Assembly: GCA_965217585.1 (NCBI GenBank)
Contig: OZ244561.1
Location: forward strand, 352,001-416,000
DNA: 64,000 nucleotides
From: Candidatus Latescibacterota bacterium
GTDB taxonomy: Bacteria; Latescibacterota; UBA2968; UBA8231
Reading direction: 5' to 3'
In this document: one piece after another, positions 1-64,000 of the stretch
Layout: every line of letters starts with the position of its first letter
How positions within the stretch are numbered: position 1 is the first letter of the stretch
The notes under the pieces: model-generated
What the model saw: the letters and a program-made list of their open reading frames with translations, nothing else
Database searches by the model: none
What the model was told of the DNA's origin: nothing
Made by a program: the position numbers and the translations under genes

Positions 1-2
1 AA

Positions 3-1118
3 GCAGCCATCCTGCGCCGCTTCCCCGCGACGTTTAGCCACCTCGCGCCGCAAGGCGAGTTGCCCAGCCCCGACGACATTTGGCATCGCCCCGATATGGA
101 GCGCACATTGGAACGTTTGGCCCAAGCTGGCTGGCGCGACTTTTACGGCGGGGAATTGGGCCGCACCATCGGCGACTATGTCCAAGCCAGCGACGGTGCT
201 CTCACCCGCCGGGATATGGCCGACTTTGCGCCGCGCCTGACCGAGCCGTACCAAATCACCTACCGCGACGTGCCGGTATACGGGCCGATTTTGCCCAACG
301 GCTGCCTCTCCGCCCTCCAGATTCTGCACATGCTGGAATGCCTGCCCGCGGTGCCCGACGACCAGGCCCTGTACTGGCACCAGCTAGCCGAGGTCGTCAA
401 ACAAGCCTGGCGCGACCGCCTGCGCTACGTCGGCGATCCCGATTTCGTCGATGTACCGGTGGAGCGCTTGCTGAGCAAGGACTATGCAGCCGGTCGCGTC
501 GAGGCCCTGCGGCAATTCCCCGAGCAGGTCAATCAGCAGGTGTACGAAGTCTCGGGTCCGGCCGTCGCCGAAACCCTGCACGTATCAGCCGCAGATGCCG
601 CGGGCAATCTCGTCGGCATCACCATCACCCAAGGCGGGGCCTTTGGCTCCTGTCTCACTGTGCCGGGCACGGGCATTATTTTAGGCCACGGCATGTGCCG
701 TTTGGACCCCCGCCCTGGCCGGGCCAATTCCGTGGCCGCGCACAAGCGTCCGCTCAACAACGTGGTCCCCATGATCTTACGCCTGCCCCAGCGCGACGTG
801 GCTATCGGCCTACCCGGAGGTCGCCGCATCATCAGCGTCGGTGCCCAACTGGCACAGCGCATTATCGACTTCAACGCCACCGCCTTGGGAGCAGCCACAG
901 CCCCCCGGCTCAACGCCGAAGCCCAAGAACCCCTCGAACTGAAGCGCGGCATTGACCCGGCGATTGTGCAAACCCTAAAAGAAATGGGCCACCGGGTGCA
1001 GGTAAGAGAAGGGGTGGCCGGCGGTGCTCACGGTGCGGAGGTACTCAAAAGCGAGGGCAAAGTACGCGCCGGGGGCAATGGATGGGCCGCGGGCGTGGAT
1101 TTTGTAGAGGGCCGGTGA
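3..1118 (+). CDS. Gamma-glutamyltransferase-family (Ntn hydrolase) protein, 5'-truncated by the window edge
   Basis: Frame is open from position 3. GGT-like motifs: DFYGGELG, AWRDRLRYVGDPDF, E/TLHVSAADAAGN (candidate autoprocessing Thr), FGS..VPGTGIIL, KRPL, GLPGGRRI. Confidence 0.9.
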   Translation, partial: AAILRRFPATFSHLAPQGELPSPDDIWHRPDMERTLERLAQAGWRDFYGGELGRTIGDYVQASDGALTRRDMADFAPRLTEPYQITYRDVPVYGPILPNGCLSALQILHMLECLPAVPDDQALYWHQLAEVVKQAWRDRLRYVGDPDFVDVPVERLLSKDYAAGRVEALRQFPEQVNQQVYEVSGPAVAETLHVSAADAAGNLVGITITQGGAFGSCLTVPGTGIILGHGMCRLDPRPGRANSVAAHKRPLNNVVPMILRLPQRDVAIGLPGGRRIISVGAQLAQRIIDFNATALGAATAPRLNAEAQEPLELKRGIDPAIVQTLKEMGHRVQVREGVAGGAHGAEVLKSEGKVRAGGNGWAAGVDFVEGR

Positions 1119-1198
1119 CGACGTCCTAGAGTAGTGCGTCCAGAAATTCGCCCGCGTGTAGCGCCCAGCGGCGCATCTCAATACAAAGGAGAGCAGCC

Positions 1199-2407
1199 AT
1201 GGCAATATCCCGCGCAACGATTGCCGAACGCATCGGCAAGGTGCAGCAGTTCATAGAAGAAGAGGACCTCGGGGCGCTGTTCGTCTACTCGCCGGCGATG
1301 GAGCACATGTGGGGGCAGACAGGCCACGTCGCCTACCTGTCGGGGTGGGCGGACTGCGACCGCATCGTCGACTCGGCCGTCGTCGTCCCGCGAGTGGGTG
1401 AGGCGGCGCTGATGTTCGCCGGCCTGCCCTACATGCGCGACCTCGCCCTCGAGGTGTCGCCCCTCGACGACATGCGCCTAGTCACCGCGGTCGATCCCAA
1501 CGCCGTGGCGGTCGACGCGAGCAAGCCGGGAGCCCCGGGGAGCTTTGCCTCCGAAACCCTGGCGATCCTCGACGAGAGCGGCTTCGGAGACAGACAGGTC
1601 GGCGTCGTCGGCATCGACAACATGCCGCAGCCGCTTCACCAGACCCTGGTCCGGGGTCTCGGCGCAAAGTTCGTCGCGCCCCGGGACATCGTCGCCGAGC
1701 TGCGCTACGCCAAGACCCCCGACGAGGTCGAGATGATGCGCAAGGCCGCGGCGCTCAGCGACCTCGGCTTTGAGACGCTCGTGCAGACCGCCCGCCCCGG
1801 TATGCGCGGCATCGAGGTCGTCGCCGAAATGGAGCGCGTCATCCGCCGGCAGGGGGCCGATGTCGCCAAGTACTGGATCGCCTCCGGCCCGGCACCGGAC
1901 TGGTCGGACGTCAAGCTCGAGGTCAAGCCCCACATGCGAGTGCTGGAAGCCGGCGACCTGATGGCCGCCTGTTCCTACGTCGTCTACAAAGGGTACTGGT
2001 GCCACGGCCAGCGCACCGGCTCCCTCGGCGAGCCGTGCGCCGAGCTCGAACGCATCTGCGCGCTGACGCGGGAGGCCCAGGACGCCGGCCTCGCGGTGAT
2101 GAAGCCGGGCGCTCCCGTGGGCAGCGTCGCCAAGGCGGTGCGGGAGAAGGCTGCCGAGGGCGGCTGGGAGATCCAGGGGGGCCGCATCGGCCACGGCATG
2201 GGGCTGGACTACAGCGAGAGCCCGGTACTGAACGAAAGCAACGAGACCCCACTCCAGGCCGGCACCACCGCGGTCGTCCACTCGACCTTCTCGCTGCCCA
2301 GGTCCGGGAAGATGTTCGTCCCCCTCGGCGACGTCTGCCACGTGACCGAAAGCGGCCCCGAGTTCCTGATGTCGTTTCAGCGCGAGCCGTTCGTCACCGG
2401 CGGGTAA
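1199..2407 (+). CDS. M24 (Xaa-Pro peptidase/creatinase-like) family protein with non-canonical metal site
   Basis: AAGGAG RBS upstream. Creatinase-like N domain, then LRYAKTPDEVEMMRKAA, GY...RT and GHGMGLDYSESP (pita-bread fold). Confidence 0.85.
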   Translation: MAISRATIAERIGKVQQFIEEEDLGALFVYSPAMEHMWGQTGHVAYLSGWADCDRIVDSAVVVPRVGEAALMFAGLPYMRDLALEVSPLDDMRLVTAVDPNAVAVDASKPGAPGSFASETLAILDESGFGDRQVGVVGIDNMPQPLHQTLVRGLGAKFVAPRDIVAELRYAKTPDEVEMMRKAAALSDLGFETLVQTARPGMRGIEVVAEMERVIRRQGADVAKYWIASGPAPDWSDVKLEVKPHMRVLEAGDLMAACSYVVYKGYWCHGQRTGSLGEPCAELERICALTREAQDAGLAVMKPGAPVGSVAKAVREKAAEGGWEIQGGRIGHGMGLDYSESPVLNESNETPLQAGTTAVVHSTFSLPRSGKMFVPLGDVCHVTESGPEFLMSFQREPFVTGG

Positions 2408-2424
2408 GAGGGAGCGAGTTCTTA

Positions 2425-2468
2425 GGGTGAAAATCACCCTTGACGTGGGTGATTTTCACCCATATCGT
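2425..2468 (+). promoter_or_regulatory. Sigma70-like promoter embedded in a 15-bp inverted-repeat operator
   Basis: GGGTGAAAATCACCC (2425-2439) and its reverse complement (2447-2461) flank TTGACG (2440-2445). After a 17-nt spacer comes TATCGT (2463-2468), then ATG at 2475. Confidence 0.65.
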
Positions 2469-2474
2469 GGGTAT

Positions 2475-3704
2475 ATGAACACGAATCGACTGCTGCCTCG
2501 ATTTGCTTCCGCGAGCGTGGAGCGGGCGCTGAGGGTTATGCCTGTGACGGTTCTCACTGGCGCACGCCAGACCGGTAAGAGCACCCTCGCCCGGATGCAT
2601 CCCATCGGGGCAGATCGATCTTACTTCACCTTGGACGACTACGGCGTCCTCGAGCAGGCCCAACGCGAACCGGATGCTCTTGCCGCTCGGGCCGTGCAGA
2701 TCACGCTTGATGAGATACAGCGGGTGCCGCATGTGCTGCTCGCCATCAAGCGCCTCGTTGACGAAAATCGAGTTGCTGGTCGTTTCCTCCTGACTGGGTC
2801 GGCGAATCTGCTGCTTATGAAGGAGGTGGGCGAAACGCTCGCTGGCCGTGCTAGTTACTTGACGCTCTGGCCCATGACCCGTCGCGAGCAACGCGGGTTG
2901 GCTAGGCCCGGTCTGTGGACAGAGCTTGTAGATGCGCTCCCTACTGCATGGCGGGATGTGCTGCTCGCGGAGCCAGCCGCAGCAGAGCCGTGGGTGGCCC
3001 TTGCTCAACGCGGAGGTTATCCCGTCCCGGCCCATGAGTTGATGGACGATGACGACCGGCGGCTCTGGTTTGAAGGCTACGCGGCTACCTACTTGGAGCG
3101 GGATATCCCGCGTCTATCCGCCATCGGGGGCATCACGGACCTGCGGAGGTTGATAACGGCAGCCTGTCTGCGCGTTGGGGGGCTATTAAACCAAGCAGAC
3201 CTAGCCCGGGACGTGCATCTTGCCCCCTCCACAGTGCAGCGGTATCTCAACTTGCTAGAGGTGTCGTTCCAGCTAGTGCGACTGCCAGCCTATTCTGTCA
3301 ACAGGACGAAACGGCTGGTCAAGTCATCCAAACTCTACTGGAGCGATACCGGGTTGGCTTTGCACTTAGCGGGCGAGGCACATCCCCGCGGCGCGCACCT
3401 AGAGAACATAGTGCTCTGTGACCTACTGGCTTGGGCGACTACTCGCGTCGAAAAAACGGAGATTCTCTTTTGGCGGACTACCAAGGGTGCCGAGGTCGAT
3501 TTCGTCATCGAAACGGGCCGACGTCTGCTGCCCGTGGAGGTAAAGGCCGCCGCGAGCGTCCATCCTGGGGACGTGCGGCATGTGCATACGTTCCTAGATG
3601 AGTACTCTGATATGGCGCAGTGTGGGATCGTTCTCTACGATGGCGAAGAGACGTTCTGGCTCACCGACCGCGTACTCGCTGCACCGTGGTGGCGTGTGGT
3701 CTGA
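2475..3704 (+). CDS. AAA_14 ATPase with C-terminal DUF4143 domain (COG1373-like)
   Basis: Walker A GARQTGKS, Walker B LDEIQ, LTGS, LAGR, GGYP, KLYWSDTGL, LENIV, EVDFV and PVEVK (PD-(D/E)xK-like end). Confidence 0.92.
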   Translation: MNTNRLLPRFASASVERALRVMPVTVLTGARQTGKSTLARMHPIGADRSYFTLDDYGVLEQAQREPDALAARAVQITLDEIQRVPHVLLAIKRLVDENRVAGRFLLTGSANLLLMKEVGETLAGRASYLTLWPMTRREQRGLARPGLWTELVDALPTAWRDVLLAEPAAAEPWVALAQRGGYPVPAHELMDDDDRRLWFEGYAATYLERDIPRLSAIGGITDLRRLITAACLRVGGLLNQADLARDVHLAPSTVQRYLNLLEVSFQLVRLPAYSVNRTKRLVKSSKLYWSDTGLALHLAGEAHPRGAHLENIVLCDLLAWATTRVEKTEILFWRTTKGAEVDFVIETGRRLLPVEVKAAASVHPGDVRHVHTFLDEYSDMAQCGIVLYDGEETFWLTDRVLAAPWWRVV

Positions 3705-3710
3705 AGCTCC

Positions 3711-3826
3711 TATAGCAGTCCTGAATGACTTAAACGATTCGATCTGTGGATCGTCTTGTTTCTACTATTCTGCGTCTGTCTGCGTCCATCTGCGGATCAC
3801 CTTGTGAATGATTTAGGATTGCTATA
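3711..3826. mobile_element. MITE-like element (~116 bp) with imperfect terminal inverted repeats
   Basis: Left end TATAGCAGTCCTGAATGAC. Right end reverse complement TATAGCAATCCTAAATCAT. TA at both ends, internal TCTGCG repeats, no credible ORF. Confidence 0.6.
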
Positions 3827-3849
3827 TCTAAATACGACGGAGAACAAGA

Positions 3850-4980
3850 ATGAAAATTACGGATCTGCAGGTGATGAGGATGGGGTCGGATGGTGGGAAT
3901 AATTGGACGTTTGTGAAAATTGAGACAGACGCCGGTATTCACGGGTGGGGCGAGGCCAGTTTGCAGTTTAAAGATGACGGATTGATCGGCGAGTTTGCGG
4001 CGTTCAAGCGCTTTCTGCTAGGCAAAAATCCGTTTGAGATCGAGCGGATCTGGACTTCGCTGTATCGGCGCGTGACGTGGTCGGGTGGACCGGTAACGAC
4101 GAGTGCGATCAGTGCTATTGATCTAGCATTGTGGGACATTAAAGGCAAAGCACTGGGCGTCCCCGTGTATGAATTGTTGGGTGGAAAATCGCACGACAAA
4201 ATTCGCATGTACGCCAATGGCTGGCCGAGAAAAGACAACACACCTGCAGGGATTGCCGAGGGCGTAAAACGGGTGGTAGATCAAGGCTATGAGGCGTTGA
4301 AGTTCTACCCTTTTAACGGCGTACAGGTGGCAAAGATCGATCGGATTCAGCACGGGGTCGCCTTGGTGGAAGCGGCGCGCGAAGCGGCAGGGTCGCAAAT
4401 TGAAATAGGAATTGACATTCGCGCACGACTAAATATATGGAGCGCACGACGAGTGGCGCAGGAATTGGAGCCCTATAACATTGCGTGGATGGAAGAGCCG
4501 ATTTTGTGGGATAATCCAGAAGCGCTAGCGCAATTTGCCCACGAAGTAAATGTGCCCATTGCGACGGGTGAGCAGTTGTACACTCGCTGGGATTTTCGCG
4601 CGCTGTTGGAGTTGAATGCGGTCGGGATCATTCAGCCGGATATTTGTCATGCAGGCGGCATCACTGAACTGAAGAAAATTGCCGCCATGGCTGAAACGTA
4701 TTACGTGACGGTCGCTCCGCACAATTCCAATGGGCCGATTTCAACAATCGCCAGCTTGCATTTGGATCTGTGCATTCACAACAGTTTGATGCAGGAAATT
4801 TTTGTGTCGTCTATTGATCTGTATAACGAGGTACTTACGCAGCCTATTGAAGTAATCGATGGGCACTGTGTGCCACCTGCAGGACCGGGTTGGGGCGTAG
4901 AGTTGCGCGAGGATGTTATAGAACAACATCCGCCGAAGTCGTTTACGCCTGTTGAATCTGAACCGTATGTGGAATTTTAA
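3850..4980 (+). CDS. Mandelate racemase/enolase-superfamily sugar-acid dehydratase (DgoD-like)
   Basis: GWGEA, SAIDLALWDIKGKALGVPVYELLGG, WMEEP, ATGE, QPDICHAGGITE, APHN, PGWGVEL. Visibly more AT-rich than its neighbours. Confidence 0.92.
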   Translation: MKITDLQVMRMGSDGGNNWTFVKIETDAGIHGWGEASLQFKDDGLIGEFAAFKRFLLGKNPFEIERIWTSLYRRVTWSGGPVTTSAISAIDLALWDIKGKALGVPVYELLGGKSHDKIRMYANGWPRKDNTPAGIAEGVKRVVDQGYEALKFYPFNGVQVAKIDRIQHGVALVEAAREAAGSQIEIGIDIRARLNIWSARRVAQELEPYNIAWMEEPILWDNPEALAQFAHEVNVPIATGEQLYTRWDFRALLELNAVGIIQPDICHAGGITELKKIAAMAETYYVTVAPHNSNGPISTIASLHLDLCIHNSLMQEIFVSSIDLYNEVLTQPIEVIDGHCVPPAGPGWGVELREDVIEQHPPKSFTPVESEPYVEF

Positions 4981-5065
4981 GACGCGGGCGTTCTGTGAGG
5001 ATTTGGGGATTATACCGACGGGGTGATTCGAGAAAGCGTAGGAAAAATCGACAAAAAGCTAACGG

Positions 5066-5102
5066 CCGGCCTCCGCGTCGTCACACCTGACGCGGAGGCC
5101 GG
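5066..5102 (-). terminator. Intrinsic terminator hairpin downstream of the Bor-like gene, possibly bidirectional
   Basis: 14-bp stem CCGGCCTCCGCGTC/GACGCGGAGGCCGG between converging genes, with T-rich tails on both strands. Confidence 0.65.
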
Positions 5103-5109
5103 TTTATTG

Positions 5110-5565
5110 TTACAGTGAATCGCGCTTGAATTGCACGTACGCGGGCTGCTCGGTAGCCACCGCCATATCGGTGGCTTGGCCAAAAGCATCCATGATTTCT
5201 TCGTAATCCGAGCCATAGGGCACAGTGACAACCGACGCGGAATCCACAGCCGCCGAGGACATGTCGTCAGCAGCACACGTCACTATTACCGTCATGGGCG
5301 TGTATATCCCACCGGTAAGCACATTCACCAGTCCGTTCAAAAAGCTCTGCTGCGTCTCAACCCTAGCTACGCCATTTTCACACTCGCTTTGCGCTTCGAC
5401 CACCGAGGGCGGCACGAGGCCATATATCCAGCTATGCTTCCACATCTCCACCGTCTTAGGCCCCGGGGCAAGCCCAGTATCAATGGTCGCGTGATAACAT
5501 CCGGCCAAAAGAAACAGGCTAAAAAAGACTACTATGAGAAAACTCCCCTGCAAACGCTTGATCAT
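5110..5565 (-). CDS. Bor/Iss-family lipoprotein with C-terminal extension
   Basis: Lipobox LLAGC. WIYGL...C..GVARVETQQSFLNGLV..LTGGIYTP..V.VTC matches the lambda Bor pattern. Confidence 0.8.
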   Translation of the reverse strand: MIKRLQGSFLIVVFFSLFLLAGCYHATIDTGLAPGPKTVEMWKHSWIYGLVPPSVVEAQSECENGVARVETQQSFLNGLVNVLTGGIYTPMTVIVTCAADDMSSAAVDSASVVTVPYGSDYEEIMDAFGQATDMAVATEQPAYVQFKRDSL

Positions 5566-5774
5566 TTTAACCCCCTTGGGTTGACGAAAAATTACCGGCC
5601 CCTAGGCCGCGAATGGGATAGGATAGGCAAAGTGCCAAGGCTATTCAAGTAGGGGGCCTATGTGGTTGTCCCCTGTTTGGACAGGTATAGGGACGGACTT
5701 TTATCGGGCGGCCCCTCGTAGTTGATCTGGACGCCCGCGCCGGTTGATTTCCTCACGCCCTGCTTGGCCAGTCC

Positions 5775-7406
5775 CTAGCGGAGCCAATCCTCCCATCGAC
5801 GTGCCAGATCCACTCGCGAATCACGAAGTGCGTCCGAGTAATGCGGATGTCCGTCCACGTAAGGGGGACTTAACGGCAGGCGATGTCCTGTTATTGCTTC
5901 CAATGCATCTCTGCGGGCCGCGAAGTTGGTTATTTGATCCATGCGGGCGTCCTCTTCGAGACCGGAGACGATTTCTGCAGCAAAACGCGGATGAGCCATT
6001 CTTCTGGCTAAGTGCAAGGATACATAACGGACATCCAGGCTCGTGTCGCTGAAAAGGGTGCGGAGAGATGCGCTGCATTCAGACCACAAATCTGGACAAT
6101 TTTGCAGCAGGTATACCGCCGCCGAACGGACAATTGGCGAAACGTCCCGACACGCTTCCTTGATGTAGTCCGAGTTTACATCGAACGTTTTGCTTGCTAG
6201 GGCACACAGGCTAGCGGCACGAACGTCAGGTTTTGAATGGTTTAAACACGCACTGATTGGTTGCAGAGCCGCGTCCGGGAGTGCATCACCAACAAAAGAG
6301 AGGATGACATCCTTTACCTGCTTAGAATCGCCAGCACCGAGTCGATCCATCCGGTATTCGACCGAACTTTTCCGCCACGCTGACCAGGTTCGATAGGGGC
6401 TCGTTACCGGCGCGGGTGGGTGCTCCGCCGCATCCATCGCCAAAGCACCTTCGACAGAAACCAGACCGGCGCGCAGGTCGGACCACTGCGGACGCTTGAT
6501 CGACGAAGCGATGAGGGCCGTTTTCATTCCCAGGGCTGACCAATTCGGATGCGCCTGCCACACACAGGCGGCAGCTCCAAGAGTGATCGGCCCCGAGAAC
6601 GATGTCCCAAGTGCGCGAGCATAGCGACGGGGGAGATCGTCTATCTTGCCATAAAAGTGGTTTTCGATCTCTTCATCGGTTCCATGGGGGAGGACGATGT
6701 TCTCCGCAGGCGCCAGAATCTCCGGAATCCATTTTCCTTCGAAGGTCGTTCCTCGGCTCCCCGGAAACATTTCGGTCCGGTCCAGGTCCCCGTCCGGAGA
6801 AATCGCGATCCCTCCGACGGAAAGGACCGACGGAGCCGCGGGTTCGGTAAGCCCAGCAGTCCGGTCGGATGTATTCCCCGACCCTGCCATTACGAGCACG
6901 CCTGCAGCCGCTATTTCTTCACACAAGATGCGTGTCGAGTCCGTTTGCCAGGGCAGAAGGCTCGAGTCGACCCCACATCGGCGTGCCGACAATACAGCTC
7001 GTATCTCGTACTTCTTCCAGTTGTCCCGAACCCATTCCAGCGCCTTAAGATGTGCTTCATATCGCCCTTCAGGATCCTGGCTCTGGCCGGGGAAGTATTC
7101 GGCAACGAGAAAGAGATCGGCTTCCGGTGCGATACCCCGATATAGACCCTGCGATTCGGCACCTGATCCAGCAGCCGCGGCCGCGGCCCACAGCCCATGC
7201 GCGCCTCCTTTCCATGGTCCAGGCTCCGCCTCGAACACCTTGGGCTGCGGTTCAGACTCCATCACCATTACTTTGTAGGTTGTACGTTGTTCATTGGTGG
7301 TGATATCGGGATGGCTTGGAAAATCCCCATCGACAACAGCAATGCGAACCCCTTTCCCCGTAAGTTCATCAGGCACACTCAGGAAGTCGCGCAACGTCGG
7401 CCACAT
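5775..7406 (-). CDS. S8 subtilisin-family serine peptidase with C-terminal HEAT-like repeats
   Basis: Triad motifs GKGVRIAVVDG, HGLWAA and GTSFSGP; oxyanion GSGN; repeats PDVRAASL, PIVRSAAV, LDVRYVSL. AGGAGG RBS before ATG 7406. Confidence 0.88.
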   Translation of the reverse strand: MWPTLRDFLSVPDELTGKGVRIAVVDGDFPSHPDITTNEQRTTYKVMVMESEPQPKVFEAEPGPWKGGAHGLWAAAAAAGSGAESQGLYRGIAPEADLFLVAEYFPGQSQDPEGRYEAHLKALEWVRDNWKKYEIRAVLSARRCGVDSSLLPWQTDSTRILCEEIAAAGVLVMAGSGNTSDRTAGLTEPAAPSVLSVGGIAISPDGDLDRTEMFPGSRGTTFEGKWIPEILAPAENIVLPHGTDEEIENHFYGKIDDLPRRYARALGTSFSGPITLGAAACVWQAHPNWSALGMKTALIASSIKRPQWSDLRAGLVSVEGALAMDAAEHPPAPVTSPYRTWSAWRKSSVEYRMDRLGAGDSKQVKDVILSFVGDALPDAALQPISACLNHSKPDVRAASLCALASKTFDVNSDYIKEACRDVSPIVRSAAVYLLQNCPDLWSECSASLRTLFSDTSLDVRYVSLHLARRMAHPRFAAEIVSGLEEDARMDQITNFAARRDALEAITGHRLPLSPPYVDGHPHYSDALRDSRVDLARRWEDWLR

Positions 7407-7437
7407 ATCCCCTCCTATGGGGTTTTGAGAAGCGTTC

Positions 7438-9591
7438 TTAGACGAGTTGCTCATGGGGCTGCGCCTCAGCCACATGACAATTGAACCAATCCAGAGCGCG
7501 CCGACACAGATCATCGAGCGCATCGCGGGACCAAGCACTTGTGCCGTGGTGCTCGTCCTTGTACAGCCGTAGCTCGACGCGCTTACCGAGTCGGCGCAGG
7601 GCGACGAACGTATCTTCGGCCTGATTGGAACCGGCCTGATCCCCTGTACCACACACAACCAATAGTGGAGTAGACACTCGGTCTAGGTAGAAGAAGGGCG
7701 AGTTCTCGATGTACGCGGCCCGGTTCTCCCACGGCGAGCCGCCGAGGCGGGCTTGGCCTGTTTCGCACCATCCTATATGGTGGATGTAGAAGCTCGTCAT
7801 ATTCACACCCCAAGGGGCAATAGCCAGTGCAGCTCGGAATCTGTCGGTCTGCGCGATCAGCGCCACAGTGCTATATCCGCCATAACTCGTACCCATTAGC
7901 CCCACGCGGTTGCCATCGGCCAGACCGAGTTCGACCGCTCGATCCACAGCGGCGAGTACCGGGTCCACAAGACCGATCATCGGGTCCTTTTCTCCCAACG
8001 GCACCTCCGGGAACAACACTGCGTAACCGGCGCTGCACAGGAGTTGTGGCTCGATAGCCTGCGGCCCTTGGAGACTAAAGCGATTGATCGTCCCCACACC
8101 TCGGTACCCCCCATACACACTGACGATCATCGGATACGGCGGCCGCGTCTCAGGAGGAAGCAACATCACTCCCCGGCACTGTATGCCGCCGGCTTCGAAG
8201 TCGATCAGTTTACTGCGACCGAGCTTGGATACCTGAACTTCAGGCGCTAGGCAAAATAGCCAGTCATGGCGTCCATCCTCTATGCACAACACAGAGGGTG
8301 GACGCTTTGCCTCCTCCGCCATCAGGTAGTAGCGCCCGGAGGAATCATCCACCTCCATGCACCAAATTTGACCCGTGCACGTGCCTGGGATATCTGCTAC
8401 GTGCTTCAGCCCTCCGTCCTGGCCCAGATGGGCGACCTGCTCACTCAGGCCGGACCGATTCTGCAGCACGACGGGCAGGTCCCCGGCCTGCGTCAATTGA
8501 ATGGTGGGTTCAGTCGGTCGTGCGATCCAATGGCGCATAGACCACTCTTCTGGAATCGCTGCGCGACGGTGATGACCGGATTCCAGATCGAATTGCCACC
8601 AGGCCTTCCTACCGAGTGAGTACAGCTTCGAACTATCCGGACTCCATCGCGGTGTGTCGTATTTCAGCAAGAGGTCGAACTCTGGCCCCGGAGTCAGATT
8701 TACAGGCTCTGCAGAACCATCGGCCGCGACGATGAACAGCTCGTCGGGCTGCCCTCTACCGAAGGAGGCGTACGCAATATTCGCCGAATCCGTGGACCAC
8801 GCGTAGTTGATGCCAAAGGCGTTGGCAATGTCCGAGGCGAGTACCCTTTCCTCTCCGGTCTCGATATCCACGGTGAAAAGCTCGAACAGGGAGTGCTGCA
8901 AGCGCGTTACACCTTCGACTTCGACGTAGCGCGTACAGGCCACATGCCGGCCATCGGGAGCGATGCGCCAGTGGCCGGAGGCCCATTGTTGCAGCAGTCT
9001 CTTGACGGATCCAGTTGAGAGGCTGACATGGCCTAGGTCGCGCTGCCACCAACTCGGTACAGTCGGCTCGACCTCCGTGGTTTCGTCAGGATCGTTGGAT
9101 CTGACGTCAATCTTTGGCACGGGGCCGTGCGCATCTTCCCGATAGTCGCGGTCGGCAGGCCAGAGGGGTACTACGATGCCCTTTCCATCGGGCGTCCACA
9201 CTGGCAACTTAAAACCAAAGCGGACTAGAACAGGCGCATTACGCAGCAACTCAACCTCCCCCGTGTCCACTTCCCACAGGCCCAGGCATGCCACTCCTTC
9301 GTGCCGCACGCAGGCCACCAGCCTGTCGCCCGCTGGCGACCACTGAGCACCCCAGCTTACGCTGCCTTCGGGAAAAGGCCGCATCGAATCCCCGGTGGCT
9401 GTATCCACGACGACCACGGAACTGCCGGCCATTTCCGTGGGAACACCCCACTCGTCAAATCTCGGTCCTCGTGCGCCTTCGGTGCGTCTTTGTACCCCAA
9501 GGGCGAGCCGCCGTCCATCCGGGGACAGGTGAAAGGGCATCCGCCCGGTGGGTTTGGGCAGATCGATGAGAGAGGCGATGGTATTCTCCAT
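7438..9591 (-). CDS. S9 prolyl oligopeptidase/acylaminoacyl peptidase
   Basis: Beta-propeller WSPxG repeats, nucleophile GTSYGG, GTGD, EHHG. GGAGG RBS before ATG 9591. Confidence 0.9.
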   Translation of the reverse strand: MENTIASLIDLPKPTGRMPFHLSPDGRRLALGVQRRTEGARGPRFDEWGVPTEMAGSSVVVVDTATGDSMRPFPEGSVSWGAQWSPAGDRLVACVRHEGVACLGLWEVDTGEVELLRNAPVLVRFGFKLPVWTPDGKGIVVPLWPADRDYREDAHGPVPKIDVRSNDPDETTEVEPTVPSWWQRDLGHVSLSTGSVKRLLQQWASGHWRIAPDGRHVACTRYVEVEGVTRLQHSLFELFTVDIETGEERVLASDIANAFGINYAWSTDSANIAYASFGRGQPDELFIVAADGSAEPVNLTPGPEFDLLLKYDTPRWSPDSSKLYSLGRKAWWQFDLESGHHRRAAIPEEWSMRHWIARPTEPTIQLTQAGDLPVVLQNRSGLSEQVAHLGQDGGLKHVADIPGTCTGQIWCMEVDDSSGRYYLMAEEAKRPPSVLCIEDGRHDWLFCLAPEVQVSKLGRSKLIDFEAGGIQCRGVMLLPPETRPPYPMIVSVYGGYRGVGTINRFSLQGPQAIEPQLLCSAGYAVLFPEVPLGEKDPMIGLVDPVLAAVDRAVELGLADGNRVGLMGTSYGGYSTVALIAQTDRFRAALAIAPWGVNMTSFYIHHIGWCETGQARLGGSPWENRAAYIENSPFFYLDRVSTPLLVVCGTGDQAGSNQAEDTFVALRRLGKRVELRLYKDEHHGTSAWSRDALDDLCRRALDWFNCHVAEAQPHEQLV

Positions 9592-9656
9592 GGATTCCCT
9601 CCATTGTGGGGAAAAATGGCTGCGATTCTGCGGTCTTTGGATGGTGGATTTTCGCG

Positions 9657-9692
9657 TTGACAAAGAGTACTGGAGGGTGTTACTTTTGTCAA
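9657..9692. promoter_or_regulatory. Overlapping divergent sigma70-like promoters in a quasi-palindrome
   Basis: TTGACAAAGAGTA...TACTTTTGTCAA. Minus strand reads TTGACA-17-TACTCT, facing the S9 gene. Plus strand reads TTGACA-18-TACTTT with an extended TG. Confidence 0.55.
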
Positions 9693-9743
9693 TATAAAAA
9701 TGACGTATCTATATATTTATATTGATGTTATAATCTATTATAC

Positions 9744-9772
9744 TTGACAACATTCAGCCGATTCTTTATATT
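9744..9772 (+). promoter_or_regulatory. Near-consensus sigma70 promoter with no downstream plus-strand CDS
   Basis: TTGACA (9744-9749), 17 nt, TATATT (9767-9772), in an AT-rich intergenic region. Confidence 0.55.
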
Positions 9773-9783
9773 TTATGTACAAG

Positions 9784-9834
9784 AAAAAGATGGGGGCCGC
9801 TTACGTGAGCAGCCCCCATCTTTTTGTTTTTTTT
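9784..9834. terminator. Bidirectional intrinsic terminator
   Basis: AAAAAGATGGGGGC...GCCCCCATCTTTTTGTTTTTTTT. Confidence 0.8.
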
Positions 9835-9954
9835 ACTCTTCCAGAATTGGGCGGATTATGGGCGCGTGGAACCTGCGATCAAATTTCCCTTAGGTAATCT
9901 CCATTTCCGGGGCTAGAAAGTTTTTTTGTTGCTTCCCTCGCAAAAAAGCATGAC

Positions 9955-10920
9955 TTACGTCTTCGCCGCCATAATCTCAGCCGCCTCAATCTGATCCACT
10001 AAAGCGATCGAGTGAATCACGTCGCGGATGTCGGTGATCGGCTGCCGGTTTTCAACCACGCAATCGACGAAGTGCTCGTGCATGGTCAGCAGCCCCTCGT
10101 AGCGAGGCACGTCGTCTTCGGGCACGCCGTCGATTTCCCAGCCGCCGAGGGTGCGGACTTGGTTGTCCTCGTGGATTTCGATTTCATTGGGAATTTTCAT
10201 GTAGCAGCCAATGCCCACGCCGTGTAGCTCCGAGCGCAGCACCCGCCCGCCAGAGGCGCGGTTGCCGAGCATCACGCCGGTCGCGCGGTTGTCGAAGCGC
10301 ACCAGCGCAGTGTAGTGGTTGAAGCCCTCGCCGCCGAATTTGTCCTGATAGGCGGTAACTTCCACCGGCTCGCCGCCGGCCATGTAGCGCAGCAGATCGA
10401 CGATGTGGACCAGGTCGTTCCACAAGGTGGTGGTGAATTCGTCGGCGCCCTGCGGAAGCTGTTTGTTGAAGGTCGTCGTCGCCAGCGACACCGGGCCTTT
10501 GGCCGCAACTATACGCATGGCCTCGCGGGTGACGGCGGTATAGCGGCGTTGGAGACCGACCATCACCCAGACACCGTGGCGCTCGGCAGCCTCTAAAATC
10601 GCCCGCGTCTCGTCGCTGTTGGCCCCAGGCGGCTTTTCGATAAACAGGTGCTTGCCCGCGGCGATGCAGTCGAGGGCCGGCTGCAGAAGCCACTTCTCGT
10701 TCATCACGCAATAGACAATGTCCGGGTCGATCTCGTCGAGCATGGCGCGGTGATCTTGGTACGTGCGCGTAAAGCCATACTTTGCGACCACTTGCTTGAG
10801 GCGTTCCTCGTCCAACTCGCAAACCGCGGCCATCTGCACTTGGTCGGCGAGGCGATGGACCGTTGGGTAGTGGGCGCTCTGGCCGCGCCCCCCCGCGCCG
10901 ATAAATCCTGCTTTAAGCAT
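9955..10920 (-). CDS. Gfo/Idh/MocA-family oxidoreductase
   Basis: GFIGAGGRG Rossmann motif, HLFIEKP, GLQRRY, DLVHIVDL. Confidence 0.92.
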   Translation of the reverse strand: MLKAGFIGAGGRGQSAHYPTVHRLADQVQMAAVCELDEERLKQVVAKYGFTRTYQDHRAMLDEIDPDIVYCVMNEKWLLQPALDCIAAGKHLFIEKPPGANSDETRAILEAAERHGVWVMVGLQRRYTAVTREAMRIVAAKGPVSLATTTFNKQLPQGADEFTTTLWNDLVHIVDLLRYMAGGEPVEVTAYQDKFGGEGFNHYTALVRFDNRATGVMLGNRASGGRVLRSELHGVGIGCYMKIPNEIEIHEDNQVRTLGGWEIDGVPEDDVPRYEGLLTMHEHFVDCVVENRQPITDIRDVIHSIALVDQIEAAEIMAAKT

Positions 10921-11752
10921 GATCTTCCCCTTTCTGGCACAAAGCCGTAAAAAAGCGCACATCAATGCGCGCCAAGTCGATGACGCTTTCCACCGGCTCG
11001 CCGCTGTACTCGCTGTGGAAGCTGACCGGGCCGGTAAAATCCAGCCGCTTCAAGGTCGCGATCACCGAAGGCCAATCGACAAAGCCCTGCCCCATCCGCA
11101 CGACGCCACTGCCGGGTGCACCCTGCTGGGTAATGCTCAAAGACCGCTGGCGGGCCAGATCCTTAAACGCGACCAGACACAAGTGCGAACGCACGATGTC
11201 GAGGGCCATAGCAATCGGCTCGCCGCATACTGACAAGTGCCCGGGATCGGCGAAAACGCCCACGTATTGCGGGTCGCAGTCCTTGACGATATTCATGGCG
11301 GCGCAGGCATTGAGGCCCATGGACGCGCCCGAATGATTGTGGATGGCGGTTTTGACGCCGTATTTTTCCGACAGCACTTGGAATCCCTGCATAAAGCCGC
11401 GCACCTCGTCTAATTGCGTCCAGTAGGACACATCCGGCTCCCAGTGCCAGTAGCCGAGCTTGACGTGGCCCACGCCGGCTGCACCCAAGGCCGCGTAATA
11501 CCTTTCCGCATAGTCGAGGTCCGGGCGGTTGAAGTCGCCCGGAGCCGTGACCAAGGGGATGCAAAGGCCAGCGTCGGCAAAGCGACGCGCAGCCTCCGGT
11601 AGGGCCGTGGCCACATTGTCGGGGTTGACCGGATAGCCGTCGCGCACACACAAGTCGGCTCCCTGCACGCCCATGGCCTGCAAGGCGTCGATGATTTGCG
11701 GGACATCGAGGCCCTCTAAGTGTTTAGTAAATGCGATATACGTCAGATCCAC
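10913..11752 (-). CDS. Sugar phosphate isomerase/epimerase (xylose isomerase-like TIM barrel)
   Basis: AIHNHSG, FADPGH, AFKD, GQGFVDW, SFHSEY. AAGGAG RBS before GTG 11752. Confidence 0.85.
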   Translation of the reverse strand: MDLTYIAFTKHLEGLDVPQIIDALQAMGVQGADLCVRDGYPVNPDNVATALPEAARRFADAGLCIPLVTAPGDFNRPDLDYAERYYAALGAAGVGHVKLGYWHWEPDVSYWTQLDEVRGFMQGFQVLSEKYGVKTAIHNHSGASMGLNACAAMNIVKDCDPQYVGVFADPGHLSVCGEPIAMALDIVRSHLCLVAFKDLARQRSLSITQQGAPGSGVVRMGQGFVDWPSVIATLKRLDFTGPVSFHSEYSGEPVESVIDLARIDVRFFTALCQKGEDHA

Positions 11753-11850
11753 GATGTGTGCTCCTTTCTCTATGATTTGTTTGACAAAGCTCGGTAAGGG
11801 TATCAAAATATCGGCTACATGCCAACGAACTAAATGGAGCAAGTCGAATT

Positions 11851-12783
11851 ATGGAAGCAATCAAGATGGAACCCAGCCCGGCAATTGAGGTCCCCAAGCC
11901 GCTCACCCCCGCCCAAGTGCAGTTCTTTATCGACAACGGCTATCTCGTCGTGCCGGACCTGATGGAAGCAGCCGAGCTCGCCGAACTCAAACGCGACCTC
12001 GTGGACGTGGCGCGCGGCCGCTACGAGTGCGACAACATCGAGCCGGTCGATCCCGCCCTCAGCGACCAAGCGGTGTTGGAAAGCATCCTCTGCATCCACC
12101 AGCCGCACTACGTCAGTCCAGTCATCGAAAGGTACGTCCGCCACCCCAAGATCTGTGGAGCCCTGAGCCAGATCACCGCCGCGCACCTGCCCTTTTGGGA
12201 CGGCAGCGTCAAGTGCATGCAGTCCATGTACTTCGTCAAGCCGCCCAATTTCCAGGGTCAGGCTTGGCACCAAGACGAGATCTACATCCCCACGCGGGAT
12301 CGCTCGCTGATCGGCGCGTGGATCGCCGTGGACGACGCCACCGTCGAAAACGGCTGCCTATACGTCATTCCGGGGTCGCACCGGCCCGGATACCTCTACC
12401 CGCAGCGGCCCCACGAAAACTCGGACGAGTTCGACTTCGCGCCCGAGAGCTACGGCTTTGACGAGAGCGTCGAGATCCCGGTTGAAGTGGAGGCCGGTGC
12501 CCTCGTGTTCTTCAACGGCTATCTCCTCCATCGCTCGTACAAAAACCGCGGCGACACCTATCGCCGCGTCTTGGTCAACCACTACTGCAACTCTTGGAGC
12601 CTGTTGCCCTGGAGCCTTGAAGAGGGCGAGTCACCGGCCAAGGCCGATCGGCGCAACATCGTGCCTGTGGCCGGCATCGACCCCTATGCCTGGAAGGGCT
12701 ATAAAACGCCAGCCAAGTCCGTGGGGCTGCGGCACTGCAAGGCCATCGACGAGGTCCACGCCGCCCGCGAGGAGCACGCATAA
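11851..12783 (+). CDS. Phytanoyl-CoA dioxygenase (PhyH) family Fe(II)/2OG enzyme
   Basis: F..NGYLV, WHQD, WIAVDDATVENGCLYVIPGSH, LHRS..N....RR. Confidence 0.93.
   Translation: MEAIKMEPSPAIEVPKPLTPAQVQFFIDNGYLVVPDLMEAAELAELKRDLVDVARGRYECDNIEPVDPALSDQAVLESILCIHQPHYVSPVIERYVRHPKICGALSQITAAHLPFWDGSVKCMQSMYFVKPPNFQGQAWHQDEIYIPTRDRSLIGAWIAVDDATVENGCLYVIPGSHRPGYLYPQRPHENSDEFDFAPESYGFDESVEIPVEVEAGALVFFNGYLLHRSYKNRGDTYRRVLVNHYCNSWSLLPWSLEEGESPAKADRRNIVPVAGIDPYAWKGYKTPAKSVGLRHCKAIDEVHAAREEHA
12749..12779 (+). repeat. 31-bp direct repeat, copy 1 (3' end of the PhyH gene)
   Basis: ACGAGGTCCACGCCGCCCGCGAGGAGCACGC, 30/31 identical to 13596-13626. Confidence 0.9.
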
Positions 12784-12786
12784 AAA

Positions 12787-13560
12787 ATGGTTAATCAATC
12801 AGCATTTTGCTGGCCGGAAGGCGTTCAGGGAGCAGTATCTGTCAGCTACGACGACGCGCTACCCTGTCACTACGAGGATGTCGCACCCGCCTGGGAAGCC
12901 CATGGATTGAGGGTGACGTTCTACACGAATATAATCAGCCTGATGAACAATCCCGATGCTTGGCGCGATGTCGGCGTGAAGGGCCACGAACTCGGCAATC
13001 ACAGCATCTTCCACCCGTGCCGCAAGCAACAGGGCAACGACTGGCTGGCCGACGAGTACGACCTGCGCAGGTACACGCCCCGCAGGTGGACAGATGAAAT
13101 GCGCACCGCGAACGCCATCCTGTCGTCGCTCGACGGCAAAAAGGAGCGTTCCTTCGGCAACACCTGCTGCAACACCGATCTCGGCGAGGGGGAGACCCTT
13201 CACAGCCTCGAACCGCTGATCGAGGAACTGTTCGTCGCCGGCCGCGGCCCCTTCAACAACCGGGTCGTCGATGCAGAGACGCTCAACTTCAACTCCCTCG
13301 GGCATTTCAGCGGCGACGGCCGCGATTTCGACCGCCTGCGGCTGGAAATCGACGACGCCGTAGCCGCAGGCGGCTGGATCATCTACATGATCCACGGAGT
13401 CGGCGAAGGCACGCACGGTTTGTACATCGATCCCGAGGTGCATCAGAGTCTGGTCGACTACCTCGGAGAGCGGCAGGATTCCATCTGGACGGCACCGGTG
13501 GGGACGGTGGCGCGGTACCTGCGCGACAGTACCGGAACAGGCCCGACCGGACCCCGGTGA
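12787..13560 (+). CDS. Polysaccharide deacetylase (NodB/CE4-like)
   Basis: SVSYDD, GHELGNHS, IYMIHGV, IWTAPV. Confidence 0.88.
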   Translation: MVNQSAFCWPEGVQGAVSVSYDDALPCHYEDVAPAWEAHGLRVTFYTNIISLMNNPDAWRDVGVKGHELGNHSIFHPCRKQQGNDWLADEYDLRRYTPRRWTDEMRTANAILSSLDGKKERSFGNTCCNTDLGEGETLHSLEPLIEELFVAGRGPFNNRVVDAETLNFNSLGHFSGDGRDFDRLRLEIDDAVAAGGWIIYMIHGVGEGTHGLYIDPEVHQSLVDYLGERQDSIWTAPVGTVARYLRDSTGTGPTGPR

Positions 13561-13564
13561 TCGC

Positions 13565-13701
13565 ATGAAAAAGATCAGATTGGCATTAGTAGGTAACGAG
13601 GTCCGCGCCGCCCGCGAGGAGCACGCGTGAAAATCGGCTGCTCTACTTGGGGGATGGCGAAGCTGTCCGGCATCCTGATCAGCATCCGACTAGGAGCGTA
13701 G
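13565..13701 (+). pseudogene. Mosaic of gene remnants: Gfo/Idh/MocA start, PhyH 3' copy, and sugar-isomerase-like start
   Basis: 13565-13630 reads MKKIRLALVG-NEVRAAREEHA*. 13627-13701 reads MKIGCSTWGMAKLSGILISIRLGA*. Contains repeat copy 2 (13596-13626). Confidence 0.65.
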
Positions 13702-13702
13702 G

Positions 13703-14893
13703 TTGATGTTCGATACTAGGGATCAAATTCTGAACCAACTCCGCGCCGGCGAAGACGGCCGCGCCGAGTTCAAAGAAGTGCGCTTCGGGGATCGAGGCGT
13801 GCTAGCCCCCAACACCCAAGAATTGGCCGGTGAACTCGTTGCGTTTGCGAACGCCGAGGGTGGCGTTGTGTTCCTTGGCGTTGACGATTCGGGTGCCGTG
13901 CGCGGGATCCCGCTGGGGCAAGTGGATATGGTCGAGCACTGGCTGCTCAACGTCGCGACCCACAACTGCGATCCACCGATCCGGCTCGTCATCCGCAAAG
14001 CACTGCTGCCGAGTACAGAAGGAGACGAGGAGCACGTTCTCCTGGCAGAGGTGCCGCGTGGACTGTATGTACATCGCACATCGAGCGGGCGTTACTACAC
14101 TCGGATCGGGTCCACCAAACAGGATCTCACGCTCCCGGAACTCGCCCGGCTTTTCCAACAGCGGGGCCGCGAGTACGTATTTGACGAGCAGCCCGTACTC
14201 GCAGCAACAGTAGAAGACCTCAATCGCAATCGACTTGAAGCATTTTTCGGACGCTCGCCGACCATCCCTTGGCTCGACTTACTGCGCAACACCCGAGTGA
14301 TATTCCAAGATGAGGAGGGGATGGACCGGCCGACCGTCGCCGGCTCGCTGGTCTTCGCAACCGAGCCGACCGAGTTCTTGGCGTCCGGGGCCATTGAAGC
14401 CGCGTGCTACCGTGGAACTCGTTTGTCCTCGGACGATCTGATCCACGCCGAGCGGCTCGCCGGCCCGGTGTCCGATCAGATCGACGCCGGAATTGCCTTC
14501 GTCGCCCGTTTCATGCAAACAGGAGACTCCCCCCAGTACGACATCGATGTCGTTGACGAGGCCATCGTCAACGCGGTTGCCCACCGCGACTACGCCATTG
14601 CCGGATCGAAAATCCGCCTGTTCCTGTTTGCCGACCGGCTGGAGTTGTACAGCCCCGGCAAGTTGCCCAACACCATCACGATCGACGATATGGCCTATCG
14701 CACGTTCACCCGCAATCAGCTCTTGGTCAGCTTCCTGTCGAGGATTCGCAGCAAGCGCACCGGTCAGGTATTCCTCGAATCGCGTGGCGAAGGTGTGCGG
14801 AAGATTCTGGAGGATGGCGAAGCGCACTCGGGTCGACGCCCAAAGTACGAGCTGTTCGGCGATGAGCTTCGATTGACGTTGTGGGCCAAGTGA
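13703..14893 (+). CDS. Schlafen/AlbA_2 domain plus HATPase_c_4 (RecG C-terminal-like) protein
   Basis: GEDGRAEFKE, VAFANAEGGVVFLGVDD, YYTRIGS, EAIVNAVAHRDY, LELYSPG, RNQLL, GEGV. Confidence 0.88.
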   Translation: MMFDTRDQILNQLRAGEDGRAEFKEVRFGDRGVLAPNTQELAGELVAFANAEGGVVFLGVDDSGAVRGIPLGQVDMVEHWLLNVATHNCDPPIRLVIRKALLPSTEGDEEHVLLAEVPRGLYVHRTSSGRYYTRIGSTKQDLTLPELARLFQQRGREYVFDEQPVLAATVEDLNRNRLEAFFGRSPTIPWLDLLRNTRVIFQDEEGMDRPTVAGSLVFATEPTEFLASGAIEAACYRGTRLSSDDLIHAERLAGPVSDQIDAGIAFVARFMQTGDSPQYDIDVVDEAIVNAVAHRDYAIAGSKIRLFLFADRLELYSPGKLPNTITIDDMAYRTFTRNQLLVSFLSRIRSKRTGQVFLESRGEGVRKILEDGEAHSGRRPKYELFGDELRLTLWAK

Positions 14894-16776
14894 CCCTCCG
14901 CTCCCTCGGCATCGGCTTGCTGCTGGCCTTTGGGGTCGGCGCGGTGGTTCCCTTCCTCGGCCTCTACGTGCAAGGCTCGAATTCCGGGTCGTACTTCACC
15001 AGTCAGATCGCCCACCTCCTCCTCTTCCTACTCATTTTGGTCGTCAACGCAAGCCTCGGCTCCATCCGCCGGTCTTGGGTCCTCCAGCGCGGCGAGTTGG
15101 TCGTCATTTTTATTATGACCAGCTTGGCCAACTCGGTCCCCGGGCTGCTCAGCTACTGGGTGCCGCTGGCGTCGAGTCCATTTTACTATGCCAGCCCCGA
15201 GAACAACTGGGGCGAACTGATCCTGCCCTATATCCCCTCCTGGCTGGTGCCCCACGACCTAGAGGCCATTCGCGCTTTCTTTGAGGGCAATGAAGGGCAG
15301 TCGAGCGCGATCCCCTGGCTGGTGTGGCTCACACCGCTGTTGAGCTGGTTGCCGCTGGTCGTCGCGCTGCACGTGGCCACCTTGTGCCTGATGGTCGTCG
15401 TGCGCCGGCACTGGGTCGAAAACGAGCGGCTCGTCTATCCGGTGATGCAGCTCCCCCTCGCCATGGTGCAGGACGACGAACACGGCTCGCTAATCAAGCC
15501 CTTCTTCCGCAACGGAGTCATGTGGATCGGCTTTGCCGTGCCCGTGATCACCGGGACGGTCATCGGCCTGCACGCCTATTTCCCGTTCCTGCCGACGATT
15601 GACCTGTTTGTCCCCTTTCCGCTCTTCAGCTCCCGCCTGAGCTTCGCCACCTTGGGCTTCTTCTTTTTGATCCAGCGCGAAGTGACCTTTGGCCTGTGGC
15701 TGTTCACCTTGCTCAACAACCTGCAAGAGACCATCTACCGCTCCATCGGCTGGGGCATCGAACAGGAGCCGGCCGTCAGCGTGTGGAGCTACGGCCTGCC
15801 CAGCTTGGTCCACCAAGGCATGGGCGCGATGGTCGTCCTCGTGTTGGGCGGGCTGTGGGTCGGGCGCGAACACATCGGCAACGTCTTCCGCAAGGCCCTG
15901 CGCGGCGCGCCGGACATCGACGACAGCGACGAGATCCTCTCGTATCGGAGCGCGGTCTTGGGCCTCACCGGCAGCGTGGGGGTCATGGCCGGCTGGCTAT
16001 GGCTCCTCGGCATCCCACTGCTGGGCATCGCAACCCTCTTGTTCTTCATGTTCATAGTGTACATGGCCCTCACGCGAGTGGTGGCCGAGGGCGGCGTGGC
16101 GGTCATCTACGCCCCGCTGGTGGCTCCGGACGCGGCCGTCTCGGCCATCGGTACCTCCTTCTTCGGGGTCGGCTTGGTCGGGCTAGCCTTCACGCGGGTC
16201 TTTGCCAACGATCTGCTCAATTTCGCCATGCCCCACGTGGCCAACAGCCTGAAGCTGAGCGGGCAAATCGAGGGGCGGCGGCGCTACCTGTTCTGGGGTA
16301 TGCTGCTGGCCCTGTTGGCGGGCCTTGGCGGCGCGCTGTGGATGCTGATGCACCTCGCCTACACGTACGGGGCGATCAACTTGCGGCCACCCAATTTTAT
16401 CTGGCTGCCCAACTACGTGTACGACTATACGGCCACACAGATGGGCAGTCCCTCGCCGCCCAACTGGCTGGGGTGGTTCCACACCGGCGTTGGCGGCGGG
16501 GTGATGGGGCTGTTGATGCTGGCGCGCCGCTACTGGATCTGGTGGCCCTTGCATCCGATTGGCTTCCCCATCAGCTCGACCTTTCACTGGATGGCCTTCA
16601 ACGCCTTTTTGGCCTGGCTCATCAAGGGGCCGATCCTGCACTACGGCGGCGTCCATCTCTACCGCCAAGTGCGGCCGTTCTTTTTGGGGATGATCCTCGG
16701 GCACTTTGCGATCTTCGGCATCTTCTGGATCATCGACACCCTCACGGGCATGGTCGGCAACGGTCTATTCGTCTGA
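14890..16776 (+). CDS. DUF6785/DUF6784-like polytopic inner-membrane protein (putative transporter)
   Basis: Many hydrophobic helices; YYASPENNW, RRHWVENERLVYP, LTRVVAEGG, WWPLHPIG, AWLIK..IL.YGG..LY. Paralog of 60129-62180. Its GTG overlaps the upstream stop. Confidence 0.8.
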   Translation: MTLRSLGIGLLLAFGVGAVVPFLGLYVQGSNSGSYFTSQIAHLLLFLLILVVNASLGSIRRSWVLQRGELVVIFIMTSLANSVPGLLSYWVPLASSPFYYASPENNWGELILPYIPSWLVPHDLEAIRAFFEGNEGQSSAIPWLVWLTPLLSWLPLVVALHVATLCLMVVVRRHWVENERLVYPVMQLPLAMVQDDEHGSLIKPFFRNGVMWIGFAVPVITGTVIGLHAYFPFLPTIDLFVPFPLFSSRLSFATLGFFFLIQREVTFGLWLFTLLNNLQETIYRSIGWGIEQEPAVSVWSYGLPSLVHQGMGAMVVLVLGGLWVGREHIGNVFRKALRGAPDIDDSDEILSYRSAVLGLTGSVGVMAGWLWLLGIPLLGIATLLFFMFIVYMALTRVVAEGGVAVIYAPLVAPDAAVSAIGTSFFGVGLVGLAFTRVFANDLLNFAMPHVANSLKLSGQIEGRRRYLFWGMLLALLAGLGGALWMLMHLAYTYGAINLRPPNFIWLPNYVYDYTATQMGSPSPPNWLGWFHTGVGGGVMGLLMLARRYWIWWPLHPIGFPISSTFHWMAFNAFLAWLIKGPILHYGGVHLYRQVRPFFLGMILGHFAIFGIFWIIDTLTGMVGNGLFV

Positions 16777-16782
16777 GGAGCG

Positions 16783-18123
16783 GTGAAGATGCGATGGACA
16801 ATCGGGCTGCTCGTCGCCGGCCTCGCCGGCTGCGCCGAAAATCACAGCACGGCCCAAGCGCACTTGGCCGAGTGCGCGCAGCAGAGCGAGCAAAAGCAGT
16901 ATCTCCAAGCCATCGCCGCCTGCCAACGCGCACTCGCGACAGAGCCAAGCCTTGTGGAGGCGCGGCTGCTCATCGGGGAGCTGCTGCTCAAACACGGCCA
17001 GTTCGACCGCGCCATTGCGCACTATCAGCAGGTCCTCCAAAACCACCCGGAGCACTCCGGTGCCTACGAGGCGCTGGGGGATGTCCATGCGCGGCTGCGG
17101 CGCAACGACGAAGCGGCCGCAGCCTACCAGCAAGCGATGGCCCAAGCGACCGACCAAGCCGCGCTCTACCGCAAGCTAGCCCTCATCTACGGCGACCAAA
17201 ACCGCTATGCGGCCGCGGTGGCCGCGCTGCAACAGGCGCAGACCCTCGCTCCCCAACACGCGCGAACTTACTACAACCTCGGCATGCTCTATCAGCGGCA
17301 GGCCCAGTACGCGGCCGCGCAGACCCAACTAGAACGAGCGGTGGAACTGAATCCGGCTTACGGCGACGCGTACTATCAGCTAGGGCAGATACACAGCCGC
17401 TTGGGCCGCTACGCAGAGGCCGAAGCGAGCCTGCGCGCAGCCATAGAACACCAGAGCGAGTACGCGGCGCAGGCGCTATCCTCCCTCGGGGCGGTTTTGC
17501 TACGCCAAGGGCGCGGGGAAGAGGCCGAAAAGGTGCTGTTGCAAGCGGTGCATGCCGATCCACTTGAACCGGAAGCCCTCCACCGGCTAGGGACGCTCTA
17601 CCGGCAGGGCGCGCGGCCGGAAATGGCGGAAAAGCTGCTGGCGGCCTTTGAGCGCGTGCGGCCGTACAGCGAACAGATCGCGCACTACCGCCACGTGTTG
17701 CAGCGCTATCGAGAAGACGCAGATGCCCACTACAACCTCGGGGTCCTGTACGGACGGCTGGGCTATCCCAAAGCCGCGGCTGAGCAATACCGCCGCGCCC
17801 TCGCCATCAATCCAGCCGACTTGGGTGCGCGCAACAACCTCGCCAACAACTTGTTGCACCGCGGACAAGCCGAGGCAGCCATTGGCGAATACGAGCGAGT
17901 CTTGACCCTGTCACCACGCAACGCCAGAGCGTACAACAACCTCGGCACGGCCTATATGGAACTGGGTAATTTGGAGCTGGCCACGCAGATTTTGCACAAG
18001 GCCGCGCGCGTGGATTCGGCTTATGCGGATCCCCACTACAACCTGAGTCAGATTTACTTCATGCAGGGGCGTCGAGCCGAGGGCGAGACCGAGTTGGCAA
18101 TCTACGAGAGCCTGCGCCCCTAG
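16783..18123 (+). CDS. TPR-repeat lipoprotein
   Basis: Lipobox LAGC, followed by about 10 TPR units (YYNLG..Y, AHYNLG, AYNNLG). Confidence 0.9.
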   Translation: MKMRWTIGLLVAGLAGCAENHSTAQAHLAECAQQSEQKQYLQAIAACQRALATEPSLVEARLLIGELLLKHGQFDRAIAHYQQVLQNHPEHSGAYEALGDVHARLRRNDEAAAAYQQAMAQATDQAALYRKLALIYGDQNRYAAAVAALQQAQTLAPQHARTYYNLGMLYQRQAQYAAAQTQLERAVELNPAYGDAYYQLGQIHSRLGRYAEAEASLRAAIEHQSEYAAQALSSLGAVLLRQGRGEEAEKVLLQAVHADPLEPEALHRLGTLYRQGARPEMAEKLLAAFERVRPYSEQIAHYRHVLQRYREDADAHYNLGVLYGRLGYPKAAAEQYRRALAINPADLGARNNLANNLLHRGQAEAAIGEYERVLTLSPRNARAYNNLGTAYMELGNLELATQILHKAARVDSAYADPHYNLSQIYFMQGRRAEGETELAIYESLRP

Positions 18124-18875
18124 GGCATCGTCACTGAGCGCGGAGTCTTGGCCATGTAGAGCGCACGGTCGAAGCGATAGGCAATATCCACGGTCTCGAT
18201 CGGCTCGTTGCGGTAGTCAAAGCGCAAGCTCACGTCCTCGATCCGCACCTCCAACGCGGCCACGTCGTGGTGCAGGGGCGGAAACGCAATGTACCCGCTG
18301 TACTCCTGGCCGCTAAACACGTATTCCTCGCGCTTGTACAAAGTTCTCTGTAGGATGTCCACGCGCTCTTGATACGAGAGATAGAGGTTGCCGGCGTTGG
18401 CCCACGAGTACGGCAAGTAGTATTCGACCATAGCCGCAAACTGCAGCGAGTTATAGGTGCGTCCGTTGTCGGCGACCAAGGAGATATTGGCCGGGTCCAT
18501 CAGCACCTTGGGGAACTCGTAGTTTTTGACCGTCAGGTTAAAAACCTCAAAGCGCTTGGTCGCCCAATCCTGCTCGGGCGGGGTCCAATCCCCATAGGTG
18601 TACGGGTTGAGGTTGCTCGCGTAGGGATTTTGGTAAAATCCTTCCTTGGCAGACGAGTAGGCCGCCAGTTGGCGATTGAGGAATTCGTCGCTCAAGGGGC
18701 GTAGCTCAATCTCCAAGCGACCCTGCGAAAAGGTGATGCTGCGGTCGTCGCCCACGGCGAATTGCTCGCTGTGCTGCTCAGGTCTGGGCAGGATCGGCCC
18801 GGCGAAATGCCGCAGGCCAAACTGGGCACAGCCGGCAAGCGCGACGAGCGCGAATACGAGGCTAGCTTTCTGCAT
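18120..18875 (-). CDS. Hypothetical lipoprotein, last gene of the locus A array
   Basis: Lipobox LAGC, GGAGG RBS, 13 nt downstream of the 878-aa gene, beta-rich sequence. Confidence 0.75.
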   Translation of the reverse strand: MQKASLVFALVALAGCAQFGLRHFAGPILPRPEQHSEQFAVGDDRSITFSQGRLEIELRPLSDEFLNRQLAAYSSAKEGFYQNPYASNLNPYTYGDWTPPEQDWATKRFEVFNLTVKNYEFPKVLMDPANISLVADNGRTYNSLQFAAMVEYYLPYSWANAGNLYLSYQERVDILQRTLYKREEYVFSGQEYSGYIAFPPLHHDVAALEVRIEDVSLRFDYRNEPIETVDIAYRFDRALYMAKTPRSVTMP

Positions 18876-18888
18876 CAGATCCCTCCCC

Positions 18889-21525
18889 TTACAGCTCGCC
18901 GGTGGCGGCGAAGACCCGCATGAAGGCGATGGTTTCCATCAGGGGGTCATCCGCGTCCTTGAACTGCTTGCGTTCGCGTTTGAACCCGGCGTTGAGGGTG
19001 ATGTTGTAGCCTATATAGGCCGAGGTGTTGGAGACCAAAACGGCCCAGACGAAGTTGTCGAAGTCGCCTTCCTCGCCGGCCTGCACAGTCTCTTTGGCGT
19101 TGTCGAACTTGCTAAACTCAACCCCGAAATCCACCCACGTCCTGTCCAACAGACTGTAGCGGGCGAGCAGGAAGACAGTCCCCTCGTGGTCCCGCGACGA
19201 CCGCAGATCGAGGTCTGAGTGCCCACGGTTGCGGAAGGTGCTCTTGAACTTGGGCGACAAGGTCAGGGCGGCGCTGAGCGGATACTGGTAGTCGAACTTG
19301 TTGATCACTCCCAAGAAAGAGCGGTCGGCCTTGAGTTCGGCTTGCTTGCCCTGCTGGAAGTAGCGCTCGTACTTCAGCTTGGAGGTGAAGTGAAAACGGG
19401 CGATGGCGTTGTATTTTACAGAGGCGTAGAAGCTGTTGATGAAGGTGTCCTGCGCGTCGAGGGGGTCGTTGAAGGGCACCATGCCGTCCGGGTCGGTCCA
19501 GACGATCCGGTCGTCAAAGATAGTGTCCCGCACCTGCTTGCCGAGCTCAAAGACGGCGATTTGCAGCCCGGGATAATCCCACTCCGAGGTCAGCAGCGCG
19601 TAGGTCGCGTGATTCTCGCGGCCGCTGCTGATTTGGCGCTGCCGCAAGCGCCCGACCGTCAGGTTGGTGCCCTCGCGAAAGGCCACGCCACCGTACACAT
19701 TGTAGCCCGAGCGGTCGCGCTCATAGGGCAGGTCGGCTTGTAGGTCGTCCTCAAAGCGGTCGACGATGGTGTTGTTGTTCACGTCCATGCCGAAGAGAAA
19801 CTCCGGCGAATCGACCCGGTAGCGCAAAAACGCCTCGGCGTAGTCGGGCTTGTCGTTCTTGTTTTGGTTGAAGTCCGGGATGAAGTCGTTGTTCTCATCG
19901 AGCCCGGGAAAGACCTCGCGGTCGCCGCCGGAAGTCGAAGCCAATTCGGCGAACAGCACGTTAGCCCCGCCTTGGTCCGAGCGCAGCCAGTCCGGGGTCT
20001 GGTCTTGATCGTCGTTGTCATCGACGAACTCGAAAAGATAGCGGAAGGGCTGGTCGTAGCTGATGTTGCCAGAGCCATCGGCCATGTACGCGGCCGTGCT
20101 GTACTCTGGATCGAGATAGAAGGTTTCGCCGTAGCCGAAGAATGGGTAGCGGACGTACGAGGCCGTCAGGTAAAAGGCCTCGGAGGTTTTTTCGGTAGCC
20201 GGCAGCTTGCGGAAGTTCTGGTTGGGAAAGCGCTGGAAGCGCCGGTTGATCGCGTATTCGGTGCTGAGGTCAAACCCCTTGATATCTGTGACGTTGAAAT
20301 CCACACCCAAGATCTCGTTGGCCGTCGGCAGCCCGTACTCAAAGCGGAGGAAGTGCTGGTTCGACCCGTCGGTGATGTTGTTCTCGGCGTGGGCCACGGG
20401 CAGAAAGATGGGGCCGCCGAGGCTAGTGACCTGCTTGTTGGACGTTATTTCGACCCGGTAGTCGTTGGCCAAAATCAACTCAAACTCCAGCTTCTCAGCG
20501 TCCCGATACGTCGGGGTAGTCTCGGTCAGCTCGAAGTCGTTGCGAATGTCGTAGGTCAACAAAATCGCGTCCGTCCCCTTGGCCTTGAGGACCCCGTCCT
20601 CTTGCACGCCGCCCTCCACGAGGGGGACGATCTTGTTCTGCACCTCCCCGTCGATCAGGATGCGCTCGAGAAAGAGCACGGCCCCTTCTTCCGGCGATTC
20701 GGGCGAGTCATCCGAGATGCGGATGACCACTTCTTCTACATTGCCCTGGTTCTGCGGGCGAGTCAGGACGCCCTTGAGCGAGTTGTCGTCCAAGCTCAGC
20801 TCGGAATCAGCGTGGTGCGCGCTGACCCAAGTGATTCCCACCTTGCCGAAGTCGCCCACTTGCGCCACGCCCCGGCCCCCGAGGACCCGGGTGGAGTTCA
20901 GGGCCGTGTTGGCGCTGGAGAGCTGAGTTCTGGCGAGGCTGCCCGGGGCGCTGACCCGCGACCCCAAGAAGGTCGCGGCGTACTTGTCGGACAGGAAGTC
21001 CCACTGAATGCCGTTAAAGGCGGGCTTGGAAAAGGTCATCGGCGTCAAGGTCGTGCGGATTGCGTCGCCGATGGTGACGGCCGTGTGGAATTGCCCTTTG
21101 CTCGCCGAAGAGACGATGAGGTTGCTAAACCAAGAATTGAAGCGCGGGCTCTTAAAGAGCGAAGAGCCAAAGGAGCGCGGATTGGTCTCGGTCCAGTCGT
21201 AGATCTCCCAGCCGCGCGCGATGTAGTTGCCCAACGGGTCGTAGAGGCGCTCGCCGTTGAGCAGGGTCCCGACGTAGCGCTGGTAGGCTTCGCGGGCGTA
21301 GTTGCTGTACTCCCAGCCGCGCCAGCGGTACTCGTAGTACAAATTCTGCGGCAGGTACCACTTGCGAATCGCCGGGGCCAAGGCCCCGGGGTGGATGCGA
21401 GCGCCGACGATCCCAGGTTCGGAAATCTCGCGGTAGGGATTCGGCAATTGGGCCTCTGCCGCTGTCCCACAGGCCGCACTGACCACGAGCAGCCATGCGA
21501 TTCGCTCCAGTCCCTTCTTGCGCAT
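18889..21525 (-). CDS. Large secreted Asp/Asn-rich putative outer-membrane beta-barrel protein (paralog 1)
   Basis: Signal peptide. Shares WY..Q.LY.EY, RTTLTP.TF.K, LANDY, YGLPTAN, DNDDQD, DFNQN and PEFLFG.D.NNN with 50179 and 52935. Amphipathic beta-like C terminus. Confidence 0.7.
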   Translation of the reverse strand: MRKKGLERIAWLLVVSAACGTAAEAQLPNPYREISEPGIVGARIHPGALAPAIRKWYLPQNLYYEYRWRGWEYSNYAREAYQRYVGTLLNGERLYDPLGNYIARGWEIYDWTETNPRSFGSSLFKSPRFNSWFSNLIVSSASKGQFHTAVTIGDAIRTTLTPMTFSKPAFNGIQWDFLSDKYAATFLGSRVSAPGSLARTQLSSANTALNSTRVLGGRGVAQVGDFGKVGITWVSAHHADSELSLDDNSLKGVLTRPQNQGNVEEVVIRISDDSPESPEEGAVLFLERILIDGEVQNKIVPLVEGGVQEDGVLKAKGTDAILLTYDIRNDFELTETTPTYRDAEKLEFELILANDYRVEITSNKQVTSLGGPIFLPVAHAENNITDGSNQHFLRFEYGLPTANEILGVDFNVTDIKGFDLSTEYAINRRFQRFPNQNFRKLPATEKTSEAFYLTASYVRYPFFGYGETFYLDPEYSTAAYMADGSGNISYDQPFRYLFEFVDDNDDQDQTPDWLRSDQGGANVLFAELASTSGGDREVFPGLDENNDFIPDFNQNKNDKPDYAEAFLRYRVDSPEFLFGMDVNNNTIVDRFEDDLQADLPYERDRSGYNVYGGVAFREGTNLTVGRLRQRQISSGRENHATYALLTSEWDYPGLQIAVFELGKQVRDTIFDDRIVWTDPDGMVPFNDPLDAQDTFINSFYASVKYNAIARFHFTSKLKYERYFQQGKQAELKADRSFLGVINKFDYQYPLSAALTLSPKFKSTFRNRGHSDLDLRSSRDHEGTVFLLARYSLLDRTWVDFGVEFSKFDNAKETVQAGEEGDFDNFVWAVLVSNTSAYIGYNITLNAGFKRERKQFKDADDPLMETIAFMRVFAATGEL

Positions 21526-21548
21526 CTTAATCCCTCTCGATTGGGCAC

Positions 21549-23870
21549 TCAGTAGGCGAGGCCGATGGTCCGGGTGATTTGCTGTTCATCGGACTGGGTT
21601 TGCAGGCGAATTCGGCACAGGTACAGCCCGGGGGCTGCCCGGCCCTGTGCGCCATCCGCGCCCGACCAAGTATAGACGTAGTAACCATCCGGCCCGCGGT
21701 CGCCCGCCAACTTTTGCACCAACCGCCCGTCCAAACTATACAGGGCGACCTCGGGCACCGCATCCACATTGAGGACCTGAAAGCGGATCTGCGCTTGGTC
21801 GCCGATCTCGTCCCCGTTGGGGGTGGCGATCCGGGGGTGGATCGAGACATTGTCGAGCAAGCGATCCGGGACGGCGGGAAAAAATACATGGGTCGCCCGG
21901 GGGGTGTGCGCCGCTGGGTTCACTTCCTGCCAGAGGCCCGGACGCGCCGCTTCGCCGATGAACGCATTGAAGCGCGTGGGGTTGCGGTCTATCTGCGTGC
22001 GCAACCGCACCGCCACAGTGTCCGCGGGCTGCTCTATGGCTTGGGGAAGCTGAATCACCAACGAGTCGCTGGTAATGAGTTCGATTTGCGCCGCAACCTC
22101 CGCGCCACCCACTGTAACTTGCAGTTCGTCGGCATGAGACGGGGTGGTAAAGAGGAGCCGATCAAAGCGAGCCGGATCCGCGAAGTCGCCCCATATCTTG
22201 TAGGTAAAGGTCTCGGGCTTCCCCGGCTGGGCCGTCTTGGGGTGAATTTCGCCCTCGGCTCCGCGCAGTACGGCGTCGGTGAAGTTCACGTCCAGCCGAC
22301 GCATAGTTGGCGCAACTTCGGGCCGGTCGGAGCGCAGGGTCAGCTTGATTTGCAAGAATCGCCGCGGGCTGGGCGAGAGGAACTGGCCCAGCTCTCGGTA
22401 GGGCGCGCTCCACGGGCTCCAGTCGGCACCGGCGACGACGAGGGTATCCGTATCGCCGCGCAGGAACTTGTTGAGGTCCTCGTACTCGGCCTTACCTGCC
22501 AGCGGCGACCCATCCAATTTGTAGTAGAGGACCTCTTCGGTCAGCTCGTACCCGGTGCGGGTGACGACCTCTACTTGGGTGCCTTCCGGCGTGGCGGCGT
22601 CCCAGAAGATGCCTTGGATCTGCTTTGCGCGTAGGTCGCCAGCAAAAGCGCCGAGGTCAATGAAGTCGGATTCTAGCTCCACTTCGGCGAAATGCCCGGT
22701 GGGGACGACCATGAGTTCGGCCATGTCCCCGTTTGCACCCACGTAAATGGCGGCGAGATAGCGAATCGCCTGGGGCTTGGCCATGATGTACTGGAAGTCG
22801 ATGTCGGAAGACCGGTCGTTGTCGTCGTATAGCTGGTCGAAATCGAGGTCGCCCGTCAGGGTCAGGCTGCCGTCTGAAGCCAAGAGCCGATGGTCGTTGA
22901 CGCGGGCATACGACACCCCATATCCCGAGTCGGCCAAGCCCGTGGTGTTGGCACCGATCTGGAGAATGCGCTTGACCCACACGAAGGTACCCATGTCCAA
23001 GATCCACACCGTTGGGTCCTCCGCGTCGCCGTGTACGGCCCAAGAGCTATTAAAATCGCCGTCAATCAGGTCTGTGCCACGGCCCGTCTTGTCGAGGAGG
23101 CTGCCGCCGCGCGCGAGCGAACCCAAGGCCACATTGCTGCCAAAGGTATAGGCTTCCAATTCGGCCAAGGCCGCGTTCTCGCTCTTGCTGTCTATCTTGA
23201 TCCGAATGTATTGCAGCGTGCGGTAGGTCGGGTCGAATACTTGGGTATCAGCTGCGTCTTGGAACAGAACCCGAGTGCTGATGTCGGGCAGGGGCGCGAG
23301 GTCGTATTCGACCGTGGTTTGGTCGTTAAAGCGGGTGGTGCCCCCGAGGGTTTCGTAGTAGAAGAGGTTGGCCTGAAAGGAACGCCGCTGCCCGTCCGAG
23401 CCCATGACGCGAAACTCCCTGAGCGGCCGGCCACCTGCGGCGTCTGGAAATACCAAGCGGATGCGGGTGACCGGGACGGCGCGGCCCAAGTCGAGCTCGA
23501 TCCACCAATCGTCCAAGTCCGCGGCCGGGTCGGGTTTCCAATAGGTCGCCGGGTCCCCGTCGGCGATGTTATCGGCCCTGAATTGGGCACCGGGCGCGGT
23601 TGAGCCGACCCGCCAGATGCCGCCCTGAATCTCCTCGGCGTTGGCCAGCTTGTGGGTGAATTGTCCGGCGTCGAGTGCGGCGTTGATGTCGTTGGCAAAC
23701 TTCGCCGGGACAAAAGAACCATCCGCACTAAATTCAATGGTGCCAGGGGGAATTTTCCACTCTTCCCACTGCGCCTGCTGCTCGACTCGGTACACTTGCG
23801 ACTCTTGGCCTCCAACCGACCCCAAGCCGGCGAGGACGAGGCCGCAAGCATACGTTGCAATGCGTGTCAT
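21549..23870 (-). CDS. Secreted double-discoidin-like protein with FlgD/CHU_C-like C-terminal domain (subtype I)
   Basis: GAGGAG RBS before ATG 23870. DGDPATYW..WIELDLGR, WSPWSAPY, SPSPRRFLQ, TPNGDEIGD...PGLYL. Confidence 0.8.
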   Translation of the reverse strand: MTRIATYACGLVLAGLGSVGGQESQVYRVEQQAQWEEWKIPPGTIEFSADGSFVPAKFANDINAALDAGQFTHKLANAEEIQGGIWRVGSTAPGAQFRADNIADGDPATYWKPDPAADLDDWWIELDLGRAVPVTRIRLVFPDAAGGRPLREFRVMGSDGQRRSFQANLFYYETLGGTTRFNDQTTVEYDLAPLPDISTRVLFQDAADTQVFDPTYRTLQYIRIKIDSKSENAALAELEAYTFGSNVALGSLARGGSLLDKTGRGTDLIDGDFNSSWAVHGDAEDPTVWILDMGTFVWVKRILQIGANTTGLADSGYGVSYARVNDHRLLASDGSLTLTGDLDFDQLYDDNDRSSDIDFQYIMAKPQAIRYLAAIYVGANGDMAELMVVPTGHFAEVELESDFIDLGAFAGDLRAKQIQGIFWDAATPEGTQVEVVTRTGYELTEEVLYYKLDGSPLAGKAEYEDLNKFLRGDTDTLVVAGADWSPWSAPYRELGQFLSPSPRRFLQIKLTLRSDRPEVAPTMRRLDVNFTDAVLRGAEGEIHPKTAQPGKPETFTYKIWGDFADPARFDRLLFTTPSHADELQVTVGGAEVAAQIELITSDSLVIQLPQAIEQPADTVAVRLRTQIDRNPTRFNAFIGEAARPGLWQEVNPAAHTPRATHVFFPAVPDRLLDNVSIHPRIATPNGDEIGDQAQIRFQVLNVDAVPEVALYSLDGRLVQKLAGDRGPDGYYVYTWSGADGAQGRAAPGLYLCRIRLQTQSDEQQITRTIGLAY

Positions 23871-23881
23871 AGCTCCTCGCT

Positions 23882-25963
23882 TTAGTAGGCCACGGCAATG
23901 GGCACAGTCGTGGCAAACCGACCCCGGCCGCTGTCGATGGCGACCTGACACAAGTACAGGCCCGGTGCTAATAGGCGGCCGCCCTCGTCGCGGACGTCCC
24001 ATTCTATAGGCGGGTTGGTACCCGCTTTCTGATCCGTCGCCAGCAGGCGGCGCACCGGCGCGCCCGCTAGGGTGTAGAAAGCTACCTCCACCTCGGCGTT
24101 GAGCACCCCAAAGAGCGCGTAGCGAATGTGCAGACGGTCGTTGTTGCCATCGCCATTCGGCGTCAGAATCCGGGGCTGGATGTGCAGGTCGCCTATGGAT
24201 TGAGCAATGTCGCTCGTGGCCACGATCTGGAGCTGATCCGTGTGGATGCGGTCGGTGGCATTGCCCGCCTTGACGAACTGGCGCGCATGACTTGCCGCGC
24301 GGTTAAAAACCGCCCCTTGGAGCTGCGCGGAAATCGTATAGAGTGCGGTGCGCAAGCCAATGTGCAGTTCCGCATCCGTTGCAATCGGCTGGGGCAAATG
24401 CAGGGTCAGGCCGGTCTCATCGAACACGACGGCGTCGCGCTCCAGCGCCATGGTCTCTGGGGGGCTGCCAATGGCCAAGCCCAAAAACTCCGGTTGCGAA
24501 GGGGTCTGGACGCGCACGGCGTCAAAGCCTGCACCGGACTGATCGCCAAACTCGGCGCGAATGGCGTAGGTCAGGTCAACCGGCTCGCCAATGGGCACTT
24601 CCATTAGAGAGACCGCGAGAGGGTCATCTACTACGCCCACCTCGCCGACGAGGTCTGGCACGAGCAGGGGCAGCAGCTCTAGGCGCAGCGAATCGAGCCG
24701 CGCGACATCGGTTGGCCGGCGCGATGTCATTTCGACTAGCACCTGAAAGTAGCGACCGTGGTCGAGGCTGAGTGGCGCTCCCGGCGCGCGAACCGGACTC
24801 GACCACGGAGTCCACCGCTCGCGGTCTTCGGCCAAAGGGCCTTGCCAGCCGACGAAGACCGGGTCGTAAGGCCCTTGGCGTTCCTTGAGGGTCCGCCAAG
24901 TGGCGAAGTCCACTTCGTCTAGTTCGCCTTGGTCGTTGTATGTAAAAAACAGGCGCGGATCGTCCGTGCTGCCAGTCTTGATGCGCACCCGCACCTCGGC
25001 GTCGGCGTCTGGAGCTGCGACGAGCGCACCCTCTTGCCAGCGCTGATTTGCGCCCCATTGCCCCCCCTGCCGACGCCACTTGCTGACGGCCATCGACACT
25101 TGGCCCAAGATGGCCGGCTGCCCCAGATCCACGACCTTGGACTCGTAGCGGGACTCCGCGGCAAAACCCCGGCCGTATAGCTCAAACTCAGCATAGGCCA
25201 GCTTGGCAATGGTCAGCACGCCTTCGGCTTGGTCGAAAAAGGGGCCTTGGCCGTTGTCGGGGAAACTCCGCCAGCGCACGTAGCGGAAGTACTGCAAGGG
25301 AAAGGTGATCTCAATAGGCGCGACGAGGTTGCCCTCTATGCGGCCGAGGACCTTGTCCAAGGGGACGTAGCGAGTATTGTACGTGAACTGGCCTTTGTCC
25401 TCCGTGGGGATTTGCTCGCCGAGCAAGGTGGCGGAAAGCTCGCCCTGCCGCGGCACGTAATTTTCCCAAGGTTCCCCAAACAGATCCGTGGCCCCGGACG
25501 GAGGCAGGCGGAGGACGAATCGCTCTAGCGGCAGCGGCGTGCCTGGGTCAATGGTGTAGAATTCGTTGGAGGTTTTATTGCCGCCGGGGCCGAAATTGGT
25601 CACCCACTGGAAGGTGTTGATAGCGCCGTCAACATAGCGTAAAAAGGGCATCATCACTCCGGGATGCCCCAAGTTGCCCAAGCCCCGCCACAACCGGGGC
25701 ATGCCATTGACCCACAGTGGATTGGGCGGGTCGCGCCAGCGTTCAAAGGGGAACTGGGTAAAGATGCTGGGCAAAATATTGACGTCCGGCCGCAATTCCC
25801 GCGGCTGCAATGCACCCGGTACGCGGGCATCGTCGGCGAGGACTTTGAGTTGCGCCCATTCTTCCCAAGATTGACCACCCTGCCCGCCAAAAGCCCACTC
25901 CTGTCCCCGCGCTGGAATCGACCCCACCAGCAAGGACAAGAGTACTATACCCAGAAGCTGCAT
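23882..25963 (-). CDS. Secreted protein with FlgD/CHU_C-like C-terminal domain (subtype IV)
   Basis: Signal peptide; AEFELYGRG, S.VVDLG, WTPWS, TPNGDGNND...WD..D..G..LAPGLYL. Confidence 0.8.
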   Translation of the reverse strand: MQLLGIVLLSLLVGSIPARGQEWAFGGQGGQSWEEWAQLKVLADDARVPGALQPRELRPDVNILPSIFTQFPFERWRDPPNPLWVNGMPRLWRGLGNLGHPGVMMPFLRYVDGAINTFQWVTNFGPGGNKTSNEFYTIDPGTPLPLERFVLRLPPSGATDLFGEPWENYVPRQGELSATLLGEQIPTEDKGQFTYNTRYVPLDKVLGRIEGNLVAPIEITFPLQYFRYVRWRSFPDNGQGPFFDQAEGVLTIAKLAYAEFELYGRGFAAESRYESKVVDLGQPAILGQVSMAVSKWRRQGGQWGANQRWQEGALVAAPDADAEVRVRIKTGSTDDPRLFFTYNDQGELDEVDFATWRTLKERQGPYDPVFVGWQGPLAEDRERWTPWSSPVRAPGAPLSLDHGRYFQVLVEMTSRRPTDVARLDSLRLELLPLLVPDLVGEVGVVDDPLAVSLMEVPIGEPVDLTYAIRAEFGDQSGAGFDAVRVQTPSQPEFLGLAIGSPPETMALERDAVVFDETGLTLHLPQPIATDAELHIGLRTALYTISAQLQGAVFNRAASHARQFVKAGNATDRIHTDQLQIVATSDIAQSIGDLHIQPRILTPNGDGNNDRLHIRYALFGVLNAEVEVAFYTLAGAPVRRLLATDQKAGTNPPIEWDVRDEGGRLLAPGLYLCQVAIDSGRGRFATTVPIAVAY

Positions 25964-25978
25964 GGCATTCGACCTTGG

Positions 25979-27904
25979 TTAATAGACGACTGCAATCGCG
26001 CGCGTATGGGCGAAGTCCTGCACATTGCCTTCCACCGCAACCCGGAGCAAATAGATGCCGACCGGGACGACTTGCCCCGCATGATCCCGGCCATCCCACC
26101 TTTCGCTGTACACCCCGCGGCCGCGGACCGCGCTAACGGCGTACACGCGCTGACCCGCGAGGGAAAAAATCTCTACCCGGTTGGGCAATTCCTCTAGAAT
26201 TTGGAGGACGTCGTAGCGGATTTCGATCTCGTCGTTAATGCCGTCGCCATTGGGCGAGATCACCGATGGATAGACCTCCAGAAAGGGTAGGATGGTACTC
26301 CGCGACTCCGCCGAGGTCAGGACTTGGAGCTTGTCGGTGGTCACCTGCTGGCTGGCGTTGTCCGGTAGCACCGGCTGGGGGAGTTCCTCGCTCTCGGTAT
26401 CGAAGACCTCGCCGTGAAAAAAGGTCGATTGCACCAATAGCTGGGCATTGAAGACCACCCGCAGCGAGGTCGTGGAGTCAACCCGATGCCCAGGGAAAAA
26501 CAGCGTCAGGGCCTTTGCTTCTTCCCGCACGCTATCTGGGACCACAGTGGTCAAGGCGTCTTCGCTGGGACCGATGAAAAGCTCGGTGAACTGCGGCTGC
26601 GTCGGAGTCGAAATCCGCAAGGCGTCAAACCCCACATCCCCACCAGTGACCGCGGCGCGCACGTCATAGACAAAGGGCGAGGGAACCCCTACGGGTACGA
26701 CTGCGAAGCCGCTGCTAGGGTCGGGGTCGCCCAACAGGGATATCTCGCCCACCAAGCCCTGCGCGAGGGGAGCGGCGATTTCGATCCCGAGGTCCTCGAC
26801 GCGGATCCCATCGAGGATCGACCTGCTCTCCATGACGACCCGGAACTGCACGTAACGTCGCGGGCTGGGCAGGACAACCTTGTGCCCCGATTCAGTAAAG
26901 GGGGCCGACCAGCGGCTCCAATTGATCTGGTCGTCCTCAAAGCCGGCTTGATCGTCTTTGGATAGCGCGTTGTACTCTTCCTCGGTGACGGGTGTCTGTT
27001 CATCGAGGTAGCGATTGGTGACCTCGTAGAAGGTCAGCGGGGTGTCGTCCAGCCCAGACCGCATCTGAATGGTTGCCGAGGCCATGGCCGCGGGTTCTTC
27101 CACCAAGCTATCGCCGACGACGCGGACTTTTGCAGCGCCGAAGTTCAGGGTCCCGAAATTGACGGGCGCGCCCAAGTCGATGACCTCAGAGCGATATTCG
27201 CCCCGGGGCACGAAGCCTTCGCCGTAGAGTTCGATTTCGGCAATCTCAAAGGGATTGGTGGCCGTGATGCGCAGTAGGATATAGCGAACGAAATCGAGTT
27301 CAAACTCGACGACCGAAACGCTGTCGCGGGAGAATTCCACTTTCTTTATGGGATCGCCGTAGATCGGCTGCCCGTCAGTGCCAAAGCTCAGGCCGTCGTT
27401 GACATAGAGTTCGTAGCCGCGGATATAGTCTGACCACAGCGGCTTGCCGCTGGAATCTAAGCCCGTGAGCCTTGGGTAAAAGACGATCCGGTTCAGGGGA
27501 AAGCGGCTGCCCAAATCGAGGAAGAAGCGTTTGCCGGCTTGGCTGGAGCCAAAGACCTTGAAGCGGTCTTCGGTAGAAGTGTTGGGGTCGCCATCGACGA
27601 TGGGGAGATCCGACTTTTTGAGCGGGTAATTGTTCCAGATGCGGGCATTGGAGCGGATGATGTCGAATCCATCCCGCGGTATGCCATCTACCCAAGAGAG
27701 CGTAGAGGTGATGTTTTCCCCCGGCCGAAAGCCAGCGATCTGGATGGCGTTGGGCACATCGAAATCAATGGCCGTAGAAGCCTCTGCCACGGATTTCCAG
27801 TTCCGCCCGCCGTCGTTGATTTGCCACAGCGTCACCTCAGCGCGGGCCGCGCTCCCAAGGCTCAACACCAGAACTGGCAGGCAGATTAAATGGCGTAGTC
27901 GCAT
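25979..27904 (-). CDS. Secreted discoidin-like protein with FlgD/CHU_C-like C-terminal domain (subtype II)
   Basis: Signal peptide from MRLRHL. LDLGSRFPLNRIVFYPR, RGYELYVNDG, EIELYGEGFVP, SPNGDGIND, WDGRD. Confidence 0.8.
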   Translation of the reverse strand: MRLRHLICLPVLVLSLGSAARAEVTLWQINDGGRNWKSVAEASTAIDFDVPNAIQIAGFRPGENITSTLSWVDGIPRDGFDIIRSNARIWNNYPLKKSDLPIVDGDPNTSTEDRFKVFGSSQAGKRFFLDLGSRFPLNRIVFYPRLTGLDSSGKPLWSDYIRGYELYVNDGLSFGTDGQPIYGDPIKKVEFSRDSVSVVEFELDFVRYILLRITATNPFEIAEIELYGEGFVPRGEYRSEVIDLGAPVNFGTLNFGAAKVRVVGDSLVEEPAAMASATIQMRSGLDDTPLTFYEVTNRYLDEQTPVTEEEYNALSKDDQAGFEDDQINWSRWSAPFTESGHKVVLPSPRRYVQFRVVMESRSILDGIRVEDLGIEIAAPLAQGLVGEISLLGDPDPSSGFAVVPVGVPSPFVYDVRAAVTGGDVGFDALRISTPTQPQFTELFIGPSEDALTTVVPDSVREEAKALTLFFPGHRVDSTTSLRVVFNAQLLVQSTFFHGEVFDTESEELPQPVLPDNASQQVTTDKLQVLTSAESRSTILPFLEVYPSVISPNGDGINDEIEIRYDVLQILEELPNRVEIFSLAGQRVYAVSAVRGRGVYSERWDGRDHAGQVVPVGIYLLRVAVEGNVQDFAHTRAIAVVY

Positions 27905-27992
27905 TATCTTTTGCTTGGGTGTTGTGCCTTCGGCCGGTAAATTTGCCAAAAGCCACCACCCCAAACGACGAAGATGCCCGCCGCCGACCACC

Positions 27993-29309
27993 ATGGACCA
28001 TTGCAAACGAGATAATCGCCTCGGCTTATGTGCTGCCTTTGGGTTGCCGCTAGGGGCTGTGCTCTGTCTTGGACTTTTGTCGTTCGATTCAGACATCTAT
28101 GGCCATGCTCGGTTGCGCTGGAGCTTGTGGGGAGCTGGTTTGCTGCTCCTCGTCTGGCAGGGATGGCTTTGCGCCGCCGGGCGCAAGCCGACGATAGGTC
28201 TGCGCGTTGTTAAGGCCCACTACGTACAAGCGCTGATCCAGCTTTGCATCTACTTGTACTGGGGTTGGTACTGGCCGCCGGTCTATGAGATGGCCCAGTT
28301 GATTGCAGCGCAGATCGCATTTGCCTACGGCTTTGATGCGTTGCTCTGCTGGTCGAGAAGGCAAGAGTGGCACTTAGGCTTTCGCCCCTTCCCCATCGTG
28401 TTGAGCATGAACTTGTTTATATGGTTCAAATTCGACTGGTTCGCATTGCAGTTTCTGATGGTAGCCGCAAGCCTCGTGGGCAAGGAGTTTTTCACCTGGC
28501 GCAGGAACGGACGCTCGACGCATATATTCAACCCCTCTGGCTTTGCGCTCACCGCATTTTCCATCGCCCTGCTGGCCACTGGCAACACCGATCTTACCTG
28601 CGGCGAGACAATCGCCAAAACCCTAGCCGAACCCGAGTACATCTACATCGTGGTGTTCGCGCTCGGGCTAGTGGTCCAATGCCTCTTTTCGGTCGTGCTA
28701 ATGACCTTGGCCGCGGTGGTCGCCCTGTATGTATTAAGCTCTACCTATGGTGCCTTTTTTGGCTTTTCGTACTTCGCGGACACCAGCATTCCCATTGGAA
28801 TTTTCATCGGGCTGCACCTGCTGATGACCGATCCGGCGACTTCACCCAAGTCGGGTTTGGGGCGGTTGATCTTCGGCGCACTGTACGGCACCTGCGCCTT
28901 CGCGCTATACGGACTGCTTGGTTGGCTGGAGCAGCCGACGTTTTACGACAAGCTCCTCTGCCTACCCTTGCTCAACTTGGCGGTTCGCGCTTTCGACCGC
29001 TGCCGCTTGCCTGCGATAGAACGTTTGCGGCGCGCCCTGAGAACCAACGCAGTTCAGATCGGCGCGTGGACGGCGTTTTTCTTGTTTTTGCACTCGACGA
29101 GTTTCATCGGCAAAAAAAACCAAGAGGGGCTGGCGTTCTGGCGCGGGGCCGTGGCGCATGGCGTTTCCGCGCTCGCAGACGCCTTGAGCCCGAGCGGCGA
29201 CGAAGCGCTTAGGGCGCAGAGCGAATACCGGCGACAACTCGGCGCGACAAACCTCTTGGCGCAAACAAAACGGCCCGCAACACATTGCGGTTGCGGGCCG
29301 GAGGACTAA
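27993..29309 (+). CDS. RnfD/NqrB-like (UnbU-like) integral membrane protein, possibly 3'-truncated
   Basis: Multiple TM helices; KEFFTW.RNG...HIFNPS, LMTDPATSP, FYDKLL. Start codon uncertain. Confidence 0.7.
   Translation: MDHCKRDNRLGLCAAFGLPLGAVLCLGLLSFDSDIYGHARLRWSLWGAGLLLLVWQGWLCAAGRKPTIGLRVVKAHYVQALIQLCIYLYWGWYWPPVYEMAQLIAAQIAFAYGFDALLCWSRRQEWHLGFRPFPIVLSMNLFIWFKFDWFALQFLMVAASLVGKEFFTWRRNGRSTHIFNPSGFALTAFSIALLATGNTDLTCGETIAKTLAEPEYIYIVVFALGLVVQCLFSVVLMTLAAVVALYVLSSTYGAFFGFSYFADTSIPIGIFIGLHLLMTDPATSPKSGLGRLIFGALYGTCAFALYGLLGWLEQPTFYDKLLCLPLLNLAVRAFDRCRLPAIERLRRALRTNAVQIGAWTAFFLFLHSTSFIGKKNQEGLAFWRGAVAHGVSALADALSPSGDEALRAQSEYRRQLGATNLLAQTKRPATHCGCGPED
29271..29300 (-). terminator. Intrinsic terminator for the TTWGRIK gene
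   Basis: 11-bp stem CGGCCCGCAAC/GTTGCGGGCCG, followed by TTTTGTTT on the minus strand. Confidence 0.7.
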
Positions 29310-29345
29310 GCGGTCTGCTCATCGACCGTCCTATCTGTACTAGCC

Positions 29346-30251
29346 TCAGCGGTTGATGTGGCTCTTGATTCTTCCCCAAGTAGTATGCTCCACAGCGGTA
29401 GCGCTGCCCTCTTCCCAACTGACGTAGGGATCGGCCATGTCCGTGGGCACCAGCAGATAGTCCGGGCAATGGTCGCCTTCGCGGTCGCACTCGTAGCTGC
29501 CGCCAACCTGCCCCCACAAATCCTGCTCGCCATTGGCTTCGCGGTCGCCGTCGTCAAAGCGGGCGTTGAAGTGGATGACCTGCTCGGGCTCCAAAACGTG
29601 CGGCGTGCTGGTTTGCGGGCCTTCAACTCCGTAGATGTCCCAGAGGTGAGTCCGCACCTCAAAGGTGTACTCGACATTGGTCGCCCACGTAACCGAACCG
29701 GCCGGGAGGATGGTCGAAGCAGCGAAGGTGTACGGCTCTTCGCCTCCCCAGTTCACAGGCCCCTGTTCCTCGTCAAACGGGGGTGCCTCGCCCCCACCGC
29801 CTAGCGGATGAAAGCCAAGGCGATAGCCGTTAATGAACTCGGATAGATAATTGCCCGAAGCGTGGTCGGCGTCGATCTGGAGCTGCAAGTAATCGTCGTT
29901 CCACCAATTCCCTTTTTCCTCTAGGGCGCGCAGCGTGTCGTCTTGAGCGCGGGCGAAGAAGTACAGGGCATTGTCCGGCGGCGGACTCCAAGCGACGAAA
30001 AAGCTGACGCTGAAGTCTTCCGGGTTGGGGTTCGGGCCTTGGTCCAAATGCTCGCCGAGCAAGGACTCAATCTGTTCGGGCTTGACGCCAAAGGAATCGG
30101 TGTCGTACCAGCCCCAATCGTCTTCCTCGCCATCGAGGACAAAGGTGGTCGGATCGGGCCAAGCGGGAATGAAGTTGGTCATGCCGTTGTGGGCAAAGGT
30201 CGGGCCGATAATAACAAACGCCAACATCATACCGAGGAGGGTGCGTACCAT
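29346..30251 (-). CDS. Secreted acidic CBM9/DOMON-like protein with C-terminal TAVEHTTWGRIK motif
   Basis: AAGGAG RBS and signal peptide. LDG...DW, LYFFARAQDD, QIDADHASG, FDDGD. Paralog of 44061-44948. Confidence 0.75.
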   Translation of the reverse strand: MVRTLLGMMLAFVIIGPTFAHNGMTNFIPAWPDPTTFVLDGEEDDWGWYDTDSFGVKPEQIESLLGEHLDQGPNPNPEDFSVSFFVAWSPPPDNALYFFARAQDDTLRALEEKGNWWNDDYLQLQIDADHASGNYLSEFINGYRLGFHPLGGGGEAPPFDEEQGPVNWGGEEPYTFAASTILPAGSVTWATNVEYTFEVRTHLWDIYGVEGPQTSTPHVLEPEQVIHFNARFDDGDREANGEQDLWGQVGGSYECDREGDHCPDYLLVPTDMADPYVSWEEGSATAVEHTTWGRIKSHINR

Positions 30252-30505
30252 CGCGATCTCCTTTATAGGTGTGGTAGTGAAAGAGATGGTCAACTGCTGA
30301 ATTTTACATCGCGGGCGATTGCAATTCAACGCGCTACGGATTACTGCGGCCTCCTTTTTTGGGGGTGGGGATTCTACTTGCTAACTTCGTCTTTAACTTT
30401 AGTCACGCCTTGTATCACGCCGCATTTTTCATTAAGTACGGATGTCGTAGCCTTTTGTCAACATTTATTTGTTCGTGCTACATCAATCAAAAAAGAGAGG
30501 CGACT

Positions 30506-31738
30506 GTGGACAAAATCAGACTGGCATTGGTCGGCTGCGGAGGCATGGGAACGCGGCATCTATACGGCCTAGGGGAACTCGCCAAAACCCCGTTTGACAA
30601 TGTAGAGCTAGTCGCCGTATGCGACATCCGGCGCGACAACGCCGAGCTGGCGGCCGCAGAAGCCGAAAAGCTCGTGGGCCAGCGGCCGGCCGTGTTCACC
30701 GACCTCGAATCCATGCACCGCGAAGTCGCCGATCTAATGGCCGTGGATGTGGTGGTGGATCCGTCGGTGCATCACGCTGTAGTCTGCCAAGCCCTCGATC
30801 TGGGGCTGCACGCGATGGTGGAAAAGCCCATGGCCATTACCATCAAGGGCTGCCAGCAGATGATAGAGGCCGCCAAACGCAACCAGCGCATCCTGTCGGT
30901 GGCGGAAAATTACCGCCGCGACCCCTCGGCGCGGCTGGTGCATCACCTGCTGGAGCAAGGGGCCATTGGCCGCCCTTACATGGCCATCTTCCACTCGCTG
31001 GCCCCGCACCGCGAAGTGTTTATCACGCCTTGGCGGCACATGAAGGATCGGGGTGGGCTACTGCTGGATCTAGGCGTCCATTTCACCGACATGATTCGCT
31101 ACCAACTCGGGGACATCAAAGAAGCCTACGGGGCCGTCGAGCTAGCCTCGCCCGTGCGCCACAAGCCCAAGGCCGTCAACTCGCCCTATGAGTTTTACCA
31201 AACCCGCTTCGCCGAGATGGAGCAGCAAGTCCACGCCACGGCCGAAGACACCTCTATGGCGATGTTTAGGATGGAGAGCGGCCTCGCGGTCAACTGGGTG
31301 GTGGGCCTAGGGGGCTACGGCTCTTGTGGTGGCGAGATCATCTTCGGATCCGAGGGAGTAATGCAGGGGTTTGGCACGCGCGGCGCTAGGGCGTGCTTGC
31401 AAAGGGCCGACGGCACAACGCTCGACCACGCCGCGCTCGTGGCTAGCGCAGAGGCGTTTGTCCTAGAGCCGCTGGCCGAGCACTTTTTCCCCGCGCGAGT
31501 CGCCGACCAAGACATCGACTGGAAACTATTGGCGCTAGAGTACTTTGAACTGGCCGAGGCCATTCTTAACGGACGGGAAATCGAGGTGGACGGGACAGAG
31601 GGCTTAAAAGACGTGGCCGCGGTGTACGCAGTTTTCGAGTCGAGCCGGCTGGGCCGGACGGTGCAGCTAAGCGAGGTGGAAAGCGGGGCTGTCTATGAAT
31701 ACCAAGCCGAAATCGACGCGGCACTGGGCATAGGCTAA
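30506..31738 (+). CDS. Gfo/Idh/MocA-family oxidoreductase
   Basis: LALVGCGGMG, VEKPMA, VAENYR, LDLGVHFTD, EDTS. Confidence 0.92.
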   Translation: MDKIRLALVGCGGMGTRHLYGLGELAKTPFDNVELVAVCDIRRDNAELAAAEAEKLVGQRPAVFTDLESMHREVADLMAVDVVVDPSVHHAVVCQALDLGLHAMVEKPMAITIKGCQQMIEAAKRNQRILSVAENYRRDPSARLVHHLLEQGAIGRPYMAIFHSLAPHREVFITPWRHMKDRGGLLLDLGVHFTDMIRYQLGDIKEAYGAVELASPVRHKPKAVNSPYEFYQTRFAEMEQQVHATAEDTSMAMFRMESGLAVNWVVGLGGYGSCGGEIIFGSEGVMQGFGTRGARACLQRADGTTLDHAALVASAEAFVLEPLAEHFFPARVADQDIDWKLLALEYFELAEAILNGREIEVDGTEGLKDVAAVYAVFESSRLGRTVQLSEVESGAVYEYQAEIDAALGIG

Positions 31739-31750
31739 CAGGAGGCCAAC

Positions 31751-32521
31751 ATGAACAAACTCACCGACAAGGTCGCGCTAGTGACCGGTGCCGGCCGCGG
31801 CCTAGGGCGATCGTACGCATTGCGCTTGGCAAAGCTCGGGGCCGCTGTAGTGATCAACGACGTCAACCTAGCCTCGGCCAAGCAATACGACGAGAAGCTG
31901 AGCGCGGACACGGTCGTCGACGAAATCCGCAACCTCGGCTGCCGCTCCCTCGGCATAGAGGCCGACGTGTCGCAAAAGGCCGCTGCCGCCGAGGTCGTCA
32001 ACCGCATCGTGAGCGAATGGGGCCGCCTCGATATTCTGGTCAACAACGCCGGCGGCGGCTTGCGCCCACCGGGCGAACCCTCGGAAGAAGAGTATTTCCG
32101 CTTCACCATGGAAATCAACCTGATGAGCGCAGTTCACTGTTGCCTAGCGGCAAAAGAGCCTATGCAGCGTCAGCAAAGCGGCAAAATCATCAATATCTCT
32201 TCGTTGGCCGGGTTGCGGGGCACCGAGGGGGGGCCGCCGTACAGCATCGCCAAGGCCGGGGTCGCTCACTATACCAAGGTCTTGGCCAAGGAGTTGGGGC
32301 CTTATGGCATCAATGTCAACTGCATCGCACCCGGCTACATCCTCAGTTCGCGCAAAATCGCCGAGGGCATGGGCGCGGGGGAGGGCGCGGCCGACCACAT
32401 TCCCCTCGGTCGGTTCGGCAAGCCAGAGGACTGCGCCAAGGTCGTGGAATTCTTGGCGACCGACCTCTCGGATTACGTGACCGGCCAGTGCATTTCCGTC
32501 TGCGGCGGGGTCGCGATCTGA
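31751..32521 (+). CDS. SDR-family oxidoreductase
   Basis: TGAGRGLG, NNAG, NISS, YSIAK, NCIAPG. Confidence 0.95.
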   Translation: MNKLTDKVALVTGAGRGLGRSYALRLAKLGAAVVINDVNLASAKQYDEKLSADTVVDEIRNLGCRSLGIEADVSQKAAAAEVVNRIVSEWGRLDILVNNAGGGLRPPGEPSEEEYFRFTMEINLMSAVHCCLAAKEPMQRQQSGKIINISSLAGLRGTEGGPPYSIAKAGVAHYTKVLAKELGPYGINVNCIAPGYILSSRKIAEGMGAGEGAADHIPLGRFGKPEDCAKVVEFLATDLSDYVTGQCISVCGGVAI

Positions 32522-32534
32522 CGCGGGGCCGCAG

Positions 32535-33704
32535 CTATCCCTGCCCGGCCTGAAGACGTTCTTTAACCTCGTCAAAGAACGTCTTAAAGGAGCCTGTGGC
32601 GGCGTGTTCCCAACGATCGAAGGTCGCTTGCAACGCTTCTAGCCAACGCTCTTTGGGCAGGCTTTGCACCGCTAAGCAAACGTAATAGGCATCGGTCAAC
32701 GCCAAACCCCGCCGTCCATCCACGAGGGCTTGCTCCATGCGCTCGACCCATGAAGCCATCGCAGGCAAGGCTTCGACGCACTTTGCCTTGTGCAGGACAA
32801 AGTTGGCCAAGTGCTTGACCATGCTCCGGCTAACGTCGTGCCGCTTGGCTGTGCCGGATACGTCGCTAAGGTCCAGCTCTCCCTTGCGATACAATTCCAA
32901 CAACTGCTGGGTGAGCGTGCGTTGCTTCGCAGCAAGGGTCGATTGCCGGGCGCTGCGCAAGCCGCTGGTGAGGGCCGACATCTCGTGGCAGCAATTGAGC
33001 CAGCGCGTGCCTTTGGCGACCACGCGGCGCATGGACGGGCCCGGGCCGACGGCCGTGCCCATGGCCTTGCCGCTGGCGGCGCAGGCCGCACCCACGCGGC
33101 TGAAGGCCGCCAGCACGCGGTCGTGGTCTATGTGGGGGACGCCGGCGCGCTCGACTCCGTAGCTGTGCGCCAAGTCGCTCGGCCCCACGAAGAGCAAGTC
33201 GATGCCGTCCACCGCGGCAATCGCTTCCACCTCCTCCACGCCCTCGGCGTCTTCGATCATCACGCCGAGCAGGGTCTCGGCATCGGCCCCTTCCAAGTAC
33301 TCGGCGGGGTCCAGCGTACCGTAGTCCGAATCCCGGCCACAGCCCATGCCGCGCAAGCCCAGCGGCCGAAACTTGGCCATCTGCACAAAGGCCCGCGCTT
33401 CGTCCGCGCTCTTGCAATGGGGCCAAACCAACCCCCCGGCCCCTAACTCCAGCGGCTTGATCACTTGATTATACGGCCCCTGGGGGATGCGGACCACCGA
33501 ATCAACCCCCGTGGCCCGCGCCGCCAAGATCAGATGCGAAAGCGCATCCAGCCCCAGATGGGAATGCTCCATGTCGATCCAGACGCAGCCAAAGCCCGCT
33601 TGGGCCGCAAGCTCGACTACCACTGGGTCGAAAATCCGGTTGATTTCGACTACTTCTATAGTCGCCCCCCCGAGCAGGGCGGCCTTGGTCTGGTTGATTT
33701 TCAC
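32535..33704 (-). CDS. HpcH/HpaI class II pyruvate aldolase with an unrelated ~125-aa C-terminal extension
   Basis: IDMEH, VVRIP, P.GLRG, MIED, VGPSDL. Confidence 0.85.
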   Translation of the reverse strand: MKINQTKAALLGGATIEVVEINRIFDPVVVELAAQAGFGCVWIDMEHSHLGLDALSHLILAARATGVDSVVRIPQGPYNQVIKPLELGAGGLVWPHCKSADEARAFVQMAKFRPLGLRGMGCGRDSDYGTLDPAEYLEGADAETLLGVMIEDAEGVEEVEAIAAVDGIDLLFVGPSDLAHSYGVERAGVPHIDHDRVLAAFSRVGAACAASGKAMGTAVGPGPSMRRVVAKGTRWLNCCHEMSALTSGLRSARQSTLAAKQRTLTQQLLELYRKGELDLSDVSGTAKRHDVSRSMVKHLANFVLHKAKCVEALPAMASWVERMEQALVDGRRGLALTDAYYVCLAVQSLPKERWLEALQATFDRWEHAATGSFKTFFDEVKERLQAGQG

Positions 33705-34852
33705 AATGCCTCCTCAAATTGTGGCAACACGTCGCGGCCAAACCACTCGATGGTTTGCCGGATCGCCGCCGGTGGGATGCCCAGCGCCCCGGCACCAATC
33801 GTCACGCGCTCCAAGCCGGGCAATTGCGCTTGGATTTCAGCGAGCCGCGTGGCCACGTGTTCGGGCGGCCCGCAGAGCCAAGCGCCAGCGCGCACCAAGT
33901 CGCGCACCGTCGGCAAGCCGGCCTGCGCCGCCGCCGCCCCGTCGTACGTGGCCGCGATTTGCGCCTCAGTCAGCGTCGGCATCCGGCCCAAGGGGGCCAG
34001 TACCTTGAGCTGTTCCTCAAACCAAACCCCAGCCTCGCGAATGGCCTGCTCTTGGGTGTCGGCTAGGTGAACTTGCAGCACCAGAGCTAACCCTGTCCCC
34101 AACTCGGCGTCGCGGCCCGCATTAGCCAGCCCATCGCGCCAGCGCTCGGCGATTTCCACCGCTCTCCCACCGCCGGGCACCACGCCCTTGATCCCGTGCT
34201 TAATCATAAACGCAATGCCGCGCGGGTTGGCGCTGAAGATCGGCTGCCAGCACTCGACCGGCCGGTTGCGCGGCCGCGGTACTAGGGTGATTTCCTCAAG
34301 CGTACCTCGGCGATGCACGACCTTAGCCGGCAACTCGTAGTGAGAGCCGCAATGGGCAAACGACGGCTCGTTCCACGCCTTGAAGAGGATCTCGACTTGC
34401 TCCTCAAAGAGCGCGCGGTTGGCCGGATCGCCTTCGAGCGGCGCGCCCAAAGTGGCCAGCTCGCGACCGATGTAGCCACGACCAATGCCAAAGCGGAAGC
34501 GGCCCTCGGTGAGGATATCGGCGAGGGCAAAGTCCTCGGCCAGCCGCAGCGGGTGCCAAGTCGGCACGGTGTTGAACATGCTGCCCAAGCAGAGCCGTTG
34601 CGTGTGCTGGGCCAAATAGACGGCCAGCATCGGGATATTGGGGATGCCGCCGTAGCCTTCGCGCTGGAAGTGGTGCTCTGCCAACCACAGCGTGTCGTAG
34701 CCAGCCGCGTCCATCAGTTGCGCCATGGCGCGGGCTTCGGCAAAGACCGAGGCGAGGCGCTCGTCCGCCTCGATCCGCTCATCCACCGGCCGGCCGGCAA
34801 ATCCCAGGTCGTCCATGGCGACGTGCCCGCCGTAAAAGTAGTCGAATTTCAC
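33701..34852 (-). CDS. Luciferase-like (LLM) flavin-dependent monooxygenase
   Basis: WLAEHHF, WHPLRLAEDFALAD..TEGRF.FGIGRG. Confidence 0.92.
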   Translation of the reverse strand: MKFDYFYGGHVAMDDLGFAGRPVDERIEADERLASVFAEARAMAQLMDAAGYDTLWLAEHHFQREGYGGIPNIPMLAVYLAQHTQRLCLGSMFNTVPTWHPLRLAEDFALADILTEGRFRFGIGRGYIGRELATLGAPLEGDPANRALFEEQVEILFKAWNEPSFAHCGSHYELPAKVVHRRGTLEEITLVPRPRNRPVECWQPIFSANPRGIAFMIKHGIKGVVPGGGRAVEIAERWRDGLANAGRDAELGTGLALVLQVHLADTQEQAIREAGVWFEEQLKVLAPLGRMPTLTEAQIAATYDGAAAAQAGLPTVRDLVRAGAWLCGPPEHVATRLAEIQAQLPGLERVTIGAGALGIPPAAIRQTIEWFGRDVLPQFEEAL

Positions 34853-34948
34853 GGATTCTCCTCTCGTTTACCTACTCGCTTTCTTCGCGCGATTTTTCTA
34901 TATTGGCCCACCTGTCAACGCCCATTGTAAAACCACAGGAGACTTGTT

Positions 34949-35680
34949 ATGGCAGCAAATGGACCCGTTCCCACCGCCCGCGCCCAAGGCCGCGGCCCAA
35001 CCATCTGGCTAGCCGGCTCGCCCGACGAACTAAAGGAGTGGATGCCCCTCGGGATCACCGGAATCGTCACCAACACGGTGGTGCTCAACCTATACGCCAA
35101 ACAATACGGCACAGTCATCGGCCTGATAGAGCAATATCTCGCGCTCACCGACAAGCCCATAGTGGTGGAAATCGACGGCCATTGCGTTGAAGAGTTTCTA
35201 GAAGTCGGGCAAGTTTTCACCAACATGTCGGAGCAAATCATCCTCAAGATCCCCTGTAACGTCAACGGACTTAAGGCATTTAGCATCCTCAAGGACCAAG
35301 GCGTCGAGACCTTCTGCACCACGGTGTTTTCGCTGACGCAAGCCGTGGCCGTGGCCCAAGCCGGGGTTGACCACATCCTGCCGTTCTGCGAGCCGGTCAA
35401 GGAAGTGGGCGGCGACCCGACTCAATTGATCCGCGAGTGCGCCCAGATGTTCAGCGGCTGGGGCCAGCGACCCTTCATTATGGCCGCCCTCATCCGCTCG
35501 GTGGAGACCGCGCACGCGGCCTTCCTCGACGGGGCCGACGAGCTAGTCACCATGTGGACAGTGTACCGCGACATGATGGATCACCCGCTGACCGCCCAGT
35601 GGAACAAGACCTTTATGGACGAGTGGGTCGATATGCACCAGAGCGGCTTGTTGGAGGGAGTACCGGTCCGGTCTCATTGA
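34949..35680 (+). CDS. Divergent transaldolase/fructose-6-phosphate aldolase-family protein
   Basis: GIVTN, ILKIP (Schiff-base Lys), TTVFS..QA..VAQAG, AALIR, GAD..T, HPLT. Confidence 0.82.
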   Translation: MAANGPVPTARAQGRGPTIWLAGSPDELKEWMPLGITGIVTNTVVLNLYAKQYGTVIGLIEQYLALTDKPIVVEIDGHCVEEFLEVGQVFTNMSEQIILKIPCNVNGLKAFSILKDQGVETFCTTVFSLTQAVAVAQAGVDHILPFCEPVKEVGGDPTQLIRECAQMFSGWGQRPFIMAALIRSVETAHAAFLDGADELVTMWTVYRDMMDHPLTAQWNKTFMDEWVDMHQSGLLEGVPVRSH

Positions 35681-35693
35681 TCGCGCCGCGCCC

Positions 35694-36479
35694 TCACCCG
35701 TGCTCGGCCGGGATCTGGCACAGCAATTCGCTCCAGGCCGCGCCCAGATCCATCACGTCCCCGCCGCAAATTACCAAGTCGCAGCCCGCGTCCATGGCGG
35801 CGGTAAGCAGCGGCCCCGGCAAGGTGAAAATGCCACTCAACTTGCCGGCGGCCCGCGCCTTGGCCAAGCACGAGAGCACGGCCTCGCGCAGACGGGGATC
35901 GCCCATCTGGCCGGTGCAGCCCATATCGACCGCTAGGTCCCCTGGGCCCATGAAGATCCCGGAGAGGCCCTCCACGGCGAGTATCGCATCGATATTCGCC
36001 ACGGCCTCCACGGTCTCAATCTGGACAAAGAGGTGGGTGCGCGCATTGGCGCGGGCTAGGGCGTCGTGCAGGTTTTCCAGCCCAAAACCCATGCCACGCG
36101 TGCGCACGTTGAAGCCGCGCCGACCCAACGGCGGGTACTTGCCCACCTCGACGATGCGGTGCGCATACTCCGCATCGTCCACCATGGGGACGAGAATGAT
36201 CCGCGCCCCAATTTCGAGCGCCCGCAGCACGTGGTGGCGCTCGCCATCGGGCAAGCGAATGAGGGGGAAAATGCCACCGGCCTCCGCGGCCAAGCACAGG
36301 GTCTCGGCCCGCTCAAAGCCAACCGGGCCGTGTTCGCTTTCGATCCACACCGCTTCAAAACCGACCTGCGCCGCCAGCGAGACGAGCAGGGGCGAGGCGC
36401 TGTTGACGGTGACGCCGCGGATCCGGCGCGGACGACCGGCCTGATCTAAGAATACATCATCGGTGATTTTTAAGGTCAT
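35694..36479 (-). CDS. HpcH/HpaI class II pyruvate aldolase
   Basis: IESEHG, LIRLP, LVPMV, YPPLGRRG, VQIET, GPGDL. Confidence 0.92.
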   Translation of the reverse strand: MTLKITDDVFLDQAGRPRRIRGVTVNSASPLLVSLAAQVGFEAVWIESEHGPVGFERAETLCLAAEAGGIFPLIRLPDGERHHVLRALEIGARIILVPMVDDAEYAHRIVEVGKYPPLGRRGFNVRTRGMGFGLENLHDALARANARTHLFVQIETVEAVANIDAILAVEGLSGIFMGPGDLAVDMGCTGQMGDPRLREAVLSCLAKARAAGKLSGIFTLPGPLLTAAMDAGCDLVICGGDVMDLGAAWSELLCQIPAEHG

Positions 36480-36616
36480 GGGTGCCGTTTCTCTTGCTTG
36501 AAGTCGCTCTAATGTAGCCTTATTTTCCCCGCGTCCCAACCCTCCACCGCAGAGGCCCAAGTCCCCTCATCCCGCCTCTGCGCTCATCTGCGCTCATCTG
36601 CGGATACTTTTGCCAC

Positions 36617-36640
36617 CGGGGACTTTCAGACAGCTTCCAA
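36617..36640. repeat. Inverted-repeat arm left of the hypothetical gene (pairs with 37355-37378)
   Basis: CTTTCAGACAGCTTCCAA versus the reverse complement of the right arm, TTTCCAGACAGCTTCTAA. Confidence 0.6.
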
Positions 36641-36653
36641 AGGAGGCCCTATC

Positions 36654-37358
36654 GTGATACCACTAGACTACGGACGCTCATTTCTAATCGGCAACGGCCC
36701 CGGCAACGAAGTGCGGTTCTGGGTCGAGTCGCGGACGCGCATCATCGACGAAACCTCCGGCCAGAGCGAGGACTACGTACAGGTGGGGTCGTGCAAGAGC
36801 GAACACACCTTTGCCAAAGAAAACCTCCTGCACGAGGACAACTACGACTTCCTGCCGGTCTTTGGCCCGGAGTGGTCGGTCGTCTATCGGCGTCACGCTT
36901 ACCTGCACGACGGCTATCGGGAGATCCGCCGCTCAGAGGAGTGGTGGAACGGGCAGCAGTACCGCCTGATTGTCGGGAGCGATGTGGAGGAACTGGCCAG
37001 CGATGCGGCGGTGCGCGAGGCGACCTACGAATCGGTGCCAATCGTGGCGCAGACCCAAGTGCGGAACGAAGAAACCGGGTTGCAGGCGATCATGGAATAC
37101 CCGGTCAAGACCATGAACACCAATCGCGCCAACGATATCTACCAAGTTGACACCGGCCCGGTGGCCTTCCCGGACCTGAGCCAGCGCCATGCCCGCCACG
37201 TCGATGCCCTATCCCTGGCCTTTGTCGTCTTCAATGCGCCGCACTTTGCCGACTTCGTCCTCGAAGCGCCGACCCGCGTAGGCGACGAGCAGGTATATCA
37301 CTATTCCAAGGTGGTGTCCCTAGCGGCAGTAAACAGGCTCTACGCAGTACGCGCTTAG
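36654..37358 (+). CDS. Hypothetical protein
   Basis: AGGAGG RBS, GC-rich third codon positions, protein-like 234-aa sequence. No family recognised. Confidence 0.75.
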   Translation: MIPLDYGRSFLIGNGPGNEVRFWVESRTRIIDETSGQSEDYVQVGSCKSEHTFAKENLLHEDNYDFLPVFGPEWSVVYRRHAYLHDGYREIRRSEEWWNGQQYRLIVGSDVEELASDAAVREATYESVPIVAQTQVRNEETGLQAIMEYPVKTMNTNRANDIYQVDTGPVAFPDLSQRHARHVDALSLAFVVFNAPHFADFVLEAPTRVGDEQVYHYSKVVSLAAVNRLYAVRA

Positions 37359-37383
37359 AAGCTGTCTGGAAATTCCGGGCTTC

Positions 37384-38199
37384 TTACGCATAAGGCCAGA
37401 ACTGATTCCACGCAGTCAGCCAGTCTTCTGCGTGGCTTTCAACGGAGAGCGGCCCCGTTACCTCAACCCCGGGCCGCCCTTTGAATTCGGCGAGTTGATC
37501 GACGCTAGCGAGTTCGACGCGGATGGTCGTTGGCTGCTCAGGGACATAGGGCTTGGTCCGGGTCAGATCGGTGAGCGCGTTTTTAGCCGCGTCTTCAATC
37601 AACTGACGGGCGCGGACGGGCGGTAGCTGGCGCGCGCTAAACCGGCTGAGTCCCTTTTTAACGGCAACGGTTGGCAGCGATTCCCCGAGGAGTGCTCTGG
37701 CTTCTCGGCAGACGGCTTCATCGCCGGTGACGAGGGCAATCGGCACCCCGTAGTGCCCGTTGAGCGCGGCGTTGACGCCGGTTTCCCCGACGAGATCGTC
37801 GTTGAACCAGAGATTTCTATACTGGACGCTGGAGATGGTGTGGCACAGCACCCCGTCGGGGGTGCCGTCGCGGGCGTGCATGCCGATGAGCAGACAGGCG
37901 TCGCATCCTTGCTCCCAAAGCTCGTCGTAGCGCCCCCACCCATGATGGGCAACCCATTCGCAATCGGGATCAATTTTGTCGGGGATGAGCGAATTAAAGC
38001 TCCATCCTTTGCCCGCACCGTGACAATCGACGACGACAATTTCCGTCGCGCCAGCGGCTTTGGCCCCGCGCACCGCGGCGTTGATTTCTTCCGTGTAGAG
38101 CTGCCGGCCCTCTTCAAACATCGCCGCACCGCCGCTGACCTGCTCCCACACCACAATGCCGCTTACGCCTTCCATATCGGACATGATCAGCACGCGCAT
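37384..38199 (-). CDS. M55 D-aminopeptidase (DppA family)
   Basis: SDMEG, DCHG, IGMHAR, GVLCHT, GETG, VTGD, VAVK.G.SR. Confidence 0.93.
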   Translation of the reverse strand: MRVLIMSDMEGVSGIVVWEQVSGGAAMFEEGRQLYTEEINAAVRGAKAAGATEIVVVDCHGAGKGWSFNSLIPDKIDPDCEWVAHHGWGRYDELWEQGCDACLLIGMHARDGTPDGVLCHTISSVQYRNLWFNDDLVGETGVNAALNGHYGVPIALVTGDEAVCREARALLGESLPTVAVKKGLSRFSARQLPPVRARQLIEDAAKNALTDLTRTKPYVPEQPTTIRVELASVDQLAEFKGRPGVEVTGPLSVESHAEDWLTAWNQFWPYA

Positions 38200-38455
38200 T
38201 ATCTCGTTCTCCTCGAATCGTTTAGACGTGGATTTCAATGATGCAACCGTCGGCGTATAAGATAGGGCTGAAACCGAAACGTCATAGCCTTTATTCGCCA
38301 TCAACGAAGCGAGTAGTGGGTCCAGTTGAATTGCACGAATCCATATAGTGTGGAAGGAAGTTTGGATAAAAATCGGGTTTGCTTATTTGGAGTTACACGT
38401 ATATCTATGAGCAACGAGTTAGCAACGCTTGCAGGGCGTAAAATTATCAAAGCCG

Positions 38456-38971
38456 CTAGATTCCCCCATCTTCGCGCAACGCCCTCATTGACTCATCAAG
38501 AGTAGCAACAATAAAACCCCATATCCCCAACCGCTCCCTGTCTGGTCGGCTTCTTGCGCCGAGTTTCTCGGCCACCAGAGCGTCCATCGTTTCTTCTGCG
38601 CCGAGTGCTTCCAACCCATCCGATACTTCCAACCCACCCGATACTTCCAACCCACCCGATACTTCCAACCCACCCGATACTCCCAATCCACCCGATACTC
38701 CCAATCCACCCGATACTCCCAACCCACCCGATACTCCCAATCCACCCGAGCCGGTACTAACAGGCGTGCGCTTTGAGTTCTTTGGCTCGGCGGAGGGCCG
38801 CGACGGCTTCGTGCTGTTGGCACCGGAACCAGCGGATGCTCGACTCAGTGGGTCGTTCAACACCAATCCGCCTGGAGCACCCATACACTTCGATATTGAT
38901 CTTGCCAAAATTACGTATTTCCCTATGGTCTTAGTTTGACATTTTTGCGCCGTTGGATGCGCAAAAGCCAC
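38456..38971 (-). CDS. Possible repeat-containing hypothetical protein or remnant
   Basis: The only long ORF with a start codon across the VNTR. No RBS or family recognised. Confidence 0.25.
   Translation of the reverse strand: MAFAHPTAQKCQTKTIGKYVILARSISKCMGAPGGLVLNDPLSRASAGSGANSTKPSRPSAEPKNSKRTPVSTGSGGLGVSGGLGVSGGLGVSGGLGVSGGLEVSGGLEVSGGLEVSDGLEALGAEETMDALVAEKLGARSRPDRERLGIWGFIVATLDESMRALREDGGI
38611..38749. repeat. 18-bp tandem repeat (VNTR), 7 full copies and 1 partial
   Basis: Unit CCAA(C/T)CCACCCGATACT(T/C). Reads as GGL(G/E)VS on the minus strand or (S/P)NPPDT on the plus strand. Confidence 0.95.
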
Positions 38972-38986
38972 TTATCAGGAGAACCC

Positions 38987-39510
38987 ATGAATTTGCAACC
39001 CTTTTTTCGGGCGTCGTTGGCCGCAGTGCTGCTGGCGACGCTACCTGTCTGGGCCCAACAGGGCACCATCCAAGGCACGGTGACCGATGTCCTCAAGGCG
39101 CTCGACATAGCAGCGCGGCAAGCGGCCCAGCAGGGCATCATCCGCGGCACGGTGACCGATGGCGAAGACGCCCTGCCGCGCACCAAGGTCAGTGTGTCGG
39201 CGCGCTACTCCCAAGACGAATTTAGCGTCTAGTCCGGGCCACCAACTACGGGTCGGTCGAGTACAAGCCCAACAACCCAGACCACGAAGAGACCTTCTCG
39301 GCCAAGACTTTGCTAGATGTAGATGTGTCTTACCAAGTATTATCGGGCCTACGTCTGTCGGTGGGAGCCAACAATCTGTTGAATACCTTCCCCGACGAGC
39401 ATGAAAAAGCATCCAACATCACGTCGCGCGGTTTTGTGTACAGCCGGCGGGTGATGCAGTTCGACACCAACGGCGGGTTCTACTACGGGCGCTTGAGTTT
39501 CGATCTGTAG
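38987..39510 (+). pseudogene. TonB-dependent receptor remnant with internal deletion and frameshift
   Basis: AGGAG RBS, signal peptide and QQGTI.GTVTD start, joined to a barrel C terminus (LLDVDVSYQ, LSVGANNLLNTFPD, GGFYYGRLSFDL). Stop and frameshift near 39230. Confidence 0.85.
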
Positions 39511-39554
39511 CCATACCCGACCTAGCATCGGCGACCGAGTCGCAAGGAGGCACC

Positions 39555-40541
39555 ATGTACAGAGTAGGAGTCATCGGCTGCAGGGGCATTGGCAATCGGC
39601 ACGCCCGAGGAGCCGAGAGTCTAGAAAACGCCGAGGTCGTGGCCGGTTGCGATCTCGTGCCGGAGCAACGCGACGAATTTGCAGCGCAATTCAAGGCGAC
39701 CAATCCCGAGCTGAAGATGTATGCCGATTATCGGGAGATGCTGGAAAAGGCACAGCTCGACATCGTCACGGTGGCCACCGGCGACAACCGGCACGCCGAC
39801 TTGGTGGTAGCCGCCGCCGAAGCTGGTGCCAAGGGGATTTTCTGCGAAAAACCGCTGGCCACCAGCGTGGAGGACGCCGACCGCATGGTGGCGGCCGCGG
39901 AACGCCACAACGCCTTGCTGTCCGTCGACCACACTCGCCACTGGTTTCCCGTCTGGCATCGCTGCCACGAACTAGCGGCCGCGGGCGAGATTGGCGACGT
40001 GAGAGCGGTCGTGTGCGAGCACTACGGCACGCGATCAATGCTGTTCCGCAACGGCACCCATCTGCTCGACGCCATCATGTGGTTCGCCGGCAGTAAACCA
40101 GCGTGGCTCGTCGCCGAGCTGGAGGATGGGTACGAAGACTACGGCGAGTATCGCGGCGACGGCGGACACGACCCAGCCACCGAGCCGAGCGCCAACGCCT
40201 ACATCCACTTCGCCAACGGTGTGCGCGGAGTCTACCTCGGAGAAAAACGGACCCCCAACCGACTCGACTTCACCGTGTCGGGCACCACGGGCACCATTTT
40301 CATAGAGAGAGAAGGCGATGCCTACCTCGAGAGGGACGGAGAGCGGGAGTTGGTCGAACCGCGCCCGTGGGAAGTTGAGGGAATCGAAGCGGGCGTGCAC
40401 GAACTCGTGCGTGCGCTCGACGGCGAAGATGAGCTGTCGTGTACCGGGCGAGATGGTCTGACCGTTGTGGAGATGATAATCGCTTGCCTGCAATCACAGC
40501 AGCAGAACAACGCAAAAGTCGCGCTGCCGCTGCCTCGGTAG
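39555..40541 (+). CDS. Gfo/Idh/MocA-family oxidoreductase
   Basis: GVIGCRGIG, IFCEKPLA, NGTHLLD. Confidence 0.93.
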   Translation: MYRVGVIGCRGIGNRHARGAESLENAEVVAGCDLVPEQRDEFAAQFKATNPELKMYADYREMLEKAQLDIVTVATGDNRHADLVVAAAEAGAKGIFCEKPLATSVEDADRMVAAAERHNALLSVDHTRHWFPVWHRCHELAAAGEIGDVRAVVCEHYGTRSMLFRNGTHLLDAIMWFAGSKPAWLVAELEDGYEDYGEYRGDGGHDPATEPSANAYIHFANGVRGVYLGEKRTPNRLDFTVSGTTGTIFIEREGDAYLERDGERELVEPRPWEVEGIEAGVHELVRALDGEDELSCTGRDGLTVVEMIIACLQSQQQNNAKVALPLPR

Positions 40542-40657
40542 GCGCTCGAGGGAGAGCGGTTTTCCGGAAGATATGGGAATAGTGCCGGAAGGACTAGCCG
40601 ATCCCATCGCACTAAACTGAACCGAACCGACACTCCACCCAACAACAGGAGTCGACC

Positions 40658-41578
40658 ATGGGAACTTGGATTCAACGCGCCCCCATGCCCACCCCCCGCC
40701 ACGACCTGCAGTCCATTGCCGTCAACGGCACCATCTACGCCATTTCCGGTGCCGACGATCTCACAGTCGATGTGGTCGAGATCTACGATGTGGCCAGCGA
40801 CACTTGGACCCAGGGACCGCCCATTCCCACCAAGCGGGGATGGCTGGGCGCCGCCCGCATCGGCCGCAGGATCTACGTGGCCGGCGGCAAAACCATCCGC
40901 ACGCCCGCAGAGAAAAAAGCCTACGGCCACGACTACCATTTTACTTCCCGCGACAACTTAGAGATGCTCGACTTGGATGCACAGACCTGGTCGGCCCTAG
41001 CGCCCATGCCCGGCGGACCCCGCGCCGGCCTGACCGTCACCGCCTGCCAGGGCCGAATATGGGCCATCGGCGGCAACACCATGCTCCGCGAAGACCCGCG
41101 CATCCTCGACCGCGTTGAAGTGTACGACGTCGCCACCGACACCTGGGCCCCGGGGCCGGCCCTACCCCGACCCACGCAAGGCCCCACCGTGGTAACTCAC
41201 GACGGGCTCATCTACCTGACCGGCGGCATCAGCGACGAATATCCGGAGCGGCCCTGCCGCAGCGAGACCTATGTGCTCGATCCAGCGGTGGGCCGCTGGG
41301 AAGCGCTGGCGCCGGTCCCTACCGGACGCGAATCGTCCGGCGCTTGCGTACTGGGCGATCTGCTCTACACCTTCGGCGGCAAAGATCCTCACTACTCAGC
41401 GGCCACCGAAATCTACGACATCCAAGCCGACCGCTGGTTCGTGGACGCGCCCATGCCGGTGGGCAAGGCCTGGCTGTCGGCCTGTGTGGTGGGCGAACGA
41501 CCGTTCGTCATGGGAGGAGCCCACTCGCTGGAAGTCGGGTACAAGTGGATCGACGACTTGCACGAGTTCGCGCCCTGA
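40658..41578 (+). CDS. Kelch-repeat beta-propeller protein
   Basis: About six repeats of IY..GG ... VE.YD...DTW...P(M/L)P..R. Confidence 0.92.
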   Translation: MGTWIQRAPMPTPRHDLQSIAVNGTIYAISGADDLTVDVVEIYDVASDTWTQGPPIPTKRGWLGAARIGRRIYVAGGKTIRTPAEKKAYGHDYHFTSRDNLEMLDLDAQTWSALAPMPGGPRAGLTVTACQGRIWAIGGNTMLREDPRILDRVEVYDVATDTWAPGPALPRPTQGPTVVTHDGLIYLTGGISDEYPERPCRSETYVLDPAVGRWEALAPVPTGRESSGACVLGDLLYTFGGKDPHYSAATEIYDIQADRWFVDAPMPVGKAWLSACVVGERPFVMGGAHSLEVGYKWIDDLHEFAP

Positions 41579-41655
41579 CCGTGGACCAGCGGTGAGTCCC
41601 ACAGGTCGCTCCTACGGGGCCCTGTCCCGATCGCGCCGCACCGAGGCGTCCTCGT

Positions 41656-43647
41656 ATGCGCACTTTCTTTTTTTTAGCCCTGATTACGCCCCTGCTGGTG
41701 CCGGGCTCTGGCTGGGGTCTGACCATCTATCGGATCGGTGGGTCCGATAGGGCCCCACCTCCAGAAGCAGAGCTAGCGGGAGTGGAATTCGTGTCGCTGA
41801 GCTGGGAGGAGGCGGCCCAGGGGTTCAACGGCAAGATGCAAGGACTGACGCTGGAGGAAGCGGGGATCGCGCCCGTGTTGGTCTCCCCGGATGACAACCT
41901 CGCCCTCACCGCCCCAGCTAGAGGAGGTGGCCCGGCCGGCTTTGCCATCAAACGCGGGCGGAACATCTACGGGGCGCTCGTGGCGGATAAATTGGTCGAC
42001 AAGATTGCCGACGGAGATCCAACCACTGCTTTTCGCCTCGTCGATGACGAGGGACTGGCGAGGTTCTCTTCCGCTGCACCCGGAACCTTCCTGCTCGATT
42101 TGGGATGGCGCTTTCCCATAAACAGGCTTCGCTTCTATCCCACGCCCCAGTATACGGGACGGAACGTCGAGGAGTTTGCCGTCCAGGTCGTAGAGGGCAG
42201 CTCCACCGGAGCCGTTGGATCGAGGACGGCCAACTGGCAAAAAATATTCCATTCTCTCTTCCCCGACGGCACCCGCAGCCAGAGGGTAACGGGTGCGCCG
42301 CGAGACGAGTGGACAATCGATGTAGTCGGCTCGGTGTCGCCCAATCGGCAGCAGGTCGTCGATTTTCTCTTTCCCACCCGCACTGTCGAGTATGTGGCGC
42401 TGACCGTTGCCGGGCAAGAAATGTGGGAAGTCGCCGAATTGGAAATCTACGGCGAGGGCTACGTGCCTCGGGCGTTCTACCAATCCCAAGTACTGGACTT
42501 GGGCGCGACCTCAACCTTGGGGACGCTCCGCTGGATCGGCTGCAAAGACGACGATGCCCACGTCGAAATCCGCACCCGTAGCGGCTCGGACCCGGATCCC
42601 GACCGCTACTGGCGCTTCACTGGCCGCGGCGACGAGCAGACCTTCCTCGATGATGAGGGCCAGCCCCTAACCCGCACCGCCTACCAAAGCCTGTCCTTCG
42701 GCCAAGGCCCCATCACCCCGGATCTGGACCACTGGAGCGACTGGTCGGGGGGCTACTCCTTCGCCGACAGCTTGGGGACCCCCATGACCTCGCCCGGACC
42801 GCAGCGCTTCGTGCAACTGCAGGTCGCTTTCGCCACCAAGGGCGGTCAGGCCGGGGGGCTCGAGCTAGTAGAGTTTCTCACCTCCCAGCCGCCGATAAGC
42901 GGTCCAGTGGTCGCCGAAGTCTGGCCGGTGGCAGTGGAGCCGGGCCAGATGACGAGCTTTGTCTATGCCTTGCGGCCGGAGCTGGGGCGAGAGACCAGCG
43001 GCTTCGATCAGCTAGTGCTGGAGACCTCGGGTCGGTTTGTCGGAGTGGATTCGGTGCGGATCAACCAAGAGCGGCAGGCTCTTGTGTTGGTGGAGCCGCT
43101 CCAGGACCAGCGACTGGTGGTGACCCTGCCGCGGCTGGGTCCGGCCGACAACCAGAAAGTGGTGGAACTGTTCTTTCGGGCCCAGAGTTTCCACTTTGGC
43201 ACCTGGTTCCACGGGGCGGTGTTCGACTCGGAGCGGCCCCTGGAGGTGGGGCAGCGGGTGGAGGCGGGCGATGCGCTTTTTCAGTTGGAGGGCAATCAGG
43301 TGTGGGTGGGCATCCAGCTAGGCGGTGGGCTGCTGCATCAAGTGGGGGTGGAGGCACCGGTACTCACGCCCAATGGGGACGGGGTCAACGACGTAGTGGC
43401 CGTCGAATACACCGTGCTGAAGTTGGCCCAGGCCGGGACGGTGGAGGTGACCGTTTTCGATATATCGGGGCGCCGGGTGCGGCAGCTCTACCGGGGCCGG
43501 GATCGCAGCGGCCGATATGGTCGGTTGTGGGATGGCCGAGGCGCGGACGGTCGGGTAGTAGGGCCGGGTTTGTATGTATATCGAGTGCGCGTTGCCGCCG
43601 ATCAGGGCTGGGAACAGCGCAGCGGCCTCATTCTCGTCGCGTATTAG
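41656..43647 (+). CDS. Secreted discoidin-like protein with FlgD/CHU_C-like C-terminal domain (subtype III)
   Basis: Signal peptide and WGLTIYRIG; LDLG.RFPINR, EIYGEGYVP, IRTRSGSDPDPDRYW, TPNGDGVND, WDGR. Confidence 0.82.
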   Translation: MRTFFFLALITPLLVPGSGWGLTIYRIGGSDRAPPPEAELAGVEFVSLSWEEAAQGFNGKMQGLTLEEAGIAPVLVSPDDNLALTAPARGGGPAGFAIKRGRNIYGALVADKLVDKIADGDPTTAFRLVDDEGLARFSSAAPGTFLLDLGWRFPINRLRFYPTPQYTGRNVEEFAVQVVEGSSTGAVGSRTANWQKIFHSLFPDGTRSQRVTGAPRDEWTIDVVGSVSPNRQQVVDFLFPTRTVEYVALTVAGQEMWEVAELEIYGEGYVPRAFYQSQVLDLGATSTLGTLRWIGCKDDDAHVEIRTRSGSDPDPDRYWRFTGRGDEQTFLDDEGQPLTRTAYQSLSFGQGPITPDLDHWSDWSGGYSFADSLGTPMTSPGPQRFVQLQVAFATKGGQAGGLELVEFLTSQPPISGPVVAEVWPVAVEPGQMTSFVYALRPELGRETSGFDQLVLETSGRFVGVDSVRINQERQALVLVEPLQDQRLVVTLPRLGPADNQKVVELFFRAQSFHFGTWFHGAVFDSERPLEVGQRVEAGDALFQLEGNQVWVGIQLGGGLLHQVGVEAPVLTPNGDGVNDVVAVEYTVLKLAQAGTVEVTVFDISGRRVRQLYRGRDRSGRYGRLWDGRGADGRVVGPGLYVYRVRVAADQGWEQRSGLILVAY

Positions 43648-43760
43648 CCGCTTGAGAAATTGGCCCGACCGACGCCAAAAACCCCGTTACCACTAGCTCC
43701 TCCGCGGGGTAGATGCTAATGGTGGGCAGACAGCGTCACAACCCTCTAGACATTATTTTA

Positions 43761-43789
43761 TTGATTTGCTGTTTGAATTTCCGTATAAA
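43761..43789 (+). promoter_or_regulatory. Sigma70-like promoter upstream of a long structured leader
   Basis: TTGATT, 17 nt, TATAAA. Confidence 0.5.
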
Positions 43790-43791
43790 AA

Positions 43792-43995
43792 CACACAGGG
43801 CTGCGACGACTGAGTTACTTGGATGAGTGAAACTCAAGGCTGTGTGGAAATTTCGCGAAGCCCGAAGTATAACTTACCAAATTGACGACTCTATTATTCC
43901 CAACGGGAAGCGCAGAGTCGTGGAAAGGAGGTAATGGGTAAAGAAGTTGCGAATTTAGCCTAAACCCCGCGGTCTGTTCAAACAGACTTCGGGGA
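43792..43995 (+). ncRNA. Candidate structured 5' leader or ncRNA
   Basis: Nested complementary segments: CACACAG/CTGTGTG, TGAGTT/AACTCA, ACGACTCT/AGAGTCGT, TTCCC/GGGAA, CCCCG/CGGGG, GTCTGTT/AACAGAC. Confidence 0.4.
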
Positions 43996-44060
43996 ATGGA
44001 TGAAAAGAGGTGGGGAGGTTGTTTGTGTTTCGCTATTCATCATTGAGAAAGGAAAAAACA

Positions 44061-44948
44061 ATGGCACGCCATATCATGGTCGCTACTCTAGCGTTCACCC
44101 TGATCGCGGGAGGTAGCGTATCCGCACATTCCCCCGAAGACGAAATCTTTAGCGCCTTCCAGTGGCCCCCCGGTCTCGAGCCCGTAATGGACGGAGTTGG
44201 CAATGAGTACGGTATCATTCCCGACCCCTACTGGCAGACCACGGAACAATTTCCCGACACCCAAGGAGGCAGGGATATTGACCCGTCGAATTTCGACGCC
44301 AAGGCCACGATAACCTATAGTCTCGGCACCAACTTGATCTACGCGTACAGCGAGGTGTTCGACGACATCAGCATACCGCCCGACACCTGGCAGTTCATGA
44401 TTGATGCCGACCACAGCGGTGGCGATTGCTATCCCGACACCGACGACAATGCTCGTTGGCACGCCTCCGCTTGCCAGCAGTACGAGGTCTACAACCACAT
44501 TCCCGGCGAGGAGGGAGACGATCCCGTCCACTTCTTCTGGGGGACCGCCACCTGGCTGCCCGAGGAGGGCTGGTACAACATAACATGCACCTTTGACGGC
44601 GAGAAAGACGGTGCGGGCACGGTCTACAGGGAAGTGCAGTTTATGCCCCTCGACGACCTCAACTCTCCTGCTGGACCAGGGGAGTCCGTCACCCACACCC
44701 TAGCTGAGGGCGAGATCATAGGGCTCGGGTACAACTGGATGGACTACGACGAAGTGGGCCGCGAGGTTCAGGGGGGCGGCTGGCAGGCCTTCTACAACCT
44801 GAGCCAGCACGACCGGATGTACCGCAGCGGCGACGGTGCCTGCGACTTCTTCCTGGCACCCGTGGATGAGACGGTCGACTTCAGCGCGATGCCCACCGCG
44901 GTCGAAGCCACGACCTGGGGCCGGATAAAGACCGGATTCGTCCAGTAG
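44061..44948 (+). CDS. Secreted acidic CBM9/DOMON-like protein with C-terminal TAVEATTWGRIK motif
   Basis: AAAGGA RBS and signal peptide. MDG, IYAYSEVFDD, MIDADHSGG, WMDYD. Paralog of 29346-30251. Confidence 0.78.
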   Translation: MARHIMVATLAFTLIAGGSVSAHSPEDEIFSAFQWPPGLEPVMDGVGNEYGIIPDPYWQTTEQFPDTQGGRDIDPSNFDAKATITYSLGTNLIYAYSEVFDDISIPPDTWQFMIDADHSGGDCYPDTDDNARWHASACQQYEVYNHIPGEEGDDPVHFFWGTATWLPEEGWYNITCTFDGEKDGAGTVYREVQFMPLDDLNSPAGPGESVTHTLAEGEIIGLGYNWMDYDEVGREVQGGGWQAFYNLSQHDRMYRSGDGACDFFLAPVDETVDFSAMPTAVEATTWGRIKTGFVQ

Positions 44949-44984
44949 AGTCATCCTTCACGCCCGAGGAGATAGCCATTTTCT

Positions 44985-45018
44985 GCCGCCTAGCACATAT
45001 CCCAATGTGCTAGGCGGC
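44985..45018 (+). terminator. 14-bp hairpin after the TTWGRIK gene (terminator or mRNA-stabilising stem, no U-tract)
   Basis: GCCGCCTAGCACAT/ATGTGCTAGGCGGC. Confidence 0.55.
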
Positions 45019-45044
45019 CTCCTATAAGCTGAAGAGTTTCACGG

Positions 45045-46994
45045 ATGCGGCTGCCACACTCAATCCTCTTGGCGACACTGATCCCATCCCTGGCTTGGGG
45101 GCTCACCATATATCGCATCGGCGGCAATCCGGATTACGACCATCCGCTGGTAGACAGTACGGGGGTAGAGATCGTCAAGCTGACTTGGGAGGAGTTCGCC
45201 CAAGATCCCAAGCTGGAGGCGTGGGGAGTGCGCGCCAGCCAAGAGGGAAAACTCGTGCCTGTATTCGTCAATCCAGACGAGAATCTGTCCCTCGGCGCTA
45301 TCGAGAGGGGTGAGGGCAAAAAATTCTATCCCGAACAGAGATTTGGGTCGTCGGATGGCGCGGGGCCCCGGGGCCACAAGTACGGGACGATTGCCAAAAA
45401 CGATTTCACCAACTGGACCGTGGACGGCGATCCAGCCACCTATATGTGGCCGTCTGATCTGCTCACCGACCGACTGAACCCCAAGCTCGTCATGTTCCTC
45501 GGCGCTACTTTTCCAGTGAATCGGGTTGTGGTCTATCCCCGTCCAGATCATCCCGAGCGCTACGTCGAGGACTATACCCTGTACGCGTGGCGCAAGGGCC
45601 AAGTCATGGGGCTGCACCGCAATTCGGGCGACGGACAAATATTGGCGCGGGGCCGAGAAAATCGAGATCCCGTCATTGACATGAGGTTTCCCACCATGAT
45701 CGTCGATCGGCTCATGTTCAATATCGACAACTTCGACGAGCCGTACATGGCGAACCGAATATGGGAAATAGCCGAGTTCGAAATATACGGCGAGGGCTAC
45801 GTGCCCAAGGGATTGTACATTTCCAAGGCCCTTGAACTGGACGCCGTGTCCAGTCTGGGCGGAATCCGCTTTTTCGGCTCCAAGGACCGCGACGCCAAGT
45901 TGCGGATTCGCACCCGCAGCGGCAGCGACGAAGACCCCGACCGCTACTGGCGCCTCACCGGTCGCGGCGACGAAAAGAGTTTTCTCAAGGACAACGGTCA
46001 GCCGCTGACACTCTCGGATTACAATAACCTGCAGGGCGGCAAGGGCGGCATCACCACGGACTTGGACAACTGGAGCTTCTGGTCGGGACCCTACGATCTC
46101 GCCGACAGTCTGGGGGCCCCAATTACCTCCCCGAGTCCGCGGAAGTTTTTCCAGCTGCAGGTCGAATTCTTGCCCCAAGGTCTGGACGGAGCCGGAGTGG
46201 ATTTTATCGAGTTTCACATCACGCAACCGCCGGTGGCTGGACGCGTGATCGGAGAAATTTGGCCCACCGAGGTGGCACCAGGCCAAGAGACCCCCTTCGT
46301 CTATGCCATGCTGCCGACCTTTTCCGGAGGCGAGGGCGGGTTTGATCGGATCGTGCTGGAGACGACCGGACAGTTCACCGGCGTGGATTCAGTCCGCATC
46401 AACGAGGAGCGGTTGGAAGATCTAGAATGGGGATTACTCGCACCGCTCGAAGACCAGCGGCTAGTGCTGTCACTGCCGCGGATAGACCGGACCAAGAGCG
46501 GCAGACTAGTGGAGGTCTTCTTTCAGGGACGGGCATTCCGCTTCGGCACAATATTCTCCGGGCAGGTTTTCGACGATCAACGGCCTCTCGAAGTAGGGCA
46601 GTTCGTCGAGGACGGAGATGCGACCTTCCGACTGGACAGCAACCAACGCTCCGTGGGCATTGCGCTGAACGGCAATATCGTCAGCAAGGTGGTAGCGAAT
46701 CCGCGGGTGGTGACACCCAATGACGACGGGGTCAACGACCAAGTGCGCATCGAGTACACGTTGCTGGAACTGGCGGGCGTCGGAGAGGTGAAAGTGAGTA
46801 TATTCGATCTGGCGGGCCACCAAGTACGCCAAGTTTACCAGGGAGAGGACAGCAGCGGCCGACACGCGCAACTATGGGACGGGCTGGACGAAGACGATCA
46901 GGTAGTGGCGCCTGGGATATATCTGTATCGGGTGCAAGTAGACACGGATGCGGGACAGGAAGAGCGCAATGGTCTGGTTGCGGTAGTTTTTTAG
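45045..46994 (+). CDS. Secreted discoidin-like protein with FlgD/CHU_C-like C-terminal domain (subtype III)
   Basis: WGLTIYRIGG, WTVDGDPAT, WEIAEFEIYGEGYVP, RTRSGSDEDPDRYW, TPNDDGVND, WDG.D. Confidence 0.82.
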   Translation: MRLPHSILLATLIPSLAWGLTIYRIGGNPDYDHPLVDSTGVEIVKLTWEEFAQDPKLEAWGVRASQEGKLVPVFVNPDENLSLGAIERGEGKKFYPEQRFGSSDGAGPRGHKYGTIAKNDFTNWTVDGDPATYMWPSDLLTDRLNPKLVMFLGATFPVNRVVVYPRPDHPERYVEDYTLYAWRKGQVMGLHRNSGDGQILARGRENRDPVIDMRFPTMIVDRLMFNIDNFDEPYMANRIWEIAEFEIYGEGYVPKGLYISKALELDAVSSLGGIRFFGSKDRDAKLRIRTRSGSDEDPDRYWRLTGRGDEKSFLKDNGQPLTLSDYNNLQGGKGGITTDLDNWSFWSGPYDLADSLGAPITSPSPRKFFQLQVEFLPQGLDGAGVDFIEFHITQPPVAGRVIGEIWPTEVAPGQETPFVYAMLPTFSGGEGGFDRIVLETTGQFTGVDSVRINEERLEDLEWGLLAPLEDQRLVLSLPRIDRTKSGRLVEVFFQGRAFRFGTIFSGQVFDDQRPLEVGQFVEDGDATFRLDSNQRSVGIALNGNIVSKVVANPRVVTPNDDGVNDQVRIEYTLLELAGVGEVKVSIFDLAGHQVRQVYQGEDSSGRHAQLWDGLDEDDQVVAPGIYLYRVQVDTDAGQEERNGLVAVVF

Positions 46995-47132
46995 AGCCTC
47001 TACCTCTGGTACATTTTTGCTTTTTTGCGCAGATCTGCTACCGGCACTCCACTCCCTCTTCTATTCGCGCCTATCGCTAACCAGCCGCGCCCAAAGCAAA
47101 ACCTATACGGATTTCTCTGAGGGAGGGTACAA

Positions 47133-47999
47133 ATGGACAATTTTCATCTCAGATGGTGGGGCTGCGGTGCGTTCGACGTCCTCCTCGACGACGTCAACAT
47201 CGCCTTCGATCCCTATCTATTCGGCGAAAATCTCGCCAGGGCCGAACCCCTTTACGACTATATTTTCATAAGCCACGAGCACTTCGACCACTGCCATCCC
47301 AAAACCCTGCGCAAGCTCTGTCAAGGCGATCGCTTTAAGAAGCTCTTCGTCCCCATTGGCTGCTTGACTCCCAACGAGCCCATTGACGAGAATTACGGCG
47401 ATGCGGCCTTCGCCCGCGATCTGCCCATCACCAAGCACATCCCGGCGGACCTGGTACAAGTGGCCTATCCCCATCCCAGGTACATGGTGGACGACAAACG
47501 CAGCTTTCCCGGTCCCTTTGAATTCGACTTGGGGCCGATCCACGTGGAGGTGATCGAAAGCGGAGAAAGCGCCCGACCCGACCTCCCCACCTGCGGTTAT
47601 CTAGTCACGCACGCGGAAAAGGATCTCTCCTTTTACCACACCGGCGATTTGGGCTCTGTATTCCCGGCGTTGGAAAAACTGAAGGGACGGGTGGACTACC
47701 TCATCCACATGAAGACGCCCCTCGGCAAACTAGTCGACTGTGTCGAGCCCAAATTCGTCGTTCCCACGCACTACCGCACCGACCGCGAGACCGAGCCCAT
47801 TCCCGCGGGGCACTGGCCGCCCAATCTGACTGATGTCAACGCCTTTCTCGAAGACTTGAGAGAACAAGTCGCCGGCCGAGCCAAACTCCTTCCCTTTACC
47901 GCCCCCATTCTATATGAAGTAGAAATGCCGCAAAAAAAAGTAAAGTGGCAGTGGCAGTGGTCCAATTCTTGGACCGTTCCCCTATGGCGGGAAGGCTAA
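47133..47999 (+). CDS. Metallo-beta-lactamase-fold hydrolase
   Basis: DPYL, SHEHFDH, YHTGD, VPTHY. Confidence 0.9.
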   Translation: MDNFHLRWWGCGAFDVLLDDVNIAFDPYLFGENLARAEPLYDYIFISHEHFDHCHPKTLRKLCQGDRFKKLFVPIGCLTPNEPIDENYGDAAFARDLPITKHIPADLVQVAYPHPRYMVDDKRSFPGPFEFDLGPIHVEVIESGESARPDLPTCGYLVTHAEKDLSFYHTGDLGSVFPALEKLKGRVDYLIHMKTPLGKLVDCVEPKFVVPTHYRTDRETEPIPAGHWPPNLTDVNAFLEDLREQVAGRAKLLPFTAPILYEVEMPQKKVKWQWQWSNSWTVPLWREG

Positions 48000-48011
48000 A
48001 GAGGCCGCTGG

Positions 48012-50117
48012 ATGAAGATTTGTTTCTTCCTCGCGGTTGCGCTTTCGTGGTCGGCTGCCCTGGCACAGACCATCACCGTTGGCCAAGGTCCGCGCCAGTG
48101 GCAGGACGGAGGCGGAGGGCTTGACCCGCAGTTCCCCGTATCGACCACCGAACTCGCCACCGGCAACACCCCGGGCGGCGTCATCGATTTCGCGTTCGAA
48201 TCCGGGTGGATCTTCCTGGAGCAGATCGATCCCGGCAGGAATCTGGCTTTGGGTGCGGAGGACAGAGGGGGGGGAATGAACTCTCCCCTGCCCTCGATCT
48301 CCGATAAAGCGCTGGAGGCCATGATAGACGGCAAGCCGGAAACCGCTTTTCGCCGCAAGGCTACGACGGCCGGAGAGTTAGTCATCGCCCGCGGCATCAT
48401 CATGGATTTGGATCTGGGCGCGCGCTTTGGCGTCAACCGGATCCGGTTCTTTCCGCGCAACACAGTGCGCGAGGCCCGGGAGTTCAAGTTCGAAAACGAC
48501 TTCATGCGAGGCTACTCCCTGGCCCTGAACGACGGCAGCGAGGAGACCTCTGTAGAGGGCCGACCTCAGTACCTCAATCTCATAAGGGTGGAGGACAATA
48601 TCGAAGCGGTCGTCGATCTGGAAATCCCGCTCCAGTACGTGCGCTTTATCCGGCTGAAGTCGGAGTCGAATATCGGTTTCGAGGTCGACGAAATCGAGAC
48701 CTACGGCTCTGGTTTCGTGCCCGAAGCCCAGTACCTGTCCGACATCTTCGACCTGGAGGATCTGGCCATCTGGGGCAACCTGCGCTGGGCCGAGCGCCGC
48801 GAAGGTGTACCCGGGCTTTCGGCTATCCGCGTTTTCACGCGCTCGGGCCGGGACGAAACGCCCTACGTCTTCAACCGGCTGAACGCCAATCAGCTAGGCG
48901 TGCCTTGGAAGGCGGATGCCGAAGTCGACGAAATCCTCCTGGACGCCCTGCCCGTTGACGAGGCTTTTGACCTGTTCAATTCCCAGCCCCAAGCGACTAG
49001 GCAAAACCTCATTCTCTCCCAAGCCGACTACGAAGGTCTAGCAGACCAGCAAAAAGCACCCTTGAGAGACGACGTGATCAACTGGAGCACTTGGTCTCCC
49101 CCCTATCCGGCAGAGGGGCGGAGTGCGGTGGGGACCCCCATCATCTCGCCTGGACCGCGGCGCTACTTCCAGTTCAGAATCGACTTTGCCAGCCGCGACC
49201 TGAGTTCGGGCAGCGGCGTTGATTCCCTGTCCTTCGACTTTGCCAGCCCAGTGCCGGCCGAGCGCATCGTCGGCGAAATTTTTCCCAGGGATGTGCCGGC
49301 CGGAGAGGTGGTGGAATTCACCTATGGAATCTGGGCCGGTCTCCGGCCGCAGGACACTAGCTTCAATCGCTTTGAGATAGCCACGCCGAGCATACTCGAA
49401 GAGATCGGCCGGATAGAGCTGCGCGATGCGCAGGACAATCTCATCCAAGGAGAGGATCTCGCGGTCCTACTTAGCGAGATACAGCCCCCCTTTATCAAGG
49501 GCGATTTCAGTATCGAGAGCACGGCGGACGGCCGCGTCGTCGTCGGTTTTCCGGAATTGACCAACGGCGATCTGCTCAAGATCACCTTCAAAACCTCGGT
49601 CCTGAGATTTGGGCAGACCTTTGCCGGCCGCGCCTGGCTCGCGGACCCGGCGAGCCAAGAAGGTGCCCAGCTACCTCAGCAAGTCGTGCCGGGCAACGCC
49701 GCCCAGCTAGCGCCAGATGATGTGGATCCGCGCCCGGTGGGCAGCGAAGATCTGACCTTGGTGGATAATAGCCTCTCGGTGCGCACGGCCATAGAGGGTT
49801 CGCTGCTCGGCCAGATCCGGGCAGTACCCCCAACCTTCACGCCCAACGGGGACGGGGTCAATGATACCACGGTTATCCACTACGACGTGCTGCGGCTGGG
49901 CGTGGCCGCCCCGCTGAGGGTAGAGATCTATGACCTGAGCGGCCGCTCAATCGCCGCCTTCGCCGGCGACCGGGCGAGCGGCCGCTTCTCGAGTTCGTGG
50001 GACGGGATCGATTCGAACGGCAACGCAGTGCCGCCCGGCATCTATCTATTCCGCGTTTTCCTCGACACCAATGCAGGCTCTGACGCAAAGACCGGGGTCG
50101 TTGGGGTGGTGTACTGA
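48012..50117 (+). CDS. Secreted discoidin-like protein with FlgD/CHU_C-like C-terminal domain (subtype II)
   Basis: Signal peptide; LDLGARFGVNRIRFFPR, RGYSLALNDG, EIETYGSGFVP, SPGPRRYFQ, FTPNGDGVND, WDG.D. Confidence 0.82.
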   Translation: MKICFFLAVALSWSAALAQTITVGQGPRQWQDGGGGLDPQFPVSTTELATGNTPGGVIDFAFESGWIFLEQIDPGRNLALGAEDRGGGMNSPLPSISDKALEAMIDGKPETAFRRKATTAGELVIARGIIMDLDLGARFGVNRIRFFPRNTVREAREFKFENDFMRGYSLALNDGSEETSVEGRPQYLNLIRVEDNIEAVVDLEIPLQYVRFIRLKSESNIGFEVDEIETYGSGFVPEAQYLSDIFDLEDLAIWGNLRWAERREGVPGLSAIRVFTRSGRDETPYVFNRLNANQLGVPWKADAEVDEILLDALPVDEAFDLFNSQPQATRQNLILSQADYEGLADQQKAPLRDDVINWSTWSPPYPAEGRSAVGTPIISPGPRRYFQFRIDFASRDLSSGSGVDSLSFDFASPVPAERIVGEIFPRDVPAGEVVEFTYGIWAGLRPQDTSFNRFEIATPSILEEIGRIELRDAQDNLIQGEDLAVLLSEIQPPFIKGDFSIESTADGRVVVGFPELTNGDLLKITFKTSVLRFGQTFAGRAWLADPASQEGAQLPQQVVPGNAAQLAPDDVDPRPVGSEDLTLVDNSLSVRTAIEGSLLGQIRAVPPTFTPNGDGVNDTTVIHYDVLRLGVAAPLRVEIYDLSGRSIAAFAGDRASGRFSSSWDGIDSNGNAVPPGIYLFRVFLDTNAGSDAKTGVVGVVY

Positions 50118-50178
50118 AATTTTCGGGTGCGCTCCACGCAGATCACTGACAAAGGCAATACCTGTGGAGGGATTCTCT

Positions 50179-52920
50179 ATGCGTAGCAAACACTGGTTGA
50201 CTCATCTGCTGGCAGGCGGGCTACTCCTCGCGTGCCTAGATGGGGTCTGGGCGCAGGATTACGGCACCCGCTTGGGGGTGCAGCGCGGGGGTCGAGTCTC
50301 GTACGAACCGCAGGGACCGGGCGTGCTCTTTGGCGCTCTGGATCCCACGGTCAAGCGCTGGTATGTGCCCCAAGAACTCTACAACGAGTACCGCTGGCAG
50401 ACGTGGCAGTACACCAACTACGCGCGCGACAATTACCAGCGCTATGTATCCACGGCCCTCGAAGGCGATTACCTCTATGACCTGTACGGCAACTTCGTCA
50501 CTCAGGGCTGGCTGATTTACGACATGCGCCGACAACAGCCTTCAGAGTTCGGCAGCACGGTTTTTAAAGACAGTCGTTACGGCGGCTGGTTCAACCGCGT
50601 CCTCATCGCTTCGGACACCAAGGACCAGTACCACTACGCCGTGACTATCGGAGACCGCATCCGCACGACCCTGACGCCCCTGACCTTCTCGAAACCGGCC
50701 TTCAGCGGCATCCAAGCCGACTTCGCCTCAGACAAGTACCAAGCCACGGTCCTCATGTCGCGCATCAGCAATCCCAACCCTCCTACCAGCGTCGGGGTGA
50801 CGGGCATAACCAATACCACCGACTTCGTCGGCGGCCAGCTCACCAGCCAACTCGGCGATTTTGTCACCGTGGGCGCCACCTACCTCAACGCCCATCACTC
50901 TAATACCCTGCTGGAGAGCTTTGTCGGCAGCCGCTTTAGGGGCGACCTCACCGTCGACCAGAACGGCACCGCCATCAATCGGATCGAAATCGTGCTCGAA
51001 GACGACTCGCCTGAAGACGGAGAAGGCGGGGCCGCGCTGTTCTCGCAGAATGTCATCATCACATCGGTCGAGGACTTCGGGACCCTCGGCCGCGAGACCG
51101 TCACCGGCAAGGAGATCAACTTTGTCCCCCTCATCCAGGGCGGTTTTCAACGGCAGGGTTTTCTCGCCGCCGACGGGGATGAGAGCATCCGCCTGATCTA
51201 CGATTTCTCCGACCGCTCGTACTCGGGACCCGATCCGGCGACCATCGTCGAGGTCAGCTTCGAATTAGTGCTGGCCAACGACTACAAGGTGTCGATGACC
51301 TCGAACAACCAGCTCGACAAAAGAGAAACCCCACATCCACTGGAGATTGCCCGGGCCGACGGCAATGTGCGCGACACTTCAAACCAGCAGGTGGTGCGCT
51401 TCGCTTACGGTCTGCCCACGGCCAACCAGATTTTCGGCTTTCACCTGAAAACGACCAATCTACTCGGTTTCGACACCTACGCCGAATACGCCGTCAACCA
51501 CCAGTTCCGCAAGTATCCCAACTCCACTTTGGGTGAGCTGAACGAGGAACACGAGTCGGCCGCTAGGCGGGCGGAGGCCTGGATAGTCAATGTGTCGAGG
51601 AGTGAATATCCCTTGTTCGCGTACGGCGAGGCCTTCAGCATGGAAAGGCACTATGCGACCAGTATTTTCCTCAGCGACCAACGAGGCTCTTTTGACTACT
51701 CGACTAGGACTAGGTTATTCGAATTCGTCGAAGACAACGACGACCAAGACCGCATCCCCGACTGGGGGCGCTCGAACCAGATTGGCCCCGACATTGAGGT
51801 CTTCCCGGGCTGGGACGAGAACAACGACTTCATCAACGACTTCAACCAGAACGACAATCGGGTGCGGGAAAACCAAATTCCCGACTACGAAGAGCCTTTT
51901 TTGCGCTATCACAGCGATCGCCCCGAATTCCTCTTCGGCATCGACTTGAACAACAACGGCTGGATCGACCGCTTTGAGAACGACGAGCAGCCCGACTTTC
52001 CCTACAAGAGGGACCACCGAGGGTACAATGCGTATGGCGGCATCCATTTGATGCCGGAAGCGCGCTTGACCGTGGGGCGCACTCGGCAGTGGCTGCTCTC
52101 CGCGAATCAGCGCAACGAAACCAATTACGCGCTTTTCACTTTTGACCGGGACATCGCCGGCTTTGGGCGCATACGGGTTTTCAACTTCCTGAAAAAGGCG
52201 CGCGACAACATAGCCGACGACCGCATCGCGCCCCTACCCTATTTCAAAGGGCCGCAATTGCCCGTCAAGGACATCCTGCCAGCGCAGGACACCTATATCA
52301 ATACCCTGTGGCTGGGATTTGACTACACCGGCATCCCCTTCTTAAAGGTGGAGAACAAGCTCAAGTACGAAATCCTGCACCAGTTGCTCGCGGAGGAGGC
52401 CCTGGCCGAGCAGAGCGCCCGCAAGGACGCGCGCTTTTTCGGCCTGATCAACAAAGCCGCGTATTCGCTGAACCTACTGGGCGTGAATTTTCTGCCGCGA
52501 GTTAAGAGCGAGTACCTAGTGGATCAGCCCTTTCTCAGGACGGAAGACAAACGCAAACAGTGGTCGCCGAGTTTCTTTCTCATCACCCGTCTGCCACTGA
52601 TGCCGCACACCCAACTCGAGGCTGGCCTAGAACAGAGTTTCAAATGGGAGTTGCGAGCCGCCGAGGACGAACTGGTGGATTTGCAGGCCGAGGGAGTGGA
52701 GACCGGCGATTTCGGCGAGACTATCTTTGCGGTCCAGACCACCAATACCACCAACTATCTGGGCTACAAGTTGGTCACCCAACTCGGGTTTCTGTACGAG
52801 CGCAGAAGTCTGGAAGTGGTGAAAAAAAGGGCCGTGGCAGGCGCTGAAGACGTCTTCGAACTGGGGGATCGGATGGCGACGGGTTTCACCACCTTTATCA
52901 CGATTTACGCCGGCCTCTAG
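50179..52920 (+). CDS. Large secreted Asp/Asn-rich putative outer-membrane beta-barrel protein (paralog 2)
   Basis: GGAGG RBS, signal peptide, QDYGTRLG. Family motifs as in the 18889 gene. Ends FITIYAGL. Confidence 0.72.
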   Translation: MRSKHWLTHLLAGGLLLACLDGVWAQDYGTRLGVQRGGRVSYEPQGPGVLFGALDPTVKRWYVPQELYNEYRWQTWQYTNYARDNYQRYVSTALEGDYLYDLYGNFVTQGWLIYDMRRQQPSEFGSTVFKDSRYGGWFNRVLIASDTKDQYHYAVTIGDRIRTTLTPLTFSKPAFSGIQADFASDKYQATVLMSRISNPNPPTSVGVTGITNTTDFVGGQLTSQLGDFVTVGATYLNAHHSNTLLESFVGSRFRGDLTVDQNGTAINRIEIVLEDDSPEDGEGGAALFSQNVIITSVEDFGTLGRETVTGKEINFVPLIQGGFQRQGFLAADGDESIRLIYDFSDRSYSGPDPATIVEVSFELVLANDYKVSMTSNNQLDKRETPHPLEIARADGNVRDTSNQQVVRFAYGLPTANQIFGFHLKTTNLLGFDTYAEYAVNHQFRKYPNSTLGELNEEHESAARRAEAWIVNVSRSEYPLFAYGEAFSMERHYATSIFLSDQRGSFDYSTRTRLFEFVEDNDDQDRIPDWGRSNQIGPDIEVFPGWDENNDFINDFNQNDNRVRENQIPDYEEPFLRYHSDRPEFLFGIDLNNNGWIDRFENDEQPDFPYKRDHRGYNAYGGIHLMPEARLTVGRTRQWLLSANQRNETNYALFTFDRDIAGFGRIRVFNFLKKARDNIADDRIAPLPYFKGPQLPVKDILPAQDTYINTLWLGFDYTGIPFLKVENKLKYEILHQLLAEEALAEQSARKDARFFGLINKAAYSLNLLGVNFLPRVKSEYLVDQPFLRTEDKRKQWSPSFFLITRLPLMPHTQLEAGLEQSFKWELRAAEDELVDLQAEGVETGDFGETIFAVQTTNTTNYLGYKLVTQLGFLYERRSLEVVKKRAVAGAEDVFELGDRMATGFTTFITIYAGL

Positions 52921-52934
52921 CCGAGGGTTGAGCC

Positions 52935-55664
52935 ATGATACGCGAGACAATCTCCACACTTGCGCTACTGGCGATCGCGGGGACCAGCGTCGGCGCCCAG
53001 GACTACGGCAATCGCCTAGGCCAGGGGCACGGCGAAGACGTGCAATTCCCGACCACGGGCCCTAGTATGCTCTCCGATGCGCTCGATCCCCGGGTGCAGA
53101 AATGGTACTTGTCCCAGGAACTCTACAGCGAATACCGTCTGAATCAGTGGTCGTACACCAACTATGCCAGGGACTTCTACCTGCGCTACCTGCAGCCGGG
53201 TCTGGAAGGGGACTACTTCTACGATCTGTTTGGCCGCCGCATCATGCACGGGTGGTTGATCTACGAGGCGAGAAAAGAACAACCCCGGGCCTCAGAGGGC
53301 AACAGCCTGCTCAAGTCCCCGCTCTACGGTAGCAATTTCCAGAATTTAATCATCTCTTCCGATGCCAAGGGACAGTACCGCTACGCCCTAACCATCGGCA
53401 ACGAGATGCGCACCACCCTCACGCCGATGACTTTCAACAAGGCCGTCTTCAACGGCATTCAGTTCGATTATCTGGCCGACCGCTACGCCGGGACCGTGCT
53501 CCTCTCGCGCGTCAGCGCGCCGCTGGTGGCCACCTCGGACTTTGGCGTGGGACTCACCAACGCCACGGAATTAAAAGCCGGACGGGCGACCGTCCAAGTC
53601 GGCGACCACGTCACCCTCGGCGGCACCTACGTCAACACCCACAACAGCCGCGCCACCTTGGAGCGCTTTGCGGGCAATATGTTCAAGGGCTTTCTCACCA
53701 CCGATCAGGCCGCCAACGCCGTTTCCTTTGTGGAAATCCGCCTGGGTGACGATTCGCCCGCAGACGGCGAGGGTGGGGCCATTCTCTTCGCCGAGAACGC
53801 CATCCTCAAGGATGTCACTGGCCATACTTGGGAAAGCACCCAAGTCGGTTATACCCCGGTGCGGACGGGCGGCCAGTTGCGCGACGGGTTTCCCGTGGCG
53901 GACGGCAACGAGCGCATGACCCTGCGCTACAACCTAGAGACCCTGGCCGCGGCGAGAATTGTGCAGGTCGATGGCGAGCCCACCTTATCACCCACCACGG
54001 TCGACTCCCTCGCCGAGGTGCGCTTCGAGTTGGTGCTGGCCAACGACTACCGGGTCGAGATCACTTCGGACCGCCAGACCAACATAGAGGGCCAACCGGT
54101 CTTCCTGCCGGTGCAAAGCGCTCCGAGCAACGTCAAGGACACCTCCAATCGGCGCACCGTGCGTTTCGATTACGGCCTGCCCACGGCCAATCAGATCGCT
54201 GGTTTCACCGTGGAGGTCAATGAATTGTGGGGCTTCAATCTGTACGCGGAAATGAACGTCAACCACCGCTTTGTCCAATATCCCAGCCCGCTACTGGAGA
54301 CCCATCGGATCGCCGCGCAGCGGGCGAATGCATGGATGGTCAATCTGTCGCAGATTCGCTCCCCCTATTTTTTTCACCTCGAAGCTTTCAGCATGGATCC
54401 AGAGTACACCACGAGCATCTTCATGACGGAGACCAACGGGAGGACCGACTTTGCCGACGAGGAGACCTTTTTCTACGACTACGTCGACGACAACGACGAC
54501 CAGGACCGCTTTCCGGATCAGAAGCGCCGCTGGCAGTCAATCTCGCTGAGCGGCAGCCAGAGCGGCGAAGGAGCGGCCGATCCGGCCGTATTCCCCGGTT
54601 GGGACGAAAACGGCGACTTCATCTCCGACTTCAACCAGAACGACAACCTAGCGCGCCGCAACTCGATTGCGGACTACGAGGAGCCTTTCCTGCGCTTCAG
54701 CGTCGACCGGCCGGAATTTCTCTTCGGCATCGATCTCAACAACAACGGTTGGATCGACCGCTTCGAAGACGACGCCGACCCGGATTATCCCTACGACCGG
54801 GACCACCGGGGCTACAATGTATACGGCGGCGTCGACGTGCTTCCCCAGGTGCGCCTGACCGCGGGGCAGACGCGGCAGTGGCTGCTGTCCTCGGGCCGGC
54901 GCAGCGAGGTGGCGTACGGGCTTTTCACCTTTGAGCGCGATTGGGCCGCCTTCGGCAGGCTGCGCGTCTTTGAGCACTTGAAGAAAGTGCGCGACAACAT
55001 AGCCGACGACCGCATTGCCGCGCCGAAATTCTTCCGCGATCCCCAGTCTACAGTGGAAGACCCGCTGCCGGCCCAAGACACCTGGATCAATACATTCTGG
55101 CTGGGCTTTGACTACACGCGCCTAGCGCCATTGTACCTGTCCAACAAGTTCAAGTACGAATTCCTCCACCAGCGCGACAAACAACCAGTACTCGACGCGC
55201 GCGGCGCGCGGCGCAATGCGCGTTTTGTTGGCTTGATCAACAAGGCGGATTACGGCTTCGATGTCGGCGAGTTCCACATCAGACCGCGTCTCAAAAACGA
55301 GTTCTTCTCGGACGTCCCCTACCTACAGGAGGAGGAGAAACGCCAGTGGTGGAAGCAGATGCTGTCCCTCAGCGTCAAATTCCCGATCCTCAAGCGCTCG
55401 TGGATCGAGACGGGTCTGGAGCAGGTATTCACCACTGACTTGCGGGCGGACGAACATGCGCTGGAAGAGGGGATGCGCACGGGGGATGCGCGACAGACGG
55501 TTCTGGCGTTGCAACTGACCAATTACGGGACCTACGTGGGCTATCGCTCGATCATGCAGTTCGGCCTGCGCTACGACCGGGACCGCTTTGCGCGCCTCGG
55601 CCGGAAGTCCGAGATCAAGACGGGCAGCCTCGTCTTTCTCTCCTTCTACGCAGGTCTGGAATAG
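52935..55664 (+). CDS. Large secreted Asp/Asn-rich putative outer-membrane beta-barrel protein (paralog 3)
   Basis: Signal peptide and QDYGNRLG; same family motifs. Ends FLSFYAGLE. Confidence 0.72.
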   Translation: MIRETISTLALLAIAGTSVGAQDYGNRLGQGHGEDVQFPTTGPSMLSDALDPRVQKWYLSQELYSEYRLNQWSYTNYARDFYLRYLQPGLEGDYFYDLFGRRIMHGWLIYEARKEQPRASEGNSLLKSPLYGSNFQNLIISSDAKGQYRYALTIGNEMRTTLTPMTFNKAVFNGIQFDYLADRYAGTVLLSRVSAPLVATSDFGVGLTNATELKAGRATVQVGDHVTLGGTYVNTHNSRATLERFAGNMFKGFLTTDQAANAVSFVEIRLGDDSPADGEGGAILFAENAILKDVTGHTWESTQVGYTPVRTGGQLRDGFPVADGNERMTLRYNLETLAAARIVQVDGEPTLSPTTVDSLAEVRFELVLANDYRVEITSDRQTNIEGQPVFLPVQSAPSNVKDTSNRRTVRFDYGLPTANQIAGFTVEVNELWGFNLYAEMNVNHRFVQYPSPLLETHRIAAQRANAWMVNLSQIRSPYFFHLEAFSMDPEYTTSIFMTETNGRTDFADEETFFYDYVDDNDDQDRFPDQKRRWQSISLSGSQSGEGAADPAVFPGWDENGDFISDFNQNDNLARRNSIADYEEPFLRFSVDRPEFLFGIDLNNNGWIDRFEDDADPDYPYDRDHRGYNVYGGVDVLPQVRLTAGQTRQWLLSSGRRSEVAYGLFTFERDWAAFGRLRVFEHLKKVRDNIADDRIAAPKFFRDPQSTVEDPLPAQDTWINTFWLGFDYTRLAPLYLSNKFKYEFLHQRDKQPVLDARGARRNARFVGLINKADYGFDVGEFHIRPRLKNEFFSDVPYLQEEEKRQWWKQMLSLSVKFPILKRSWIETGLEQVFTTDLRADEHALEEGMRTGDARQTVLALQLTNYGTYVGYRSIMQFGLRYDRDRFARLGRKSEIKTGSLVFLSFYAGLE

Positions 55665-55676
55665 AAGAGGTGCACC

Positions 55677-58196
55677 ATGCTACATAGATATTGCGCGATC
55701 TGGCTGCTAGCCACTGTGCTCGGGTGTGGTGCGGTCGCGGCTCAGGGCGGCTATGTGATCCGTGGCGACCAGATCATCAGCGAGGGCGAGGACGCGTGGC
55801 GGCAATGGCTCTTCCCCGTCGGCACGATCGACTTCGACGCTCAGGGCATCCGACCCCACTTCGTGGCCCGGGACATCAATGCCAGTCTCGATGCCCATCG
55901 CTTTCCGCTGGAAGCTGCAGACGACGAAGAGAGGGGGGGCATCCACGCTGCCGGGTCGAACGCCAGCACCGCCGCAAACATCCTCGATGGCGACCCCTCG
56001 ACCTATTGGGAACCAAATCTCGACGATCCGCCGGATCGATGGTGGGTGGTGATTGACCTCGGGCGAATGGTGCCGGCCACGCGCATTGTCCTGCGCTTTG
56101 CCGAGGAAGGTCAGGGCGACCCTTTCTACCACTTCCGGGTGCTGGCGGCCAACGGCGACGCCCGCTTGGGTGCCAGTGACAATCTCGACTACCACCTCGT
56201 TGGCCGGACTAGGCGGCCGAATCTCGACCAGAGGGAATTCGCCTTCGAGCTAAATCCCTTTTCCCCAGCCGACAAATCCTTTACCGGAGATGCCGTGCGC
56301 TTCATCCAAGTGGTGATGACCGACAGCCGCCTGGGCAAGGCCGAGGAAGTGGCTGACCTAGAGACATACCAATCCCTGTCCGCGTCCCAGCAGGGCGATG
56401 TGGAATATTTCGGTCGCAGCCGCTCGGGGCGCGAGTGGGGTCTCGACGAAGAGACCTATCAGTTGCTCGATCCGTCCGAACAGGGCTCAATCCGCTATTA
56501 CCGCCGGGAACAGCCCCGCCTCGCCGAGTTCGAGGTCCGCACTGTGGGGGAAAACATCGCCCTAGGCCTGCTGCCACGGGGCGGTACCATAGAGGCGGAT
56601 GGCAACAATCTCGGCAAGAGCGTCGACGGAGACTACGTGACCTATTACAACTTCCAAGGCGGGTACACCGCCGAGGCCTCGAACCGGGAGCGCCGGACGG
56701 TTTTCGATCTGGGCTCGCTCTACTGGATCGACCGCATCCAGATCCTCACCGCCCATCCTCCCAACCCCGGTGGCAGGCTGCGCTCGTACCGCGCCAAGGT
56801 GTCGGACGGCTCTCTGGCTCCAGATGGAACCCTGGCGTGGACTCAGGTGGCCCACCGGCCGGAGAAAAGCCAGCACAGGTGGCAGGAGCTGCAATTTGAG
56901 TTGATTAAGGGCCGCTTCCTCATCTTCGATTACCTAATCCATCTGGGTGGCTCGCAGTCCTCGATAGGCGAGTTTATGGTCTTCGGCGAGGGGTACCAGC
57001 CCGAGGTGGTACTGGAATCGCCCCTGATCGACCTGGGTAACTCCAGAAACCTGACGACCCTCCACTGGCGAGGGCATACTCCGCCCGGCACCCGCATTGA
57101 GCTAGCCACCCGCACCGGCGACAAGATCAAAACCATCACCCACTACTTCCGTAAAGATGGCACTGAGATGACAGAAAAAAAATACAACAAAACGATCGCC
57201 GCCCTCCGGGGACCCACGACCGAGGAGACCGTCGTCGACGAAGAGACTTGGAGCAGCTGGAGCCAGCCGCACACTACCTCGGGCGAAGAGGTCACTTCGC
57301 CTTCCCCGCGCCGCTTCATGAAGGCACAGGTCAAGTTGTTCAGCGAGTATCCAGACCGCTTTGCTCAGCTAAAACAACTCGAAGTGCGCTTTGCTCAGCC
57401 GTGGGTGGGGCGGGCGTGGGGTGAGGTGTATCCGGTACACGTAGAGCGTTTGGGCGCGGAAGTGCCGCTGACTTTTTTCGTGCGATCGGAACAGGGTTCC
57501 ACGGATCTAGGCATTGACGAGGTGCTGCTCATCAATTCGAATCAGGTGCCGCTGACCCTGCAGGGAATCCGTCTCGGCCCTGGGGCCGAAGTGGCCGAGG
57601 GACGCGGCCAGTCCGTCGATCTGTCGGCGGTGGAGGTGCACCAGACAGGAGACGATTCACTGTGGGTGCAGCTACCCGAGGTGATCGCGCGCAACGAGGT
57701 AATGGCCCTCGAGGTGTCCACCACGCTCTTTGGTCACGGGGTCTCGTTTGCCGGACGGGTGGGCAACCGCGAAAACTCGGGGGCTTGGCAGCGAGTGGAG
57801 GCCGGCGATGTGCTGGAGGAGGTGGAGAGCCAAGTGTTGCGGGTGCTGGCACCGGAGGGTCGGATCGGCCTGTCTGGTCTGCAACTCAGCTCACAGGTGG
57901 TGACGCCCAATGGGGACGGGGTCAATGAGGCCGTGACTTTGCGCTTCGACGTGTTGCGGATGGACGGGGAGCAGTCCGTGCTGGTGTCAGTGTACGATCT
58001 GTCGGGTCGCCAGGTGTGGGAGTTCGAGGAGGAGCGCGCCCGAGCGAGCGGTCTGTACGAGGTAGCATGGCCGGGCGTGGACCGCGCGGGCACCCCCGTG
58101 CCGCCGGGGGTGTATTTGTTGCGCGTGGAGGTGGACGCGGATGCAGAGGCGGATGTGGAGGCCGCTTTGGCCCGTGCGGTGTACGTGGCTTATTGA
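55677..58196 (+). CDS. Secreted double-discoidin-like protein with FlgD/CHU_C-like C-terminal domain (subtype I)
   Basis: GTIDF..DINASLDA, DGDPSTYW, WWVVIDLGR, SPSPRRF, TPNGDGVNE, PGVYL. Confidence 0.82.
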   Translation: MLHRYCAIWLLATVLGCGAVAAQGGYVIRGDQIISEGEDAWRQWLFPVGTIDFDAQGIRPHFVARDINASLDAHRFPLEAADDEERGGIHAAGSNASTAANILDGDPSTYWEPNLDDPPDRWWVVIDLGRMVPATRIVLRFAEEGQGDPFYHFRVLAANGDARLGASDNLDYHLVGRTRRPNLDQREFAFELNPFSPADKSFTGDAVRFIQVVMTDSRLGKAEEVADLETYQSLSASQQGDVEYFGRSRSGREWGLDEETYQLLDPSEQGSIRYYRREQPRLAEFEVRTVGENIALGLLPRGGTIEADGNNLGKSVDGDYVTYYNFQGGYTAEASNRERRTVFDLGSLYWIDRIQILTAHPPNPGGRLRSYRAKVSDGSLAPDGTLAWTQVAHRPEKSQHRWQELQFELIKGRFLIFDYLIHLGGSQSSIGEFMVFGEGYQPEVVLESPLIDLGNSRNLTTLHWRGHTPPGTRIELATRTGDKIKTITHYFRKDGTEMTEKKYNKTIAALRGPTTEETVVDEETWSSWSQPHTTSGEEVTSPSPRRFMKAQVKLFSEYPDRFAQLKQLEVRFAQPWVGRAWGEVYPVHVERLGAEVPLTFFVRSEQGSTDLGIDEVLLINSNQVPLTLQGIRLGPGAEVAEGRGQSVDLSAVEVHQTGDDSLWVQLPEVIARNEVMALEVSTTLFGHGVSFAGRVGNRENSGAWQRVEAGDVLEEVESQVLRVLAPEGRIGLSGLQLSSQVVTPNGDGVNEAVTLRFDVLRMDGEQSVLVSVYDLSGRQVWEFEEERARASGLYEVAWPGVDRAGTPVPPGVYLLRVEVDADAEADVEAALARAVYVAY

Positions 58197-58247
58197 TTTC
58201 CTCATCGACGCGGGATTCTAGGTAGCAGGAGCCGTATATCTCATCCC

Positions 58248-60101
58248 ATGAAGTGCGCAAAAGGACGCCTCTTTACTCTCGCCCTAGCGGCGAACGCGCT
58301 GGTTTCGCCCTCGGGTATGGGCTTGACCATATACCGAATCGGCGACCAGGACCTATCTCCGCCCCCCCACGGCGCGGAGCTGGTGCAGTTGAGTTGGGAG
58401 GAGGCATCTCAGGGCACGGATGGAGTGTGGGATGGGCTCATCCTAGAAAACGGGCGGATTGCTCCCATACGGGTCCGGCCGGATGAAAACCTGTCCCTCA
58501 CGGCCATTGCCAGAGGGGGCGGACCGCGCGGTCAAAAGTACCCCAACGTCGAGCCGCAGACGGAGATCACCGACTGGACGGTCGACGGGGATCCCACGAC
58601 CGCCTTTCGCGATACAGACGCGGCCCATCGAGGCATGGGCAACCAGCTAACTATGTATCTCGGCGGGCGCTTTCCAGTGAGCCGAGTCCGCTTTTATCCC
58701 TCGCCGCAATCCTCCGGGCTCATCATCGAAAAATTCAGGCTGGCCGTTTCCGACCAAAAGGGAAGTGCCGAGGTGATCCGGTTGGTGTCGAACAATACGC
58801 ACCCGACCGTGGATTTGACCTTTCCCAGCCGCATCGTCGATCGGCTCCAACTGAACGTGCACTCCTCTAGATCTAGAATCGGCGACTGGTTTCCCTGGGA
58901 AATCGCCGAGTTTGAAGTGTACGGCGAGGGCTTCGTGCCGGAAGCGACTTTCCAGTCGCGAATTTTCGATCTAGGCGCACCTGCCACCATAGGCCCCTTG
59001 CACTGGTCCGGGTTCAGAGATCCCGACGCCAGAGTCAACATCCGCACCCGCAGCGGTCGCGATCCAGATCCCAACCGCTATTGGCGCTACACCGGTCGCG
59101 GGGACGAGCTCACCTTTCGCACGCCGGAGGGTGCGCCCATGACCCGTGCGGACTACGAAAAACTCCGGGGCGGTCAACCCCCTATAACCGCGGACCTCGA
59201 CAACTGGAGCGCATGGTCCGGCCCGTACGCCACCAGCGCCGCCATCGTCTCGCCGAGCCCCCGCCAGTTCCTGCAAGTGCAGGTCGGGTTCGTGCCCAAG
59301 GGATTCCACGGCGGCGGCGTCGACTTCGTAGAGTTCCGGGTAACTCAGCCCCCGCTCAGCGGCCCAATCGTGGGCGAGGTCTGGCCCGAACATGCGGTCC
59401 CGGGAGCAGTGACGTCGTTTGTCTATGCCTTGCTGCCAGAGTTGAGTCCAGAGACGAGCGGGTTTGATAGTCTAGTAGTGGAGACGACAGGACGCTTTGC
59501 CGCGGTCGACTCGGTGCGGATAAACGAGGAGTGGATAGCGGTGGAGGCAACGGTCGAGGCAGAACGGATATCCCTCTCGCTGCCGCGGATGGGGGCGGAG
59601 GATAACCAGAAACTCGTGGAGGTTTTCTTTCAGGCGCAGGTGTTTCACTTCGGCACCTCGTTCGCAGGCCAAGTCTTCGACTCGGAGCGGCCCGGGGAAG
59701 TGGCGCAGCAAGTGGTGCCTGGCAATGCCACCTTTCGGCTGGACGGCGACCAACTCGCGGTGGGCGTCCAGCTCGATGGTCCGCTCTTGCAGCAGGTGGC
59801 CGTGCAACCGCCGGTGATCACGCCCAATGGAGACGGCATCAACGACCGGACGGAGATTGCATACACCTTGCTGAGATTGGCGGGCGCAGGCGAGGTGGAG
59901 GTCGAAATTTTCGACCTGTCGGGTCGCCTAGTACGGAGGCTCTACAGCGGTCGGGAAAGCAGCGGGCACTACCTGCGGCCATGGGACGGACGCGGCGATG
60001 ATCGCGCCGTGGTCGCGCCGGGATTGTATCTGTTCCAAGTGCGCTTGAACGCAGACCGCGGGATAACCAAGGACAGCGGTCTCATTGCGGTGGTTTACTG
60101 A
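58248..60101 (+). CDS. Secreted discoidin-like protein with FlgD/CHU_C-like C-terminal domain (subtype III)
   Basis: GLTIYRIG, WTVDGDPTT, WEIAEFEVYGEGFVP, RTRSGRDPDPNRYW, TPNGDGIND, WDGR. Confidence 0.82.
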   Translation: MKCAKGRLFTLALAANALVSPSGMGLTIYRIGDQDLSPPPHGAELVQLSWEEASQGTDGVWDGLILENGRIAPIRVRPDENLSLTAIARGGGPRGQKYPNVEPQTEITDWTVDGDPTTAFRDTDAAHRGMGNQLTMYLGGRFPVSRVRFYPSPQSSGLIIEKFRLAVSDQKGSAEVIRLVSNNTHPTVDLTFPSRIVDRLQLNVHSSRSRIGDWFPWEIAEFEVYGEGFVPEATFQSRIFDLGAPATIGPLHWSGFRDPDARVNIRTRSGRDPDPNRYWRYTGRGDELTFRTPEGAPMTRADYEKLRGGQPPITADLDNWSAWSGPYATSAAIVSPSPRQFLQVQVGFVPKGFHGGGVDFVEFRVTQPPLSGPIVGEVWPEHAVPGAVTSFVYALLPELSPETSGFDSLVVETTGRFAAVDSVRINEEWIAVEATVEAERISLSLPRMGAEDNQKLVEVFFQAQVFHFGTSFAGQVFDSERPGEVAQQVVPGNATFRLDGDQLAVGVQLDGPLLQQVAVQPPVITPNGDGINDRTEIAYTLLRLAGAGEVEVEIFDLSGRLVRRLYSGRESSGHYLRPWDGRGDDRAVVAPGLYLFQVRLNADRGITKDSGLIAVVY

Positions 60102-60128
60102 TGGGCCTGCAGGTGCGGTGGTTGTCTC

Positions 60129-62180
60129 CTAGAACATATACTGCCACAAATTGCCCACCATGCCAGTGCAATAATCAATCACCAGCCAGGTTCCGGCCGC
60201 CACAAAAGCCCCGAGGATCATACCGATGAAAAACAGGCGGGTTTGCCGATAGAGTCGCACCCCGCCGTACTTCAGCACCACGCTCTTGATCAACCAAGCG
60301 AGGAAGACATTAAACCACATCACCGAGGTGGTGAAGACCGTGCCGCTGATGGCCAAACCGAGCGGGTGAATCGGCCACCACAATACCCGCTGTTGCAAAT
60401 TCACCAAAAACCACATCACCCCGGCACCTAGGCCGGTGAAAAACCACTCCCCTACCCCTATGGTAGCAGGGCTCTGAATCATCGAGGCTATGTACCTCAG
60501 GCCGGTGCTGGATGAACTCTGCCACCACCAACCCGGCAGATTGAGCCCGCCGTAGTTATAAGACAGGTAGATCATCATCCAATACGCCCCCACCAAGGTC
60601 ACCACGATCGCCAGCATCATTGCCCAGAACAGACCTCGCTTGCGGCCTTTGATAACTTCGTGGACCATTTTCAGCCCGTTGGCGCACGAGGCCATGGGAA
60701 AGGTCACCAGATCAGCCGTCCACGGATAGGTGTAGGCCAGCCCGGTCAGACCGGCTGCCCCTAGTCGAGAGGTCCCTAGACTGGCGATGACAAAATCCGG
60801 CGGGATCAGGGGAGCCCGCACCAGCGCCACTCCGGCTTCCACCACGATCCGGCTCAACGCTATAAAGATCAAAAACGCGACCGCTAAAAACAGGGGAATC
60901 ACCAGCAGGGGAATGCCCGCAGCCTCCAGCCATACTCCCATGACCACCAGCCCACCCACCAGTCCCAGCACCGCCGTGCGGTAGGACATGATCTCATCGG
61001 CATCCACCACGCTTTCACGGCGCCCGAGAGCCTTGCCGAACACATCGCGCAAATGGCTCCGCGCCCGCCACACAGTGAGCAGGGCGAACATCAGCATGGC
61101 CCCGAGGGCTTGGTGGGTCAGGTACGGTGCCTGGGGATTGCTGAACCAGCCCAGTTTGGCCATGCTCTGGATCCCGATGGTATTGAAGACGCCCTGCTGA
61201 ATCTGGGTCAATAGGTAGAATACCCAGATGCCCAAGGCCAGTTCCCGGCTGATGAAGTAGGAAAAACCGACTAGGGAAAAAGATAGCTGGAAGCGAAAGC
61301 CGACCGTGCCCCGAAACGCATTGAACCCAGTGGCCAGATTAAATTCGGGGAGCATGGGATAATAGCTGTGGAACGCATTGCAAGTGATGACCACCAGCGG
61401 GACGGCAAACCCCATCCACATCTGCGGCCGGCGCAACAAGGACGGAATGCGAAATCTGCCGGGAGCATTCTCATCGTCCTCCTCGACCATCGCCATGGGG
61501 GCCTGCATCATCGGGTAGAGCAGCCGTTCGTGCTCGACCCACTGCCGGCGCATCATCACCATCATGCAGATCGACACCAGGTACAGGGCCAGCAGAAAGA
61601 GGGTCCAGTAACACAGCGGTTCTACCCAGGCTGCCCAGGGAATGGGTTGCCCCTTGATAAACAGCCCCTCGTAGAACCCCTGGATCACCTCCTCGTCCCG
61701 GGGCGCGATCCAGTACGGCACGTGCGGCTGAATGAGTTCGGCCCAATTGTTCTCGGGAGAGGCGAAGTAGAACACATTGGTGATCATCGGCAACAGGTGC
61801 GAGACCATGCCAAAGGTGGGCAGAGAAGCCGAGATGATCATCATCACGTAGATCAGCGTCAGCTCCTCCCGCCGCAGGGCCAGAGTCCGCGCGAGGGCCT
61901 TTACCACGATGTTGGCCAGCACCAGATAGAACAGGAGAAACAGGGCCACTGGGGTGCTGAAGGCCCAGGCCATGAACGAGCCTTTGATGATGCAATTGGC
62001 ATAGATGGTGCCGGTGCTGATCAAGACGCACAGCGCCGTCCCAATGCCAAAGGCCCGCAGTGTAGAGCCCGAGCTGGAACTCTCCGGTTCTTTTTCTTTT
62101 TTCCCGAAAAATTCCCCCGCTGCTCTATCCCGATTCACGTTCTTGGCTCCAGGTAAATCAGCGTCTTCCGAAGCTCCCAT
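60129..62180 (-). CDS. DUF6785/DUF6784-like polytopic inner-membrane protein (putative transporter)
   Basis: YFASPENNW, RRQWVEHERLLYP, LSRIVVEAG, WWPIHPLG, AWLIKSVVLKYGG..LY. Start uncertain (62180 or 62138). Confidence 0.8.
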   Translation of the reverse strand: MGASEDADLPGAKNVNRDRAAGEFFGKKEKEPESSSSGSTLRAFGIGTALCVLISTGTIYANCIIKGSFMAWAFSTPVALFLLFYLVLANIVVKALARTLALRREELTLIYVMMIISASLPTFGMVSHLLPMITNVFYFASPENNWAELIQPHVPYWIAPRDEEVIQGFYEGLFIKGQPIPWAAWVEPLCYWTLFLLALYLVSICMMVMMRRQWVEHERLLYPMMQAPMAMVEEDDENAPGRFRIPSLLRRPQMWMGFAVPLVVITCNAFHSYYPMLPEFNLATGFNAFRGTVGFRFQLSFSLVGFSYFISRELALGIWVFYLLTQIQQGVFNTIGIQSMAKLGWFSNPQAPYLTHQALGAMLMFALLTVWRARSHLRDVFGKALGRRESVVDADEIMSYRTAVLGLVGGLVVMGVWLEAAGIPLLVIPLFLAVAFLIFIALSRIVVEAGVALVRAPLIPPDFVIASLGTSRLGAAGLTGLAYTYPWTADLVTFPMASCANGLKMVHEVIKGRKRGLFWAMMLAIVVTLVGAYWMMIYLSYNYGGLNLPGWWWQSSSSTGLRYIASMIQSPATIGVGEWFFTGLGAGVMWFLVNLQQRVLWWPIHPLGLAISGTVFTTSVMWFNVFLAWLIKSVVLKYGGVRLYRQTRLFFIGMILGAFVAAGTWLVIDYCTGMVGNLWQYMF

Positions 62181-62454
62181 GGCCAAGAGTAGAGCAAGCC
62201 GTAGGGGTCGTCCCGGTTTGACCGATTGGTCCAGCGGGTGGTATTGTAGGGATAGCGGATGCTCAGCTGAGCTAGGAAGACTGGAGCAAGCCGGGGCATG
62301 TGGATGGTCGCCCCGGCCCACGCGACGAGCCAAAAAATCCCCAGGCGTCTGAACAGGTAGTCGAGCGGCACTTTAGTCCCTCGCCGTGCAGGCCTGTGTG
62401 TCGGGCACCGGCGACAACGCCAACCCGACAGAGGTGGGCGGGTTACTCGCCCAG

Positions 62455-62484
62455 AGTATAGGGTTTGCAAAAGCCCGGTGTCAA
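62455..62484 (-). promoter_or_regulatory. Sigma70-like promoter with palindromic spacer, facing the DUF6785-like gene
   Basis: Minus strand TTGACA, 18 nt, TATACT. The spacer contains GGGCTTTTGCAAACCC. Confidence 0.6.
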
Positions 62485-62611
62485 TTTTTATGGGGATCAG
62501 TCCCGATGTCGGCAATCCGGAATTTTAAGACCGCTTCTTAGCGCGATGAGGACAATGGCCATGGAGATAGGTGCCAAGCAGGGCCACGGGCGACTTTCGG
62601 ACTCTTCCCGA

Positions 62612-64000
62612 ATGAGGGGTGTCGTTTTACTGGTCCTGCTTGTCGGGTGCGACTCCAAGCTCGAAGAAGGCGCTGATTCGCCAGACCATAGCGGTGTAGA
62701 AAGCCAGACGCAGTCCATCCTAGCCAAAGAACCCGCGATTCAATTTGCCGACGTAAGTGCGGAGAGCGGTCTGGATTTTATCAATGTCTCGGGGAGTGCG
62801 GCACAAGACTACGTCCTCGAGTCCATGTCGGCCGGAGCCGCTTTCCTCGACTACGACGGGGACGGATACCAAGATCTCTTCGTCGTCAATGGCACTCGGC
62901 TGCGGGAGTCTGCTCCAGGAGCGAGAAACAGACTCTTCCACAATGAGTTGGGCACGGGAGCCAACGGCAACCGGACGCGGATATTTCGCCAAGTGGAGGC
63001 CGATCTAGGAGCTGGTGGTTGGGGTATGGGTTGCGCTGCGGGCGACTACGACAACGACGGCGATGTGGATCTGTACGCGACCTATTGGGGCCCCAACCAG
63101 CTCTACCGCAACGACGGCGACGGACGCTTTACCGAGGGGGCGGCAAAGGCTGGCGTGGCCGATGCGCGCTGGGGTTCCAGTGCGGCTTTCGGAGATCTGG
63201 ACGGGGATGGATTGCTGGATCTATACGTGGCCAACTACCTCGAATTCGACTTGCGCAGACCCCCCGGAGGCGGTGGAAAGTGCCTGTACAAAGGGCTCTA
63301 CGTCTTCTGTGGTCCCGGGTATGCGCCCCGCCAAGCGGATCGGCTCTACCGCAATAAGGGCGATGGGAGCTTTGCGGATGTGAGCGCCGCCACCGGCGTA
63401 AGCGCCCGCTCCCTGCCGGCGCTAGGAGTGATCTTCGGCGACTTGGATGAGGACGGGGATCTGGACATCTACGTGGCCAATGACGGGGAGCCGAACCTGC
63501 TTTTTCGCAACGATGGCGACTGGCGCTTGGCCGAAATTGCCACTCGGGCCGGCGTGGCCTACAGCAAGGACGGGGTGGCCCAAGCCAGCATGGGCGTACA
63601 CAGCGGCGACTTTGACAACGACGGGGATCTGGACTTGTTCGCGACCAATTTCTCCGAAGAACTCAATACCCTCTATCGGAACGAAGGGGGCGGGCTATTC
63701 CGCGACGCCACCATCGAGGTCGGCCTAGGCGGGGTCGCGCGGCCCCTTCTGGGTTGGAGCACGGCTTTTGTCGATTTTGACAAGGATGGCTGGCTGGATC
63801 TATTCGTAGCCAATGGCCACCTCTATCCGCAATTGGACCGGCATTTTTTAGGGTTTTTCTATGCCCAGCGCAATTTGCTCTACCACAACCAACGAGACCG
63901 GTTTGTCGAGGTCGGGGAAAAGAGCGGTGCGGGCTGGAGAATTGAAAAAGTTAGCCGGGCCGCGGCCTTAAGCGACTTTGACAACGACGGGGACGTCGAC
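62612..64000 (+). CDS. CRTAC1/FG-GAP repeat (ASPIC/UnbV-type) lipoprotein, 3'-truncated by the window edge
   Basis: Not in the ORF track because it has no stop. MRGVVLLVLLVGC lipobox, F.DVSAESGLDF, repeated DYDGDG..DL, GDYDNDGDVDLY and GDFDNDGDLDLF. Confidence 0.88.
   Translation, partial: MRGVVLLVLLVGCDSKLEEGADSPDHSGVESQTQSILAKEPAIQFADVSAESGLDFINVSGSAAQDYVLESMSAGAAFLDYDGDGYQDLFVVNGTRLRESAPGARNRLFHNELGTGANGNRTRIFRQVEADLGAGGWGMGCAAGDYDNDGDVDLYATYWGPNQLYRNDGDGRFTEGAAKAGVADARWGSSAAFGDLDGDGLLDLYVANYLEFDLRRPPGGGGKCLYKGLYVFCGPGYAPRQADRLYRNKGDGSFADVSAATGVSARSLPALGVIFGDLDEDGDLDIYVANDGEPNLLFRNDGDWRLAEIATRAGVAYSKDGVAQASMGVHSGDFDNDGDLDLFATNFSEELNTLYRNEGGGLFRDATIEVGLGGVARPLLGWSTAFVDFDKDGWLDLFVANGHLYPQLDRHFLGFFYAQRNLLYHNQRDRFVEVGEKSGAGWRIEKVSRAAALSDFDNDGDVD

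Follow-up and report, generated by a model that had tools for sequence, protein, structure and literature searches.

A large family of predicted outer-membrane barrel proteins encoded beside sugar-binding surface proteins in a Latescibacterota genome

We found that three proteins encoded in the window (the whole stretch of 64,000 nucleotides analyzed, contig OZ244561.1, positions 352,001 to 416,000) are probably large outer-membrane beta-barrels of 26 strands, and that they belong to an extensive family of such proteins, as yet undescribed, that comprises ~79 genes at 50 loci in this genome. The barrels are nearly always encoded beside secreted, sugar-binding surface proteins, here called T1, and the likeliest role for them is therefore to hold these proteins on the cell surface or to serve them there. 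Our preferred reading, to which we assign somewhat less than an even chance, is that the barrel carries or anchors T1 proteins, resembling PorP/SprF in function while lying outside the PorP/SprF family. The three barrel genes are:

18889..21525, minus strand: barrel P0001, 878 aa, 'single-copy locus' clade (in the tree, a clade of 6 single-locus paralogues)
50179..52920, plus strand: barrel of 913 aa, 'first of tandem pair' type; groups with other pair-first genes in the tree
52935..55664, plus strand: barrel P0003, 909 aa, 'second of tandem pair' clade (7 pair-second genes, support 100); the modelled protein

All three open frames were verified. The 50179-52920 frame is nested within a longer ORF that starts at 50071, and the start at 50179, which yields a normal, signal-peptide-like N-terminus, is the likelier one. 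In a three-way alignment of the translations, the proteins match over their whole length; identity of P0001 to the two tandem paralogues is 43% and 40%, and the tandem pair share 51% identity with each other. Judged by their sequences, the three ORFs are paralogues, with identities (39-51%) far beyond chance, and E-values among the barrel family within its own genome ranged from 0 to 1e-176 (tblastn/HMMER). The first-pass annotation had described ordered blocks shared by the three proteins, signal peptides and distinctive C-terminal ends. All eight motif blocks proved to be invariant columns of the three-way alignment, the three N-termini resemble signal peptides by eye, and the ends IYAGL, FYAGLE and VFAATGEL were confirmed, the last modelled element of P0003 being a long beta strand (residues 890-908). 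The family had not been recognised at that reading, and we likewise obtained no name for it: Pfam and NCBIfam searches at E <= 0.01 returned zero families for any of the three barrels, PDB searches by single sequence and by profile returned zero matches, and a search of the literature on the outer membrane and polysaccharides of Latescibacteria found nothing on it. The nearest named ESM Atlas cluster was DUF6029 (0.89), a lead only, which Pfam does not confirm.

The AlphaFold model of P0003 (pLDDT 74, pTM 0.73) contains ~25 long antiparallel strands. Its best Foldseek matches were SlpA (30 strands), MtrB, LptD, XusA, FimD and SusC (E-values from 2e-8 to 1e-4), the top VIA-align matches were all barrels (Z 11-13.5), and every Foldseek and VIA-align match listed is an outer-membrane barrel. 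FimD/PapC ushers, FhaC/CdiB, SusC, XusA and sugar porins are among these matches, which are generic barrel matches with TM-scores of ~0.2. The initial proposal of an outer-membrane barrel therefore stands, as the modelled fold is a transmembrane barrel and not a soluble or periplasmic structure, and Pfam and NCBIfam contained no full-length match to a characterised family. In the model and the sequences together, we see the general features expected of outer-membrane beta-barrels, namely a signal-peptide-like N-terminus, long antiparallel amphipathic strands, an alternation of short and long connections, and the fold match itself.

Counted back from the C-terminus of P0003, the modelled connections alternate between a short set (2, 2, 6, 5, 3, 2, 2 and 2 residues) and a long set (2, 12, 8, 14, 28, 5, 136 and 10 residues). 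The usual rule for outer-membrane proteins is that long connections lie outside the cell. Taken with this rule, the alternation would place both the acidic insert and the beta-sandwich insert on the outward face, an orientation read from a model in which the insert and the N-terminal region have pLDDT values below 50. The modelled regions of P0003 are:

53088..53342, plus strand: aromatic-rich conserved N-terminal region, residues 52-136, from the alignment; pLDDT <50
53652..54008, plus strand: beta-sandwich-like insert, residues 240-358, with short DSSP strands; predicted outward loop, placed by the alternation of connections
54396..54803, plus strand: acidic insert, residues 488-623, between strands 478-487 and 624-636, from the model and conservation profile

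The N-terminal region may possibly serve as a plug or as a periplasmic contact. A TonB box was considered there and set aside, as the conservation of the segment is moderate (0.39-0.48) and a Plug domain is absent.

Though modelled with low confidence, the acidic insert is the best-conserved part of the barrel family (conservation 0.59-0.74 at residues 561-620). It contains three [DN]x[DN]x[DN]xxxD loops, all conserved in 70-75 of 75 paralogues, and one of them has the full EF-hand spacing of 1-3-5-9-12, in agreement with the DxNxD/DxDxD loops previously noted in this insert. The loops and their counterparts in the other two barrels are:

54492..54518, plus strand: first acidic loop of P0003, NDDQDRFPD, residues 520-528; N520 in 73/75 paralogues, D522 in 75/75, D524 in 74/75, D528 in 72/75
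54603..54635, plus strand: second acidic loop of P0003, DENGDFISDFN, residues 557-567; D557 in 75/75, N/D559 in 75/75, D561 in 74/75, D565 in 75/75
54732..54767, plus strand: EF-hand-spaced loop of P0003, DLNNNGWIDRFE, residues 600-611; D600 in 75/75, N602 in 70/75, N604 in 75/75, D608 in 75/75, E611 in 75/75
51943..51978, plus strand: EF-hand-spaced loop of the first tandem paralogue, DLNNNGWIDRFE
19750..19785, minus strand: EF-hand-spaced loop of P0001, DVNNNTIVDRFE

The pattern D-x-N-x-N-x-x-x-D-x-x-E reproduces the canonical ligand positions of an EF-hand (1, 3, 5, 9 and 12). Unlike an EF-hand, however, the loop has no modelled helix-loop-helix around it (insert pLDDT <50, zero helices), a position-6 glycine occurs in only 33/75 paralogues, and the other two loops are without the position-12 glutamate. 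From these residue patterns, we infer that the acidic insert probably binds calcium through its three loops, and the conserved calcium-type loop presents a simple target for biochemistry.

The genes surrounding the barrels encode a recurrent set of proteins. In particular, T1 is a surface protein with an N-terminal CBM32-like domain and a C-terminal domain (CTD) that resembles the type B sorting domain of the type IX secretory system (T9SS). In the window, the neighbours are:

14881..16776, plus strand: DUF6785/DUF6784 polytopic membrane protein, a recurrent neighbour
16783..18123, plus strand: TPR protein, a recurrent neighbour type
18120..18875, minus strand: 'c6', a small lipoprotein (lipobox LAGC) encoded directly downstream of P0001
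21549..24002, minus strand: T1, F5/8 type C domain and C-terminal sorting domain, directly upstream of P0001; the real start is probably an internal Met
23882..25963, minus strand: T1 with C-terminal sorting domain
25979..28096, minus strand: T1 with CHU_C-type C-terminal domain (CHU_C 38.7 bits, cut-off 27)
41656..43647, plus strand: T1, 663 aa
44061..44948, plus strand: 'c4' secreted protein, CBM9-like fold, conserved C-terminal tag TAVExxSWGRIKxxF
45045..46994, plus strand: T1, 649 aa, CBM32-like region and CHU_C/FlgD_ig C-terminal domain
48012..50117, plus strand: T1, 701 aa, directly upstream of the barrel pair
55677..58196, plus strand: T1, 839 aa, F5/8 type C and C-terminal domain, directly downstream of the barrel pair
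58248..60101, plus strand: T1, 617 aa
60129..62333, minus strand: DUF6785/DUF6784 membrane protein (436.9 bits)

A literature search on DUF6785 found nothing, and its nearest named look-alikes in the ESM Atlas, peptide/OPT transporters at 0.79, are a lead only. Separately, near-identical sequence occurs in RNA libraries labelled sponge metagenome. In a comparison with RNA-library contigs, X15, X17 and X18 give little or zero cover to parts of the locus beyond ~57000, gaps that prove nothing.

Across the genome, 40/79 barrels have a T1/CTD gene, and 20/79 another barrel, as the same-strand gene directly upstream, and for 71/79 a CTD gene is no more than 3 genes away. Conversely, 103/242 CTD genes have a barrel within 3 genes, compared to ~7% expected by chance. 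The association is with T1 and not with CTD proteins generally: 116/151 T1 genes, but only ~8/93 non-T1 CTD genes, are found within 5 genes of a barrel. Therefore, the barrel may recognise the body of T1, or share its function, and not the sorting domain. Each locus holds 2-4 T1 genes for 1-3 barrels, and within 5 genes of a barrel lie 18 of the genome's 22 c6 lipoprotein genes and 30 of its 45 SurA-like PPIase genes. Altogether, a large share of the 7.3-Mb genome is given over to the ~79 barrels, the 151 T1 proteins, the 47 c4 proteins and the 45 SurA-like chaperones, for none of which any family library has a name.

The linkage extends to other genomes, where a CTD gene sits beside the barrel in 72/74 related loci. 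Over 14 families of the phylum, barrel and T1 have nearly the same distribution (both 63/63 in family f1, 0/30 in f2 and 0/19 in f3), with discordant co-occurrence in f7, f8, f10 and f14 and few independent lineages in the comparison.

The CTD of T1 passes the Pfam thresholds for CHU_C (a type IX signal) and FlgD_ig and shows a TPNGDGxND motif, and it scores under the NCBIfam cut-offs for type A and type B (TIGR04131) alike. Against the PDB, single T1 sequences matched at the FlgD-like C-terminal domain only; a T1 profile added CBM32-type matches and found nothing for the middle part of ~300 residues.

The genome carries a complete-looking T9SS. SprA_N has a single match, in a 2153-aa frame away from the barrel loci, and PorU (627 bits) and an adjoining PorV-like gene also lie outside them; a literature search on type IX secretion in Latescibacter found nothing. 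The first-pass annotation had put the barrels forward as the best candidate for a core translocon or scaffold. The translocon part of this proposal fails, as the one SprA-type translocon, PorU and the PorV-like gene are encoded elsewhere. A genome has a single SprA/Sov barrel, which is very large (>2000 aa) and carries the SprA_N profile, whereas the barrel family has ~79 copies that SprA_N leaves unmatched; such a number of copies, spread over 50 loci, fits a cargo-specific partner and not a single core machine part. A scaffold role is possible.

We propose that, in each copy of a repeated gene module, the barrel is the partner embedded in the membrane. T1 proteins would be exported via the cell's single type IX secretion system, and would then be taken over and retained on the outside by the barrel of the adjoining gene, much as PorP/SprF-like barrels carry and anchor type B cargo in Bacteroidota. 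The docking platform would be formed by the two big inserts, a beta-sandwich and a segment of three acidic, probably calcium-binding loops, both predicted to face outward. We infer a physical contact between barrel and T1; co-folding of P0001 (residues 27-878) with the 100-residue CTD of its upstream neighbour, run without controls, gave a score of 0.00, which speaks neither for nor against such contact. Against the carrier reading stand the lack of a sequence relation to PorP/SprF and of a conserved cysteine, the link to T1 and not to CTD proteins generally, the CTD scores under the NCBIfam cut-offs, the uneven numbers of T1 genes and barrels per locus, the low pLDDT of the insert and N-terminal region, and the discordant families.

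According to two papers, type B cargo attaches to a cognate PorP/SprF-like barrel, on which it depends and whose gene often lies next to its own (PMC9143113, PMC12618676). Similarly, the barrel genes described here sit next to genes whose products have a type-B-like C-terminal sorting domain, exist as many cargo-specific paralogues per genome, and occur in an organism that has SprA, PorU and a PorV-like gene. By sequence and structure, the two families differ. PF11751 and TIGR03519 searches of the genome gave zero matches, as they did in the control genomes, so that they do not show absence; among the Pfam and NCBIfam profiles, the barrels themselves have no sequence match to PorP/SprF. At 878-913 aa and ~26 strands, they are about 3 times larger than PorP/SprF (~300 aa; model lengths of 273 and 292 positions), they carry the beta-sandwich and acidic inserts, and each of their loci has 2-4 cargo genes. 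SprF has a conserved Cys-x-Cys in its periplasmic C-terminal tail that links it to GldK (PMC12635249). The barrels have no cysteine in any invariant or nearly invariant column and no twin-cysteine tail, and their last residues are YAGL or AATGEL. Should they act as carriers or anchors, they would provide a second, structurally distinct way to hold type IX cargo and would extend T9SS biology beyond Bacteroidota.

Several other mechanisms would also place a barrel beside sugar-binding proteins. The barrel could be the outer-membrane conduit of a polysaccharide-utilisation-like locus, where T1 and c4 capture glycans, the conserved N-terminal segment gates the entry of the fragments, and DUF6785 or an ABC transporter takes them over the inner membrane. 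We consider this unlikely, though by no means negligible, and it could coexist with anchoring, as it does for SusC and its surface lipoproteins. The barrels share with SusC/SusD a massive paralogue expansion and a location in loci with surface sugar-binding proteins, often together with a TPR protein and an inner-membrane transporter: a DUF6785 protein, whose peptide/OPT likeness is only a lead, is encoded within 6 genes in 28/50 barrel loci, and sugar ABC transporter genes and sugar-acid-type enzymes lie near some of them. The partner proteins have sugar-binding folds, and SusC, XusA and sugar porins appear among the fold matches. However, Pfam detects no Plug or TonB_dep_Rec domain in the barrels, the genome's ~19 ordinary TonB-dependent receptors (20 PF00593 matches) being other genes, and the partners have T9SS-type C-terminal domains in place of lipoprotein anchors. 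Moreover, a scan of 25 representatives of recurrent neighbours, which picked up TPR, PhyH, amidohydrolase, enolase-superfamily, ABC transporter, MBL-fold and GDSL proteins besides other types, recognised no glycoside hydrolase, lyase or other carbohydrate-active enzyme. Only 24/73 DUF6785 genes are near a barrel, and a ~26-strand pore without energy input would need a tight plug, none of which was modelled. Barrels that conduct substrates as well would mark out nutrient-capture loci of a new type, from a phylum that is uncultured.

Alternatively, the barrel could itself translocate or assemble T1, in the manner of an usher or two-partner secretion (TPS), with the SurA-like PPIase as periplasmic chaperone and the Ig-like CTD as targeting signal; this is close to the earlier translocon idea, with one pore per module instead of one per cell. 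The frequent proximity of SurA-like PPIase genes, the cargo gene directly upstream of the barrel, the association with T1 specifically, and the presence of FimD/PapC and FhaC/CdiB among the fold matches all agree with such a pore. We nonetheless hold it to be distinctly improbable, since the CTD resembles T9SS signals in a genome with a complete-looking T9SS, usher, POTRA and TPS domains were not detected in the barrels by Pfam or NCBIfam, and the fold matches are generic. A structural role is very improbable: here, the barrel would be an abundant pillar anchoring a surface layer or matrix in the membrane, in the way of SlpA, with calcium making the outer face of the barrel more rigid, and the T1 linkage would reflect joint assembly of a coat. 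The best Foldseek match is indeed the S-layer-anchoring SlpA barrel of Deinococcus (E = 2e-8), and the calcium-type loops are conserved, but the barrels have no SLH or coiled-coil part, TM-scores of 0.21-0.26 indicate a shared barrel fold only, and the diversification of fifty modules suits specificity more than bulk structure. More broadly, and with low probability in our estimate, barrels, T1, CBM9-like c4, SurA-like chaperone and DUF6785 might together constitute an unrecognised envelope machine, for TonB-independent glycan capture and import or for self-contained chaperone-pore display, that was duplicated and diversified ~50-fold as a Latescibacterota counterpart of the polysaccharide utilisation loci of Bacteroidota.

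In size class, the barrels resemble LptD, MtrB and Deinococcus SlpA (26-30 strands), which gave the best whole-chain Foldseek matches (E-values from 2e-8 to 7e-6). The corresponding TM-scores are only 0.17-0.26, however, and the barrels have no sequence similarity to these proteins and no OstA, SLH or cytochrome partner domain; by Pfam, the OstA, usher plug and POTRA domains that would mark LptD, ushers or Omp85-TPS proteins are likewise absent. LptD and MtrB each hold a partner protein inside the barrel, an arrangement into which c6, the small lipoprotein whose gene follows P0001, would fit.

The window holds three open reading frames of one family:

18889-21525, minus strand: barrel P0001, 878 aa
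50179-52920, plus strand: barrel, first of a tandem pair, 913 aa
52935-55664, plus strand: barrel P0003, second of the tandem pair, 909 aa

We found that their products align end to end, with 43% and 40% identity of P0001 to the two members of the pair and 51% identity within the pair. The first member has an alternative start at 50071, while the start at 50179 yields a typical signal-peptide-like N-terminus. The first-pass annotation had described three paralogues with common ordered blocks, and every motif that it listed is invariant in the three-way alignment. It had recognized no family, in agreement with our searches: Pfam and NCBIfam gave no family at E <= 0.01, and PDB sequences gave nothing at E <= 1, using either P0003 alone or a 70-sequence profile. 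A word-indexed search (7,999 candidates scored) returned 659 protein matches at E <= 0.001, and an exhaustive search matched 681 cluster representatives (50% identity), 179 of them at E <= 1e-30; where the source supplies any name for these relatives, it is 'hypothetical protein'. The MAGs that carry them are labelled Latescibacterota or Gemmatimonadota, the latter probably a mislabelling, and a few distant relatives carry Ignavibacteria or Bacteroidota labels. Across the phylum, 93 of 151 sampled genomes have a match, including 63/63 in the window's own family and 0/30 and 0/19 in two sister families. The three proteins belong to a real, large and undescribed family of outer-membrane barrels.

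The fold was modelled for P0003 with AlphaFold2 from a 70-row alignment (mean pLDDT 74, pTM 0.73). In the model, 25 long antiparallel strands span residues 138-239, 359-487 and 624-908, and short strands at residues 240-358 make up an insert with the look of a beta-sandwich, while the conserved aromatic-rich N-terminal region (15-136) and an acidic insert (488-623) were poorly modelled, with pLDDT below 50. Among the matches listed by Foldseek against the PDB, all were outer-membrane barrels, in the order SlpA (2e-8), MtrB, LptD, XusA, FimD and SusC, with the largest classes leading and TM-scores of about 0.2. VIA-align against 48,161 chains gave Z up to 13.5, and its top matches (Z 11 or more) were all outer-membrane or organelle beta-barrels, with no single family prominent. 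The model and both structure searches thus agree with the transmembrane barrel proposed at first pass; as modelled, the fold class is settled and the family is not. Because an even strand number is expected and 25 were modelled, we estimate 26 strands, one of them from the unmodelled N-terminus. When the chain is followed back from its C-terminus, short connections (all of 2-6 residues) alternate with mostly long ones (up to 136 residues); under the rule commonly applied to such proteins, this pattern would place both big inserts, the beta-sandwich and the acidic one, on the cell exterior.

Conservation over 75 full-length paralogues of this genome is highest in the acidic insert, where column conservation reaches 0.59-0.74 at residues 561-620. 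Within the insert lie three loops whose positions 1, 3, 5 and 9 carry an acidic or amide side chain:

Acidic loop 1: N520, D522, D524 and D528 of P0003, kept in 72-75 of 75
Acidic loop 2: D557, N559, D561 and D565 of P0003, kept in 74-75 of 75
Acidic loop 3: D600, N602, N604, D608 and E611 of P0003, kept in 70-75 of 75

Loop 3 has the full EF-hand ligand spacing, which makes the acidic surface insert a reasonable candidate and a probable calcium binder.

Searching the single-contig genome of 7.32 Mb with the family profile gave 81 ORF pieces, which correspond in a non-overlapping gene set to 79 barrel genes (two split) at 50 loci. The same genome encodes a single SprA-type translocon (2153-aa frame), a PorU sortase (627 bits) with an adjoining PorV-like gene, and about 19 ordinary TonB-dependent receptors. 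A protein present in 79 copies is not a single secretion system's core pore, and the first-pass suggestion of a core translocon does not hold. A FastTree phylogeny built from the 75 full-length paralogues unites all 7 'second of pair' genes of the main clade with support 100, while the 'first of pair' genes group separately; P0001 belongs to a clade made up of 6 single-locus genes. These separate clades indicate, at the level of sequence, that the tandem pair is an old duplication since copied as a unit, which suggests that its two barrels have distinct roles or act jointly.

To define partner types, we clustered all genes lying up to four positions away from a barrel.

Recurrent barrel neighbours: genes within 5 genes of a barrel out of all in the genome, and chance expectation
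CTD proteins (C-terminal sorting domain): 124/244; about 11%
PPIase (SurA-like, two rotamase domains): 30/45; about 10%
c4 (secreted protein, about 310 aa): 32/47; about 11%
c6 (small lipoprotein, about 250 aa, lipobox LAGC): 18/22; about 10%
DUF6785/DUF6784 (polytopic membrane protein): 24/73; about 11%

TPR proteins recur as well. Of the 79 barrels, 40 have a CTD gene immediately upstream on the same strand and 20 have another barrel there. Among 74 related loci of other genomes a CTD gene is present in 72, c4 in 44 and a PPIase in 43. The CTD proteins adjoining barrels form one family by their bodies, here called T1. Of its 151 genes in the genome, 116 lie no more than 5 genes away from a barrel; in the next CTD family by size, 2 of 23 are near one. 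Searched against the PDB, a profile built from the T1 type of roughly 640 aa matched CBM32/F5-8 type C domains (7jnb, 1.5e-6) and, at its C-terminus, FlgD-like Ig domains. The CBM32-like domain is present in all T1 types, and Pfam reports F5/8 type C in the larger proteins. At the T1 C-termini, CHU_C (type IX signal) and FlgD_ig from Pfam scored above threshold, and neither NCBIfam model, type A or type B, reached its cut-off. The c4 model (pLDDT 77) matches family 9 carbohydrate-binding modules (1i82, E 1.5e-7, target-normalised TM 0.73). Thus, the module pairs a large barrel with several proteins that are secreted and bind sugars, and the barrel family is the membrane core of this roughly 50-fold repeated surface module. 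T1 and the barrels have nearly equal distributions across the phylum's families; they are discordant in f7, f8, f10 and f14, and the comparison draws on few independent lineages.

According to PMC9143113 and PMC12618676, each type B cargo protein of the Bacteroidota T9SS has its own PorP/SprF-like barrel in the outer membrane, often encoded beside it, which it binds and requires for secretion and surface anchoring. Here too the barrel gene adjoins the putative cargo gene and the genome has a T9SS, while a search for PorP/SprF genes in this genome detected none, its controls being silent as well. Because of these parallels, we tentatively propose that the barrels carry or anchor T1 proteins, as PorP/SprF do for type B cargo. 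Most likely they would work like a PorP/SprF carrier-anchor without being one: membership of that family was rejected, as the barrels have no profile match, are three times larger and lack conserved cysteines like those that PMC12635249 describes in the SprF tail.

The specific tie of the barrel to T1, rather than to all CTD proteins, would also suit two other roles. An uptake channel of a PUL-like locus is unlikely, though it could coexist with anchoring, and a dedicated usher-like pore served by the SurA-like chaperone is slightly less likely again. A structural, SlpA-like role, recalling the leading Foldseek match, is improbable. Carriage or anchoring of T1 proteins remains our preferred reading.

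Several features of the partner genes were recorded. LptE is a lumen plug and partner of LptD; by analogy, c6 could be a lumen plug or partner of the barrel. The c6 gene of the window (18120-18875, minus strand) directly follows P0001, and its product has the lipobox LAGC and no family match. The c4 gene of the window (44061-44948, plus strand) encodes a conserved C-terminal tag, TAVExxSWGRIKxxF, which may be a docking or sorting signal; the pattern occurs 51 times in the proteome, and in 38 proteins, of which 29 are c4, it stands at the very C-terminal end. The longest forms of T1 ORFs 21549-24002 and 25979-28096 (both minus strand) open with basic, non-signal-like extensions, and the former shares 121 bases with the adjacent ORF (23882-25963); translation of both probably begins at internal Met codons preceding signal peptides. 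The PPIases (for example L001:14527-16479 and L002:12384-14138, both plus strand) measure about 570-650 aa, and for paralogues of a periplasmic chaperone a count of 45 is unusual. A distant barrel sub-family occupies the triple-barrel loci L003 and L004 (G000 C1:3752001-3770100 and 7029801-7049300), where the next gene encodes a TPR protein of roughly 1085 aa with a YfiO/BamD-like part, followed by DUF5683 or a c6 lipoprotein, a CBM9-like protein, DUF4159 and DUF6785. One CTD protein adjoining a triple-barrel locus (L004:75-2255, plus strand) has a type-A-like tail, with a PNPFNP motif, a weak Por_Secre_tail match and a SLIK end; in the other CTD proteins the tail reads TPNGDG...VVY.

Sequence near-identical to the locus is present in contigs from four RNA libraries, which come from two studies and of which two are labelled sponge metagenome; one contig of 8,045 nt (X17) covers c4, two T1 genes, an MBL-fold gene and the greater part of the first barrel. 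In three of the four libraries (X15, X16 and X18), depth over c4 (window 44000-45450) is several-fold to ten-fold above that of neighbour contigs over the T1 and barrel genes (45450-57000). Such contigs can contain DNA and cannot rank genes, so that they no more than hint at transcription, and uneven transcription, of the locus.

The metallo-beta-lactamase-fold hydrolase gene (47133-47999, plus strand; 289 aa) lies between two T1 genes and recurs at the equivalent position of the orthologous loci L005-L007. An FG-GAP repeat protein (62465-64000, plus strand) runs past the end of the window, and 15 of the 56 genes of this kind in the genome lie near barrels. DUF6785+DUF6784 polytopic membrane proteins are encoded at 14881-16776 (plus strand) and 60129-62333 (minus strand); no paper found in the literature mentions DUF6785, and its nearest named look-alikes, as a lead only, are peptide/OPT transporters (0.79). 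An AAA_14/DUF4143 ATPase (2427-3704, plus strand) and a Schlafen AlbA_2/HATPase_c_4 protein (13703-14893, plus strand) lie amid metabolic genes and are unrelated to the barrels.
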